From: Mobula hypostoma
Lineage: Eukaryota
NCBI RefSeq assembly: GCF_963921235.1
Contig: NC_086106.1
Location: 117,118,001 to 117,182,000 of the forward strand
Length of the DNA stretch: 64,000 nt
Direction: 5' to 3'
The position numbers and the translations under genes are program-made. Shown in pieces: positions 1 through 64,000 of the stretch. The notes beneath the pieces were generated by a model, which was given only the letters and a program-made list of their open reading frames with translations, made no database searches and was not told the DNA's origin. Position 1 is the stretch's first letter; every line of letters starts with the position of its first letter.

Positions 1-1654
1 CATTGATTCTGTTGTGTTTCTTGGATTTATTGTGTATGCCCACAAGAAAACTAATCTCAGGGTTGTATAGAGTGAGGCATATGTACTTTGATAATGAATT
101 TACTTTGAACTTTGAGCTGGCCTTTAGTTTCCCCTCATCAGGCCAGGTAAAGCAATGGAAGGAGGACAAGTCTAGTGGGAATCGATGGCTGCTGATAGTA
201 AAGTGATACATTCTACCTCCCTCTGCAGAGCAACTGGAGAACTATCATGCAAAATCTATTGGTTTAATGTACAATCACCAAAGCTGAGCAACAATGTGAG
301 TTTCAATGTTTTTTTTTAAATAAAGTGTTATTGGAAATATTTGGGACAGAGTGTTTATATTCATTTCTAATAAAGAAATTAAAAATGCATTTTCACCTCA
401 GCCACATGATCATAAGGTCTGGTGTCCAACATATTTGTCATAGTTCCCTTTTTGGAAATAAAAAGAACATTTTGAGGATTATAACACTCTTAACTTGAAC
501 TAATTTTGTTCCTAACCTCACTGGTGGAATTAAGACCAACACTCAGTGAGCCAGGATTTCCCTTCCGATGCAAAGATGCACGCCTGCTTCCATCAAATTT
601 TACTACTCTAAGCATCCCTCTTTGGCCATACCCCAGTCTCTGTCTGGAACAAGGCCAAAAACTGAAGGGGCAATGTCGTACCAATCTCTTATTTCTTATT
701 AAAGACCATAGACCTTTTTAGTGTAATATTGTTTCATTCAGTCATAGAGCACTGCTGCATAGAAGTAGACCCCCCCCCCACCCCCCCTTGGCTTATCTAG
801 TCATGCTGACCTGTAGTCCCATCCACCCTTACCCGGACCACAGCCCTTCATATCCCTCTCATACCTGTCCAAGCTTCTCAAGTATTGCAATCAAACCCAC
901 ATCCACCACTTCTACCGGCAGCTCATTCCACACTCACCACCCTGTGTGAAGAAAAGGAAGGAAATTGCCTTTTAAGCTCACGAGAGAGCATAGGCCATCA
1001 ACATTTTGCTGTTGATGTTTCTGTAGCAGGCAATTTCTTTTTTACGAGGTCGAGTTGCTCGCTCAACGCTCAACCCAGCACGGATGGAAAGTGTTCCTGG
1101 GGAGCCAGCTGGGTTCGAACTCGGGAGCCTTTGCTACCAGCCAGCTACCCTGAGTGAAGAGGTTTCCCTTAAACATTTCACTTCTCACCCTTAACCCATG
1201 ACCTCTAGTTCTAGTCTCACCTAACCTCGGGCCTGCTTGTATTTACCTTATCTACCGTACACTCTTCATAATTTTGTATACCTCCATAAGAGCTCCCTTT
1301 ATTCTCCTACGTTACAGGGAATAAAGTCTTAAGCTATTCAATTTTGATTTAAGAGTTAAAAAAATTAAACTACATTTGACAAAACAAGACAGCAGAGACA
1401 ATTGAGGATGGTGTTCCTTGCATGTTCTCCATTCCTTTCAACTATCTGCCCACTAATGAACACTTCCTGAATTGCACAATGTATATACCTGATGATTCAT
1501 AAGACATGAGCAGAATTAGTCCATTAGACCATTTCATTATACATCAATCATGATATTCCATTTCATCATGGCAGGTATATTATCCATTAATGGACACAAG
1601 ATATTTTCTAATCAACTTAATGTATGAAAAATTAATTATTATATAATTCTTGGA

Positions 1655-2203
1655 ATATTGTGTAGTTTTGGTCTCCAAATTTGAAGAAGGACATTCTAGC
1701 TATTGAGGGAGTGCAGCGTAGGTTCATGAGGTTAATTCCCAGGATGGAGGGACTGTCATATGTTGAAAGATTGGAGTGACTGGGGTTGTATACACTGGAA
1801 TTTAGAAGGATGAGAGGGGATCTAATTGAAATATATAAGATTATTAAGGGACTGGACACACTAGAGGCAGGAAACATGCTCCCGATGTTGGGGGAGTCCA
1901 GAACCAAAGGCCACAGCTTAAGAATAAGGGGTAGACCATTTAGAACGGAGTTGAGGAAAAACTTTTTCACACAGAGGGTTGTGGTTCTGTGGAATGCTCT
2001 GCATCAGAAGGCAGTGGAGGCCAATTCTCAGGATTCTTTCAAAAAAGGGTTAGATAGAACTCTTAAAGATAGTGGAGTGAAGAGATATGGGGAGAAGGCA
2101 GGAAAAGGATACTGATTGTGGATGATCAGCCATGATCACAGTGAATGGTGGTGCTGGCTCGAAGGGCTGTATGGCCTACTCCTACACCTATTGTCTATTG
2201 TCT
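1655..2203 (+). mobile_element. CR1 LINE 3' end
   Basis: YTLEFRRMRGDLIEIYKI...FFTQRVV; ends in CTATTGT repeats. Confidence 0.9.
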
Positions 2204-3739
2204 TCTCCAGCTCCGGAAATTGTGCTGTGGGGTGGTGTTCACCTATGTAATTAGCATCATCACTGCACTGTTCTAGTTCCTCCCTAATCGCTGTACCCAA
2301 CATTTAATAATAATATACAGCAAGCAGATAAATGCAACCTGAGGATTCATGAGCACAAGTGCCCTTAACAGGTTACTTCAGATCTGTGAGTTGTCTGAAA
2401 AGTGATTGTTTAAGAAATTTATTAAAATGTTTTTAAAAATCCCTTCCTGGCTTGACCTGTATGTTCTTTTTTTCACTTCATGTGCATTTTACTAGTGTAC
2501 TTTCCTCAAACCATCAAGCTGTGCTGGCTTAAGACTCTGCACATTGTGCTTTAACCATTTTCCTGTGTAACCTGGGCTAAAATTAATCACTTATCTTTGG
2601 CATGCTTGATCTTCTTAAAAATCCACACTTGCAGTTGGATGTAGGAATCACAGTTAAAATGCACCTACAGTCAGCAAGTGCATTACTCTGAGGCCCAGGA
2701 CAAGCTAAGCTGACGCCACCATTATCTGTGGAATTCATTGCCACAGATGGCTGTGGAGGTCAAGTCATTAGATGTATTTGTGGAGGTTAATAGGTTCTTG
2801 ATTAGTAAGGGCATCAAAGGTTATGAGGAGAAGGCAGGAGAATGGGGTGGAAAGCAAAAATAAATCAGCTAAGATTGAACGGTGGAGCAGACTTGATGGG
2901 CCAAACGGCCTGATTCTGCTCCTCTGTCTAATGGTCAAACGGCAAAGCAAGCTTAATGCACAAAATGGCTTAATTCTGATCTAAATAAAAGATGAATGCC
3001 TGTGTCTCTCATTGGTAACCCAACCAATTCTGTCCAGTTCATTTCTCTCTGGGCATGTAGAAGTGGGGAAAAAACACAAGATCAAAGGATAGAAGACATC
3101 CTGCTTTTAGCTGTACAAGTATAACACTGGAAAAGTCTTGCACCTGATTTTAAGCGGCGCTTCCAGCTTTCCGCTTCGTTCTTAAAAACTAGAGCTTGTG
3201 GAGTGGAAATGCTGTACTTGAATCCTGTACTAAGATGCATCATCTCAACCTGCTGCTGTTTGGTAGAAGGTACAAGAACTTCAGGACTCACAACACCAAC
3301 TTCAAGAACAGTTACTACCCCTCAACGGTCAGGCTCTTGAACGAGAGGGGATAACTACACTCATATGTCAAGGTGTTCCCACAACCAATGATCACACTGT
3401 AAGGACTCTATGTTGTTATCCAATGTTCTCATTATCTATTACCATTAATATAGATTTGCATTTGCAGTTTGTTGTCTTCTACACTCTAGTTGAGCTTTCA
3501 TTGATCCTGTTATAGTCACTATTCTATAGATTTGCTGAGTATGCCTGCAGGAAAGTGAATCTCAGGATTGTATACGGTGGCATATATGTACTTTGATAAT
3601 AAATTTACATTGAACTTTGAACTGTATTATGAAGTTCCCTCCATCCCTTTTCAAAGGGTCACTTGCTTTCACCGTTTCCTCCAGAATATAGATATATATC
3701 AGTATGATAGACACACTGATTTTAACATTTTACTTCTGT

Positions 3740-4055
3740 ATCTAGGTGGCGGGGTGGAGATACATCTCTACCAAAGGAGGTGTAAAGTGCTCCTTCCCTC
3801 CGCTAACCTACAGGTCACCCTTGAACAAGGTGTAGCATCTACTTAGACCCCTGATCAGGGTCACGGGAGCATATCACAAGTCCTGGTTATGCAACCACTG
3901 ACGCCAAGCAGACAATCCCTGAGGATAATGAGAGGGACAATACCCAGAAGGCAATGGCAAACCACTTCTGAGAAAAGTTTGCCAAAAGTAATCATGGTCA
4001 TGAAAACTATGATCACCCATGTCAAACAACACGGCACACAATGATGATGATGACT
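3740..4055 (+). mobile_element. Non-autonomous RTE-derived retroelement (second copy at about 13070-13385)
   Basis: Two homologous copies in the window; BovB/RTE-like 3' GAAGGCAATGGCAAACCACTTC and (ATG)n tail. Confidence 0.7.
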
Positions 4056-4284
4056 GCTTTATCGGGTTCAAAACAAGCATCCATGCAGAATTTCGTCTGC
4101 AATGTCTTCAACAGAGCTTTTTTTTTTACATTCTGAAGACATCAATATAGATATTTTCAACAATTTCCATAAGTCTATTAAACCATGATCATTTTACTTT
4201 GCCAGTGTGATAGATATAGAAATATAAAATATGGTTTTAAGATGTTTTCTGTAATTTCTGTACTACATAATTATACAAGAGTTC

Positions 4285-4382
4285 ACCATCAGTCCTGATG
4301 GGTCTCAGCTTGAAACATCAACTCTTTTATTTCTTTGATACTGTCTGACCTGAATTCCTCCAGTATGTTGTGTTTGTTACTC
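4285..4382 (+). mobile_element. Degenerate Penelope-like 3' end
   Basis: AGTCCTGATGGGTCTCAGCTTGAAACATCAACT...CCTCCAGTATGTTGTGTTTGTTACT. Confidence 0.6.
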
Positions 4383-5379
4383 AAGAGTTCACTATTTTGC
4401 CTCAACTCTAATTAAGCTTAATTTTTCTCTTCATGATATGCCAATAGAATTTGCAACTTTTCAGTGTTTCAAATAAAGAATTCAAACTGCAACTATGTAG
4501 AAACCTTTGGTATGTTTTTGAACCATCTGTATAAACTGTAGTTTTTTGTGGCGTCCTGAAGGATGCGGCGAACTGTACTCTTGAGAATGCAGCTATGGCC
4601 ACAATGGTCATTACTGGGTGGACTTGGGACTGGAGTGAAGTGGCAAGGCCCAGGCCGAGAGCAAAAAACAAGCCAATGTTTAGTTGATTGAAGCACCGAG
4701 CCAGATTAAAAAGGTTAAAGCATCGAGGGCAAGGGCAAAGAACAAACTGGTGATCAGCTCACTACTCTGTGAGGCTTTACTTGCCTCAGTGCTGGGCTGA
4801 CTTTGCAGCTGTGGCCAGCAGCAAGTGGGCTCCTGGACCCGCAGCAGCAGTGAACTGGCTCTGTGGTTATGGACTCACTTTCCGGGACTCTGCGGTTCAT
4901 GTCTGGCTATTTGTTTACTTTAAAAAAATAGTTTGCACAACTTGTTCTTTTCTTACACATTGGTTGTTTGATGATCTTTGTTATATGGAATTTTTTTGTG
5001 GACTCTAGTGTGTTCCTTTGTTTTTGGCTGCTTGCAAGAAGACGAATCTCAAAGCTGTATATGGCACATTGATAACAAATGTACTTTGAAAAGCAAGTTC
5101 AAACTGACAAAAATGGAGAAACATTTAAAATAGATCAATACCCCATAGCAACATTTTCAATGTTCTAACTCATTCATTTCCATCTCCACACTTGCTACTT
5201 TCTACACTTCCCAAAGCTATCTGCAATAGAAAACTCAAACTACATATCCAGTTCATGTTTATACCTTCCATTTTATGGTAAAATATTTAGTTTACATTAT
5301 GAAACAAAGATTAAAGTTAACACTTCAATAATGCTTCTCCTCCAGATTCACGAGTATGGTGTTCAAGATGAAGACCCCA

Positions 5380-5400
5380 TCAGTCAATGTTTTCTAATCC
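5380..5400 (-). CDS. NDUFA1: NDUFA1 coding exon 3
   Basis: ttctgttttaacAG acceptor, then GGA TTA GAA AAC ATT GAC TGA = GLENID*, the conserved C-terminus; total CDS 213 nt = 70 aa plus stop. Confidence 0.95.
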   Translation of the reverse strand, partial: GLENID

Positions 5401-5586
5401 CTGTTAAAACAGAAGAATTAATTAGGACATTTATTTTACATAAACAAAATCAAAGTAATATATTATTGTTTAGATCTACCATACATATAATTTGCCACTT
5501 TTATAACCGGCATTGTAAGATGAACTTTTAAGTGGATTCAATTTGAGGTCAATGCATTTCAGCATTCATATTCCCCGAGAATTTAC

Positions 5587-5676
5587 CTTTGAGTTGAAAT
5601 GGATCTTGCCACCAGACACTCTTCTGTCCCTTTCTAACAGAATCCATTGATATGGTAACCGGGCAGTTCTTTTTTC
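5587..5676 (-). CDS. NDUFA1: NDUFA1 coding exon 2
   Basis: ttttttatgctcAG acceptor, EKRTARLPYQWILLERDRRVSGGKIHFNSK, GTAAAT donor; 90 nt; not in the ORF track. Confidence 0.95.
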
Positions 5677-5879
5677 CTGAGCATAAAAAAATCATTGAAA
5701 TGTTAATAGAATTTGATTTTGATTAAAAGGTCATTAATTGTCATTGGATGCTATATTGCAATTTGATTTTAAGGTAACAACTAGCGACTTTTTAGTCATC
5801 AGGACTTGAACTTTCACAACACATTCTTCCACTGAGATTGCAAAAAATTCACGTACTCCCCAATTAGATCAGAATGCTG

Positions 5880-6545
5880 CACATTAGTGGAAACTGCAAG
5901 CATATTCAAACTCCTGGGAGTGCACATCAAACACAACCTCTCATGGTCCCAGAACATATCCTACACAGTCAAGAAAGGTCACCAACACCTCTACTTTCTG
6001 AGGAGGCTGAAGAGAGCTGGACTTTGCACATCCATACTCACATCATCCTATAGACGTGTATCAGAGAACATCCTGACAAGCTACATCACTGCTTGCAACG
6101 GAAGCTCCACCGCGGTAGACAGCAAGACTCTACAATGGGTAGTCAAAACTGCCGGACACATCATCGGCACCACCTACCCACCTTTAAGGACATAAAAACA
6201 GAACGATACAGGAAAAGGATCCCACCCACCCTGCTAATGGACTGTTCGTCCCACTCCCATCAGGGAGGAGGCTACATAGCATCTATGCCAGGACCACCAG
6301 ACTCAAAAACAGTTACCTTCCTCAAGCAGTAAGGCTGATTAACACCGCCACCCACTAACTCTGCCACTACTTTATTATTTCTTATTATTTCCTGTTAGTC
6401 ATCTTACGTGTTTATATTTATTGTGTTTTTATTATTGTGTTCTTTACCTTTTGTGTTTATTTTGCGCTGCATGGGATCCAGAGCAGCAGCCATTTTGTTC
6501 TCCTTTACACTTGTGCATGGGAAATAACATCAGACAATCTTGAAT
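5880..6545 (+). mobile_element. Rex1/Babar-like LINE 3' fragment in NDUFA1 intron 1
   Basis: FKLLGVHIKHNLSWS...KKGHQHLYFLRRLK...ENILTSYIT. Confidence 0.8.
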
Positions 6546-9264
6546 TCATTGAACAAAATTATGTACAGCAATTGAAATAAAGGAACTTTACTGTTTTGGG
6601 AGGAGGGAGGGGTTAAGAGGGGAATGGAGAGGACGGGGATCCAGTAAGGGACCAGCCAATTAGAACTTAAACAAGAAGTAATTTTCCCATTGAAGAGCAC
6701 TGTGTATAATCACAATGAAGACCTGCAGTTTTTCAGTGAAGTATTGGGGATTAAGCAGGAAAGTGCATGAAAGAGAGTTAGAGAAGTCAACCATGGCAAC
6801 TCTGAATATAAAGCTTAAGGGGTCATGTGACTTAAATCTCAAATTTTATTTTTGAAGATAGAGATTGCATTTCACATACTACTCACTGTAGGGATTCAAT
6901 CCAAGACTAGCCATGTAGGACATTCTCAATCCCAGTTAATCTAAGGAAATATTATGCTTAAAATCTTTTAGCATAGGGACTGCACTTTACAGTGCCTCTT
7001 ACCACTGGTTTAACTCTCACCTGTCTGCAAGGACATGTCCCTCTGTGATGGCGCAGTTTTCCTCCCACATTCCAAAAGATGTTTGGTTAGGGTTAGTGTG
7101 CTGTGGGACACCATGCTGGTGCCAGAAGCACAGCGACACTTGCAGCCAGCTTCAGCACAACCCTCAGACTATTTTACACTTTGATGCAACGATGCATTTT
7201 GCTGTGTTTCAATGTCCCTATGTGTGGTAAATTTGTGGAATTTATTACCACAGGCAGGTCTTTGGGTGCACTTAATGCAAAATTGATAGGTTTTTGATGA
7301 GACACGGTATCAAAGTTTATGGGGAGAAGGCTACAGAGTGGGGCTGAGGAGGGGAAAAATGATTCAATGGCAGAGCAGACACAATGGGCCAAATGGCCTA
7401 ATTCTGCTCCTAAGTCTTACATACATATGACAGATAAAGCTAATCTTTAAAAATTTAAATCATTCCACAGAGAAGAAAGGAATAAGTCTGTTATGTATGG
7501 AACTAATGTAAACTAAGTTTCAATGTCATGCTAGTTTAACTGTTTAAGTGTAACAGATGCCAATGTAGAAGAACTCAGCTCTATCAGCAGAAAATAATTA
7601 AAGCTCAAAATTCAAAGTAAACTTTAAACTTTAAGTATATTCAGCTGAAAGAGCTGAGTTATACAGCAGCATCTGTTAAATAAATAAATTACTTTGTACT
7701 ACCATTTTCCTTAAATATTTATGTAATTCTCTTTAGATTCTGCATAAAGAACACCTCCATTTTGACCACCTTCTCCAGACAGGAGGTAAAGAAGAGGTTT
7801 GATAAAGGTAGTGAATCTTGAAATACTTTATCAAGAAAAACAAGGTTAAGCTGGCAAGTTGAGAGTGAGAGGGGAGATTTTTAAGATCACCCATTAAAAT
7901 TCTAACAGATGTTTCGAATGTTCAAATGCAAAGGATGAATAAAGTATCTTGTCATATTTAAGAAAGGAAAACTAATGTCAACTTCAAGGCAGGGGATTGA
8001 GCCCAGCTGATGACTCTTTCAGAAAACTAATATGGGATAGATGGATGGCCAGATAAAATACAGTCTCTGCATCCATCAGTGTGCTTTGTGACCTGTCACT
8101 CCATTGCCCACTGCAGTTTTATCCTGACTACCCCCTAAATACAATGTATGAAATACACATAGTCTGATTAGACTGGTTTAACCTGGCCCTTTCCAAATTC
8201 AAGTCATTATTTTTTGATCCTTTTATTCTTTCTATTTTATTAATTTCTCTTTGCTTTAATGGTACAACTTTGAATATTTTTGTACTTTCATGTCAGTAAT
8301 GACACACTTTAACAAATACACCATCTCTGAGATGTTGTTCATTCTTGACGGTCTTTTCCTTGTACTCTTTAGGATAGCTACATCAAAGAAATGTGCAACA
8401 AATAACTCTAATCCATCAACAGGGAAGTATTATAGAGTCAGATAATATCCCAGCTGTAGCACTGAGGATTCTTCATTGCTGTTTCTGTAACAGTTTTGTT
8501 AGCCTTGAACCCGGAGGACCGGTGAATCACTGAGTCTGCCCTCTACCCTCTGAACTGCTTGGCATGGGCGACCCGACCAAGAGCCAAAGGATAAGGCCCT
8601 GACTCCAGCCAATGTGGCTCACTGGGGCATTGAGGCACACGAGCCTCCAAACCACCACAAGCTTGTGGTGCTCTTGGACATGATGAAGGAAATCCTGAGC
8701 ACAACCAGAGATGGAGGACCCTCATTGCTGCCCTAACCGCCAGCAGCATAACAGGCAATAAGCACCGAGGATGCAAGCTCCAGAACTAGCTGTTCCAGCG
8801 AGATATTCCAGTCCAGATACAACACTAGCATCCTCCAGACAGCATGACAAATTGCCCAGGTATACTATAACAGGATTCTAAGTTACTCCTAATATTGGTG
8901 GGGGGAGGGAGGGAATAGAATCAGAAGGAAGCTAATGGGTCTGTGAGAAAGAATAGCTTTAAGAGCATACTGGGTACTCTGAAAACAAAGGATGGCCTCT
9001 AGCGAACTAACGGAGCCAGTGTAGCACAAACAACTTTCAAAAAAACTCAGGATCATCTGCACTATCGCTATTTGATTGGACGACATCAACCATTCAAAAA
9101 CACCATCTACCACCAACACACAGCAGCTGCAGCGTACACCATCAGCAAAATGTACTGCAGGCTAACCCCATGACCTCTCCACCCACCAAGTTCAAGGGCA
9201 CCATCACCTGCAGATTCCACTCCCAGTCCCCAACATTATTACTTGTTATTGTGTCCAATCTCTG

Positions 9265-10750
9265 CGATTTAAGTTTGCTGACAATACCGCTGTCAGAGGC
9301 CGAATCGAAGGTGGTGGTAAATCAGCATACAGGAGAGAGATTGAAAATCTGGCTGATAAAACGAGTCCTTAAATGAGTGTATTTTATTCGAGTGCCTGAT
9401 GGCTGAGGGGTAGTAACAGTTCTTGAACCTGGTGGTGCGAGTCCTTCTACCTTAGCAGCAGGAGAAAAGAACATGGCCTGGTCGGTGAGGATCTTTGATA
9501 ATAGGTGCTGCTTTCCTATGGCAACGTTTCATGTAGACATGTTTAATAGTTGGGAGGGTTTTACCCATGATGTATTGGGCTGAATCCACTAGCTTTTGAG
9601 GGATTTTCTGCTCAAAGGCATTGGTGTTCCCATACCAGGCTGTAATGCAGCCAGTCAGCACACTTTCCACCACACATCTATAGGAATTTGATGACATGCC
9701 AAATCTCCAGACTCCCAAGTAAGCAGAGGCACTATCATGTTTTCTTCACAATTATATTTCTATGACAGGTCCTCTGAGATAGTGACACCCAGGAATTTGA
9801 AGTTGCTGACCCTCTCCACCTCTAATGATTACTCACTCATGGACCTTTGGTTTCCGTTGCCTGAAATCTACAACCAGTTTTTTGGTCTTATTGACATTGA
9901 GTCAGCAATCTAAAATTTGTCAGTGTTATCATTTCAGAGGACCTGTCCTGTGCCCAGCACACAAGTGCAATTATGAAGAAAGCACAGCAGCATCTCTACT
10001 TCCTTAGAAGTCTGCAAAGACTCGGCATGATATCTAAACCTTTGACAAACATCTATATGAAGGGTCTCAGCCCGAAACGTTGACCGTTTACTCTTTTCCA
10101 GATGCTGCCTGGCCTGCTGAGTTCCTCCAGCATTTTGAGTGTGTTGCTACAAACTTCTATAGATGTGAGGTGGAGAGCTCCATTAACTGGTTACATCACA
10201 GCCTGGTATGGAAACTCCAATGCCCTTGAATGGAATTTCTCCAAAAAGTGGAGCCCAATCCATTAAGTGTAAAGGCCTCCCTACCACTGAGCACATCTAC
10301 ATGGAGCACTGTCACAGGAAAGCAGCGTCCATCATCAGCTCTCTTCTCACTGCTGCCATCAGGAATAAGGTACAGGGGCCTCAGGACCTACACCACCAGG
10401 TTCAGGAACAGTTATTATCCCTCAACTATTAGGCTCTTGAATCAGTAGGGTTAACTTCATTCAATTCCACTCGCCCTAACACTGAACTGGTCCCACAACC
10501 TATGGACTCACTTTCAAAGACCCTTCAGCCCACGTTCTCAATATTTAGTGTTTATTCATTACTTCCTCGGCAGTTGCACATCATGTTGTCTTTTTGCATA
10601 TTGTTTGCCCGTTATGTTAAGAGCGGCTTTCATTTATTCTTTTATGTTGCTTGGATTTTCTAAGTACACCCTCAAGAAAACGTATCGCATGGTTACATAT
10701 GGTGACATATACAGTATGTACTTTGATAATAAATTTACTTGGAACTTTGA
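9265..10750. mobile_element. Rex1/Babar-like LINE (plus) with an opposite-strand copy at about 9365-9903
   Basis: KFAD-like start; YRCVVESVLTGCITAWYG on minus; family tail ATGTACTTTGATAATAAATTTACTT...AACTTTGAA. Confidence 0.75.
10058..10148 (+). mobile_element. Penelope-like 3' end (5'-clipped hammerhead) nested in a Rex-Babar LINE
   Basis: TGAAGGGTCTCAGCCCGAAACGTTGAC...GTGTTGCT; flanked by ACAAAC(A/T)TCTATA at 10045-10057 and 10149-10161. Confidence 0.78.
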
Positions 10751-10989
10751 AACCCAGGGACCCACTACCCGAATCACCATCTGCATACACCTCCCTGTAC
10801 AGCGACCCTCCAAATCTCTTCACAAGGATGGTTGGATATAGGCAATTAATGTTAAATAAATTAAAGGAGTTATAAATGCCGGAACAGTAACCGTAGGTCA
10901 AAAGCTATAGGGTGCCCCGCAGTACTATTTAAATGTACTACGTTATCTTTATCCCTAATGAGTTGACACCGTCTTGCAGTAACGATTAC

Positions 10990-11091
10990 CTTGCCACCGT
11001 TGGTAAACCTGTGAATATAGATGGTGGAGAGGCCAGGAATAGTCAAGCAAACAGCCATGAGGCCGAGGCCAGGAAGGATTTCGTACCACAT
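10990..11091 (-). CDS. NDUFA1: NADH:ubiquinone oxidoreductase subunit A1 (MWFE), coding exon 1
   Basis: Translates [34 protein letters not shown], matching the MWFE N-terminus; followed by a GTAATC donor; 102 nt, phase 0. Confidence 0.96.
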
Positions 11092-11099
11092 CCCTGCCG

Positions 11100-11607
11100 A
11101 CAGCAACCACCGACCTCCAGCGCCTCCGACCTCTACACACACTGAGCATGCGCAGAAGGCGGAATCATGCGCTTCAAGGAAAACCGGATGAGCATGCGCA
11201 GAATTGGTTCCTTGTGAGGAGTATTGCGCATGCGTACCAAGGACATTTCCCCTCGGTAAAAATAATGAGCATGCGCATTGATGAGACTTCGCGACGGGCT
11301 TTCGATGAGATTATTTAATCCAAACTGACGTTTGCCGTGTGCGCGTTTCCTTACAAACTGGTGCTTTTTCCCCTAACTTCTAACGTCCGTATGGCAAACA
11401 CAAACCCCTCTCACTAACCAGCGGGGCAGCCCATCGACGCCCCAGTTCAAATCTCGCGGCAATTTGCCGAGACTATTCCCACCTCCCGTCCTCACACCCG
11501 CCAATCAGAAAAGGAGGTTGCGTTGAGTGACGTGACGGCGAGCCGGGGCCCCAGTTGAGTTAAGTTGAATTCGGGGTCGAGGCCTGCGTGAGGTGGCGTT
11601 CATCGTG
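11100..11607. promoter_or_regulatory. Bidirectional CpG-rich promoter shared by NDUFA1 and UPF3B
   Basis: Lies between divergent ATGs at 11091 and 11608. NRF1-like TGAGCATGCGCA at 11143, 11189 and 11266, TGCGCATGCGTA at 11225; CCAAT box near 11501; CRE-like TGACGT near 11528; ETS-like CCGGATG near 11184. Confidence 0.85.
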
Positions 11608-11718
11608 ATGAAAGAGGATAAGGAGAATACCAAGCCGAGGGACAAGAAAACGGAGGTTAAATATGAAGAGCGGGTGGAGAGAGTTGAGAAGAAGGAGAAG
11701 AAAGAGGCGCTGACTAAG
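11608..11718 (+). CDS. UPF3B: Regulator of nonsense transcripts 3B, coding exon 1
   Basis: MKEDKENTKPRDKKTEVKYEERVERVEKKEKKEALTK, then GT donor; matches the UPF3B N-terminus. Confidence 0.93.
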
Positions 11719-13487
11719 GTTTGTGCAACAGTGGGCCTCAATGGGACATAGTTGGGATTAGGCTGCAAGGTCCTCTCAGTGGCTCGGTGTTTGCTGACAC
11801 ACAGTCACAGCGCGCTGCCCGTGATATGACTGGGTACTTTTTCACACCGTGCTGGATTTCAGTGTTCACTTACGCTGTTGTGTGTGGTCTGGCTAGGTGT
11901 CTGATCGCAGACACACTCCTTCTGTTGTGAGTTGTGTTTAAACACACACCCCTTTCACAGCCACTGTCTCTACGCACAATCTGTGCTGCGGCTGAGCGGA
12001 AAATAGGGGTAGGAGAAGGCTCTTCAGTTGTTTAGGCCTTCGTATACAACACGATAATGATGCTTAATCATCTACTTCAGTATTCTGCTTTCTGCCTGTA
12101 TTCCTTATTTTTGCATATGTTTGAGAAATGTATTTATCTCCATCTAGATTATATCTAACGACTCGGACTCCACTGCTTTCGGTGGTACTGAATTCTAGAG
12201 ATTTGCCTACCTCTGGATGAAGACAATTCTCCTAATCTTGGTTCTGTTGGCATACTCTGTATTCTGAAGTTTTGATCCCTTCTCTGGACTCTCCCGGCAT
12301 TAGGAGCACTCTCCCTGTATCTACTCCAATTAGAGCTTTATACGTTTATAGAGATTTATATTCTATGCTACGGTGAATGTACGCCTAACTTATCCAATTA
12401 ACTTACCCAGTTTTCTCAATATATGTTATTTTTGCATTGGAGGGATCAATGTAGTATATCTTTTTATCCTAGAAAAGAACAGAGACTCCAGAGGGCATCT
12501 CAGAAAAGCAACCCTCTCTCCTCCCCCATCCCAAATCTTATAATGAAGTTCAATATCTATTTGCCTTCCCAATTGTTTGCTGCATATGAATGGATACCCT
12601 GGTCTCATTACACTTTTTCTCTTCCCAAACTATTAATACTTGCATCTTTTTAGGAAAATAGATATCCTTCATGTTTTGACAGACTTCTGACATGCATTTG
12701 CCTGTCTGCCAGAGTTGTTCCCTCTGCCTATATCCCACCAGAGTTGCTTTCTCTGTCTACATCCCACCTTTGTGTCATTTTTAAACAAGAATCATTGACA
12801 TATGTTGTGAAAAGCTGGGGGTCAAGCACCGAACACTAGGCATCCACAGCCATTTATTGCCCACAGTAACACTGATTTGTACCACGGGTGTGGCAGGCAT
12901 TTATCCCACATATTATAATGGAAATGTCCTGTGTTGCTGCTCTGTATTTATCTCTCAGTATTTCAATCACATGTTGACCTTTGTAAATTAAGCCCATGTT
13001 GTCAAGACGAAAGCTGTGGAGCTGTTATTGTATAATTTTTTTCTCAGAGGCCTGAATTTCCTGAATATGGGTGGCAGAGTGGGGATACGTCTCTACCGAA
13101 GGAGGTGTAAGGCGCTCCTTCCCTCCGCTCACACACAGGCCACCCTTGTGCAAGGTGCAGCACCTGCTTAGCCCCTTGATCAGGGTCACGTGAAGCCGTG
13201 GGAGCAGGAGGTGCATGTCTCAAGTCCTGTCCATGTAATCATTGACACCAGGCTGGGCTGGAGTCGGTCACCTGTTTTGTAAGGACACTCTCCAGAAGAA
13301 GGCAGAAAAATTTGCCAAGAGCAATCACGGTCGCGGAAAGACAACGGTCGCCCATGTCATACAACACGGCACATCACGAATGACAAGTTTCCTCATTGTT
13401 ATAAGCATTTAATTCTAAAGATTGTTTTGAGCTCATGACTGATATTTGCCTGCAAAAAGCCTCCTAAAACTGAATTAATCTATACTT

Positions 13488-13719
13488 CCACAATTGAGAA
13501 AATCTGCAGATGCTGGAAATCTGAGCAACACATATGAAAATGCTGGAGGAACTCAGCATGTCAGGCAGCATCTATGGGGGAAAAAATACAATTGAGATTT
13601 CAGGCCGAAAACCTCGGGCAGGACTGGCAAAGAGTTTTGGCCTGAAACATCGACTGTTTACTCTTTTCCCTAGATGCTGCCTGGCCTGCTGAGTTCCGCC
13701 AGCATTTTGTGTGTGTTGC
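13488..13719. mobile_element. Palindromic pair of Penelope-like 3' ends (older subfamily, degenerate hammerheads)
   Basis: Inverted arm with a 36-nt tail plus a forward arm ending near GTGTTGCT; flanked by TTAATCTATACTT at 13475-13487 and 13720-13732. Confidence 0.8.
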
Positions 13720-14429
13720 TTAATCTATACTTGTAGCTGAATCTCCAGCTACTTTAGATTTGCTCTATAATACTGTCACAATGTTGTAAGTATTTGCTGT
13801 TTCAACTAAAAAAACATTTTAGGAGAGACTTTGCTATGTTTAACTGAGCATGATGGTAACTTGGTTAACTATTTTATACTACCAAATAGTAACTTTAGTA
13901 ACTGTGTCACCACAGGTAGCCTGTGATCTACTGATTATCCTGAAGGGGAACAGGGGCTTCAGATCATCTGTTGTAATATGGACTGCGGGATCCTTGGTTT
14001 GTTTTTTTTTCCAGCGATACACTTTAACAGGCCCTTCCAGCCTACCAAGCTGCATGCCCGGCAACCCACTGACTTAACTCTAGTCCAATCACAGGGCAGT
14101 TTACAATGACAGATTAGCCTACTAACTGGTGCGGCTTTGGACTGTGGGAGGAAACACACATATGGGAAGGATGTACAAACTCTCTTACAGTAGACTCTGG
14201 AATTGAACTCCAAACTCCGACGCGCCAGGCTGTGATAGTGTGGTGCCAACTGCTATGCTGCCAGGCACCCGCGTTTTGGCCATTGAAAGAACTAGTTACT
14301 CGTAAATTGAAAGGAATGATGGATATCTGATTTGAGTAATCTGTTCCAGAATTGAAAGATATTTCATAAGTTGCAGTAACAAACTGTGTTATGGGCATGT
14401 AATTGATTATAATTCTCCTTTCCAATTAG

Positions 14430-14536
14430 GTGGTGATTCGCCGTTTACCTCCTAGTTTGACAAAAGAACAGTTGGAGGAACAGCTCGCCCCGTTACCTGA
14501 ACATGATTACTTCGAGTTTTTTTCTACCAACTCGAG
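14430..14536 (+). CDS. UPF3B: UPF3B exon 2 (start of RRM-like domain)
   Basis: AG|VVIRRLPPSLTKEQLEEQLAPLPEHDYFEFFSTNS|GT; 107 nt. Confidence 0.96.
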
Positions 14537-15149
14537 GTGAATGTTAATATAACAGAATTGTATGAACTGTTTTTGAAATAGACCAAGCTTTCCTTTCCAC
14601 GTTAAAAGTTAGAGCTTGTTCTCAAAAGTCTTGTAGATCTGTAGATTTGATGTGCTGTGGTAATGAGGGCTAGGAATGCTGTCAGTCACTTTATGTATAA
14701 GCTGTCATGTACCTAGCATCACTTTATGGACATACAGTCAATCTATGTATATAAGCTATCCTATGTATTTATTAGTATTGTGTTCTTTATCTTATGTTTT
14801 TTTGAGTTGCATCACATCCAGAGTAGAAAAAATTGTTTCCCTTTACACTTGTGTACTGGAAATGACATTAAACATTCTTGAATCTTGACATGTTCACCTG
14901 ACGCGTTAACTCTGTTTCCCTTTCTGTAGATGTATTGGTTCACATACTGTTCTTGGAGATCAGTTCACTACAACAGTGCATTGAGGTAGTACAAAATAGA
15001 ACGATAACAATGCAGAATAAAGTGTTACAGCTACAGAGAAAGTGCAGTGCAAGTAGACAAGGTGCAAGGTAAACTAAGGTCAAGAATACATCTTATTAAT
15101 CTAGGAAACCGCTCAATAAGCTTATGACAGCGGGACAGAAGTTGTCCTT

Positions 15150-15560
15150 AACCATAGACATAGAGCAAAATTAGGCCATTCGGCTCATCGAGTCTGCTGT
15201 GCCATTCCATCGTGGCTCCTACGCACCCCCCCCCCTTTCTGCCTCCTGCCTTCTCCCCATAACCTTTGGTGCCCTGACTATGAACCTCTGCTTTAAATAT
15301 ACCCAGTGACTTGGTCTCAGCAGCCATCTGTGGTAGTGAATTCCACATATTTGCCACTCTCTACTAAAGAATTCCTCCTCAGCTCTGTTCTGAATGAATG
15401 TCCCTCTATTCTGAGGCTGTGACCTCTGGTCATAGACTCTTTCTGCCCCCATTATAGGAAGCATCGTCTCCAGGCCTGTCAATGAGATGCCCCCCTTAGT
15501 CTCCAAACCAGTGAGTACAGACCCAAAGCCTTGAAACGCTCCTTGTATGTTAACCCTTTA
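15150..15560 (-). mobile_element. CR1 3' end
   Basis: NMWNSLPQMAAETKSLGIFKAE plus a CR1-type 3' UTR. Confidence 0.75.
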
Positions 15561-16794
15561 TTTGCAGAGACTGGTAGTACATGCTTTCAGCTCATTTTTC
15601 TGCTTATTGGGGAGGAGGACAGAAAGAATATCTGGGTTGGGTGGCCCTTTGATTATACTAGTTGTTGAGACAGTGAAGTGTAGACAGTCTATAAAGGGGA
15701 GGCAGGTTTCTGTGATGTGCTGTACTGCGTCCACAACTCTGCAGTATTTTTGTCACCAGCAAGGCAGTTGTCGTATCCCAACATGCTAAGTTTCTCAAGC
15801 AGTTTCTGTTTTTATTTTAGATTTTCAGCACCTATGTTTATTCCCTCATGACTACTTGTGATATTGGTCAAGTGGTGCTACATTAATTGTTTGATGACTC
15901 AGTTTAATTCTACATCAGTTAGATATAAGCCTGTCAGACTGCAGAGCAATTTTGGGATCCCACTGGTATAATTAACAGCATAATTGAAACAAATTGTGTT
16001 TTAAGTATAGAATGAAATCTTCCAGATTACTGTATTCTTGTCAGGCTGATCCCAATGGCAATCTTAAGTGAAGATCTCTGGACAGCAAAGATCTTGCTGA
16101 TAATTCATCTATTACTGACTGAGAATGATTTTTTTTTGGCCCTCTCATTGTAGCACTTCTCAATTTAAATAGAAATGCAGAACTTTGTGACAATAATCAG
16201 CTTGATTTATGATCAGCCATTGAGGCAGTTTTGACTATTTCCATGACTAATTTAGCCAAATGCACTCTTTCATGCAATGTATTATGAGTTGTTTGTTGAT
16301 CTCATGGGGAAAGTCCAGCAAATTCCATTTTTTTTTAAAGATTGAAACTTGTATCGGTGTGAATAAGTCTCAGCATTTTGTTTCTCAGTTGGAGTTGAAT
16401 TTATGATTAGTGGATGTATAAAATATGACTGGTGGTGGTGAGAATTTTCTTGCTGTGTAGAACGTTGAAATCAAAAGCACAACAACATGAGCATAACAAC
16501 ATGAGAAGCAGATGTAAGCGTAGGCTGCTTAGCTCTTTTTGTGTTTGTCTTATCATTCAATAACTTTGTGTATCATTTTCCTGTACTGTCTCCATTTCCT
16601 CTGATTTACCTTCGAAATCCAAAACTCTGTTTTGTCTTTGACATGTTATTTGGCTAGTTGCCTTAGCTGAACCAATCAATTCCTCAACCTTGATCACTAA
16701 GAACAACAACTGTGGCAATAACAACAGTATTGTGGAAGGTTGGCTCTGAGATCCTTAAATTCAATATTCCTTCACTGTTGTTGAGACTGAGTTG

Positions 16795-17265
16795 CTTAAG
16801 TTACAAGGAGAGACTGATAGGGGGAGGCTGTTTTCTCTGGAGCATACAGGGCTGAGGGAATATCTTGTAGAGATAGATAAAATCATGAGAGGCCTAAATA
16901 AGGTAAATGGCCATATTGCCCAGGATAGAAGAGTGTAAAACGAGAGGGCATAGGTTTAAGGTGAGAGGTGAAAGATTTAGTGAGGACTCGAGGGACAAAT
17001 CTTCCCATAGACCAGGATTTCCCAACCTGGGGTCCATGGACCCTTTGGTTAATGATGGGGGTCTATGGCATGAACAAGTTTGAGAACCCTGCCTTAGAGG
17101 ATGGTTGGTGTATGGTATGAGCTGCTAGAGAAAATGGTAGAAGTGGGTATAATTTCCACAGGTAGATGGATAGAAATGTTTGGGGAATATGGGACTAGCT
17201 CAGGTAGGCAACTTGGTCATCAAATTGTTCCCCAAGGGCCTGTTTCATGCTATATAACTTTATAT
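16795..17265 (+). mobile_element. Decayed CR1 3' end
   Basis: RGHRFKVRG-type remnants. Confidence 0.65.
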
Positions 17266-18737
17266 CCTTGGTAACGATTTTCACAATTTGCTACATTATG
17301 ACTAAAGATGTTTCCTCTCATCAATCACCTTTTTTGTATTGAGGATCTGACCCTGGGTTCTAGACCCCACTGATGTGGGAAGCATCTAGCCTTTTAAGCC
17401 CAACTAGAATGTTCTACCTTTTCAATGAGATTACCTCTCACTTCTGAACTTTAATAATACGGATGTAGTCTGCTTAATCTCTTTGTACTTCAGCTCTTCT
17501 CCTTGGATATCACTGGTGAACTTGCACTATATATCTTCTATCATTGGTGTATAGTTGGTAGAGGAACCAGAGCTATTGGTAAATTGGTTTATTACTGTCA
17601 CACGTACCAGGGTACAGTGAAAACTTATTTTGCATGCTGTCCATATGAATCAATTGGATTACAATGTGTTAACATAGTACAAGGGGAAAGCAATAAAAGA
17701 GCAAAATAAAATGCAGTGCAGGTAAAAAGATATAATTGTACTGGGGAACCATTTAATAGTTTTAAAGACAGGCTTTCAGGCTTTTGTATCTTCTGCCCAA
17801 TGGGAGGCAGGAAGAAACGAGGGTGTCCAGGGTGCCTGGGATCTTTAGTCATATTGTCTACTTTACCAAGGCGGTGAGAAATGTAGACAGTCCATAGAGA
17901 ACAATACTCTGCCCAATATTAGGAGATTTGGTCTCACCAGGCCCTGTATAATGAGAGTAGTGTATATATCTGCTCTATACTCAAATCCCCTACAATAAAG
18001 GCCAGCATAAAGAATATATAACATTACAGCACAGTGCCAGTCTTTTGGCCCACAATGTTGTACCAACTTACTACAAGGTCAATCTAACTTCCCTTCCCTC
18101 CTAGCCCTCTTTTTCTTTAATTCATGCCTATCTAAGAGTCTCTTAAATGTTCTGAGTGTATCTACCCCTCCCAGCAGCCCTGGTTGCACATTCCACACAC
18201 CGACTACTCTGTTTTTAAGAAAGGAAAAACAACTATCTCTGACATCCTTCCCCATACTTTCATCCAAACACCTCATCCAAAATGTCTCTGGTTCACCACT
18301 CTATCTATGCCTCTTATCAAGTCACCTCTCATCCTTCTTTCCATATCATTTTACTTTCATGTTCAGTGATTTGTGTACAAGAAGTTCCTTCTAAATATTG
18401 ACACTTTTCAATCTGTTGCAATTTAAAAATAATATTGCACCTAATTTTTTTCCTTCTGGTAAAGTGGATGATTTTGCAATTTTCCACATTATAATTCATC
18501 AGGCCTTTCAGTTAAACTGTCTCTAATCCCACGAAGCCTCTGTTCATCTTCCTCAGAACCCACAGTCCTGTAGCTTTGTATTATCAGCAAGGTTGGGTAT
18601 ACTGCAGTTAATCCAAATCTTTGATATTAAATGAAATGCTAGGTCATAAGTGCTGTCCAGTCATTTCTATAAAACAATTGAGCTAAAAAGTACCCTTTTC
18701 AAGCTGTTTCTTACACAAAATCTCTTTCTCTCTACAG

Positions 18738-18844
18738 TTTGTTTCCCCACATATTTTCTAGAGCATACATAAACTTCAAAAACCAAGAAGATATTGTGCT
18801 CTTCAGGGATCAATTTGATGGTTATGTTTTTATTGACAGCAAAG
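18738..18844 (+). CDS. UPF3B: UPF3B exon 3
   Basis: AG|LFPHIFSRAYINFKNQEDIVLFRDQFDGYVFIDSK|GT; 107 nt; phase consistent. Confidence 0.96.
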
Positions 18845-18934
18845 GTATGGTACTTTTAACTATTGTTAACAACATTTCAATTGTTTTGCACAATTTGCAT
18901 CTGTTAAATCACCTCATTTGTATCCTCAAAAGTA

Positions 18935-21582
18935 CAGTGGATTCCAGTTAATTAGAACACATTAGAACCAGTACATTTTGGCCCAATTAAGCAGCTGACC
19001 CAGTTAACTTTTATGAAAATAGTTAAAAGGTTATAAAAAAGACAAACTACTGTTTGAGTAGCACATTATGTATTTAAATGAAACACAAAATAAATTAGAA
19101 CTCTACCAAAACTACTACGTTCCTATAAAACTATTAGTTCCCTATAGTTATCAATGGAGGAATTCATTCAATGTATGCTGTGTTCTTTTGACTGTAAATT
19201 AACAATATCAACACAGACACCCCACTAAACTCAGTTCTCCCAAACAGTGCCACCAAACTCATAGTTCCCTTACCCTACACTGCTCGCTTCTACCTCCTCC
19301 CAAGATCCACAAACCAGACTGTCCGAGTAGGCCGATTGTCTCTGCCTGCTCCTGCCCCACTGAAATTGTGATACCTTGAGTCCATTCTATCCCCCTCGGT
19401 TCAGTCCCTTCCCACCTACATCCTCAACACTTCTCATGCTCTTGATCTCCTCAGTAACTTCCAATTCCCTGGTCCTGACTGCTGCATTTTCACCATAGAC
19501 GCTCAGTCTCTATACACTTTTATGTGCCATCAAGAAGACTTCAAAGCTCTCCACCCCTTTTTGACAAAAGAACGAACCTGTTCCCCTCTGCCACCATCCT
19601 GCTCAGTCTGGCAGAACTGGTTCTCACACTCAACTATTTTTTCCTTCAGCTCCTCCCACTTTCTCCAAACTGGAGTGGTGGTCATGGGTAGCACCCGCAT
19701 GGGCCATGCTATGCTTGCCTCTTTGTTGGCTACGTAAAACAGTCCATGTTTGAAGCCTTCTCCTCCATCTCTTCCTCCACTTCATTGGTGCTGCTTCATG
19801 CACCCATGCTGAGCTAGTCAATGTTACCAACTTTGCCTCTAATTCCCACCCTGCCCTTAAATTCACGTGGTCCATCTCTGACACCTCCCTCCCTTTTCTC
19901 CATCTCTGGAGAGAAGCTGTCAACTGACATCTGTAATAAACCTACTGATTCCCAGGGTTATCTTGATTATATCTCTTCCCACCCTATCTCCAGTAAAAAT
20001 CCTATTCCCTTTTCTCAGTTTCTTCCTCCACTGCATCTATTCCCAGGGTGAGGCTTTCTATTTTAAGACATGTCCTCCTCCTTTAAAGAATGTCCCTCCA
20101 CCATAGATGCTGCCCTCACCTGTTTCTCCTCCATTTCCTAAACATCTGTGCTCGCCCCATCTTCCCACCACCTTAACAGTGATAGAGTTCCTCTTGTTCT
20201 TATCTACCACCCCATCAGCCTCTGCATCCAAAACATCATCCTCCCCATCTTTTGCTATTTCCAAAGGGATCCGATCATTAAACATATCTTTACTTTCCAC
20301 CCACCCCTGCAGCATTCTACAGGGATTGCTTCCTCTAGGATTCCCTTGTCCATCCATCCCTCCCCACTAATCTCCCTTCTAGCGCTTATAGCTGCAAGCA
20401 GCCAAAGTGCTATACTTGGCCATACACCACCGCCCTCACCTCCATTCAGGGCCCCAAACAGTTGCTTCAGGTGAGGCTACACTTCACCTGTGAATCTGCT
20501 GGGTTTATCTATTGTGTCGGTGCAGCCTCCTCTACATTGGTGAGACTCATCTTAAATTGAGGGACTGCTTCGTCAAGCACCTCTGCTCTATCCATCACAA
20601 GCAAACTTCCTGGTAGCCAAACATGTTAATTCTGATTCCCATTCCTACAGGTAGGTCCATGGCCACTTCTTGTGCCTAGATGAGGCCACTGTCAGGGTGG
20701 AAAAGTAACACCTTGTATTCTGTCTGGGTAGTCTCCAACTTGATGGCATGAATATTAAAAAAAAAAATTCCCCCTTGACCTTTTACCTCTTCTCATTTGC
20801 CTATCACTTTCCCCTGAGTCCCCTCCCCCCGTGATCCACTGTCCTCTCCTATCAGATTCCTCCTCCACCCCTTGACCTTTCCCACCTAACTGGCTTCACC
20901 TTCCAGCTATCCTCCATCTCTTCTTTCCCCCCCCCCCACCCCACACCTTTTCATTCTGCTGTCTTCCTCCTTCCAAGTCCTGAAGAAGGGTGTCGGCCTG
21001 AAACATTGATTGCTTATTCATTTCCATAGATGCTGCCTGACTTGTTGAGTTTCTCCAGCATTTTGTGTGTGTTACCTAGTGCAGAGAGTGGACTGCCTTC
21101 AAATGGTGCTTTTGACAATTGCATCCTCCAAATCTTTGATTTAATTGTAACATTTAAGATGATTGTCAATACCTCCAAATTCTAACTCGTTGAAGTGGTG
21201 AAATTATTTCCTTTTCACTCCTGACTTTCTATCATCTCCAAGCCTGAATACTTGAAACCACAATGTGCAAAATAGTTCTGAGTTATCTTACAATTTATTA
21301 CTCGCCAGCTATCAGTAACAAAAATCACATTTTAACATAAACATGGCAAGTGATGATATTTAAACACTGTTCGCCCTAAACACAGTGTGGTATCTAACAG
21401 CCACATGGTGTGCGGGAGGCTGAAGCTAGGTTACAGTTGCCTGCTCTAATTAAGCAGCATACCATCCCAAATAAATGAAGGGAGTCCTGCTATTTTTCTG
21501 GACTTGTTTTTGTTCTTTAAGAGTTGTCCCAAATAAGCGGCTGCCTTGATTAACTGATGGCCGAATTAACTGGAATCCACTG
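18935..21582. mobile_element. Non-autonomous Tc1/mariner-pogo (Tigger-like) DNA transposon interrupted by the Penelope-like element
   Basis: Terminal inverted repeats CAGTGGATTCCAGTTAATT and AATTAACTGGAATCCACTG; left flank TA, right flank TG. Confidence 0.78.
19222..21073 (+). mobile_element. Decayed Penelope-like element (RT and GIY-YIG remnants, terminal hammerhead-like motif near 20976-21011)
   Basis: Frameshifted fragments resembling FYLLPKIHKP, GVxMGxRMG, KPTDSQGYLDYxSSHP and RVPLVLxYHP; ends CTGAAGAAGGGTGTCGGCCTGAAAC...GTGTGTGTT. Confidence 0.85.
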
Positions 21583-21615
21583 TGTGAATAGTAATTTCTT
21601 TTTTTTAACTTATAG

Positions 21616-22197
21616 TGGTGGTTGTGGCATCCGTTAGTCTCGCGAGACCATGGATCTGCGCCTGGAAGTTTCCAGGGCGCAGGCCTAGGCAAGGTTGTAT
21701 GGAAGACTGGCAGTTGCCCATGCAGCAAGTCTCCCCTCTCCACAACACCAATGTTGTCCAAGGGAAGGGCAAGAGCTGATACAGCTTGGCACCAGTGTCA
21801 TCACAGGAGTTGCCAGAACGAGGTTGAAGGCAACGTCGGACTGCCTTAGGGACTCCAGCTCCGGATTTGTCCTCGGGGTTTACTCCTGAAGCCTTTCCCA
21901 GGAGTGGGTATGGCCACAAGGCAGCAGAGGTTTGAAATCAGAGTTTTCTCTCTTAGATGGACTACCTTCCCAGGCTGATCAGCTCCATCTACCCGAAGCA
22001 CTGGTTTTAAGGCACCAGGAGCCGCCTTCGCCCCTTCTCCTGTCAGTAGAAACAGTTCCACCGGGCTTAGAGGCTAAGCCACATGAAAAGGCCAGGAGTT
22101 GGACTTGGTTGTCAGAGGCTATTTGAGGCGCATGCCATGAGGAACACTTAGGTAGTGGGAGCTTGTCCCCACAACCACTCAGCTTGACAACCTTGGA
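21616..22197 (-). mobile_element. Non-autonomous, probably RTE-related retroelement (related copy at about 22530-23090)
   Basis: Extensive homology between the two neighbouring copies; one terminus is shared with the SINE at 47729. Confidence 0.6.
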
Positions 22198-22268
22198 ATT
22201 ATAGTGTTGTTTAATAAATACTGGTATTTTTTACTTGCCCGCTCTTGGAATATGATGATATGTAGCAT

Positions 22269-22359
22269 GAGTTAGTCCTGACGAAGGGTCTCGGCCTGAA
22301 ACGTCGACTGCACCTCTTCCTACAGATGCTGCTTGGCCTGCTGCGTTCACCAGCAACTT
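22269..22359 (+). mobile_element. 91-bp Penelope-like 3' end with intact hammerhead motif (22274-22309)
   Basis: AGTCCTGACGAAGGGTCTCGGCCTGAAACGTCGACT; flanked by TGATATGTAGCAT at 22256-22268 and 22360-22372. Confidence 0.85.
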
Positions 22360-23187
22360 TGATATGTAGCATTATTTTGCCTAGGAAGGTTTCTCTTTGC
22401 AGTACCACCTGCAAAGGGAAGATGCTTTTCCATGAAAGGTTTGGTACTTTGGGTGTTCCGTTAGCAAAAGAGTGAGGAATATCAAATAAAATTACATTGT
22501 TTCTTTTCTATTTTTCTATGTACCTCTGTCTATGAGTGTTGAGACCTTCCTTTGGTCAGGGTCGACCATGGATATTAACATCTTCGCTGCCTTCTTGATA
22601 CACAAGCCAGAGCAGTACAATAATGAGAGCAGCTGTTGCCCGTGTAGCAGACTCCTCCTCTCTACACAGCTGATGAGTTGAAAGGAACGGCAGAGACCAA
22701 CCACGTCACGGGAGTTACCAGTCGGCATTGAACTCAACAAGGGACTCCAGCTCTGGATTTTTTGTTGGCGTTTACTCCTAAAGCCTGCCCTATCTGTGGG
22801 TTCAGTGGCAAGGCAGCAGACATTTGAGATCAGAGATTTTGTTCTCCTAGATGAGCTGCCAACCACAACTGAAGAGCCCCATCTGCCTGAAGTGACTGGT
22901 TTTAAGGCACCAGTGACCTGCCTTTTTTCCCCTTCTGTCAGCAGTGGTTTTGCTGGGCTTAGTAGTTAAGCCACACGTGAAGGCCAGGAGCTCGACTTGA
23001 TTGTCAGAGGCTATTTGAGACGAATGCCATTGGGAGCATTTAAAAGGTAGTGGGAATTTATCCCCATTACCACCCAGGCTATAACAACCTTAAAGAACTG
23101 GCTCTGGCTATGAATGTAGAACACATAGCGAAGCATAACTTCACTCTAAATAGAAGATATCCATCCAGACAGCCACAAAGTTGATTT

Positions 23188-23344
23188 TTGGATCTCTCCC
23201 TCCCCCTCCAACTTTCAAATCCCTTACTCACTCTTCCTTCAGTTAGTCCTGACGAAGGGTCTCGGCCTGAAATGTCGACTGCACCTCTTCCTACAGATGC
23301 TGCCTGGCCTGCTGCGTTCACCAGCAACTTTGATGTGTGTTGTG
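23188..23344 (+). mobile_element. Penelope-like 3' end with hammerhead motif (23245-23280; GAAATGTC variant)
   Basis: Near-identical to about 59590-59745; flanked by ACAAAGTTGATTT at 23175-23187 and 23345-23357. Confidence 0.85.
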
Positions 23345-23600
23345 ACAAAGTTGATTTAGTTGTTTTGAAAGGTAACCTTTGCTATTGAGCAGATTTGGTT
23401 CAAATGCCTGTCATGACTGTTCAAGATCAAATGAAAAATTAATTTTGGACAAATTGTTCCAGCCTCCATACTAATAGTTATGTTTCAGTTACCTTAAGTT
23501 CGTATTTGATTAAATTTTTAATCTGATCTCATTTTAATAGTTAAACCTTTTACTTGTATTCTATGTCTTGGCTTTCCATTTCTTCTTTTCCCGATAATAG

Positions 23601-23699
23601 GTCAGGAATACCCTGCGATTGTAGAATTTGCCCCATTTCAGAAAATTCCAAAAAAGAAAAGCAAGAAAAAGGATGCAAAAGCAGGAACTGTTGAAGATG
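23601..23699 (+). CDS. UPF3B: UPF3B exon 4
   Basis: AG|GQEYPAIVEFAPFQKIPKKKSKKKDAKAGTVED|GT; 99 nt. Confidence 0.96.
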
Positions 23700-24861
23700 G
23701 TACTGACAGTATACATTTTAGTGATGGTATGGAGTGTTTATCTTATTTATATAATATAAATGCTTGTAAACTGTTTTTATGTGATTGTTTTGTTTGTGTG
23801 CTTTGAATTTCAGGTAGATTTTTAAGGTGTAACTTGGGTATCCTGATTGTACCAACTTCAGATACAAGCATGTAAATTTTTGGGCTATGCCTGAAATGTT
23901 ATCACTGGCAGACATAAAGTATCCTGTGGCTCAATGCAAGCTCTTTCTAGTGTGTTAACCTTTTCTGCTTCATGATCCTCAGTCAATGCATTTTTAAAAA
24001 TATGTGCATTCTAGGCTGAACAAATTTATTGCAATGACAGATTAAATAGCAACCATATCTGTTGGTCTGGAGTTGCATGTGGTCCAGAACAGATAGGGAC
24101 ATTGATGGACCAGGTGTGTTAGAGTATCACTTAAGATAATTATTTGTTGCAATTACTGATTCAAATTCTAGTTTTTTTTTAATTCCCACCTGCTGTGGTG
24201 GGATTGAACTGGTGTTTTATGAATCATGAGCCAACCATCGATTAACTGTTCAGTAGTTAACCATTGCATTTTGACTACTCAGACTACACTGACCCCAGAG
24301 AGATAATCAGTTTTAGATTAAGCTCTAAATGCAATTTGATAGTGATGTGTACATGTGGCTGTTGCATTTCTTACATTACCAAAAGTGACAAATAACTGGC
24401 TCCTAAGTGCTTTGACACATTCTAAAAAGGATGTGAAAGGCTCTGTGGAAATGCAAGTGTTTCCTTATTTTTGGCTAGAAGATAGACTTTGGATTTATCT
24501 CAGAGCATGGGGTTTTATCAAGGAAATGAAGAATTCCAAATTGTGCCTTCAATCCATCATGATACTACTTTTGTGCTGTACTCATTTTTATTCCATTATC
24601 TTGGGGGAAATGATTTAAATGAAAGACAAATGTTGAAAAAACAATCCTTCACTGGTTTCAAGTTTGAAAAACGACAGATTTTAGTAGAAAATACTGGAAA
24701 CACTCAGAAGGCTATGAAAGAGTAAAACGGGATTGACATTTTGGGTTGGTGCTGCTTATTCTGTTGAAATAATTACTAAAGCTTCAACAGCATAGAAGTA
24801 TAGGCCTGGAATGTTAAATATTTTGCTCTTCAGAGATGTAACCTGTCCTTCCCAGTATTTT

Positions 24862-25073
24862 AGCAACACACATCAAAATGTTTGGATCTCCCCCTCCCCC
24901 TCCCACTTTCAAATCTCTTACTAGCTCTTCCTTCAGATAGTCCTGACGAAGGGTCTCGGCCCGAAACGTCAACTGTACCTCTTCCTACAGATACTGCCTG
25001 GTCTGCTGCGTTCACCAGCAACTTTGATGTGTGTTGCTTGAATTTCCAGCATCTGCAGAATTCCTCGTGTTTA
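24862..25073 (+). mobile_element. Penelope-like 3' end with hammerhead motif (24939-24974), 35-nt tail and short inverted arm
   Basis: Begins AGCAACACACATCAAA, the reverse complement of the element end; flanked by CCTTCCCAGTATTTT at 24847-24861 and 25074-25088. Confidence 0.85.
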
Positions 25074-26073
25074 CCTTCCCAGTATTTTGTTTTTTTTATT
25101 TCCAGCACCTGCTGTTTTGATTTTCAAATACTTTAGTGAAATGCTTTACATGGTATGAATTTGGTTAATGAATGCTTTGCTGTTTAACTTTGAGACAAAT
25201 GACCTAGCATGAACCACCGTAAATAAGTATGATTGTTGCTAGTTCTCATCCTGGGGTTCAATGATGCAGATATTTCTGTGGCTTGTTTTAATTGTCTTTC
25301 AGCCAAGCAATTTGTATTATGTATTTTGTTCACAACACTCTTAAGTATACTATAGTTGCTTGTGGACCAGTGTTGTTAGCAGTTGGAGAGGAATCTATTG
25401 AGGAAACAATTGCCTTTGATGAAGAAAGTGGCATTAAAATACAGACTTTGTTAGGAGATCAGGGAGTACCAATTCTTAAGACTTGGGTTTTCTAGTGAGG
25501 AGATCAGTGCTCCTTGTTGCTATCACCATATTGACTAAGTCTATTGAATAGATACAATTTTAAAGTGCATATATCAATTACGGGGGAAAAGATTTGTAGT
25601 GTGTTAGATTCAATTTTTTAAATTCCTGTTTATTTCACTGGCTTGGAGGTTAAAGCTCTTTCCCCTTCTGAAGTTCAGATTACAGGTTTGAATCCAACTC
25701 CAGTGTTCACAGGTACAAAGTTCAGGTTAACTCTTTGCTAGAATACTAAGTTTGTGTATTATAGGTCCGGTAAAAAATTAGTTTGAAGCCTCAGTATGTA
25801 GTACCTTGTAGTAATTGGCATTATTTTGTCCCTGATCCACTGTGGGAATAAGTGCCAAGTAAACACAATGTGCTGATCTGGAGATGAAAGTTCATATTTC
25901 CATGGCAGTTCTGAATGATCCTATCCTCCAAATAGTAAAAGTTTGTCGTGTTTCTGATAAGGGAAATAGAGCAGTTTTTCAAAAATAGAAGACCTTGACT
26001 TAATTGCTTCGATTTTGATTGCGTTTGCTTTGAAATTAGCTGAATTTCTGCTCACTCTTTTGTATTTTATCAG

Positions 26074-26187
26074 ATCCTGAATACAAAAAGTTTTTGGAGA
26101 GTTATAATAATATGGATGATGAGAAAAATTCAAACAATCCTGAAACACTTCTGGAGGAAATTGAAGCAAAAACAAAAGAACTGGCTG
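26074..26187 (+). CDS. UPF3B: UPF3B exon 5
   Basis: AG|DPEYKKFLESYNNMDDEKNSNNPETLLEEIEAKTKELA|GT; 114 nt. Confidence 0.95.
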
Positions 26188-27135
26188 GTAAATAGAACTG
26201 CTTCAAAAAAAATCTAAAGCTTCTAAATCTTTATTTACTTGTTTATAAAAGAGTTGCAGAAATGATGATTCTGTAAATTATTGCTTTAAGTAATCTTGTG
26301 CTCTTTAATACTGAACGCTTTTCCATAAATGAAACTTTTTGTTTTAATAATTGTTAATGAAGATCTACAATAAAAGCAGTTTGCTCTATTGTCTTCGATC
26401 AAAAAGAACCATCAATATAGGCCACCACGGTGGTGTAGCGGTTAACATGATGTTATTACAACTCGGGGCATCAGATTTCAATTCTGGTGTCCTCTGTAAA
26501 CAAGTCTGTATGTTCCTTCCTGTGTGCCTGTGGGTTTCCTCCCACAGTCCAATGAAGGTTAGTAGGGTCATCATAAATTGTCTTGTGATTTGAAAGGGCC
26601 TGTTCCCTGCTGTATCTCTAAATAAAAAAAAATAATGATTTCTGGTATAATTTTGAGCATATAAGGGTAATGGCAGGTTTCATTCTTCTAAGGTGAATTG
26701 TAAAAGTTTGCTAATTTAATATCAAGCAATAATGTATTTTGCTAATTTTAATCAATATGTAATTAGGCCTAACATTGAATGCTTGTGTACATGTGATTTG
26801 AGTTGCTATTATTTAAAACAATATGTATCTTGTTAATGTTGTATTCCTGAATGATGATTAGGGAGTCCTAGGTTTCTGCTTGCTACCACCTGCCCCCAGT
26901 TACATTCATGCACTTCAGAAATGCAGCATTGATGCTAATGGAGCTTTTTGTGTATCTTGGGTCTTTTACAAAGACACTGTGTACTGATAACCATTTGTAC
27001 TTGTTTCTTGAGCAGTAATTTTCCCTGGGTTGTGCTACATGTCAGTGTATATGGTTTATTCAGCGTTTTCTCTAATTTTACAGGCAATCAGAAGTTTTTG
27101 CATTAGTGTAAATGGATAATATTTTTAATTCACAG

Positions 27136-27179
27136 CCAAGAAAACAACACCTCTTCTGGACTATGTAAAAACTAAGCAG
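27136..27179 (+). CDS. UPF3B: UPF3B exon 6
   Basis: AG|AKKTTPLLDYVKTKQ|GT; 44 nt; conserved TTPLL motif. Confidence 0.95.
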
Positions 27180-27287
27180 GTAAAGATTCACACCCCCCCC
27201 CTCCCTCAATTTGTTATTTTGAAAATTATTATTATTTCCCCCATACATGCTGTTAATTTATGAATGTGTCATTGTTTTCTGTACCAG

Positions 27288-27479
27288 AGAATAAGAGAGG
27301 AAAAAAGAGAAGAAAGGAGGAGACGGGAGCTGGAAAAAAGGAGACTTCGCGAAGAAGAAAGAAGAAAATGGAGAGAGGATGAAAGGCGAAAAAGGAGGGA
27401 AGCAGAGAAACAAAAGAAGATGGTAGAGAAAGGGTTTGACAAAGAAAAGGATCGGTCAAAGGATGAACCAAAGATAAAG
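27288..27479 (+). CDS. UPF3B: UPF3B exon 7 (charged coiled-coil-like region)
   Basis: AG|RIREEKREERRRRELEKRRLREEERRKW...KDEPKIK|GT; 192 nt. Confidence 0.95.
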
Positions 27480-27564
27480 GTGCACTATAATGTCAGTATA
27501 TCTACAGAATTGCTATATTAACCAGTAAAATATGTAACGGGAATCTATCTCAATGGATTTGTAG

Positions 27565-27719
27565 CTTCTGAAGAAGCCAGAAAAAGGGGATGACTCCTGC
27601 ATGGAAAAGCCAAAGGACAAACTAAAGAAACTGGACAGAGAAAGGGCTAAAGAAGACAGGTCATTCATTGCCCAGGGAAAAAGACTGGAGAGTTCCATCA
27701 AGGATGATAAAGGAAAAAA
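27565..27719 (+). CDS. UPF3B: UPF3B exon 8
   Basis: AG|LLKKPEKGDDSCMEKPKDKLKKLDRE...DDKGK|GT; 155 nt, ends phase 2. Confidence 0.92.
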
Positions 27720-27944
27720 GTACGTGGGACTAAATGGAATTAATTGTATCTGTTGTCTTGCTATTTGTTTCGTTACCTGTGATTATAAATCAGTACTAGA
27801 GTACAGTGAACCACAAGTAGTGGTCCTCCCTGTACACTCTTATAAAGGCTGCTCTGGTCAATCTTTGCCAAACATCCGTTAGCCTTTTTCTCGCAATAGA
27901 CTTTGAAGGCTGCTATAGCATAGCGGTTGCAATACTAGATTCAT

Positions 27945-29080
27945 AATTTCTAAACGGAGTAAATCAGAGGTGCAAAGGAACTTGGAAGTCCTGGTGCAAG
28001 ATTCCCTGAAGGGAAAATGGAGACACCTCTTTCTCCCTTATTGGGGGGAGAGAGAACCTGCAGTACATCGAATACCAGGTGAAACATGAAGTCTTTGGGG
28101 TAGCTGTGTCTTTGCTATTGCTTTGCTCATGCTTCAGTGCTCAGCAGTGTCGATACTTTTTTTTGCCGGTGGGGGGAGGGGGGATTGTTACTCACTGCCA
28201 CGCGAGCGGGAAGGGGAAGCTGGTGGAGGGGACTTCGGGGTTCTGACATTTAACTGTCATTCATTCTTTGGGGCACTCCTCTGTTTTCGTGGGTGGTTGT
28301 GAAGAAAAAGCATTTTGGGATGTATATTGTATATATTTCTCTGATATTAAATTGTGCCTTTGAAGTTGTGTCGGTGATAAGGACGGCAACTGCAATGATA
28401 GCATTCATTTCAAGACTACTGCATTAGAAGAGCAAGGATGTGATGCTGAGTCTTTATAAGGCATTGGTCAGACTGTTCTTGGTGTAAGCAGGTTTAGGAC
28501 CGCATCTAAGAAAGGGTATGATGGCAATGGAGAAGATCAAAAGGGGTGTTCATGAGAATGGTCTCGGGAATGATGGGGTTAAAGTATGAGGAGCGTTTAA
28601 TGGCTCTAGGCCTGTACTCACTGCAGTTTAGAAGGATGAGGAGGTGGGGGGGGGGGATCTCAATGAAACCTATTGAATATTGGAAGACCTGTATAGAGAG
28701 GATGCCCACTATGGGAAATGAGTCTAATACTAAAGGGCACAGCCTCAGAATAGAGGAGCGTCCTTTAGAACAGAGATGGGGAAGAATTTCTTAGAGAGTG
28801 GTGAATCTGTGTAGTTCATTGACACGGATGGTGTGGAGGCCAAGTCATTGTGTATACATAGACCATAAGACATTAGGAGCAAAATTACTCCATTTGGCCA
28901 TTGAGTCTGCTCGATATAAAGTGGAGGTTGATAGGCTCTTGATCGGTAAGGTCATCAAATGTTACAGGGAAAAGACCAGGAGAATGGGGTTGAGAGGGAT
29001 AATAAATCGGCCATTATGGAATGGTGGAGCAGATTCAATGAGCCGAATAGCTTAATTCTGCTCCTATGTCTTATGGTCTT
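27945..29080 (+). mobile_element. CR1 3' fragment containing a nested non-autonomous repeat (about 28010-28345)
   Basis: YEERLMALGLYSLQFRRMR; TCTTATGGTCT tail. Confidence 0.8.
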
Positions 29081-29269
29081 CTAATCATTTATGCTGGAAC
29101 CTGTCCCACCACAGCAGGTTGGAAATTAGAAATGAAAAGCGATCTATTTGTTTCTGGGCCGGCCTTTATCTTCTACAGCATTGTGGTTGACTTAGCTGCC
29201 CTGTGAACGGGCCTCTTCATTCTGAGTCATGTAGAAACCCATAATGAATACTAGCATTTCAGATACGCC

Positions 29270-30300
29270 AATTTTCCTGGCAAATACACCCAACGACCTG
29301 GCCTCCACAGCTGCCTGTGGTAACAAATTCCACAAATTCACTACCCTCTGGCTAAAGAAGTTTCTCCACATCTTAATTTTAAATGGATGCCCCTCTGTCC
29401 TGATGTTTTGCTCTCTTCTCTTCTCCTAGACTCCCCCACCATAGGAAACATCCTTTCCACTTTCTACTCTGTCTAGGCCTTTCAACATTTAAAAAGTTTC
29501 AAAGAGATTTCTCCCCCCCCCCCCAATCTTTCTACATTCCAGTGAACATAGATCCAGAGCCATCAAACGTTCCTAGAATATTTTCTAAATGGGGAGAAAA
29601 TCCAAAAAATCTGAGATGCAAAGGGACTTAGGAGCCCTTGTGCAGAACACCCTAAAGGTTAACTTGCAGATTCATTCGGTGAGGAAGGCAAATACAAGGT
29701 TAGCGTTCATTTCAAGAGATCTACATCTACCCTGCACCTTCCTCATTTTTCCCAGAAACTCATGCCATTGCTGCTCTGCTGTCATCCCTGCCAGCTTCTC
29801 CTTCCAATTTACTTTGGCCAACTCCTCTCTCATGCGACTGTAATTTCCTTTACTCCACTGAAATACTGCTGAGTCAGACCACCTTCTCCCCATCAAATTT
29901 CAAGTTGAACTCAATCATATTGTGATCACTGCCTCCTGAGGGTTCTTTTATCTTAAGCTCCCTAATCACCTCCCATTTATTATATATCACCCAATCGAGT
30001 ATAGCTAATCCCCTAGTAAGCTTAGTGACAAACTGCTCTTAAAAAGCCATCTCGTAGGCATTCAGCAAGCTCACTCTCGTGAGATCCATTACCAACCTGA
30101 GTTTTCCCAATCGACCCTCATGTTATCTCCATGACTTTCGCTCCTGACTCCCAACCTACGACCTCCAGTTAGTCTTGCCCAACCTAGGTGGGGAAAAGCC
30201 TGCTTGCATGTACCTTATCTATACCCCTCATAATTTTGTATACTTCTATCAAATTTCCCTCATTCTTCTACACTCCCAGAAATAAAATCCGAATCTATTT
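29270..30300. mobile_element. Jumbled CR1 fragments in both orientations
   Basis: Minus-strand 3' fragment, a short plus-strand QRDLGALV fragment and a minus-strand endonuclease-region fragment. Confidence 0.7.
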
Positions 30301-30435
30301 TTATTTATTTAGCTGTATAGTGTGGATTAGGCCCTTCTGGCCCTTTAAGTTGTGCCGACAACAACTCCTGATTTAGCCCTAGCCTGATCATGGGAAAATT
30401 TACAATGAAATATTAACCTACTAACCAGAACACAT

Positions 30436-30724
30436 GGCGCGTGGCCAACTGGTTAGGGCGTTGAGCTCACGATCTGAAGGTCATGGGTTCGAGTCTCGGC
30501 CAAGGCAGTGTGTTGTGTCTTTGAGCAAGGCACTTAACCACACACTGCTCCAGTCCACCCAGCTGGAAATGGATAACGGCAAACGCTGGGGGTTAACCTC
30601 GCGATAGACTGGCTTCCTATCCCGGGGGGAGTCTTGTACTCTCAGTCGTTTCACGCCATGGAAACCGACATAAGCACCGGCCTGATGGGCCACAAGGCTC
30701 GGGACAGACTGAGTTTTAACTTTT
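30436..30724 (+). mobile_element. tRNA-derived CORE-like SINE nested in an HE1/V-SINE-like element
   Basis: A box TGGCCAACTGG, B box GGGTTCGAGTC, CORE-like TTGAGCAAGGCACTTAACC; flanked by TAACCAGAACACAT at 30422-30435 and 30725-30738. Confidence 0.85.
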
Positions 30725-31667
30725 TAACCAGAACACATTTGGACTGTGGGAGGAAACCCATGCATTTGATGGGGAGGCCTTCTTGTACAGATGATATCAG
30801 AATTGAACTTCAAACTTCTCCACCCCAAACCATAGTAGCATCACGCTAACCACTACACAACCATGGTGCCTCTTCAATCTTTCCTTATGACTTCTCAATT
30901 ATTCGAATCTCTGCACCGACCTTCAGGGTAGCAAGTAATAGTCAACAAGTACACCCTTAGCAGCTTCCACCATATCATGTAATGTTGTTGTTGGCATCCG
31001 TCTGTCTGGAAGCACAATGGGTGATGATCATGATCACAAGCCTGGGCAGAAGGTATGGAGATCCTGACACGCCCAGTTGTCAAGATTCCCTCCTCTGCCT
31101 CACTAGTATAGTCCAAAGGAAAGCTTATGAAGCAATACATTTGGCACCAGCTTGGCTGCAAGAGCTGCCGGAAGGATGTTCAATGATGCCCAGCCATCTT
31201 AGGGGCTCCACTCTGGATTTGTTGGCTAGGTTTACTCCCATAGTCTTCATCTGTCCCTAGGCAGTGGGGCTATTTCCCCATAGCTGAGGATCTGGTTCAT
31301 GAGTACCAGGGTGTGTCCACACACTGGTGGGCCTGTGTACTAAGTGTACGGGGCCAGACCTCCTCCCCACCCTCTGTAGTTGGCCTGAGCCTGAAAGCAG
31401 TTCAGTTTCCATGCCTTATCAGCGATGACGCTTACTGTTGCAGAGGCTGTGTACCAGCAGGGAGAGATTTACACATTCGTCTCACCTTTTTATGAGACTT
31501 AGCCATCGGTGGAGCTGGAAGTGAGAGTGACCAGCGCTACCCACTATGCTACCACACCAGTCGTGACACAGCAACCATTCTGACACCATCACATAATAAC
31601 TGTTTTCTTAATTAGAAGTTTTTGTTTTGGAGACTTGAATGAGTTTTGCTTTGTTCGGACCCAATAG

Positions 31668-31971
31668 GTTTGAGGACGATGGCGGAAGAGAGTACCGAGA
31701 GAAAGAGGAAAGGGAACGCGAGAGGAGGCTGAAGGAGAAAGAACGTCAGAGACGCCAAGAGGACGACCGCAGGAAGCTGAGGGAACGGTGTGAGACTGAC
31801 AAGCCTTTCAGGAAAAAAGACGAAGATATAAAGAAGGAGAAGGATCAGTCAAATGAAAAAGCCAGGAAAAGGGAAAGCTTGGAGATTACAGCAAGTTACG
31901 ACAAATTAGAGAAGGGAAAAGAGGATAAGAAGGAGGAAACTACAATAAAAAAAGAACGAATCAGAAATAAG
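31668..31971 (+). CDS. UPF3B: UPF3B exon 9
   Basis: AG|FEDDGGREYREKEERERERRLKEKER...KKERIRNK|GT; 304 nt; phase matches exon 8. Confidence 0.93.
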
Positions 31972-33324
31972 GTACAGCATAATTTCTTTTACTGACAGGT
32001 AAAACATGTACCTCCTGGTACTCTAAAGGTTGGAAATTCTTGACCTAGTATGAATTTCTGGTATTTTGACCTGTGCTATTATTGGCTGAAAATGAGCCAG
32101 TGAGGTTCATTCCATTTTCCAGCTCTGGTGATACTAAATGCTCATCCAGATGTGTTTTAAATGAAATGAGTGGGCCAGATAAATAGAAACAATCATTTGT
32201 GTGAATTTTGTTACTTCTAGGGTGTTCTTACCATTTTTCCTAAGTAAGTTTCATAGTTTTGTACCCTTGACTAAATCACATTGGACCTTCTGTTGTCGAC
32301 AAACCCTTCCCAGTGTAGGCAAAGCTGACCTTCAACACTCCTTGTAAAATTCTTAAACACTCTTTGAGCCTTCTGCACTGAGATAGCATCATTCTTGTAA
32401 GTCCTTGCTGTTGTTACTTTAGCTATAGTCAACTTGGGGCAGCAGGATAGTGTAACAGTTAGTGAAATGTTTTACAATGTTGGTGATCATCGATCAGTTT
32501 GATTCCTGCTGCTATCTGTAAGGAGTTTGTACATTCTCCCCATTGCCATATGGGTTTTTCTTGTATCTTATAAACTGGACACAATGTGCTCCTCCAGGCA
32601 TTGGTTTTTGGGAGTTCTAACTTGTTTTGTGTAAAAGTATAACAGATTTTACTCTTCACCTTGAATGTTTTCGACCATTGATTTGCCGCAAAGCTGTTCA
32701 CTCTTACTTAATCTTACATGCAATATGGGTAAAGTTTTAGCTTTGTCCAAACAGAGCTTTTATACCTCGCCCTCAACCACCATAATAACTTCTCATTGAT
32801 GCCCCTTTCACCTACAAGGGTGTCCACCTTGTACTGATACAAGACTTGCCAGTTTATTTTCCCTTCTCCCAACCCCTGTTGACCAAAACGAGTCCAGGAA
32901 TCTGATGCCCTCCTCCCTGCAAGCTTCATCTGTGCTATCCTTGGCCGGCATGAAAGGGTAGCGGTTAGCATAATGTTTTACAGCTAGCAGTAACATCGGG
33001 GTTCAATTCTAGCCACTGTTTGTGAGGTGTTTGCTTTCCCCATGACTGCATGAGTTCCCTCTGGGTGCTCAGGTTTCCTTCCACATTCCAAAGATGTGTG
33101 AGGTTGTGGGCAGACTATGTCGGCAACATTTGCAGGCTGCTCCCAGCACATCGCTGGTGCAAATGATGCAGTTCACTATGTTTTGATCCTCACAACATTC
33201 TCTCCTGTTGCCCCACTAATACACACGTGATACTCATGGATATTTGAATTTTATTGAAGTTGTCCTTTTGAATCTCTTTTCCAGCAAACTAATTTGATTC
33301 TCTTTTGTGGTTAAGTCATTGGTG

Positions 33325-36300
33325 CAGTGCCTATAAAAAGTATTCAGCCCCCCTGGAAGTTTTCATGGTTTATTGTTTTACAACACAGTGGATTTAGAAG
33401 CATAGAAAACCTACAGCGCAATACAGGCCCTTCGGCTCACAAAGTTGTGCCGAACATGTCCTTACCTTAGAAATTACTAGGCTTACCTATAGCCCTCTAT
33501 TTTTTTTAAGCTCCACGTACCTATCCAAAAGTCTCTTAAAAGACCCTATCATATCCACCTCCACCACTGTTGCCGGCAGCCCATTCCACGCACTCACCAC
33601 TCTCTGAGTAAAAAAACTTACCCCTGACATCTCCTCTGTACCTACTGCACAGCACCTTAAACCTGTGTCCTCTTGTGACAACCCTGGGAAAAAGCCTCTG
33701 ACTATCCACACGATCAATGCCTCTCATCATCTTATACACCTCTATCAGGTTACCTCTCATCCTCTGTCGCTCCATGGAGAAAAGGCCACATTCACTCAAC
33801 CTATTCTCATAAGGCATGCTCCCCAATCCAGGCAACATCCTTGTAAATCTCCTCTGTACCCTTTCTATGGCTTCCACATCCTTCCTGTAGTGAGGCAACC
33901 AGAACTGAGCATAGTACTCCAAGTGGGGTCTGACCAGGGTCCAATATAGCTGCAACGTTACCTCTCGGCTCCTAAATTCAATTCCACAATTGATGAAGGC
34001 CAATACACTGTACGCCTTCTTAACCACAGAGTCAACCTCTGCAGCTGCTTTGAGCGTCCTATGGACTTGGACCCCAAGATCCCGCTGATCCTCCACACTG
34101 CCAAGAGTCTTACCATTAATACTATATTCTGCCATCATACTTGACCTACCAAAATGAACCAGCTCACACTTATCTGGGTTGAACTCCATCTGCCACTTCA
34201 CAGCCCAGTTTTGCATCCTATCAATGTCCCGCTGTAACCTCTGACAGCCCTCCACACTATCCACAACACCTCCAACCTTTGTGTCATCAGCAAACTTACT
34301 GACCCATCCCTCCACTTCCTCATCCAAATCATTTATAAAAATCACGAAGAGTAAGGGTCCCAAAACAGATCCCTGAGGCACACCACTGGTCACCGACCTC
34401 CATGCAGAATATGACCCGTCTACAACTACTCTGCCTTCTGTGGGCAAGCCAGTTCTGGATCCACAAAGCAATATCCCCTTGGATCCCATGCCTCCTTACT
34501 TAATAAGCCTTGCATGGGGTACCTTATCAAATGCCTTGCTGAAATCCGTATCTACATCCATTGCTCTTCCTTCATCAATGTGTTTAGTCACATCCTCAAA
34601 AAAATTCCATCAGGCTCATAAGGCACGACCTGCCCTTGACAAAGCCATGCTGACTATTCCTAATCATATTATGCCTCTCCAAATGTTCATAAATCCTGCC
34701 TCTCAGGATCTTCTCCATCAACTTACCAACCACTGAAGTAAGACCCACTGGTCTATAATTTCCTGGGCTACCTCTACTCCCTTTCTTGAAAAAAGGAACA
34801 ACATCCGCAACCCTCCAATCCTCCAGAACCTCTCCCGCCCCCATTGATGATGCAAAGATCATCGCCAGAGGCTCAGCAATCTCCTCCCTTGCCTCCCACA
34901 ATATCCTGGGGTAGATTTCATCCGGTCCCGGCAACTTATCCAACTTGATGCTTTCCAAAAGCTCCAGCACATCCTCTCTCTTAATATCTACATGCTCAAG
35001 CTTTTCAGTCTGCTGCAAGTCATCACTGCAATCACCAAGATCCTTTTCCATAGTGAATACTGAAGTAAAGTATTCATTAAGTACCTCTGCTATTTCCTCC
35101 GGTTCCATACACACTTTCCCACTGTCATACTTGATAGGTCCTATTCTTTTACGTCTTATCCTCTTGCTCTTCACATACTTGTAGAATGCCTTGGGGTTTT
35201 CCTTAATCCTGCCCACCAAGGCCTTCTCATGGCCCCTTCTGGCTCTCCTAATTTCCTTCTTAAGCTCCTTCCTATTAGCCTTATAATCTTCTAGATCTCT
35301 AACATTACCTAGCTCTCTGAACCTTTTGTAAGCTTTTCTTTTCTTCTTGACTAGATTTATTACAGCCTTTGTACACCACTGTTCCTGTACCCTACCATAA
35401 CTTCCCTGTCTCATTGGAATATACCTATGCAGAACTCCACACAAGTATCCCCTGAACATTTAATTTGGACTTTTGATACTGATCAACAAAAAAGACTCGT
35501 GTCAAAGTGAAAACAAATTTCTACAAGTTGGTCTAAATTTATTACAATTATTAAACACAAAATAGATTGCATAGTTACTCATCCCCTTCAAGTACATATT
35601 TAGTGGATGCACCTTTGGCAGCAATTACAGCCTTGAGTTGGTGTGGATAGGTCTCTATCAGATTGCATGGAGATCATGAGTGAACAGCCCTTTTCAGGTC
35701 ACATTCTCAATTGGATTGAGGTCTGGACTCTGACTTGGCCACTCTAGGACATTAACTTAGTTGTTTGTAAGCCATTCCTGTGTAGCTTTGGCTTTATGCT
35801 TGGAGTCATCGACTTGCTGGAAAACGTATCTCCTCCCAAGTTGCAGTTCTTTTGCAGACTGCCTCAGTTCTTCCTCCAGGATTTCCCTGTGTTTTGCCGC
35901 ATTCATTGTACCCTCTACCTTCACAAGCTTTCTAGGGCCTGCTGCAGTGAAGCATCCCCACAGCATGAGGCAGCCATCACCATGCTTCACAGTAGGGATG
36001 GTGTGCTATTGATGACGTGCAGTGTTTGGCTTATGGCAAACATAACATTTAGTCTGATGGCCAAAAAGCATTATTTTGGTTTAATCAGACCATAGAAGTG
36101 TCTTCCAGCTGACTTTAAAGTCTCCCACATGCCTTCTGGCAAATTCTAGCCAAGATTTTGAGTCTTTTTCAGCAGTGGCCTTCTCTTTGCCATTCTCAAT
36201 TAAAGCTGTAACTAGTGAAGCACCCGGGCAACAATTGTTTTATGTACAGCCTCTCCCATTTCAGCCACTGAAGATTGCAACTCTTCCAGAGTTGTCATAG

Positions 36301-36926
36301 GTCTTTTGGTGGCCTCCCTCACTAGTCCCCTTCTTGCATGGTTACTCAGTTTGAGGGTGGCTTGCTTTAGGCAGGTTTATAGCTGTCTCATATTCTTTCC
36401 ATTTCTTGATGATTGACTTGACTGTATTCCAGGGGATGTTCAGTGACTCAGAAATTTCCTTGTGTCCATCTCCTGATTTGTGCTTTTCAATAACCTTTTC
36501 GCAGAGTTGCTGGGAGTGTTCTTTTGTCTTCATGGTGTAGTTTTTGCCAGGATACTGACTCACCAGCAGTTGGACCTTCCAGATACAGGTTTTATTTAAT
36601 ACAGTCAATTGAAACACCTTGACTGTACACGGGTCTCCAAAAACAGATGGCCATATAACTAATTATGTGACTTCCAAAACCATTTGGCTGCACCAGTGAT
36701 TATTTGGTGTGTCATATTAAAGGGGTAGATTCTTCTGCAATTTTGTGTTTTATATTTGTAATCAATTTAGATCACTTTGTAGAGATCTGTTTTCACTTTG
36801 ACATGGAAGATTTTTTTTTGTTGATCAGTGTTAAAAAAGCCAAATTAAATCCACTATGATTCAATGTTGTAAAATAATAAAATATGAAAACTTCCAAAGG
36901 AACTGAAATACTTTTTGTAGGCACTG
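33325..36926 (-). mobile_element. Tc1-like DNA transposon (decayed transposase, long inverted repeats) interrupted by a CR1
   Basis: Termini CAGTGCCTATAAAAAGTATT and AATACTTTTTGTAGGCACTG; HTH fragment MKTKEHS...VKSIIKKWK (ORF 36342-36617) and DDE fragment KHGDGCLMLWGCF...FQQVDDSKHKAK (ORF 35757-35990). Confidence 0.9.
33396..35457 (-). mobile_element. CR1 LINE, 5'-truncated ORF2 (RT), frameshifted
   Basis: ORFs 34596-35459 and 33536-34489 with [25 protein letters not shown] and KFADDTK. Confidence 0.93.
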
Positions 36927-37549
36927 TGCCTCTGGCTGATTCCCGTCTGCAATCAGAATGTTGTGCAACTGTTCAATGACACAGCTCACGCCCCAGCACC
37001 AGAAAAGCAACATGCCAGCTTGGCACGTCTGTGACTGCAGATAATTCAGTCTGATTTCAATTGGTTTTGATGAATGCAGCTGACCCACCTATTTGGATCT
37101 GAACTGGACTTTGGCTGCACCTCCCAGAGAAGCTGTCGCCCTCGCGAGTAAAGAATACCAATTTGAATGTAAAATTCATTGGGAACTCATTCCTCCTGCA
37201 CAAACCAGGTCCCATTATTTCTACCTATACTTGGTTGCTGTTGTGACATCCATGTTATTCTCTGCCATCAGATTTCTAAATGGATAATGGACCAACCTGT
37301 TACACCTCTTCACTGTTTTTGTTCTTCTTGCACTGCTTATTTTTTGTGTATATTTCTTTAGTATTTATTGCACTGTAATACTGTCACATAAATTTTATAA
37401 CTTGTGTCAGTGATATTAAACATAATTCTGATATACTTCAGTGAGGTTAGATGCTGTTTCAGTTCCTTCAGCTAATAACACTCACTGTGCTTATTATTGT
37501 CTATGAAAGGCAAGCATGAATTCCCCTGGAAAACCAAGGGTTTGCACTC

Positions 37550-38005
37550 AAGTTTTTATTGTATTGTATAGACAGGGTATAAACAGCATGAAAATCAGCT
37601 TTCTGCAGCAGCACGGTGCATTACACAAGTTAATGACCTTAAATTGACATCAATTATCCATACATGACAAAATAAACATGCACATTGTGGGAGAGAGCAG
37701 GAATATAGTTCTAAGTAGAATTGGACTTTTTCAGGTCAGTTCACTTCAAGAACCTGATGGCAGTGGGGAAGAAGTTGTTGAACTTTGACGTGTGGGTTTT
37801 CAGGCTCCCATATCTCCTGTCTGATGGCAACATCAAGAAAAGGGTTTCACCTGGATGATGGGGTCCCTGCTGATGGATGTCATCTTCCTGAGACATTTGC
37901 CTTTTGGATATGTCCTTGTGGGGAGAGCTACACCTGTGAAGAAACTGTGCATTGGAGTTTCCATACCAGGCCATGATACAACCAGTCAGAATGCTTTTAA
38001 TGGGC
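37550..38005 (-). mobile_element. Rex1/Babar-like LINE 3' fragment
   Basis: SILTGCIMAWYGNS...LPSDRRY...FFPTAIRFL. Confidence 0.75.
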
Positions 38006-38474
38006 CATAGCTCTACTTGCAATACTGAGTGACATTTATCAACTTTCTTTTGAATATTTCTCTTGAATAAGCTCTCTGAATATTTTCTGATGTAACTCAG
38101 TCTTTACATAATGGATTTTTAATCTAGGTATTGAACATCAAACCACTGAAATATTGCTATAATTTTACAGATCAGTCAACTGAGTTAATTGGAACTCACG
38201 TGGTCCTTTTACTGCTTCTCCGTTACTAAAGCTCTGCCATAACTTTTGTAGGAAATGTATCTAAATCGTTTTTATCCATTACAATGAACAAAACAGTTGG
38301 ACTTGTATTATTTTGCGGGATGGTGTACAGAGTAAACACTTTATAAAACGTGCAAATAGTTCTTACAATATTGGGCTAAAGACTGTAAAATCTCAGCAGA
38401 TCAAGTGGCATCTACAAAGGGAGAAATGGTTAATGATTCAAGTTCTGTGCTTTCTGTCTTTTGTTTCTTTCCAG

Positions 38475-38639
38475 GACCGCCCTACCATGCAGCTGTACCA
38501 GCCAGGGGCGCGGAGCCGCAGCCGCTTAGTGGCGTTTTCAAAGTCTAGCGAAAGCAGCGTAAGGCCAGCAGAAGAAAGCGAGGAGAAAAAAGAGCCTGAG
38601 GCTTCTGGAAACATTGCTGAAAAGGCGAGCGAGGAATGA
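38475..38639 (+). CDS. UPF3B: UPF3B exon 10 (EJC-binding motif and stop)
   Basis: AG|DRPTMQLYQPGARSRSR...KASEE*; summed CDS is 1398 nt = 465 aa plus stop. Confidence 0.95.
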   Translation, partial: DRPTMQLYQPGARSRSRLVAFSKSSESSVRPAEESEEKKEPEASGNIAEKASEE

Positions 38640-39569
38640 AAAGGCTGCTGCCCATTCAGTGATTGAGAAATCACAGTATGCCAGCCGTATGGGGAAATTC
38701 AAAAGTGCCCTTATTGGAGATGAGCTTGGAGAGTGAGAATGGTGCGTTTTGCTTGTCAGATTAAAACGTTTGAAACTGGTAATTTCCCAACATTAAGAAT
38801 GGAGGTTTCTTTTGCCATCACAGTTGTGACAGGTTACTGATGTGCAAGATTGCTACAGTTGGAGATAACTGGGATGTAAATTAGATGTGCTTACGAGACT
38901 GATGCTAGTAACTCTGAAAATGTACTAGCCAACAGCTTTGATAATGAGCTAATGATATCCCATTATTTACTTCAGGGGAGGCAAGTAGAAAGGATGTGTT
39001 CTGGTGGCTACAGCAGAATTACACCAGAAAATGCTAATAACTTACCTGAGCCGTAAGTTGATATAAATTTTAGTTCCACATTGCAGGTTAGAATATGAGA
39101 GACCAAATTCCTTGTGGCCTTATAGATTCCATCTGTGGTGGGAAGATCAATGAAAAGGCCCAAGGGAGTAAAATAAAATTGTTCTTTCATACTTGTCATA
39201 GGTGCTGTATCATTAGCTTTCTACCTGTCTAAGGTATATCAGTTGCAATTTGTATTGGAGATCATGTAATACTTCAGTTTTAAATCTAATCAACTGGTTC
39301 CAGTGATTTGTGCTTAAAATCTAAGTGTACTTTAGTATTGCTGTGCCAGTCCAGTGCTCATGATCCAAATTGTGTTCGATCATGAACGTGAGGGTAGTTG
39401 AAAACGATGATTCATTAAGGGACAAGTATGAATCGATCTGCTCTCTGTGCAACTTCCTCTTTCTTTCCTGTGCCTTGGGAAGTCCCCTACGGTGTTGTTC
39501 CCTAGTCAGCCGATAGAGGGTGCCAGTAAGCTTGGTAACCAGGAGTCTGTTGTATTAGGAAATCTGAGG

Positions 39570-39589
39570 GGTGTGTGTGTGTGTGTGTG
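39570..39589 (+). repeat. (GT)n microsatellite in the putative UPF3B 3' UTR
   Basis: Direct inspection. Confidence 0.85.
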
Positions 39590-40103
39590 CTTTTTAAACA
39601 GTTGCTAGAATGGTAATCAGATCCTTGAGTTGGGAAAATGTTGATTTGCGTTTTTGTTTTGAGAGAGCGGTATGGCTGACAGAACAAGAACAAACCTGTT
39701 TGGTGACTAATCCTTTAAGATTGTTAGTGATTTACCAAGTAAATGGATTTGGATCATGTGTAGTAAAATGAGAAAGAAAATTTTGGAGCCTGTTTCTTGA
39801 TCCTGATTTGTAACATTGCCAGTTCCATCATTTCATGTTTAGTATCTCATAGATATTGTTCTTCAGGATCTGAGGTATTGGTGAAATCAAAAACAAATGC
39901 TAAGCCTGTATCAAACTTTTTTGGCTTTACTTTTAAAACAAATGTTGCAAATCTGTTTGTACATTCCAAGAACAGAGCTGTTGTAATAATTCCATCTATA
40001 GAAAGCTGAAACTTTTACTACATTCTCAAGGCAATATATTCTTTCCTATTCTGTTTCTTGTGTGTTTGTTTATATTTTTCAATAGTGTTGAACACTTGCG
40101 ATC

Positions 40104-40109
40104 AATAAA
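40104..40109 (+). terminator. Likely UPF3B polyadenylation signal
   Basis: AATAAA followed by a GT-rich tract, about 1.47 kb after the stop; a more proximal AATAAA lies near 39172. Confidence 0.6.
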
Positions 40110-42984
40110 TACCCATGCCTCGGTGTTGAGTCTTAATTTATCCAATCCTCAGTAGTTTAATGGCATTTTAGACTACTATAGAATCTTGCAAAAGGAGGCA
40201 GCATATATACCTTAATCTTAAAGAGCTGTTTTCATTTATAGACTTTATTCCTATGGCCTTTGAAAGTAGTCCTCCTTCAAGTAATACTGTAAAATTGCTG
40301 TGAAATCTGTTTCTGTAGTATTCCAGTCCTGAGTGTAAAGGAATTTGAGCATTTTGTCCACTTGTTTAAAACTGTTACTCTGGTTCCCATCCATTTACTG
40401 GTGAAAATGGTTTCTCCATATTTGTTCTATCAAAATCCTTTGAAGCCAAAGGTTATTGGGTTATCAGCAATAGAAGTTTGCAGTGCAATAATCCTAGCAC
40501 CTGGTGATCCATGTAATACCCAGCACATAATACAGTCTTTATCTCTATAGTAACTTGCAAAACACTTCCTGAAAGACTCCAGAAGGATCTTTTAACGAAG
40601 CCAATGAACTTTGTTTTGAAAACTATCGTACAGATACTATTAACTGTCCCCTACACAAAAGAACAGTGTAGCACATGAATGGCCCTTCAGGCCACATTGT
40701 CTGTGCTAACCATAATGCGAAGCTAGTTCCGTCTGCAATGATCCATATCCCTCAAGTCCCTGTCTTTTATTATACCTGTCTAAATACTATCATAACTGCT
40801 TCTATCACTTCACCTGCTGCTGGTTTGAGGGACCTGCCATTCCATTTTTTAAAAACTTGGCTGGCAAATCTTGAAGCTTCTCCCTCATTCTAAACCTATA
40901 CCCTCTGATATTTGACATTTCTTCCCTGGGGAAAAGACTGATCATCCACACTACTATGCCTTGCTTCACTCATATCATGAAACATATAAACCTGTATGAA
41001 TATCATACCTAGATCTCATTAGGCAGAGAAGTTTGGTGACACAGTAATTCTTATGGGATTAGCATCCGGGAGTCTTGACTATTGATCCAGAAAACTTGAA
41101 ATTGAATCCCACCATGGTAGTTTTGAAGTCATCATTAAATAAATATGGAATTTAAAGATAAAATAGTGTCAGTCATACCAACTGTGAAACACCTAAATGT
41201 TGTTTGACATTGAATTAGATATTATAGTCTGCAGTTCCTGTTTATACAATGAATCTCATCAATGTATTCTTAATATACCACCTGCTGCAAAGTTATTTGT
41301 CCTTTTCACTCCTGATATTCTGTGGAGGGAACTGTAAATTTTATGCCCCAGATTTACTCCAGATAACTGTTGGTGGTTACCATGGGTTCTAGTTGGAAAG
41401 TGCTGATTGGTTTGCTAGCTCCTGAACTGACTGCCTAAGCCAACCCAATCACCTTGTTGTGCTGACGGAAGCCCAAATCTCTAGTTGCATGCATCATTAA
41501 GCCACCTCTGCCTCTTAAATGGTCTGATTTTACCCAGAGTTACAACACAGAACAGTGCAGCACAATACAGGCCCTTTGGCTGACGATGCTACGCCAACCT
41601 TTTAACCTACTCTTAAGATTAATCTAGCCTTTCCTTCCCACATAACAACATCTAATGTCCTTTTCCTAAAGGAAATCCACATCGTTGTTGTCTCCAGCCT
41701 GTCTGTCACACTAGACCAGCCAATGTGGTTGACTCTCCCTTTTTAAACTCTCAGTAATCTCCAACTCCTGTGACTGGATTCTTTCAGAGAGACGCAAGCC
41801 ACAACACAATTCAGTTGCTGCTATGTTTAGCATGTTGCAGATATTGTGGTTCTGAAAATCGAAAACATACTTCCCCAAAAAGCAAGTAATGTTTCTTTTC
41901 CTTTGCATTAAGAGACAATGGGAAGAAAATATTAAAACTAAAATCATTGATGTCATCTGTAAAATTGACTGATTTAAGGTTTGTTTGAAACTAGCTGTAG
42001 TAGGAGGGGAATGATATTCCTTGCAGACTGTTGACTGGTGCAACCACAGTTCTCAGAATGTAGAGTAACTTAGTGGATTGACTGATAGACCACAAAGGAA
42101 AAGCTATCAGTTATCTTAATGATGAGTTTCTCTTGCTGATGATCAATAGTGTCGATGTGGTTTCACTTGCTGCTGCATTTCGCAGTTGGTGTTTGAAAAA
42201 ACTATTATTGTTGTTTATTGTTCCTTAACCATAACAAATCTCTAATTAAGACTCAGATTTACTGGGATTACATCAGGGATGAGGGAGCTGAGCCTGGTGG
42301 AGAGAGTGATGAGATGATAGACGAGATCATAAAGCAAATATTATTCAAAGTGGTAAAAGTATTTGATAAGCAAATATGATGAAGCAAGTTTCTGTAGTAG
42401 AAGTCATTAATTTAAAACATTTGAGGAAAGAACTAAAGGTGAAAATGAAGAAACGTCTCCTCGTAAAGTAAATTCTTATGGGAAGTGCTTTCCTCTTGAA
42501 TAAACTCCTCGAGCTTAGAAAAATAGAGGGCAATGGGTAAAGCCTAGCTAGTTCTAAGGTAGGGACATGTTCGGCACAGCTTTGTGGGCCAAAGGGCCTG
42601 TATTGTGCTGTATGTTTTCTGTGTTTCTGAACATCAAAGCAGGTGCAGAGTTAAACCAGCTAGCCCATTGAGTCTGCTAATCATTGAAAGATCAAAGCTG
42701 GTTTCAAAGTTCAAAGTAAATGTATCATCAAAATACACATATGTCACCATATACTACCTTGAGATTCAATTTTTTGTGGGCATTCACAGTAGAACAAAGA
42801 AATACGATATCAAAGAGGAAAAAATAGACCAACAAACCAATATGCCAAAATAAGACATTGTGCAAATATAAATAAATAATACTGAGATTGTAATTTACAG
42901 AATCCTTGTATCTGTAGGCTGTGGAATCAGTTCAGAGTTGAGGTAAGTGGAGTTATCCACGCTGGTTCAGGAACCTAGGAGCCT

Positions 42985-45320
42985 GAACGGGAGCGTGAGC
43001 AGCAGAAGTCATGTCACATAGGTCCACGATTGAAGGTTTAAAAAGCAGCGCTTCATGGCAGTTTTCGGAGTTTGAACTGCGGCTAATCAGTGGGATTTAT
43101 TAGCAAGGGCAAATAAAAGTAAGGCAGGGGCTTTAGCTCATCAGGCTCGGGCAAGGTAAGTATCTGGTAAGTTTCTTTATTCTTCAATCCTCATCTGTTG
43201 GGCATGGAGGAGTGAGAGATACTCCAATGGCATTGTTAGTTCTTTGTGTAAGATGTGGGAATTCGGGGAGACCTACAGCTTCCTAGATAACCACATCTGC
43301 GTCTCAGCGAATGTGTTAAGGAACTGGAACTGCAGCTCATATGGGAGAATGAGGAGGAAGTGATAGACAGGGAGGTAGTCACCCCTCGTTGCAGGAGCAA
43401 GGTAACTAAATAACTGTCAGGTGAAGGAAGGGAAACGGGCAACCAGTATGGAGTACCCCTGTGCCATTTTCCTCAATAAGTACAGTTTTAGATACTGTTG
43501 GGGGGACAACCTAATGGGGAGGAGCTGGGTCTCTGGTCTGAGTCTACCACTGTGGCTCACGAGAAGAGAGGTAAAGAGGACTGAAATAGTGATAGGAGAT
43601 TCCATAGTTAGAGGAACAGAGACACCCAGATGCTATGTTGCCTGCCAGGTGCCTGGGTCAGGAATGTCTCAGGTCCACTGCATTCTAAAGGGGAAGGGTA
43701 AGCAAGCAGAAGCCTTGCTACATATTGGCACCAATGTCATCAGTAGGAAAGGGAAGGAGGTCCTGAGGAGAAATTTTAGGAGCTAGGTAGAAAGGGAAAA
43801 GTAGGGCTGCCTGGGTAGTAATCTCTGGATTGCTGCCTGTGTCATGTGCCAGTGAGGGTAAGAATGGGAGCAGTTGGCAGATAAATGTGTGGTTGAGGAG
43901 CTGGTACAGGGAGCAGGGGTTCAGATTCTGGATCACTGGGATCTCTTCTGGGAAGGTACGGCCTGTACAAAAGGAACCTGCAGGGGACCAATATCCTAGC
44001 AGGCAGGATTTAAACTAATTTGGAAGGGGGATGGGACAGTTGGTATACAAATGGGCAGCGTATAGTGATACTGCTAGCAAGAACAGGCTGATGATGGGGC
44101 AAAATTGCAGTCAGTGGGATGAGTTGCAATGTAAAAGGCTGGGGGACAAAATTGAAAAGGGTGATGAATACAGGACTGAAGATGTTATATTTGAGTGGAT
44201 TCTACTACTACTATGTCGACTCAGGCCTAGGGCATGTCAGGGCCTTGCCTTGCTATGGGTACCACATAGCCCAGTACTACCTGTCTCAGGTCGGGTTGTC
44301 AGCGACTCAACTGGCACACCCCCTGGTGCACTCCGGTTAACCAGGGAGGAGGGTGTGTAGGCACCCAGCAGGACTAAAAACAAAACCTGTCAAAGGGCGG
44401 ATGAACTCTTTGTGAGTCAACGGCCACCTACTGTCTGTGTGAGCAGTGGCGCGCCACACAGTCTTCCATTTCGTGCCTTGTAAGGCATGAGTGGATTCAG
44501 TATATGGAATTAGGTAGATGAACAGTTACAGACTGGCAAGTATGTGGGCATCACTGGTCATGGCTGAAGGAAGATTATAGCTAGGAGCTTAATGTCAAAG
44601 AATATGCATTTTATCAAAAGCATAGACGGGTAGGCAGAGATTGACGTGGCTCTGTTGGTTTAAAAAAAAATGAAATCAAATTCTTAGAGGTCTCAAAGGA
44701 CTGGAAGGTGTAGAATCCTTGTGGGTAGAGCTAAGAAACTGATGAGAGTTGTATACTAGTCTCCGAACAGTAGCTAGGATGTGGGCAACAAATTTTACAA
44801 CAGGAGATAGAAAATGTGTTTCAAAAGGGAAATGTTACGATAGTCATGGGGGTGTTTCATTATACAGGTAGATTTGGAAAATCAGGTTGGTGCTGCATCC
44901 CAAGAGGGGGAGTTTATAGAATGCCTACAAGATGGCTTTTAAGAGCAGCTTGTGTTTGAACCCACTAGGAGATCAGCTATTCTGGATTTGCCGTTGTGCA
45001 ATGAACTGGAATTGATTAGAGAGCTTAAGGTAAAATGCAGTGATCATAATATTGAAGAATTCATCCTGCAGTTTGAGAGGGATAAGCTCAAGTCAGATGT
45101 ATCAGTATTACAGTGGAGTACAAGGAATTACTGAGGCATGAGAGAGAAGCTGGCCAAAGTTAATTGGAAGAGAACCCCAGCAGGGATGACAGCAGAGCAG
45201 CAATAACTGGAATTACTGGGAGCAATTTGGAAAGCGCAGGGAAGATGGATCCCAAAGAAGTGTTCTAAAGGGAGGATGGCATGGCCGTGAATATAAAGAG
45301 TAAAAGAGAGGCAAGAATAT
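42985..45320 (+). mobile_element. CR1 LINE 5' part (ORF1 esterase-like and endonuclease remnants)
   Basis: IVIGDSIVRG...HIGTN SGNH-like motif in ORF 43421-43786; endonuclease remnants downstream. Confidence 0.8.
44203..44487 (-). mobile_element. Short non-autonomous retroelement with (TAG)n tail inserted in a CR1
   Basis: Flanked by TGAGTGGATTC at 44192-44202 and 44488-44498. Confidence 0.7.
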
Positions 45321-47069
45321 ATATCAGACTACTGGAAAATTATGCTGGAGATGAGAGTAGTGAGATAGTGTTCATGGGTTCATTTTGAGATTGTAGTTAG
45401 TCTTGGAATTGGTTTATTATTGTCAAATGTACCAAGATACCGTGAAAGATTTATCTTGCTTACTGTTTATACACAGCAAATCATTCTGCAGTGCATTAAG
45501 GTAAAACATCAAACAAGGCAGAATAAAGTGTAAAAGCAATTCAAAGTGCAGTGCAAATAAACAATAAAGTGGAAGATCATAAGATAAATTGCGAGGCCTA
45601 TTCAAGAGTCTGATAACAGTGTCCTTGATCCTAGCGGTACATGCTTTCAGCCTTCTGTATCTTCTGCCCGGTGGGAGAGGGGAGAAGAGAGAATGTCTCA
45701 GGTGGGTGGGGTCTTCGATTACACTGGCTGCTTTACTAAGGCTTTTCTATTTAATTAGATCGTTACATTAGGCATGATGGCATAGAGAGCACAATGCCAT
45801 TACCGTGCCAGTGACCCGGGATCAATTCTGACACGGTCAGTAAGGAGTTCGTATGTTCTCCCCAAAGTACGTGGTTAATTGGTCACATGAGTGTAATTGG
45901 GTAGCATAGGCTCATTGGGACAGAAGAGCTTGTACTTCTAACTATAATAACCCACTCTAACCCCAATCCTTCATTTCTATTTACTCACAGTAACCTCCAT
46001 GCCCCTTAATTATGAATATACTGTCATCTACCTAAAAATTAGACTGTTTCCAGCTCTCTGAGGGGAAGAGTGTTAAAGACTCAAGACCACATGAATGAAA
46101 CTTAACTTCTGAACTTTAGTGCGGGCAACACTGACCAACCTTTGTTTGTTAGACATGTTCAAATTTAATGTGTTATTCAACTATACACATGGATACAGTG
46201 AAACAAAACATTGTTCCTCCAGGGACAAGGTACAAAACACAACACAGACTGTTGTGCACAGCACGTGTATTTACAATCCAGCACATACAGTCACAGAATA
46301 ATATTAGCACAAGCTGCTGAGTGGCCTGAAGACAGTTGGTGCATGGGATGTCCTGGAGCCATGTTTCCGCAAGAACAATATGCAGCAGTTCCTCAACTCA
46401 CACTGGGTCACCCCAGATGAAGGCTATCCAGGGAGCAAACACTGGAGAGCAGCACTGACCTCAGAGACCATTCTACAAATTAAGGTTGTAACTTTTCTCC
46501 AAAGTGCTTCCAACAAATTAATATTGTTCCTTACTCCAGACGTGATTTCCTGTCTAAAGTAACCCAAGTACTTACTTTTGTATTCATTTCCCTAGCAAAA
46601 AGTAATAGAATCCTGTTAACTTATCCACATTTGATAAACATGAGCTTGGACACCCTGATCCCTCTACAACACAGAGCTCTACAGTTCAGGATTCAAGATT
46701 GTTTAATGTCATTTCTATAAACAAGTGTGAAGGAGTGTGAAATAATTGTTACTTGGCTCTGATGCAGCGCAGAAAAAAACACAATAAGATAGCTTATATA
46801 CATTGATTGTACGTCCATAAAGTGACGCTAGGCCCAGGAGTGTCTGTACGTAAGGTGACTGATAGAAATGATAAAATAGATGGTGGTTGTGGATTTGTGG
46901 GCTACTGGGTGGAGGGGCCCTATTGGTCGTAGAAAGTAACTGTTTTTGGGTCTGGTTGTCCTCATGGAGGTGTGCGCTCAACAGATAATAGGCTTTTTTA
47001 TCCTACCAAAATGGACATGTTTTCCCACAGTATACTTCACTTGCCAGATCTCTGCCAACAAATGTAGAC

Positions 47070-50000
47070 AGAGCAAAGAGTTAGACTCTACCACACAGGC
47101 AAAATTCAAATGGGCAATGAATGCAGGATCGAAGGTGCTGTATTTAAATGCACTTAGCAGTTGGAATAAGGTGGACGGACTCATGGTGCAATTAGAGATT
47201 GGTCAGCATGATGTTGTGGGCATCACTGAGTCATAGCTGAAAGAAGGCCATAGTTGGGAGCTTAACATCAAAGGATATACTTTGTATCGAAAGGACAGGC
47301 AGGAAGGCATAGGCGGTGGTGTGGTTCTGTTGGCAAGACATGGAATTACATCTTTAGAAATAGGTGGCATAAGGAATGTTGAATCTTTGTGGATGGAGTT
47401 AAGAAACTGCAAGGGTAAAAAAAAACATGATGGGAATCATATATGGGCTTCCAAGATGTAAGGGTTGCAAAGGGATCTGGAAAAGGCATGTGATAAGGAT
47501 AATGACACGATTATAATGGGGGACTTCAATATGCAAGGAGATTGGGAAAATCGGGTTGGTGTCAGATCGCAAGACAGGGAATTTGTTGAATACCTACAAG
47601 GTGGGTTTTTAGAGCAGCTTGTGTTTGAGCCTACTCGGGAAAGGCTATCTTAGACTGGGTATTGTATAATAACCCAGATCTTATTAGGGAGCTTGATGTA
47701 AAGGAAGCCTTAGGAGGTAGTGATCAATTTTAAGGCATCCGTTAGTCTCGTGAGACCATGGATTTGTGCCTTGGAAGGTTGTATGGAAGACCTGCAGTTG
47801 CCCATGCTGCAAGTCTCCCCTCTCCACGCCACCGATGTTGTCCAAGGGAAGGGCAAGGGCCGATACAGCTTGGCACTGGTGTCATTGTAGAGCAATGTGT
47901 GGTTAAGTGCCTTGCTCAAGGACACAACACGCTGCCTCAGCTGAGGCTCGAACTCATGACCTTCAGATCACTAGACCGACTCCTTAACCACTTGGCCACG
48001 TGCCAACACTTAGTGATCAATAATAAGATTGAATTCATACTGCAATTTGAGAGGGAGAAGCATAAGTCACATGTAACAGTATCATAATGAAATAAAGGGA
48101 ATTACAGAGGAATGACAGAAGGTGGATTGGAGGAAGATACTGGCAGGGATGACAACAGAACAGAGGTGGCTGAAGGTTCTGGGAATAATTCACAAGGCAC
48201 ATGATAGATATGTCCCTCAGAAGAGGATGTTCTCAAATGGCAGAGATAGGCAACCGTGGCTGACAAGAGAAGTTAAGGACTGCGTAAAAGCCAAGGAAAA
48301 GGCATGTAAGTAGCAGAAGTGAATGGGAATTTGAATGATTGGAAAGCATGTAAAATCCAACAAAAGGCAACTAAAATAGCTATAAAAAGGGAAAAGATGA
48401 AATATGAGGGCAAATTAGCCAATAATATAAAGCAAAATACTAAACATTTTTCAGTTATATCAAGAATAAAAGGGGGGTGAGAGTTGATATTGGACCACTG
48501 GAAAATGGTGCTGGTGAGGTAGTAATGGGGGATAAAGAAATGGCAGATGAACTTAATGGGTACTTTGGATCTGTCTCACTGTGGAAGACACTAGCAGTGT
48601 GCCAGAGGTCCGTGAGTGTCAGAGAGCAGGAGTGAGTGCAATTGCTATTGCAAAGGAAAAAAGTGCTAGGCAAACTGAAAAGTCTTAAGGTGGATGTCAC
48701 CTGGACCAGATGGACTACATCCCAGAGTCCTGAGAGAGGTTGCTGAAGAGATAATGGATGCATTGGTCATGATCTTTCAAGAATCACTTGATTCTGGCAT
48801 GGTTCCAGAGGACTGGAAGATCGCAGATGTCACTTCACTCTTTAAGAAGGGAGGAAGGCAAAAGAAAGGAAATTATAGGCCAGTTAGCCTAACCTCAGTG
48901 ATTGGGAAATTGTTGGAGTCTATAATTAAGGACGAGGTTTCAGAGTGCTTGGAGACTAATGATAAAATAAGTCAAAGTCAGTATGGTTTCTGTAAAGGGA
49001 AATCTTGCCTGACAAATATGTTAGAGTTCTTCGAAGAAATATAAACAGAGTGGATAAAAGGAGAAGCAGTGGATGTCATTTACTTGAATTTCCAGAAGGC
49101 ATTTGATAAAGTGTCACACATGAGGCTGTTTAACAAGTTAAAATCCTGTGGCATTACAGGAAAGATTCTGGCGTGGATAGAGGAATGGCTGACAAGCAGG
49201 AAGCAGTGAGTTGGAAAAAAGGGCCTTTTCTGGTTGGCTGCCAGTCATTAATGGTGTTCCTCAGGGGTCAGTATTGGGACAGCTACTTTTCACATTGTTT
49301 GTCAATGATATAGATAGTGGAATTGATGGCTTTGTGGCAAAGTTTGCACATACGATACGAAGATAGGTGGAGGAGTAGGTAGTGCTGAGGAAGCAATGCA
49401 ATTGCAGCAGGACTTGGCCAAACTGGAAGAATGGGCAAAAAAGTGACAGATGGAATACAGTGTTGGGAAATGTATGATAATGCATTTTGGTAAAAGGAAC
49501 AATAATGCAAACTACTGTATTATCTAAATGGAGAGAAGGTTCAAATATCAGAGGTGCAGAGGGACCTAGGAGTCCTTGTGCAAGACTCCCAGAAGGTTAA
49601 TTTACAGGTGGAGTCTATGGTAAAGAAGGCAAATGCAATGTTGGCATTTCTTTCAAGGGGAATAGAATATAAAAGCAAGGAAATAATGCTAAGCTTTTGT
49701 AAGAAACTAGTCAGGCAGCACAGTATTGTCAGCAGTTTTAGGGCCCGTATCTCAGAAAGGATGTGCTGTTGTTGGAGAGGGTCCAGAGGAGGTTCACGAG
49801 AATGATTCCAGGAGAGAAGGGGTTAACATATGAGGAGTGTTTGGCAGCTTTGGGTCTGTACTCAGTGGAATTTGGAAGAATGTAGGGGAGATCTCATTGA
49901 AACGTATGGAATGTTGAAAAGACCAGATAAGCTGGATATGGAGAGGATGTTTCCTCTGGTGGGGGGTATCCAGAACTAGAGGGCACAGCCTCACAATTGA

Positions 50001-50258
50001 GGGGTGACCTTTTAAAACAGAGGTAAGGAGGATTTTTTTAGCCAAAGAGTGGTGAATCTGTGGAATGCTCTGTCACAGACTGCAGTGGGGGCCATGCGGA
50101 AGTTGATCGTTTCCTGATCGGTCAGGACATCAAAGGATATGGCGAGAAGACATGAGTATGGTGTTGAGTGGGATCCAGGATCAGCCACGATGGAATGCCA
50201 GAGCAGACTCAATGGGCTGAATGGCCTAATTCTGCTCCTATATCTTATGGTTTTATGG
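47070..50258 (+). mobile_element. Long decayed CR1 LINE ORF2 (endonuclease plus RT) with 3' UTR
   Basis: Fragments HDVVGITES, IIMGDFN, SPGPDGLHPRVL, GNYRPVSLTS and QRDLGVLV. Confidence 0.92.
47729..48010 (-). mobile_element. tRNA-derived CORE-like SINE with a different tail, nested in a CR1
   Basis: A box TGGCCAAGTGG, B box GAGTTCGAGCC; flanked by TAGTGATCAAT at 47718-47728 and 48011-48021. Confidence 0.85.
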
Positions 50259-51679
50259 ACTCACTTAACTCATCTTTGTTTTCACTCCTCAGAGGGTGGT
50301 GAACCTCTGAAATTCTGTGTCCCAGCAGGTGATAGAAGCTAGGTCACTGCAAGTATTTAGAGTGGAGCTGAATAAATATTTGACAGAGCAGGATGCTTCT
50401 TTGGTCAGTTTGGTAATAAGGCATAGTGGTTAGCACAGCACCAGCAACCCAGGTTCAGTTCCCCCTGTCTGTAAGAAGTTCGTAGCTTCTCTCCATGACC
50501 ACATGGGTTTCCCTGTGTACTACGGTTTTCTCCCACATTCCAAAGACGTCAGGGTTGGTAGGTTAACCGGGTGATGTGGGCTTAGTGGGCTGGAAGGACC
50601 TGTTATTGTGTGTGTCTCTAAATAAATATTAACTAAATTAATTTCATAATGTATTTGCATAAAAGCATTCTTGAAACTATCCATTGAATACCAATAATAT
50701 TTAGTCACAAGACAGGAAGTCCAAAATATCTGAAATGTTAGCAGTGGCTAAATGGTCCTGTCAGTTCAATCCATAAATGTCAGTTGGTATTTGCAACTAA
50801 TGCAGAATCTTATCGCAATGGCTGGAGTGATCGAAGTTATTGATGTTCCAAATCTGGCACCAATGCAAAACACTTTCCATTCCACGGAGTAGGTTCTTCC
50901 GCACTCCACAACCCCGATGAAACCCTGACCTAATCACGGGACAAAGACCCTTCGTCGCTCTGACCGCGACGCTACCATGGCGCCATGTTTACGATCACTT
51001 GTATGAAGTAGCTATTTGTGATTAGACGGATCTAGTTTGAAACAGCAGTGTGTTTATCGAAGATAGTGCTTATCCTTATTTAACACCAGTCTTTATATAA
51101 TAACTATTCTGAAGAGGCAAGAATCATTAAATGTTTTAACTATTGGCCAGGGGTACTGCATGAAAGTGCACACAGCTCACCTAAGAAACCTAGCTAAAGT
51201 GAAACGAACTTAAGATAGAATTGTTGTGCAGCTTGCACCTCAGTGCAGAAGTTGTAATGTAAATACACAGGGGTTGTATTTATTTCATTCTTCAACTGCA
51301 GTTCCCACAACCTACATCACTAGAAGGATAAGCACATGGTAATGTCACCAAGTCATAAGATCCTGAAATGTAAATAGGAATCTTTTCCTGCCTCACTGCA
51401 TCTGAAGTAAAAACAAGATTCCCATTCAACAGCACTGCGAACCTTCCAGGATTTGTGTGGCGCACGACCACTTTCACAAGTGCAACAAGGGATTTACAGT
51501 GAATGCCCACATCCTGCGTTTGAATGAAATGCTTGTGTCGCAAATCATCGAGTATGTTTGGCAACTGGCCTCTTCAAAATTAACCCGTTGCATTTTTTAA
51601 TGCAACAAGTACACTTGTGATTTAAACACATGTTCCCTGTTATTCAGCATGTAGGACAGAGGGTGATACGCAGCGTTCC

Positions 51680-52000
51680 AGGTGGCTCAGTAGCGTGGTG
51701 GTCAGCATAACACTTTACGGAGACAGTGATCGTGATCGGGTTTCAATTCCCGCCGCTGTCTGTAAGGAGTGTGTATGTTCTTCCCCGTGACTGTGTGGGT
51801 TTCCTCCGGGTGCTCCAGTTTCCTCCCACCTTCCGAAAATGTACAGGTTAGGGTTAATAGTTATGGGCATGTTATGTTGGCGCTGGAAGCGTGTTGACAC
51901 TTGTGGACTGCCCCCAGCACAATGTTCCGACTGTCATTGGCACAAACAACAAATTGCACAGTATGTTTCAATGCACAGGTGTCAGATAAAGCTAATCTTT
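51680..52000 (+). mobile_element. HE1/V-SINE-like SINE (other copies near 6975, 14010, 26425, 30310, 32435, 32955, 45775 and 50420)
   Basis: tRNA-like head plus the V-domain-like GTGGGTTTCCTCCGGGTGCTCCAGTTTCCTCCCAC. Confidence 0.75.
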
Positions 52001-52260
52001 CATCTTTAATGTGATACATGGATAGCTATCAAAAATGTTGCACCCTGGTTGGGAATTTTGTAAAAAGTTTAAGACGCAGGGAAAATTGGGCCAGTCCTGA
52101 GCTGAATCTCTAAATTTAAAAAAAATGAAATTAAAAATCAGAAAATGCAATACAATTGAGACTTTTCAGCATACAATGGATGAAAAAAAACTGATCAAAT
52201 TTAATTAACATATCCTTTATCAAACTGAAAAAAAGTTAAACCAGCTGTTTATTAAATCGC

Positions 52261-52446
52261 AAACACAAGAGATTCCACAAGTGCTGGAAATCCAAAGCCC
52301 CACACACAAAATGGCAGCAGATCAGGCAGCATCTTTGGAGAGGAATCAACAGTCGACATTTTGGGGTGAATAGTCTTGGCCATGGATTCATTTCCATAGA
52401 TGTTGCCTGACCTGCTGAGTTCCTCCAGCAGGTTGTGTGTTTTGCT
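52261..52446. mobile_element. Degenerate palindromic pair of Penelope-like 3' ends
   Basis: Inverted tailed arm plus forward arm; flanked by CTGTTTATTAAATCGC and CTGTTTATTAGATCAC (2 mismatches). Confidence 0.7.
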
Positions 52447-52792
52447 CTGTTTATTAGATCACTTGCATCCCATATCTTCAAGCTGCTTAACACCACACTC
52501 GATGCAAAATTAAACAGACTGAAGCACGACGAATCAGAAATTACTGGCCAAAATTCAGGACAGAGGGCTGTGGAGTGGAGCAGAAATAGTAAACCATTGG
52601 TTGTGATGGTATTTTTTAAAACCTGTTTTTCAGTATGTTTGTATCCAATATGAAAGTGAAACTACAATTTTCCCACAATATTTTGAAAATTTAGTATTGT
52701 ATTATTTCAGATCTAGTATATAATGTCTCTACCAGCACTTTGCAACTAGCTTAAACAAAATATTTCACAATAAATCTCATTTTCCAGTTGCT

Positions 52793-52798
52793 TTTATT
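52793..52798 (-). terminator. Candidate SOWAHD polyadenylation signal
   Basis: TTTATT on plus strand (AATAAA on minus), about 0.94 kb downstream of the stop. Confidence 0.4.
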
Positions 52799-52991
52799 GT
52801 CTCCATTATTAATCCTAGTCTTTATAATTGATACTCAATCACACAATCAAATTACACATAGTAATAAGCCACCTTGAAAAAGATTGTCAGCTACACACTT
52901 ATGGTACAAAATAGAGATTTCTAGTACAAAAGTTCCTGAATGAAGTAAAATTTAAACCGATTTTTTGGAAAACATACTGAAAATAAATATA

Positions 52992-53216
52992 AAGAGAAGA
53001 GATTCTGCAGATGCTGAAAACCCTGAGTAACACACACAAAATGCTGGAGGAACTCAGCAGACCAGGCAGAATCTGTAGAAAGGATGAACAGTTGACCCTC
53101 ATCAGGACGGGAGGGGAAGGGGGAAGAAGTCAGAATAAGCAGCTGGAAGGAGGGGAACGAGTACAGGCTGGAAGGTGATAGGCGAAACCAGGCAAGGGGC
53201 AAGGTAGGTGAGTGGG
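52992..53216 (-). mobile_element. Penelope-like 3' end with internally deleted hammerhead
   Basis: Homologous to the family 3' end; flanked by GAAAATAAATATA at 52979-52991 and 53217-53229. Confidence 0.72.
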
Positions 53217-53737
53217 GAAAATAAATATAGTCTAAGATCTAGTATTAAATCTTATCAATTCAGTAGCATCATCACACAATTACCATCGTCACCAGGTACC
53301 AAATCTATTATTTTCCTTATTTATAAATTGCACATAAAAATAACGACTAAGAAATTCCAGTACTACTCCCAGAACACATACTGTAGTTACTTGTGGGAAG
53401 TATAGATGTGACATCTCATCGTGCAAGGACTCTTAAAGTGAAAAGCTTTTTTTGATTAAATTTACCATTTGAAAATGGAAACCATTATGTTATAAAATGT
53501 CAGGAAAATATGTCATTATTTCGAGAGCAAATAATTGTGCTTTTGAACGCAATTCAAACGCACTGTCACATTAAATTTTAGACATTAATGTTCGTTGGCT
53601 CATTTGCTGTCTGGCAGCGATTCCTTCGCAGAGGTAAAGTGCTTTGGGGTGCCCCGTCAATAGGAACATGGCTGGTGCTATAGAAAATTTAGTAGTGCCG
53701 GGTTCTCAGTCTACACCGCGTCTATAGTGTACGCAGT

Positions 53738-54721
53738 CTAAAACGAGGTGCGTTTCCACCAACGCCGATAATTTGCTTGTAAGATTCTCTGCAATGAGGC
53801 GATTACAGGGAATTGGGGCTTTTTCAACTGACCGTCCACCTGAGTTTCCTCCGCCTCCTGCGACCGGGCGCACTTCTTGGAGTGGTCTGCCGTCCCGTGC
53901 GGGCGCTCCCGGTTCTCCGCCCCGACCAGCTCCCGGAATTTGCCGGGGACCCCGCTGGCCAGGTAATGGCAGGCTTTCCTACCGCCGAAGTCACGGGCAT
54001 CCACGTCGACGTTGTAGGCGCCGATCAGTAGCTTGATGACCATCTGGTGTCCCTGCATGGCCGCCAGGTGCAAGGGTGTGTGACCCCCTCCCCCGGCCCG
54101 ACAGTTCAGGTCCAGGCGCAAGCCGCGATCTTCCGCCAGGCGCACCAGTTCCCGCAGCGCGCCGTCGTTTCCCTGCTTGGCGAGCCAGTGCGCCGCCGTC
54201 AGCCCCGTCACCGGATCCTTCCTGTTCAACAGACTGGGCACCGAGTCCAGCAGAGCGGTCAGCTTCTCCAGATCGCCTCCGGCCGCTGCCATCATCCACT
54301 CGTGCTCGGCCAGACCCTCGTCCATCGGGTCCTCTCCATCCAGCCGCTGATCTGCCGCTACTTTCCTGCTCTGCGCCCGAGCCCCCGCGCTCACGCCGGA
54401 GTCGCACCGCTCCAGCCGCAAACTTCGGCGGGAGATCCGGCGAGCTGCGAGCGACCCCGTCAGCGGCTGCGTCCGCGCCGCATTTGCGCCGACCAGTTCG
54501 TCCGTCGCTTGCAAGAAGCGACCCAGGAGGCTGGACAGGCGGTTGACGTCCTCCAAGACCCGGTCGTAGGTCGGACAGTGGCGGTCGCTGCCCTTGGTGG
54601 GCAGCGTGTCCCAGTCGTGGTCCGCAGCCACCAGCCGATCTCCCTCGGGGGTCTGAGCCAGGGGTACTCCCTTGGTGGCTGGAAGGAACCGACCGCGGCT
54701 CGCCTCGATCTTCTCAAACAT
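53738..54721 (-). CDS. SOWAHD: Ankyrin-repeat protein of the Sowah family, single exon (likely SOWAHD)
   Basis: 327-aa ORF in a CpG island with EHEWMMAAAGG, KDPVTGLTAAHWLAKQG and GGGHTPLHLAAMQGH...LIGAYNVDVDARDFGGRKACHYL ankyrin motifs; tail-to-tail with UPF3B, as SOWAHD is in mammals. Confidence 0.88.
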   Translation of the reverse strand: MFEKIEASRGRFLPATKGVPLAQTPEGDRLVAADHDWDTLPTKGSDRHCPTYDRVLEDVNRLSSLLGRFLQATDELVGANAARTQPLTGSLAARRISRRSLRLERCDSGVSAGARAQSRKVAADQRLDGEDPMDEGLAEHEWMMAAAGGDLEKLTALLDSVPSLLNRKDPVTGLTAAHWLAKQGNDGALRELVRLAEDRGLRLDLNCRAGGGGHTPLHLAAMQGHQMVIKLLIGAYNVDVDARDFGGRKACHYLASGVPGKFRELVGAENRERPHGTADHSKKCARSQEAEETQVDGQLKKPQFPVIASLQRILQANYRRWWKRTSF

Positions 54722-54779
54722 CCTGAGCCCGCTGGAGTCCTACCCCGTAAGGATCGTGCTCGGAGAGTCCAAAGTCCAA

Positions 54780-54900
54780 AATGAATTAGCGAACAAATGA
54801 GCCTTGAGTCACAGCTCGCTGCACCCCGCCCTACGGCACGCCTCCCGCGGAATTTCCATCACGCGGAAGGCCAAACAGGCGTAGGCACCCGCTGGTCTCC
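54780..54900 (-). promoter_or_regulatory. SOWAHD proximal promoter motifs
   Basis: AP-1 TGAGTCA at 54805-54811, GC box near 54824, NF-kB-like CGGAATTTCC at 54848-54857, ETS-like CGGAAG near 54864, all at the CpG island edge. Confidence 0.45.
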
Positions 54901-55129
54901 TCAAATCGGCTCTCGCTTCTACTTTCTGCTTCTCATAAACTAAAGGACATGCATCTAAATTAAAAGGGGGAAAGTTTAAAGGAGATCTTTTTTTTCTTTA
55001 CGCAGAGTGGCAACGTACTGTGTTACTGTTGTAGACAGCTAACTTATATTTCTGACTGAGCAACCTTGCGACAATTTACTTTGGGATAAATGAAGTTTTA
55101 TCTTATTTTATATCTGGGTCTATTGCCCG

Positions 55130-55490
55130 TGACCATAAAACATAGAAGCAGAATAAGGCAATTCGGCCCATCTAATCTGCCTTGCCATTCTATCACGGTT
55201 GATTGTTTAATCCCTCTTAAACCTATTCTCCTGCCTTCTCCCCGCACCTTTTGTCGCCCTTACTGATCAAATACAGTACGTGTCAACCTCCACGTTAAAT
55301 ATACCCAAAGACTTGGCCTCCACAACAGTCCTTAGCAATGAATTCCAAAGATAAATTCCGCCTGATCTCTTTTCTGAGCGACACCCTTCTATACTGAGGC
55401 TGTGCCCTCTGGTCGTTGACTCACCCACGATTGAAAACATCCACCCCACTTTCACTCTGTCTCGGCGTTTTCAATATTCGATATTGAATA
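55130..55490 (-). mobile_element. CR1 3' end
   Basis: GESTTRGHSL...LWNSL...EAKSLGIF. Confidence 0.75.
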
Positions 55491-55819
55491 TATTGATACC
55501 GACCCTTATTGAACCTATAAGACACTGTTGATAAATCTGTTTTGCAGGAAGTTTACTGTAAACTGAGTACTGTTACTTGAGTGAACAGTGCAATAGAATG
55601 GAACGGTGAGGTAGGGTTGTAGTGTTTATGATCAGAAGATATAGGAGCATATTAGGCCATTTGGCCCATCGAGTCTGCTCTGTCATTTTATCATGGTTAA
55701 TCCCATTTTCCTCTCAGCCCCAATCCTGTCACCTTTTCATTTATTCCTTTCCCAGATACATTACCTCCTTCAGAATCCATCACCACCATTTATACCCTTC
55801 AGGAAACGTTCAGAAATAT

Positions 55820-55857
55820 GAGAGAGAGAGAGAGAGGGAGAGGGAGAGGGAGAGAGA
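55820..55857 (+). repeat. (GA)n/(GGGAGA)n purine microsatellite next to the CR1 tail
   Basis: Direct inspection. Confidence 0.85.
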
Positions 55858-55862
55858 ATGAG

Positions 55863-57029
55863 AATAGAAACATAGAAACATAGAAAATAGGTGCAGGAGT
55901 AGGCCATTCGGCCCTTCGAGCCTGCACCGCCATTTATTATGATCATGGCTGATCATCCAACTCAGAACCCAGCCTTCCCTCCATACCCCCTGACCCCTGT
56001 AGCCACAAGGGCCATATCTAACTTCCTTTTAAACATAGCTAATGAACTGGCCTCAACAGTTTGCTGTGGCAGAGAATTCCACAGATTCACCACTCTCTGT
56101 GTGAAGAAGTTTTTCCTAACCTCGGTCCTAAAAGGCTTCCCCTCTATCCTCAAACTGTGACCCCTCGTTCTAGACCTCCCCAACATCGGGAACAATCTTC
56201 CTGCATCTAGCCTGTCCAATCCCTTTAGGATCTTATACGTTTCAATCAGATCCCCCCTCAATCTTCTAAATTCCAACGAGTACAAGCCCAGTTCATCCAG
56301 TCTTTCTTCATATGAAAGACCTGCCATCCCAGGAATCAATCTGGTGAACCTTCTTTGTACTCCCTCTATGGCAAGGATGTCTTTCCTCAGATTAGGGGAC
56401 CAAAACTGCACACAATACTCCAGGTGTGGTCTCACCAAGGCCTTGTACAACTGCAGTAGTACCTCCCTGCTCCTGTACTCGAATCCTCTCGCTATAAATG
56501 CCAGCATACCGTTCGCCTTTTTCACCGCCTGCTGTACCTGCATGCCCACTTTCAATGACTGGTGTATAATGACACCCAGGTCTCGTTGCACCTCCCCTTT
56601 TCCTAATCGGCCACCATTCAGATAATAATCTGTTTTCCTATTTTTGCCACCAAAGTGGATAACTTCACATTTATCCACATTAAATTGCATCTGCCATGAG
56701 TTTGCCCACTCACCCAACCTATCCAAGTCACCCTGCATCCTCTTAGCATCCTCCTCACTGCTAACACTGCCACCCAGCTTCGTGTCATCCGCAAACTTGG
56801 AGATGCTGCATTTAATTCCCTCATCCAAGTCATTAATATATATTGTAAACAACTGGGGTCCCAGCACTGAGCCTTGCGGTACCCCACTAGTCACCGCCTG
56901 CCATTCTGAAAAGGTCCCGTTTATTCCCACTCTTTGCTTCCTGTCTGCTAACCAATTCTCCACCCACACCAATACCTTACCCCCAATACCGTGTGCTTTA
57001 AGTTTGCACACTAATCTCCTATGTGGGTA
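55863..57029 (-). mobile_element. Young 5'-truncated CR1 LINE
   Basis: Uninterrupted 349-aa RT C-terminal ORF ([17 protein letters not shown]); 3' tail of 8-nt repeats (CATAGAAA on plus strand). Confidence 0.95.
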
Positions 57030-58106
57030 TGAATGAATGAATGAGAATGAAAATCCTGGGAGTGTTTATATCGACTGTTCAGTGAATCTTGTTCCCAACT
57101 CCAAACTCAGCTCCTTCCCCTCACGTTCTTTATACTGGCCCCGTTCCAAAGTTCAAAGTAAATATATGTCATCTTATATTACTGAGATTTATTTCTTGCA
57201 GGCATTTACAGGAAAATAAATGCAACAGAATTTATGAAAAATTACACATAATCAATGACAGCCGACGTGCAAAGACAAATATTAAAAATACAAAATTAAT
57301 TTTTAAAAATTAGTAAATAAATGATATTGAGAATCTGAGCTGTAGAGCCCTTGAAAGCGAGCTCCTGGGTTGTGGAATCTGTTCGGAGTTGAGGTGAGCG
57401 AAACCGGTTCAGGAGCCTGATGGTTGAAGGGTAATTAATGGCCGTTCCAGAACCTGGCGGTGTGGGATCCAAGGTTCCTGAGCCCCCTTCGCGATGGCAT
57501 CAGCGAGAAGAGAGCCTGGCCTGGCTGGTGGGAGTTCCCTCCTGCTTTCAGTCCCCATGAGGGGCTCCAACCCGTATTGTCAACCATCCGCTCCCATCCA
57601 CATCAGCGGCAACGGCGATAGGTAAAAAATAACGCGTTAACACCGCTGAGTTTATCAACCAAATGACACCAAGAACGTAAAGGGATTTGTAACCTATCTG
57701 TTCCTCCATACATGTATTATTATGAACAAAATGTTTTTGAAATAAAACACTCACTGCACAGAATCTGCCTGACCCGCTGAATTCCCCCAACAGGTTTTTT
57801 TTGCTTTAAGCTCCCCTCCCGTGACATTAACATAAGTTTAAAATAACCCCTGACTCTTTAAAGAGGAACCCGGTCACGAGAGTTCTATTAAAGCAGAACT
57901 GAAAATTCATTCAGATGCCCTGTCCAGGAAACAGCTCTAAAATAAATCTCCATGTCACCGTCAACAATCTCGTATCTCAAGATAAAACCATATCAACAAT
58001 TTATAAGCAAACAACAGGAATTCTGCAGATGCTGGAAATTCAAGCAACATACATCAAAGTTGCTGGTGAACGCAGCAGGCCAAGCAGCATCTATAGGAAG
58101 AGGCGC

Positions 58107-58142
58107 AGTCGACGTTTCAGGCCGAGACCCTTCGTCAGGACT
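58107..58142 (-). ncRNA. Minimal hammerhead ribozyme motif (inverted arm)
   Basis: Exact reverse complement of the 36-nt motif at 59648-59683. Confidence 0.82.
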
Positions 58143-59647
58143 AACTGAAGGAAGAGTGAGTAAGGGATTTGAAAGTTGGAGGGGGAGGGGGAGATGCAAA
58201 ATGATAGGAGAAGACAGGAGGGGGAGGGATGGAGCCAAGAGCTGGACAGGTGATAGGCAAAAGGGGATACGAGAGGATCATGGGACAGGAGGTCCAGGAA
58301 GAAAGACAAGGGGGGGTGACCCAGAGGATGGGCAAGAGATATATTCAGAGGGACAGAGGGAGAAAAAGGAGAGTGAGAGAAAGAATGTGTGCATAAAAAT
58401 GAGTAACAGATGGGGTACGAGGGGGAGGTGGGGCCTTAGCGGAAGTTAGAGAAGTCGATGTTCATGCCATCAGGTTGGAGGTTACCCAGACGGAATATAA
58501 GGTGTTGTTCCTCCAACCTGAGTGTGGCTTCATCTTTACAGTAGAGGAGGCCGTGGATAGACATGTCAGAATGGGAATGGGATGTGGAATTAAAATGTGT
58601 GGCCACTGGGAGATCCTGCTTTCTTGTAAGGGCATGTGTAGCACTTGTTCCGCTTACACGGATTACGCTTATGCTTACATCTCCCCCATTTCACGTACAT
58701 CTGCTCTCACTCCATCCTCCCGCCACCCCACTAGGAATAGCGTTCCCCTGGTCCTCACCTACCACCCCACCAGCCTCCGGGTCCAACATATTATTCTCCG
58801 TAACTTCCGCCACCTCCAACGGGATCCCACCACGAAGCACATCTTTCCCTCCCCCCCTCTGCATTCCGCAGGGATCGCTCCCTACACAACTCCCTTGTCC
58901 ATTCGTCCCCCCCATCCCTCCCCACTGATCTCCCTCCTGGCACTTATCCGTGTAAGCGGAACAAGTGCTACACATGCCCTTACACTTCCTCCCTTACCAC
59001 CATTCAGGGCCCCAAACAGTCCTTCCAGGTGAGGCATCACTTCACCTGTGAGTCGACTGGGGTGATATACTGCGTCCGGTGCTCCCGATGTGGCCTTTTA
59101 TATATTGGTGAGACCCGACGCAGACTGGGAGACCGCTTTGCTGAACATCTACGCTCTGTCCGCCAGAGAAAGCAGGATCTCCCAGTGGCCACACATTTTA
59201 ATTCCACATCCCATTCCCATTCTGACATGTCTATCCACGGCCTCCTCTACTGTAAAGATGAAGCCACACTCAGGTTGGAGGAACCACCTTATATTCCATC
59301 TGGGTAGCCTCCAACCTGATGGCATGAACATCGACTTCTCTAACTTCCGCTAAGGCCCCACCTCCCCCTCGTACCCCATCTGTTACTCATTTTTATGCAC
59401 ATATTCTTTCTCTCACTCTCCTTTTTCTCCCTCTGTCCCTCTGAATATACCTCTTGCCCATCCTCTGGGTCACCCCCCCCCTGTCTTTCTTCCCGGACCT
59501 CCTGTCCCATGATCCTCTCGTATCCCCTTTTGCCTATCACCTGTCCAGCTCTCGGCTCTATCCCTCCCCCTCCTGTCTTCTCCTATCATTTTGCATCTCC
59601 CCCTCCCCCTCCAGCTTTCAAATCCCTTACTCACTCTTCCTTCAGTT

Positions 59648-59683
59648 AGTCCTGACGAAGGGTCTCGGCCTGAAACGTCGACT
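59648..59683 (+). ncRNA. Minimal type I hammerhead ribozyme motif at the Penelope-like 3' end
   Basis: Stem I AGTC/GACT, CTGACGA core, stem II hairpin, GAAA, palindromic ACGT stem III, GTC cleavage triplet. Confidence 0.82.
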
Positions 59684-60229
59684 GCGCCTCTTCCTATAGA
59701 TGCTCCTTGGCCTGCTGCGTTCACCAGCAACTTTGATGTATGTTGCTTCAACAATTTATAAGACCAGTTGTTGGGGGGGGGGAGGGGCTGCTTTGTGTAA
59801 GTTCATCATGAACTGCGCAGGAAGAAGACTGATCTCAACGAGCAGGCGATGGTTCTCCCGCAATACTCTCAAAACGCTGGATGAACTCAGCAGGTCAGGC
59901 AGCATCTGGCAGGGGCTCCCATCCTCGGTTAATGGTAAGGCTCCATGGCACAAGAGAAGTTTGGGAATCCCGGGCCCAGACCAGCATCAGGACTTCAACT
60001 CGTAGTCAGTCCAGTGCTGCTGATATCTAATCTTCATTGTTAGGCGGAGTCCTCAAAATGCATGGAATGTACTAAAGGTTTAAAGGTTAAGAGCACCGAT
60101 TAAAAAAGTTAGATTAGAACACTGGAAACAAGTTAATGTGTATTCTTTTCATTTCAGTTGATGATGTAAACGGCAGATTATTTTTTGTCATTCTCCTATT
60201 GTTACTAGTGTGGTTTTTGTCTGGGTCGC

Positions 60230-60540
60230 TTACTTTCTTGCTGCCTGTTACACCGCTGGCGTTTAGGGCAGTAATGAAGGGTCCTCCATCTCCGTCTGTG
60301 TTTGGCCACTCAGATGTAGAAGGATTCTTCATTGCAGTTTCCGGAACAGTTTTCTTTTAGCAGTCCTGAGCTGAACCCCTTAACTTTGGAAGACCAGAGA
60401 ACAGCTCTTAATCTGGTCCCTACCCTTATGACCTGCTTGGCATGGGTGACCCGACCAAAAGCTCCAGCATAAAGCCCTGACTCCAGCCGACATAGCTCTC
60501 CGGGTCTCTGAGGCACACAAGCCTCCAAACCCAACTCTGG
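60230..60540. mobile_element. Non-autonomous RTE-like repeat (related copy at about 8465-8665)
   Basis: Shared CTGCTTGGCATGGG.GACCCGACCAA...CCCTGACTCCAGCC...GAGGCACAC.AGCCTCCAAAC. Confidence 0.6.
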
Positions 60541-62200
60541 ATTGTGGTCCTCTTGGATGCAAAGGAATCAGCACCAGTTATAGCCAGGTGACCTGACTGC
60601 GAGGGAGAGTTGAATGAAAGACGAGTCAAAAATGGTGGAACGACTCCACAGATCAGGTACCAGTCGATCTGAAATTACACTCTTCCTCTCTACATAGCTC
60701 GACCTGCAAAGTGTTCTCAGCATTTTTGGTTGTTGTTGCACAAATCTGGCATATATAGATTTAAACTTAGATAAGCTAAACAATAGGTAGACTGGTATTC
60801 TCACACACACACACACACCAACAATACCTACTTATGGAGTAATGAAAAACACAACACAAAATTGTACAGAAATTCCCCATCCCCTTCCTAAGTCCACCTA
60901 TTTCCCAACTAAAAGTACTTGGAATACTTGGAAACCAAGGAACCATCAAGAGGAGGAAGCCATCTGCTTCCTCAAGCCTGCCCCATCATTCAGTATGATC
61001 ATAGATCATCTTAGCATCTCTGCTGTGCCATTCCCCAGAGTCCTCAATTCCCTGATTTTCAAAAATGTACCTACAATGATCTATCATCTACATCCCACCA
61101 GAGTAGAAAATTCTGGAGATTCATCACCTTTTGTCAGGAGATATTCCCACACAGTTCCGTTTCAAAGGACTGCCCCAAACCTTGTAACTATGTGCTCTCA
61201 TTCACCACAAGAATCCCTCGTTGTCAATAATGATGTAGATGGACCTAGAACACAGTTGTGGCCTGTCCTGGGATTGGAGGCTGGTCTGTGTCTGTGAGTG
61301 GGTGGGAAAGGGGTTTGATTTGTTGTTGCTCGGGTTATTCTGCTGTGTTGGCACCAGAGAGTGTGGTGACACTTACACGCTGTCTCCAGCACATCTTTAG
61401 GTTGTATTGGTTATTAATGCAAATGGCACATTTCACTGTATGTTTTGATGTACATAGAGCAGATAACATTACAGCACAGTACAGACAGTTCAGCCCATGA
61501 TATTGCACCAGCCTTTTAATGTACACTAAGATCAATCTAAGATCTAAGATCAATCTAAGTCTTCCCGCCTACATAACCCTCCATTTTACTTTCACCCATG
61601 AAAGGGTCTCTTAAATGTCCCTAATGTCTCCCTGCCTCTAGCTCCATCCCTGACAGTGTGTTTCACGCACCCACTACTCTCTGTGTGGAAAAAACTACCT
61701 CTGACATCATCCTAAACTTTCCTCCAATCCATCACCTTAAACTTATTTCCCCTTGTATTAGTGACTTCCGCCCCGGGAAAAGTCTCTGGCTGTCCACTTG
61801 ATCTGTGCCTCTCATCATCCTGTGCATGTGATAGAGAAATGAACCTGAATCTAAAGGGAGTGAATTCCCCTTCTGGACAGGCTGTCATGTGAATGGGAAG
61901 TGATTAAATGGACATAAAAGCATTGTTGAAAAGTCTTTTCTCAAAACATTTCAATCAGCATTTTATGGAAGTAGAAGCGAAACCAGTCTGTATAACATCA
62001 TTCATCAGGAAATTAAAATAATTATGACGTTATCTGAACACATCCTGAATTAAAACAAGACGGAATTGTTTAAAGATTGAGTTAATCGGAGAGAGAGGTG
62101 ATATGGATTTCTAAGGTGCAGGAACTGACTATGTATGAAGCAGCAGCTGAGAAGATGGGAAATCTATGGATATTATCTTCTCATCCTCACCTTTGCCCTA

Positions 62201-62645
62201 CACTCAGAGGACACTTTATTAGATACAGGAGGTACCTGATAAAGTGGCCACTGAGTGTACATTTGTTGTCTTCTGCTGCTGTAGTCCATCCACTTCAAGG
62301 TCCAATACATTGGGTGTTCAGAGAAGCTCTTCTGCACACGTTTCTGATGTGTGGTTATTTGAGTTACTGTCACCTTCCTGTCAGCCTGAACCAGACTGGC
62401 CATTCTCCTCTGACTCATTATCAAGACATTTTCACCCACAAAACTGTTTCTCGCACAATCCTCCGTAAACTCTAGAGACTATTCTGATTAAAAATCCCAG
62501 GAGATGAGCAGTTTCTGAGATATTCAGACCACCCCATCTGGCACCAACAGTCATTCCACCGACAAAGTCACTTAGATCACATTTCTCCCCCAACTGAACA
62601 ACAATTGAACCTCTTGACCACGTCTGCATGCTTTTATGCATTGAG
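62201..62645 (-). mobile_element. Tc1-like transposon remnant with a double-TIR hairpin at its left end; truncated by a CR1
   Basis: CDLSDFVGGMTVGARWGGLNISETAHLLGF and RRMASLVQADRKVTVTQIT fragments; TA-CACTCAG...CTGAGTG-TA at 62199-62259. Confidence 0.78.
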
Positions 62646-64000
62646 AAGGGGAAATTGATATTGGGTGATAAGGAAATGGCTGAGGCATTGAAAGACTATT
62701 TTGTGTTGGTCTTCACGGTGGAGGACATGCCTAATATGCCAAAGAATGTTGTTATGGACGAAATGACCTCGATAAGATCACTGTCACTAAAGAGATACTG
62801 ATGAGCAAACTAGAGGGCCTAAAGGTAGATGCCCCCCTGTCCTGATGGGATGCATCCCAGGGTGCTGACGGAATTGGCGGAGGTTATAGTAGACGCATTG
62901 GTAATCATTTACCAAAATTCTCTAGACTCTGGGCAGGTCCCAGCGGATTGGAAGACAGCAAATGTCACACCACTTTTTAAAAAAGGATGTAGGCAAAAGA
63001 CGGGCAACTATAGGCCAGTCAGCTTAACATCTGTAGTCAGGAAAATGCTTGAAGCTGTCATTAAGGAAGAAATAGCGAAACATTTGGAAAAGAGTGGTTC
63101 CATTAGACAGACGCAGCATAGATTCAGAAAGGGCAGGTCCTGTTTGACAAACTTACTGGAGTTCTTTGAGGACATAGTGCGTGCAATGGATAGAGGGAAA
63201 CAGGTGGATGTCGTATACTTGGATTTCCAGAAGGTGTTCAATAAGGTGCCGCAGAAGAGACTTATAAATAAGGTATGGACACATGGAGTCAGAGGAAGTG
63301 TATTGGCATGGATAGTGGATTGGTTAACCAATAGAAGGCAGTGAGTTTGGTATAAATGGGTGTTTCTCCAGTTGGCAGTCAGTGGTGAGTGGGGTGCCGC
63401 AGGGGTCGGTGCTGGGCCCACAAATGTTTACCATTTACACTGATGATTTGGAAGAGGGGACTGAGTGTAGAGTAGCAAAATTTGCTGATGGACACTAAAC
63501 TGAGTGGAAAAGAAAATTGTACAGAGGATGTGGAGAGTCTGCAGAGGGAGATAGATAGGTTAACTGAGTGGGCCAGTGTCTGGCAGATAGAATACAATGT
63601 TGGTAAATGCAAGATCATCCACTTTGGAAGGAATAATAGAAGAGCAGATTATTATTTAAATGGTGAAAGATTGCAGCATGCTGTTGTGCAGAGGGACTTG
63701 GGAGTGCTTGTGCATGAATCACAAAAAGTTGGCTTGCAGGTACAACAGGTTATTAAGAAGGCAAACAGAATGTTGGCTTTCATTGCTAGAGGGATTGAAT
63801 TCAAGAGCAGGGAGGTCATGCTGCAACTATACAGGGTACTGGTGAGGCCGCACCTGGAGTACTGTGTGCAGTTCTGGTCTCCATACTTGAGGGAGGATAT
63901 ACTGGCTTTGGAGGCAGTGCAGAGGAGGTTCACCAGGTTGATTCCAGGGATGAAGGGGTTAATTTATGAGGAGAGATTGAGTTGCCTGGGACTATAATCT
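62646..64000 (+). mobile_element. CR1 LINE RT region, continuing beyond the window
   Basis: ORFs 62829-63344 and 63482-63997 (GNYRPVSLTS, YLDFQK, RPHLEYCVQFWSP). Confidence 0.93.

What the first reader, a model, noticed from the sequence alone, without database searches (positions are those of the whole stretch)
22274..59683. Dispersed family of minimal hammerhead ribozymes carried by a Penelope-like retroelement
Seen: the 36-nt motif AGTC-CTGACGA-AGGGTCTCGGCCT-GAAACGTC-GACT is exact at 22274, 58107 (minus) and 59648. Near-exact variants occur at 23245 and 24939, and degenerate ones near 4291, 10058, 13600-13655, 20976 and 53090. It folds as a type I hammerhead: stem I AGTC/GACT, CUGANGA and GAAA cores with one extra A before stem II, a loopless palindromic ACGU stem III, and a GUC cleavage site. 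In the long copies it sits about 300 nt after the stop of a GIY-YIG ORF. Established: Penelope-like elements carry minimal hammerheads whose tiny stem III is thought to require dimerisation. Inference: this genome contains a very high density of such ribozymes, about ten remnants in 64 kb and at least two subfamilies. The class is known; the possible novelty is the lineage, copy number and variants.
Basis: partly seen in the sequence, partly recalled or inferred. Interest (0 to 1): 0.8.

Follow-up and report, generated by a model that had tools for sequence, protein, structure and literature searches.

The report
Penelope retroelement minimal hammerhead copies
This stretch of a ray genome is littered with dead, shortened copies of a Penelope-like jumping gene, each carrying near its tail the tiny "minimal hammerhead" self-cutting RNA motif already known from such elements, so it is a clean new example of a known thing, not a new kind of ribozyme.

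Summary
The 36-nt motif is exact at 22274(+), 58107(-) and 59648(+). It has 1 mismatch at 23245 and 2 at 24939, against 0 expected by chance. Degenerate relatives lie at 4291, 10058, 13590-13660, 20976 and 53090. About 14 "motif + tail" remnants occur in 64 kb, in two subfamilies.

The interpretation also holds. The motif sits 293-295 nt after the stop of a GIY-YIG ORF of a Neptune-like Penelope-like element (PLE) with a CX4CX2C linker. All copies are 5'-truncated insertions with their own 11-15 bp target-site duplications. Three are head-to-head inverted pairs with a ~30-nt tail extension on one end only. These are published PLE hallmarks (PMC8557442).

The motif has the published min-HHR features (PMC4209133): both core boxes, a bulged A before helix II, a loopless palindromic ACGU helix III and a GUC site. 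Unrelated PLEs from metagenomes carry the same architecture with different stems.

Caveats:
- The youngest copies have G10.1·U11.1 instead of G-C.
- Thermodynamic folding prefers an inactive hairpin.
- Rfam does not detect the motif.
- No RNA reads were available, so cleavage is untested.

The scan's first readers noted the same family in other windows of this genome. Verdict: a new member of a known kind, of low to moderate interest.

The parts
59648..59683 (+). Minimal type-I hammerhead motif, exact copy: helix I AGUC/GACU, CUGACGA box, bulged A, helix II GGGU/GCCU with CUCG loop, GAA box, loopless ACGU helix III, cleavage after GUC
58107..58142 (-). Minimal hammerhead motif, exact copy, in the inverted arm
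22274..22309 (+). Minimal hammerhead motif, exact copy, inside a 92-nt mini-insertion
23245..23280 (+). Hammerhead motif with C15.2>U. Helix III becomes AUGU, still self-pairing through wobbles.
24939..24974 (+). Hammerhead motif of an older copy. It keeps the canonical G10.1-C11.1 pair but has G1.1>A, which breaks the first pair of helix I.
20976..21011 (+). Degenerate hammerhead of the old subfamily (CUGAAGA, ACAU, U17). It still passes the descriptor.
58008..59747 (.). One 1740-bp insertion made of two head-to-head 5'-truncated PLE copies. The minus arm is 58008-58624, with tail extension 58008-58038. The plus copy runs from about 58680 to 59747 and has a short tail. The arms are 97.6% identical over 586 nt. 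A 15-bp TSD lies at 57993 and 59748.
59029..59353 (+). GIY-YIG endonuclease coding remnant of the plus copy. The frame is broken by a 2-nt gap at 59284 relative to the other arm, and by an earlier frameshift near 58850. The linker CKRNKCYTC lies just upstream.
58436..58621 (-). C-terminal GIY-YIG coding remnant of the minus arm. Its stop is 293 nt before the motif.
19198..21078 (+). Older, decayed 5'-truncated PLE copy: RT (from about residue 260 of 816-891-aa relatives) through EN, then 3' UTR, hammerhead and tail. It has many stops and frameshifts.
22269..22360 (+). 92-nt mini-insertion (hammerhead + tail) starting 5 nt before the motif. A 12-bp TSD lies at 22257 and 22361.
23188..23344 (+). 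157-nt insertion starting 57-59 nt before the motif. A 13-bp TSD lies at 23175 and 23345.
24862..25073 (.). 212-nt insertion: a 16-19 nt inverted tail piece, then a plus copy with the tail extension. A 15-bp TSD lies at 24847 and 25074.
4287..4381 (+). Old 95-nt mini-insertion starting 4 nt before a hammerhead that lacks 3 nt of its core. An 11-bp TSD lies at 4276 and 4382.
10058..10155 (+). Old copy truncated inside the hammerhead: the CUGA box is missing. It keeps G10.1-C11.1.
13488..13719 (.). Old head-to-head pair whose junction lies inside the hammerhead, so both motifs are chimeric. The minus arm carries the tail extension and the plus arm does not. A TSD of about 13 bp lies at 13475 and 13720.
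52990..53095 (-). Old copy with a large deletion in the hammerhead. It has the tail and the tail extension.
52315..52446 (.). Short head-to-head pair of tail-only remnants (52315-52369 minus, 52388-52446 plus)
59860..59909 (-). Tail-only remnant of the old subfamily

Best explanation
The motif is the minimal type-I hammerhead (min-HHR) of an EN+ Penelope-like retroelement of Neptune-like type. It lies in the 3' UTR/pseudo-LTR region, about 295 nt after the GIY-YIG stop and about 65 nt before the end of the element. Shown here: the copies are products of separate target-primed insertion events. Each is heavily 5'-truncated and has its own 11-15 bp target-site duplication. Some have an inverted truncated partner and a one-sided ~30-nt tail extension. 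Inferred from the literature: in the transcript of an active, tandemly arranged master element, two copies of the motif pair through the palindromic ACGU, and through helix I, into a double hammerhead. This cuts after GUC, probably slowly and with help from protein or a chaperone, and trims the PLE RNA. The copies in this window are passengers of that amplification. They are not individually functional ribozyme genes.
For: The motif copies are far above chance. A GIY-YIG domain lies upstream, and RT-to-EN coding remnants match 772-891-aa RT+GIY-YIG ORFs. The CX4CX2C linker is present. TSDs are exact at six insertions. Inverted arms and one-sided tail extensions match the published PLE anatomy (PMC8557442, PMC11167929). 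[quoted passage not shown] Independent PLEs carry the same architecture 170-210 nt after their EN stop, with unrelated helix I and II sequences and the published U3/A8 core covariation (L003, and L006/L007 counted once). In those the extra GACG/CGUC pairing of the rival hairpin is absent. Thousands of contigs from runs of three coded organisms lie on the element, and many carry the tail extension.
Against: Nothing here tests cleavage: only assembled contigs were available, and no run on record as RNA. The four youngest copies have G10.1·U11.1, not the highly conserved G10.1-C11.1. The nearest-neighbour model prefers a rod-like hairpin for the monomer (-10.0 kcal/mol) and an extended duplex for the dimer (-28.3), against -9.5 for the double hammerhead. 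No Rfam hammerhead model scores the motif. Within the window there is no two-sided compensatory change in any helix. Published work found low in vitro activity for such motifs (PMC4209133). It also found that hammerhead mutants of an Anolis PLE still insert in vitro (PMC11167929).
Confidence: 0.85

Rival explanations
1. The block has a hammerhead-like sequence but in this family it mainly acts as a structured 3' UTR element, for example a hairpin or protein-binding site used by the element's RT. Self-cleavage would then be weak or dispensable.
For: The monomer MFE fold is a rod hairpin using GACG/CGUC pairing. The double hammerhead is not energetically favoured. The master lineage replaced C11.1 by U at a CpG and still produced at least four later insertions in this window. 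Hammerhead mutants do not impair PLE insertion in vitro, and no RNA-seq ends were seen at the cut site in Anolis (PMC11167929). Naiad PLEs proliferate without hammerheads (PMC8557442).
Against: The rod's extra pairs are not kept in other PLE lineages (L003, L006), whereas the hammerhead core, the bulge and the palindromic helix III are. G·U at 10.1/11.1 still pairs. Dimeric cleavage of PLE hammerheads is reported in the literature (Lunse 2016, cited in PMC6765202; the paper itself is not held).
Confidence: 0.2
2. The short copies of 92-160 nt are not random truncations. They are discrete non-autonomous elements (SINE-like or monomeric retrozyme-like) made of hammerhead plus tail, and the PLE mobilises them in trans.
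For: The 5' ends cluster. Two copies start 4-5 nt before the motif (22269, 4287) and two start 57-59 nt before it (23188, about 24881), each with its own TSD. Contigs of organism C break at 59648-59650. A 2026 preprint derives animal retrozymes from PLE pseudo-LTRs (10.64898/2026.07.22.740005). First readers noted a 97-bp mini-element elsewhere in this genome (s1-143309, unchecked).
Against: There are only four cases. T-runs and an inverted junction blur two of the ends. PLEs are known for extreme 5' truncation (PMC8557442). No tandem arrays of short units occur in the window. The short copies carry no sequence that the long copies lack.
Confidence: 0.25
3. The hammerhead resemblance is a chance feature of an abundant repeat.
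For: Rfam finds nothing, and abundance alone would multiply any motif.
Against: All 11 core nucleotides, the bulge, the palindromic helix III and the position downstream of GIY-YIG match a published family. They recur in unrelated PLEs with different stems.
Confidence: 0.02

Closest known systems
Minimal hammerhead ribozymes (min-HHR) of metazoan Penelope-like elements (Cervera & De la Pena 2014, PMC4209133; Lunse, Weinberg & Breaker 2016, cited in PMC6765202)
   Same: Type-I topology, CUGANGA and GAAA boxes, a short 4-5 bp helix I, an unpaired nucleotide before helix II and no loop 3. Positions 15.2-16.2 are palindromic. The motif lies in the PLE terminal repeat/3' region, is very abundant as single dispersed motifs, and sometimes occurs as nearby pairs on opposite strands.
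   Different: The youngest subfamily has G10.1·U11.1 instead of the highly conserved G10.1-C11.1. Helix II is only 4 bp, against 6-8 bp in the Schistosoma and Drosophila examples. The host is a ray; no cartilaginous fish is named in the main text of PMC4209133.
Neptune / Poseidon EN+ Penelope-like elements of fishes and reptiles, e.g. PAc of Anolis (PMC11167929), and the PLE insertion anatomy in Craig et al. 2021 (PMC8557442)
   Same: An RT plus C-terminal GIY-YIG ORF and a CX2-5CxxC linker (Neptune-type). Also strong 5' truncation, an inverted 5'-truncated partner, a 30-40 bp tail present at one end only, and TSDs.
   Different: No full-length copy and no direct pseudo-LTR lies in this window. 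In PAc the ORF start overlaps the hammerhead; here the ATG 20 nt after the cut site runs into a stop within the tail, so that arrangement is not evident.
Non-LTR retrozymes of animals (PMC7229834; 10.64898/2026.07.22.740005)
   Same: Short non-coding units with type-I hammerheads whose weak helix III needs a second copy. They are proposed to derive from PLE pseudo-LTRs.
   Different: Retrozymes are tandem arrays that give circular RNAs. Here the short units are single, TSD-flanked and dispersed, and no circular or tandem form was seen in the window.
Rfam Hammerhead_1 / canonical type-I hammerheads
   Same: The catalytic core and the order of strands.
   Different: There is no helix III hairpin and no loop-loop tertiary contact. 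No Rfam model reaches even E=10 on the motif.

Membership tests
PLE minimal hammerhead (min-HHR) | Core nucleotides C3 U4 G5 A6 N7 G8 A9, G12 A13 A14, the A15.1-U16.1 pair and H17 | tested here: met
   All are present in the 5 young copies and at 20976.
PLE minimal hammerhead (min-HHR) | Short open helix I (4-5 bp) | tested here: met
   AGUC/GACU plus a U·G pair gives 5 bp. It is broken at 24939 by G1.1>A.
PLE minimal hammerhead (min-HHR) | Unpaired nucleotide between A9 and 10.1 | tested here: met
   With the A bulged, helix II is 4 bp with a CUCG loop; without the bulge it is only 3 bp. L003 and L006 show the same bulge.
PLE minimal hammerhead (min-HHR) | Highly conserved G10.1-C11.1 pair | tested here: not met
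   The pair is G·U in the copies at 22274, 23245, 58107 and 59648. It is G-C at 24939 and 10058. The change is C>T at a CpG.
PLE minimal hammerhead (min-HHR) | Palindromic 15.2-16.2 with no or a tiny palindromic loop 3, so that helix III forms only between two copies | tested here: met
   ACGU here, ACGU in L003 and AUAUAU in L006.
PLE minimal hammerhead (min-HHR) | Compensatory variation in helices I and II among family members | tested here: inconclusive
   The window shows only one-sided or wobble changes. Across PLE lineages the stems differ completely while still pairing, but that rests on only 3 lineages.
PLE minimal hammerhead (min-HHR) | Self-cleavage after H17 as a dimer | not testable with these tools
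   No raw RNA reads were available. Energy models do not favour the active fold.
EN+ Penelope-like element (Neptune-like) | Single ORF with RT followed by a C-terminal GIY-YIG endonuclease | tested here: met
   Pfam GIY-YIG is above its cut-off. The old copy at 19198-20771 aligns from RT through EN of 772-891-aa RT+GIY-YIG proteins. All copies here are truncated and broken.
EN+ Penelope-like element (Neptune-like) | CX2-5CxxC zinc-finger-like linker before EN | tested here: met
   CKRNKCYTC is in frame before the GIY-YIG domain. The rule comes from PMC8557442. No phylogeny was made.
EN+ Penelope-like element (Neptune-like) | Insertion anatomy: 5' truncation, inverted truncated partner, 30-40 bp tail at one end only, TSD | tested here: met
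   Three inverted pairs each have exactly one extended tail.
EN+ Penelope-like element (Neptune-like) | Direct pseudo-LTRs from partial tandem copies | tested here: inconclusive
   None is in the window. Contig joints 59722>59286/59291 in two runs suggest tail-to-body tandems elsewhere.
Non-LTR retrozyme | Tandem array of short hammerhead-bearing units | tested here: not met
   The copies are dispersed, each with its own TSD.
Rfam hammerhead families | Score at or above the gathering threshold | tested here: not met
   There were 0 hits at gathering and no hammerhead family at E<=10.

The most novel reading that the evidence does not exclude
The 92-160-nt 'hammerhead + tail' units may be a discrete non-autonomous element class in rays, with defined RNA 5' ends: one class starts 4-5 nt before the ribozyme and another about 58 nt before it. 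The Neptune-like PLE would mobilise them. The family's master lost the canonical G10.1-C11.1 pair and kept spreading, which would mean the motif is retained for something other than efficient self-cleavage, for example pairing two template RNAs. That could also explain the frequent head-to-head double insertions.
Probability: 0.15. Interest if true: 0.5.

Novelty: new member of a known kind. Interest (0 to 1): 0.25.

Why it matters
The finding adds a cartilaginous-fish lineage, with very high local density, to the known association of minimal hammerheads with Penelope-like elements. It also provides well-delimited, TSD-flanked insertions that display the published PLE integration signatures: an inverted partner and a one-sided tail. 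The one mildly informative point is that the most recently active subfamily carries G·U at the normally invariant 10.1/11.1 pair. That fits published doubts about whether hammerhead cleavage is needed for PLE transposition. It does not open a new question.

Tried and rejected
- **Rfam:** neither gathering thresholds nor a permissive E-value gave any hammerhead family. This is expected, because helix III has no hairpin.
- **Sequencing runs:** two searches returned only Logan contigs of uncertain kind and no raw RNA reads. The planned test for RNA ends at the GUC site could not be done.
- **Contig lay-down:** it shows abundance, the tail extension and tandem/inverted joints. Its lack of listed variants inside the motif is weak evidence: only 40 of 143 sites were shown, and about 2.8 sites would be expected in 70 nt.
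- **Cofolding:** it does not favour the double hammerhead.
- **The 3' module as a significant structure:** z = -0.39 and no covariation, so this was dropped.
- **Other RVT_1 ORFs (33.5-35.5 kb, 55.96-57.0 kb, 62.8-63.3 kb):** PLE proteins do not hit them in tblastn, so they are a different retroelement and unrelated to the motif.
- **An ORF starting just after the cut site, as in Anolis PAc:** the ATG at 59700 runs into a stop within or near the tail.
- **The 892-bp 'tandem' spacing upstream of 22274 and 23245:** it comes from two copies of another ~520-nt repeat. The hammerhead insertions beside them have different TSDs and different flanks.
- **Nearest protein relative P0001:** no DNA was served.
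- **Metagenome and viral scans:** few loci came back. Only L003 and L006/L007 carried a recognisable hammerhead, and L002 is cut by the contig end.
- **A fuzzy-regex scan:** it timed out.


Full report
**Observation**

The 36-nt motif is exact at 22274(+), 58107(-) and 59648(+). It has one mismatch at 23245 and two at 24939. None of 100 dinucleotide-preserving shuffles gave a match.
- A looser hammerhead pattern gives 8 hits against 1.3 expected, six of them from this family.
- blastn with the "motif + tail" module finds about 14 remnants. Eleven keep at least part of the hammerhead: 4296, 10030, 13524-, 13590, 20976, 22270, 23198, 24891, 53026-, 58039- and 59600. Three are tail-only: 52315-, 52388 and 59860- (alignment).
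- A young and an old subfamily differ by 20-24% in the tail.
- My own structural descriptor finds the four copies with an intact helix I plus 20976 (five sites). Thirty shuffled windows gave a mean of 0.33 hits.

**The carrier**

The piece 59029-59307(+) encodes a GIY-YIG domain (Pfam 24.4 bits, cut-off 22.6). In its frame it is preceded by CKRNKCYTC. This is the CX2-5CxxC linker that distinguishes Neptune/Nematis-type Penelope-like elements (PLEs) (rule from PMC8557442).

A whole-library HMMER search with this piece found 4863 relatives. They include 772-891-aa proteins with RVT_1 plus GIY-YIG. tblastn of those proteins against the window hits only three places:
- 19198-20771(+), an old decayed copy running from RT to EN;
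- 58439-58621(-);
- 58607-59350(+).

The other RVT_1 ORFs in the window are not hit, so they are a different retroelement. The motif starts 295 nt after the stop in the plus copy, 293 nt in the minus arm and about 205 nt in the old copy. The coding remnants are broken. The plus copy has a frameshift near 58850 and a 2-nt gap at 59284 relative to its partner arm. The old copy has many stops.

**Anatomy of the insertions**

Each copy is a separate insertion with an exact target-site duplication:

| Insertion | TSD length | TSD positions |
|---|---|---|
| 22269-22360 | 12 bp | 22257 / 22361 |
| 23188-23344 | 13 bp | 23175 / 23345 |
| 24862-25073 | 15 bp | 24847 / 25074 |
| 58008-59747 | 15 bp | 57993 / 59748 |
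| 4287-4381 | 11 bp | 4276 / 4382 |
| 13488-13719 | about 13 bp | 13475 / 13720 |

- The insertion at 58008-59747 is one event. It consists of two head-to-head 5'-truncated copies whose 586-nt arms are 97.6% identical.
- The insertions at 13.5 kb and 24.9 kb have the same head-to-head layout.
- In all three pairs exactly one end carries a ~30-nt extension beyond the normal tail. Many contigs from other runs also continue into this extension at 59748.

Strong 5' truncation, an adjacent inverted truncated copy and a 30-40 bp tail at one end only are described as typical of PLEs (PMC8557442). The tail has been tied to two internal RT start sites (PMC11167929). So this anatomy is confirmatory, not new.

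**The ribozyme reading**

Parsed as a type-I hammerhead, the motif reads as follows:
- helix I AGUC/GACU, plus a U·G pair;
- C3-A9 = CUGACGA;
- a bulged A;
- helix II GGGU/GCCU with a CUCG loop;
- G12-A14;
- A15.1-C15.2-G16.2-U16.1 with no loop;
- C17 as the cleavage site.

These are the features that Cervera and De la Pena list for PLE min-HHRs: a short helix I, a nucleotide between 9 and 10.1, and a palindromic 15.2-16.2. They argue that these features require a dimer, because helix III can form only between two copies (PMC4209133; also PMC6765202, which cites Lunse et al. 2016).

One listed feature is not met. The four youngest copies have G10.1·U11.1. The older 24939 and 10058 copies keep G-C. 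The change is a C>T at a CpG in the master lineage, after which at least four insertions still occurred in this window.

**Evidence from elsewhere**
- From the protein hits I fetched a PLE contig, L003. About 208 nt after its EN stop it carries a min-HHR with the published U3/A8 core covariation, a bulged A, helix II GGUU/AACC, ACGU, C17 and helix I UUCU/AGAA.
- L006 and L007 are one marine family with RT+EN. About 170 nt after the stop they carry a U3/A8 motif with a bulged G, a 6-bp helix II and a loopless AUAUAU helix III.
- The architecture and position are therefore kept while both helices change completely. The extra GACG/CGUC pairs of the alternative hairpin are not kept.
- L002 begins a CUGAAGA-A... 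motif at its very end and is cut off there.

**Limits**
- Rfam hammerhead models do not see the motif.
- ViennaRNA predicts an inactive rod for the monomer (-10.0 kcal/mol) and an extended duplex for two copies (-28.3). The double hammerhead evaluates at only -9.5, or -14.7 with C11.1. This agrees with the low in vitro activity and the suspected need for a cofactor in the literature (PMC4209133, PMC11167929).
- No run on record as RNA and no raw reads were offered, so the contigs cannot show RNA ends.
- Within the window no helix shows a two-sided compensatory change.

Cleavage, the need for a dimer and any role in transposition are therefore inferred from the literature and were not shown here.

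**Abundance**

Between 2,408 and 15,791 contigs per run, from three coded organisms, lie on the 1.1-kb stretch at 85% likeness or more. A fourth organism gave only 106. This is consistent with a very abundant family in some related species. Contig numbers are not copy numbers. Other first-reader notes report the same family in other windows of this ray genome; I did not check them.

**Open detail**

The 5' ends of the four short TSD-flanked copies fall into two classes: 4-5 nt before the motif (22269, 4287) and 57-59 nt before it (23188, about 24881). This could mean discrete RNA 5' ends or a non-autonomous mini-element. With four cases and some ambiguity at the ends, it is only a lead.

**Verdict**

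This is a new lineage and member of the known PLE minimal hammerhead, with a G·U variant at 10.1/11.1. Interest is low to moderate.

Noticed in passing
window 21680-22215, 22603-23110 and 47775-47885: These are copies of another unidentified ~520-nt repeat, 77-91% identical. Two of them each have a Penelope 3' fragment inserted 50-75 nt downstream. The two insertions have different TSDs and flanks, so this may be coincidence or a preferred target region.
   Followed up: partly
window 33536-35459(-), 55962-57011(-), 62829-63344(+), 1659-2102(+): RVT_1 reverse-transcriptase ORF fragments of a different, LINE-like retroelement. PLE proteins do not hit them in tblastn.
   Followed up: partly
window 53738-54721(-): An intact 327-aa ORF with ankyrin repeats lies in a G+C-rich patch (0.53). 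It was not examined further.
   Followed up: no
window 58008-58038, 25043-25073, 13488-13523, 52990-53025: The ~30-nt tail extension contains CAGCAUCU. This is complementary to AGAUGCUG at the start of the 3' module about 60 nt upstream, and it is invariant in four copies. No covariation supports a real pairing.
   Followed up: partly
window 59649/59691 (contigs of runs X5 and X19) and window 13590-13660: Strand-switch (inverted) junctions fall inside or at the edge of the hammerhead, both in contigs of other runs and in the old pair at 13.5 kb. This hints that the partly self-complementary motif may be a preferred template-switch point.
   Followed up: no
window 20976-24974: Another first-reader note says these plus-strand motifs lie in introns of a UPF3B gene in sense orientation. 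I did not verify the gene or its strand.
   Followed up: no
window 59776-59790: A G-run of 10-plus bases lies right after the 3' TSD of the 1.74-kb insertion.
   Followed up: no
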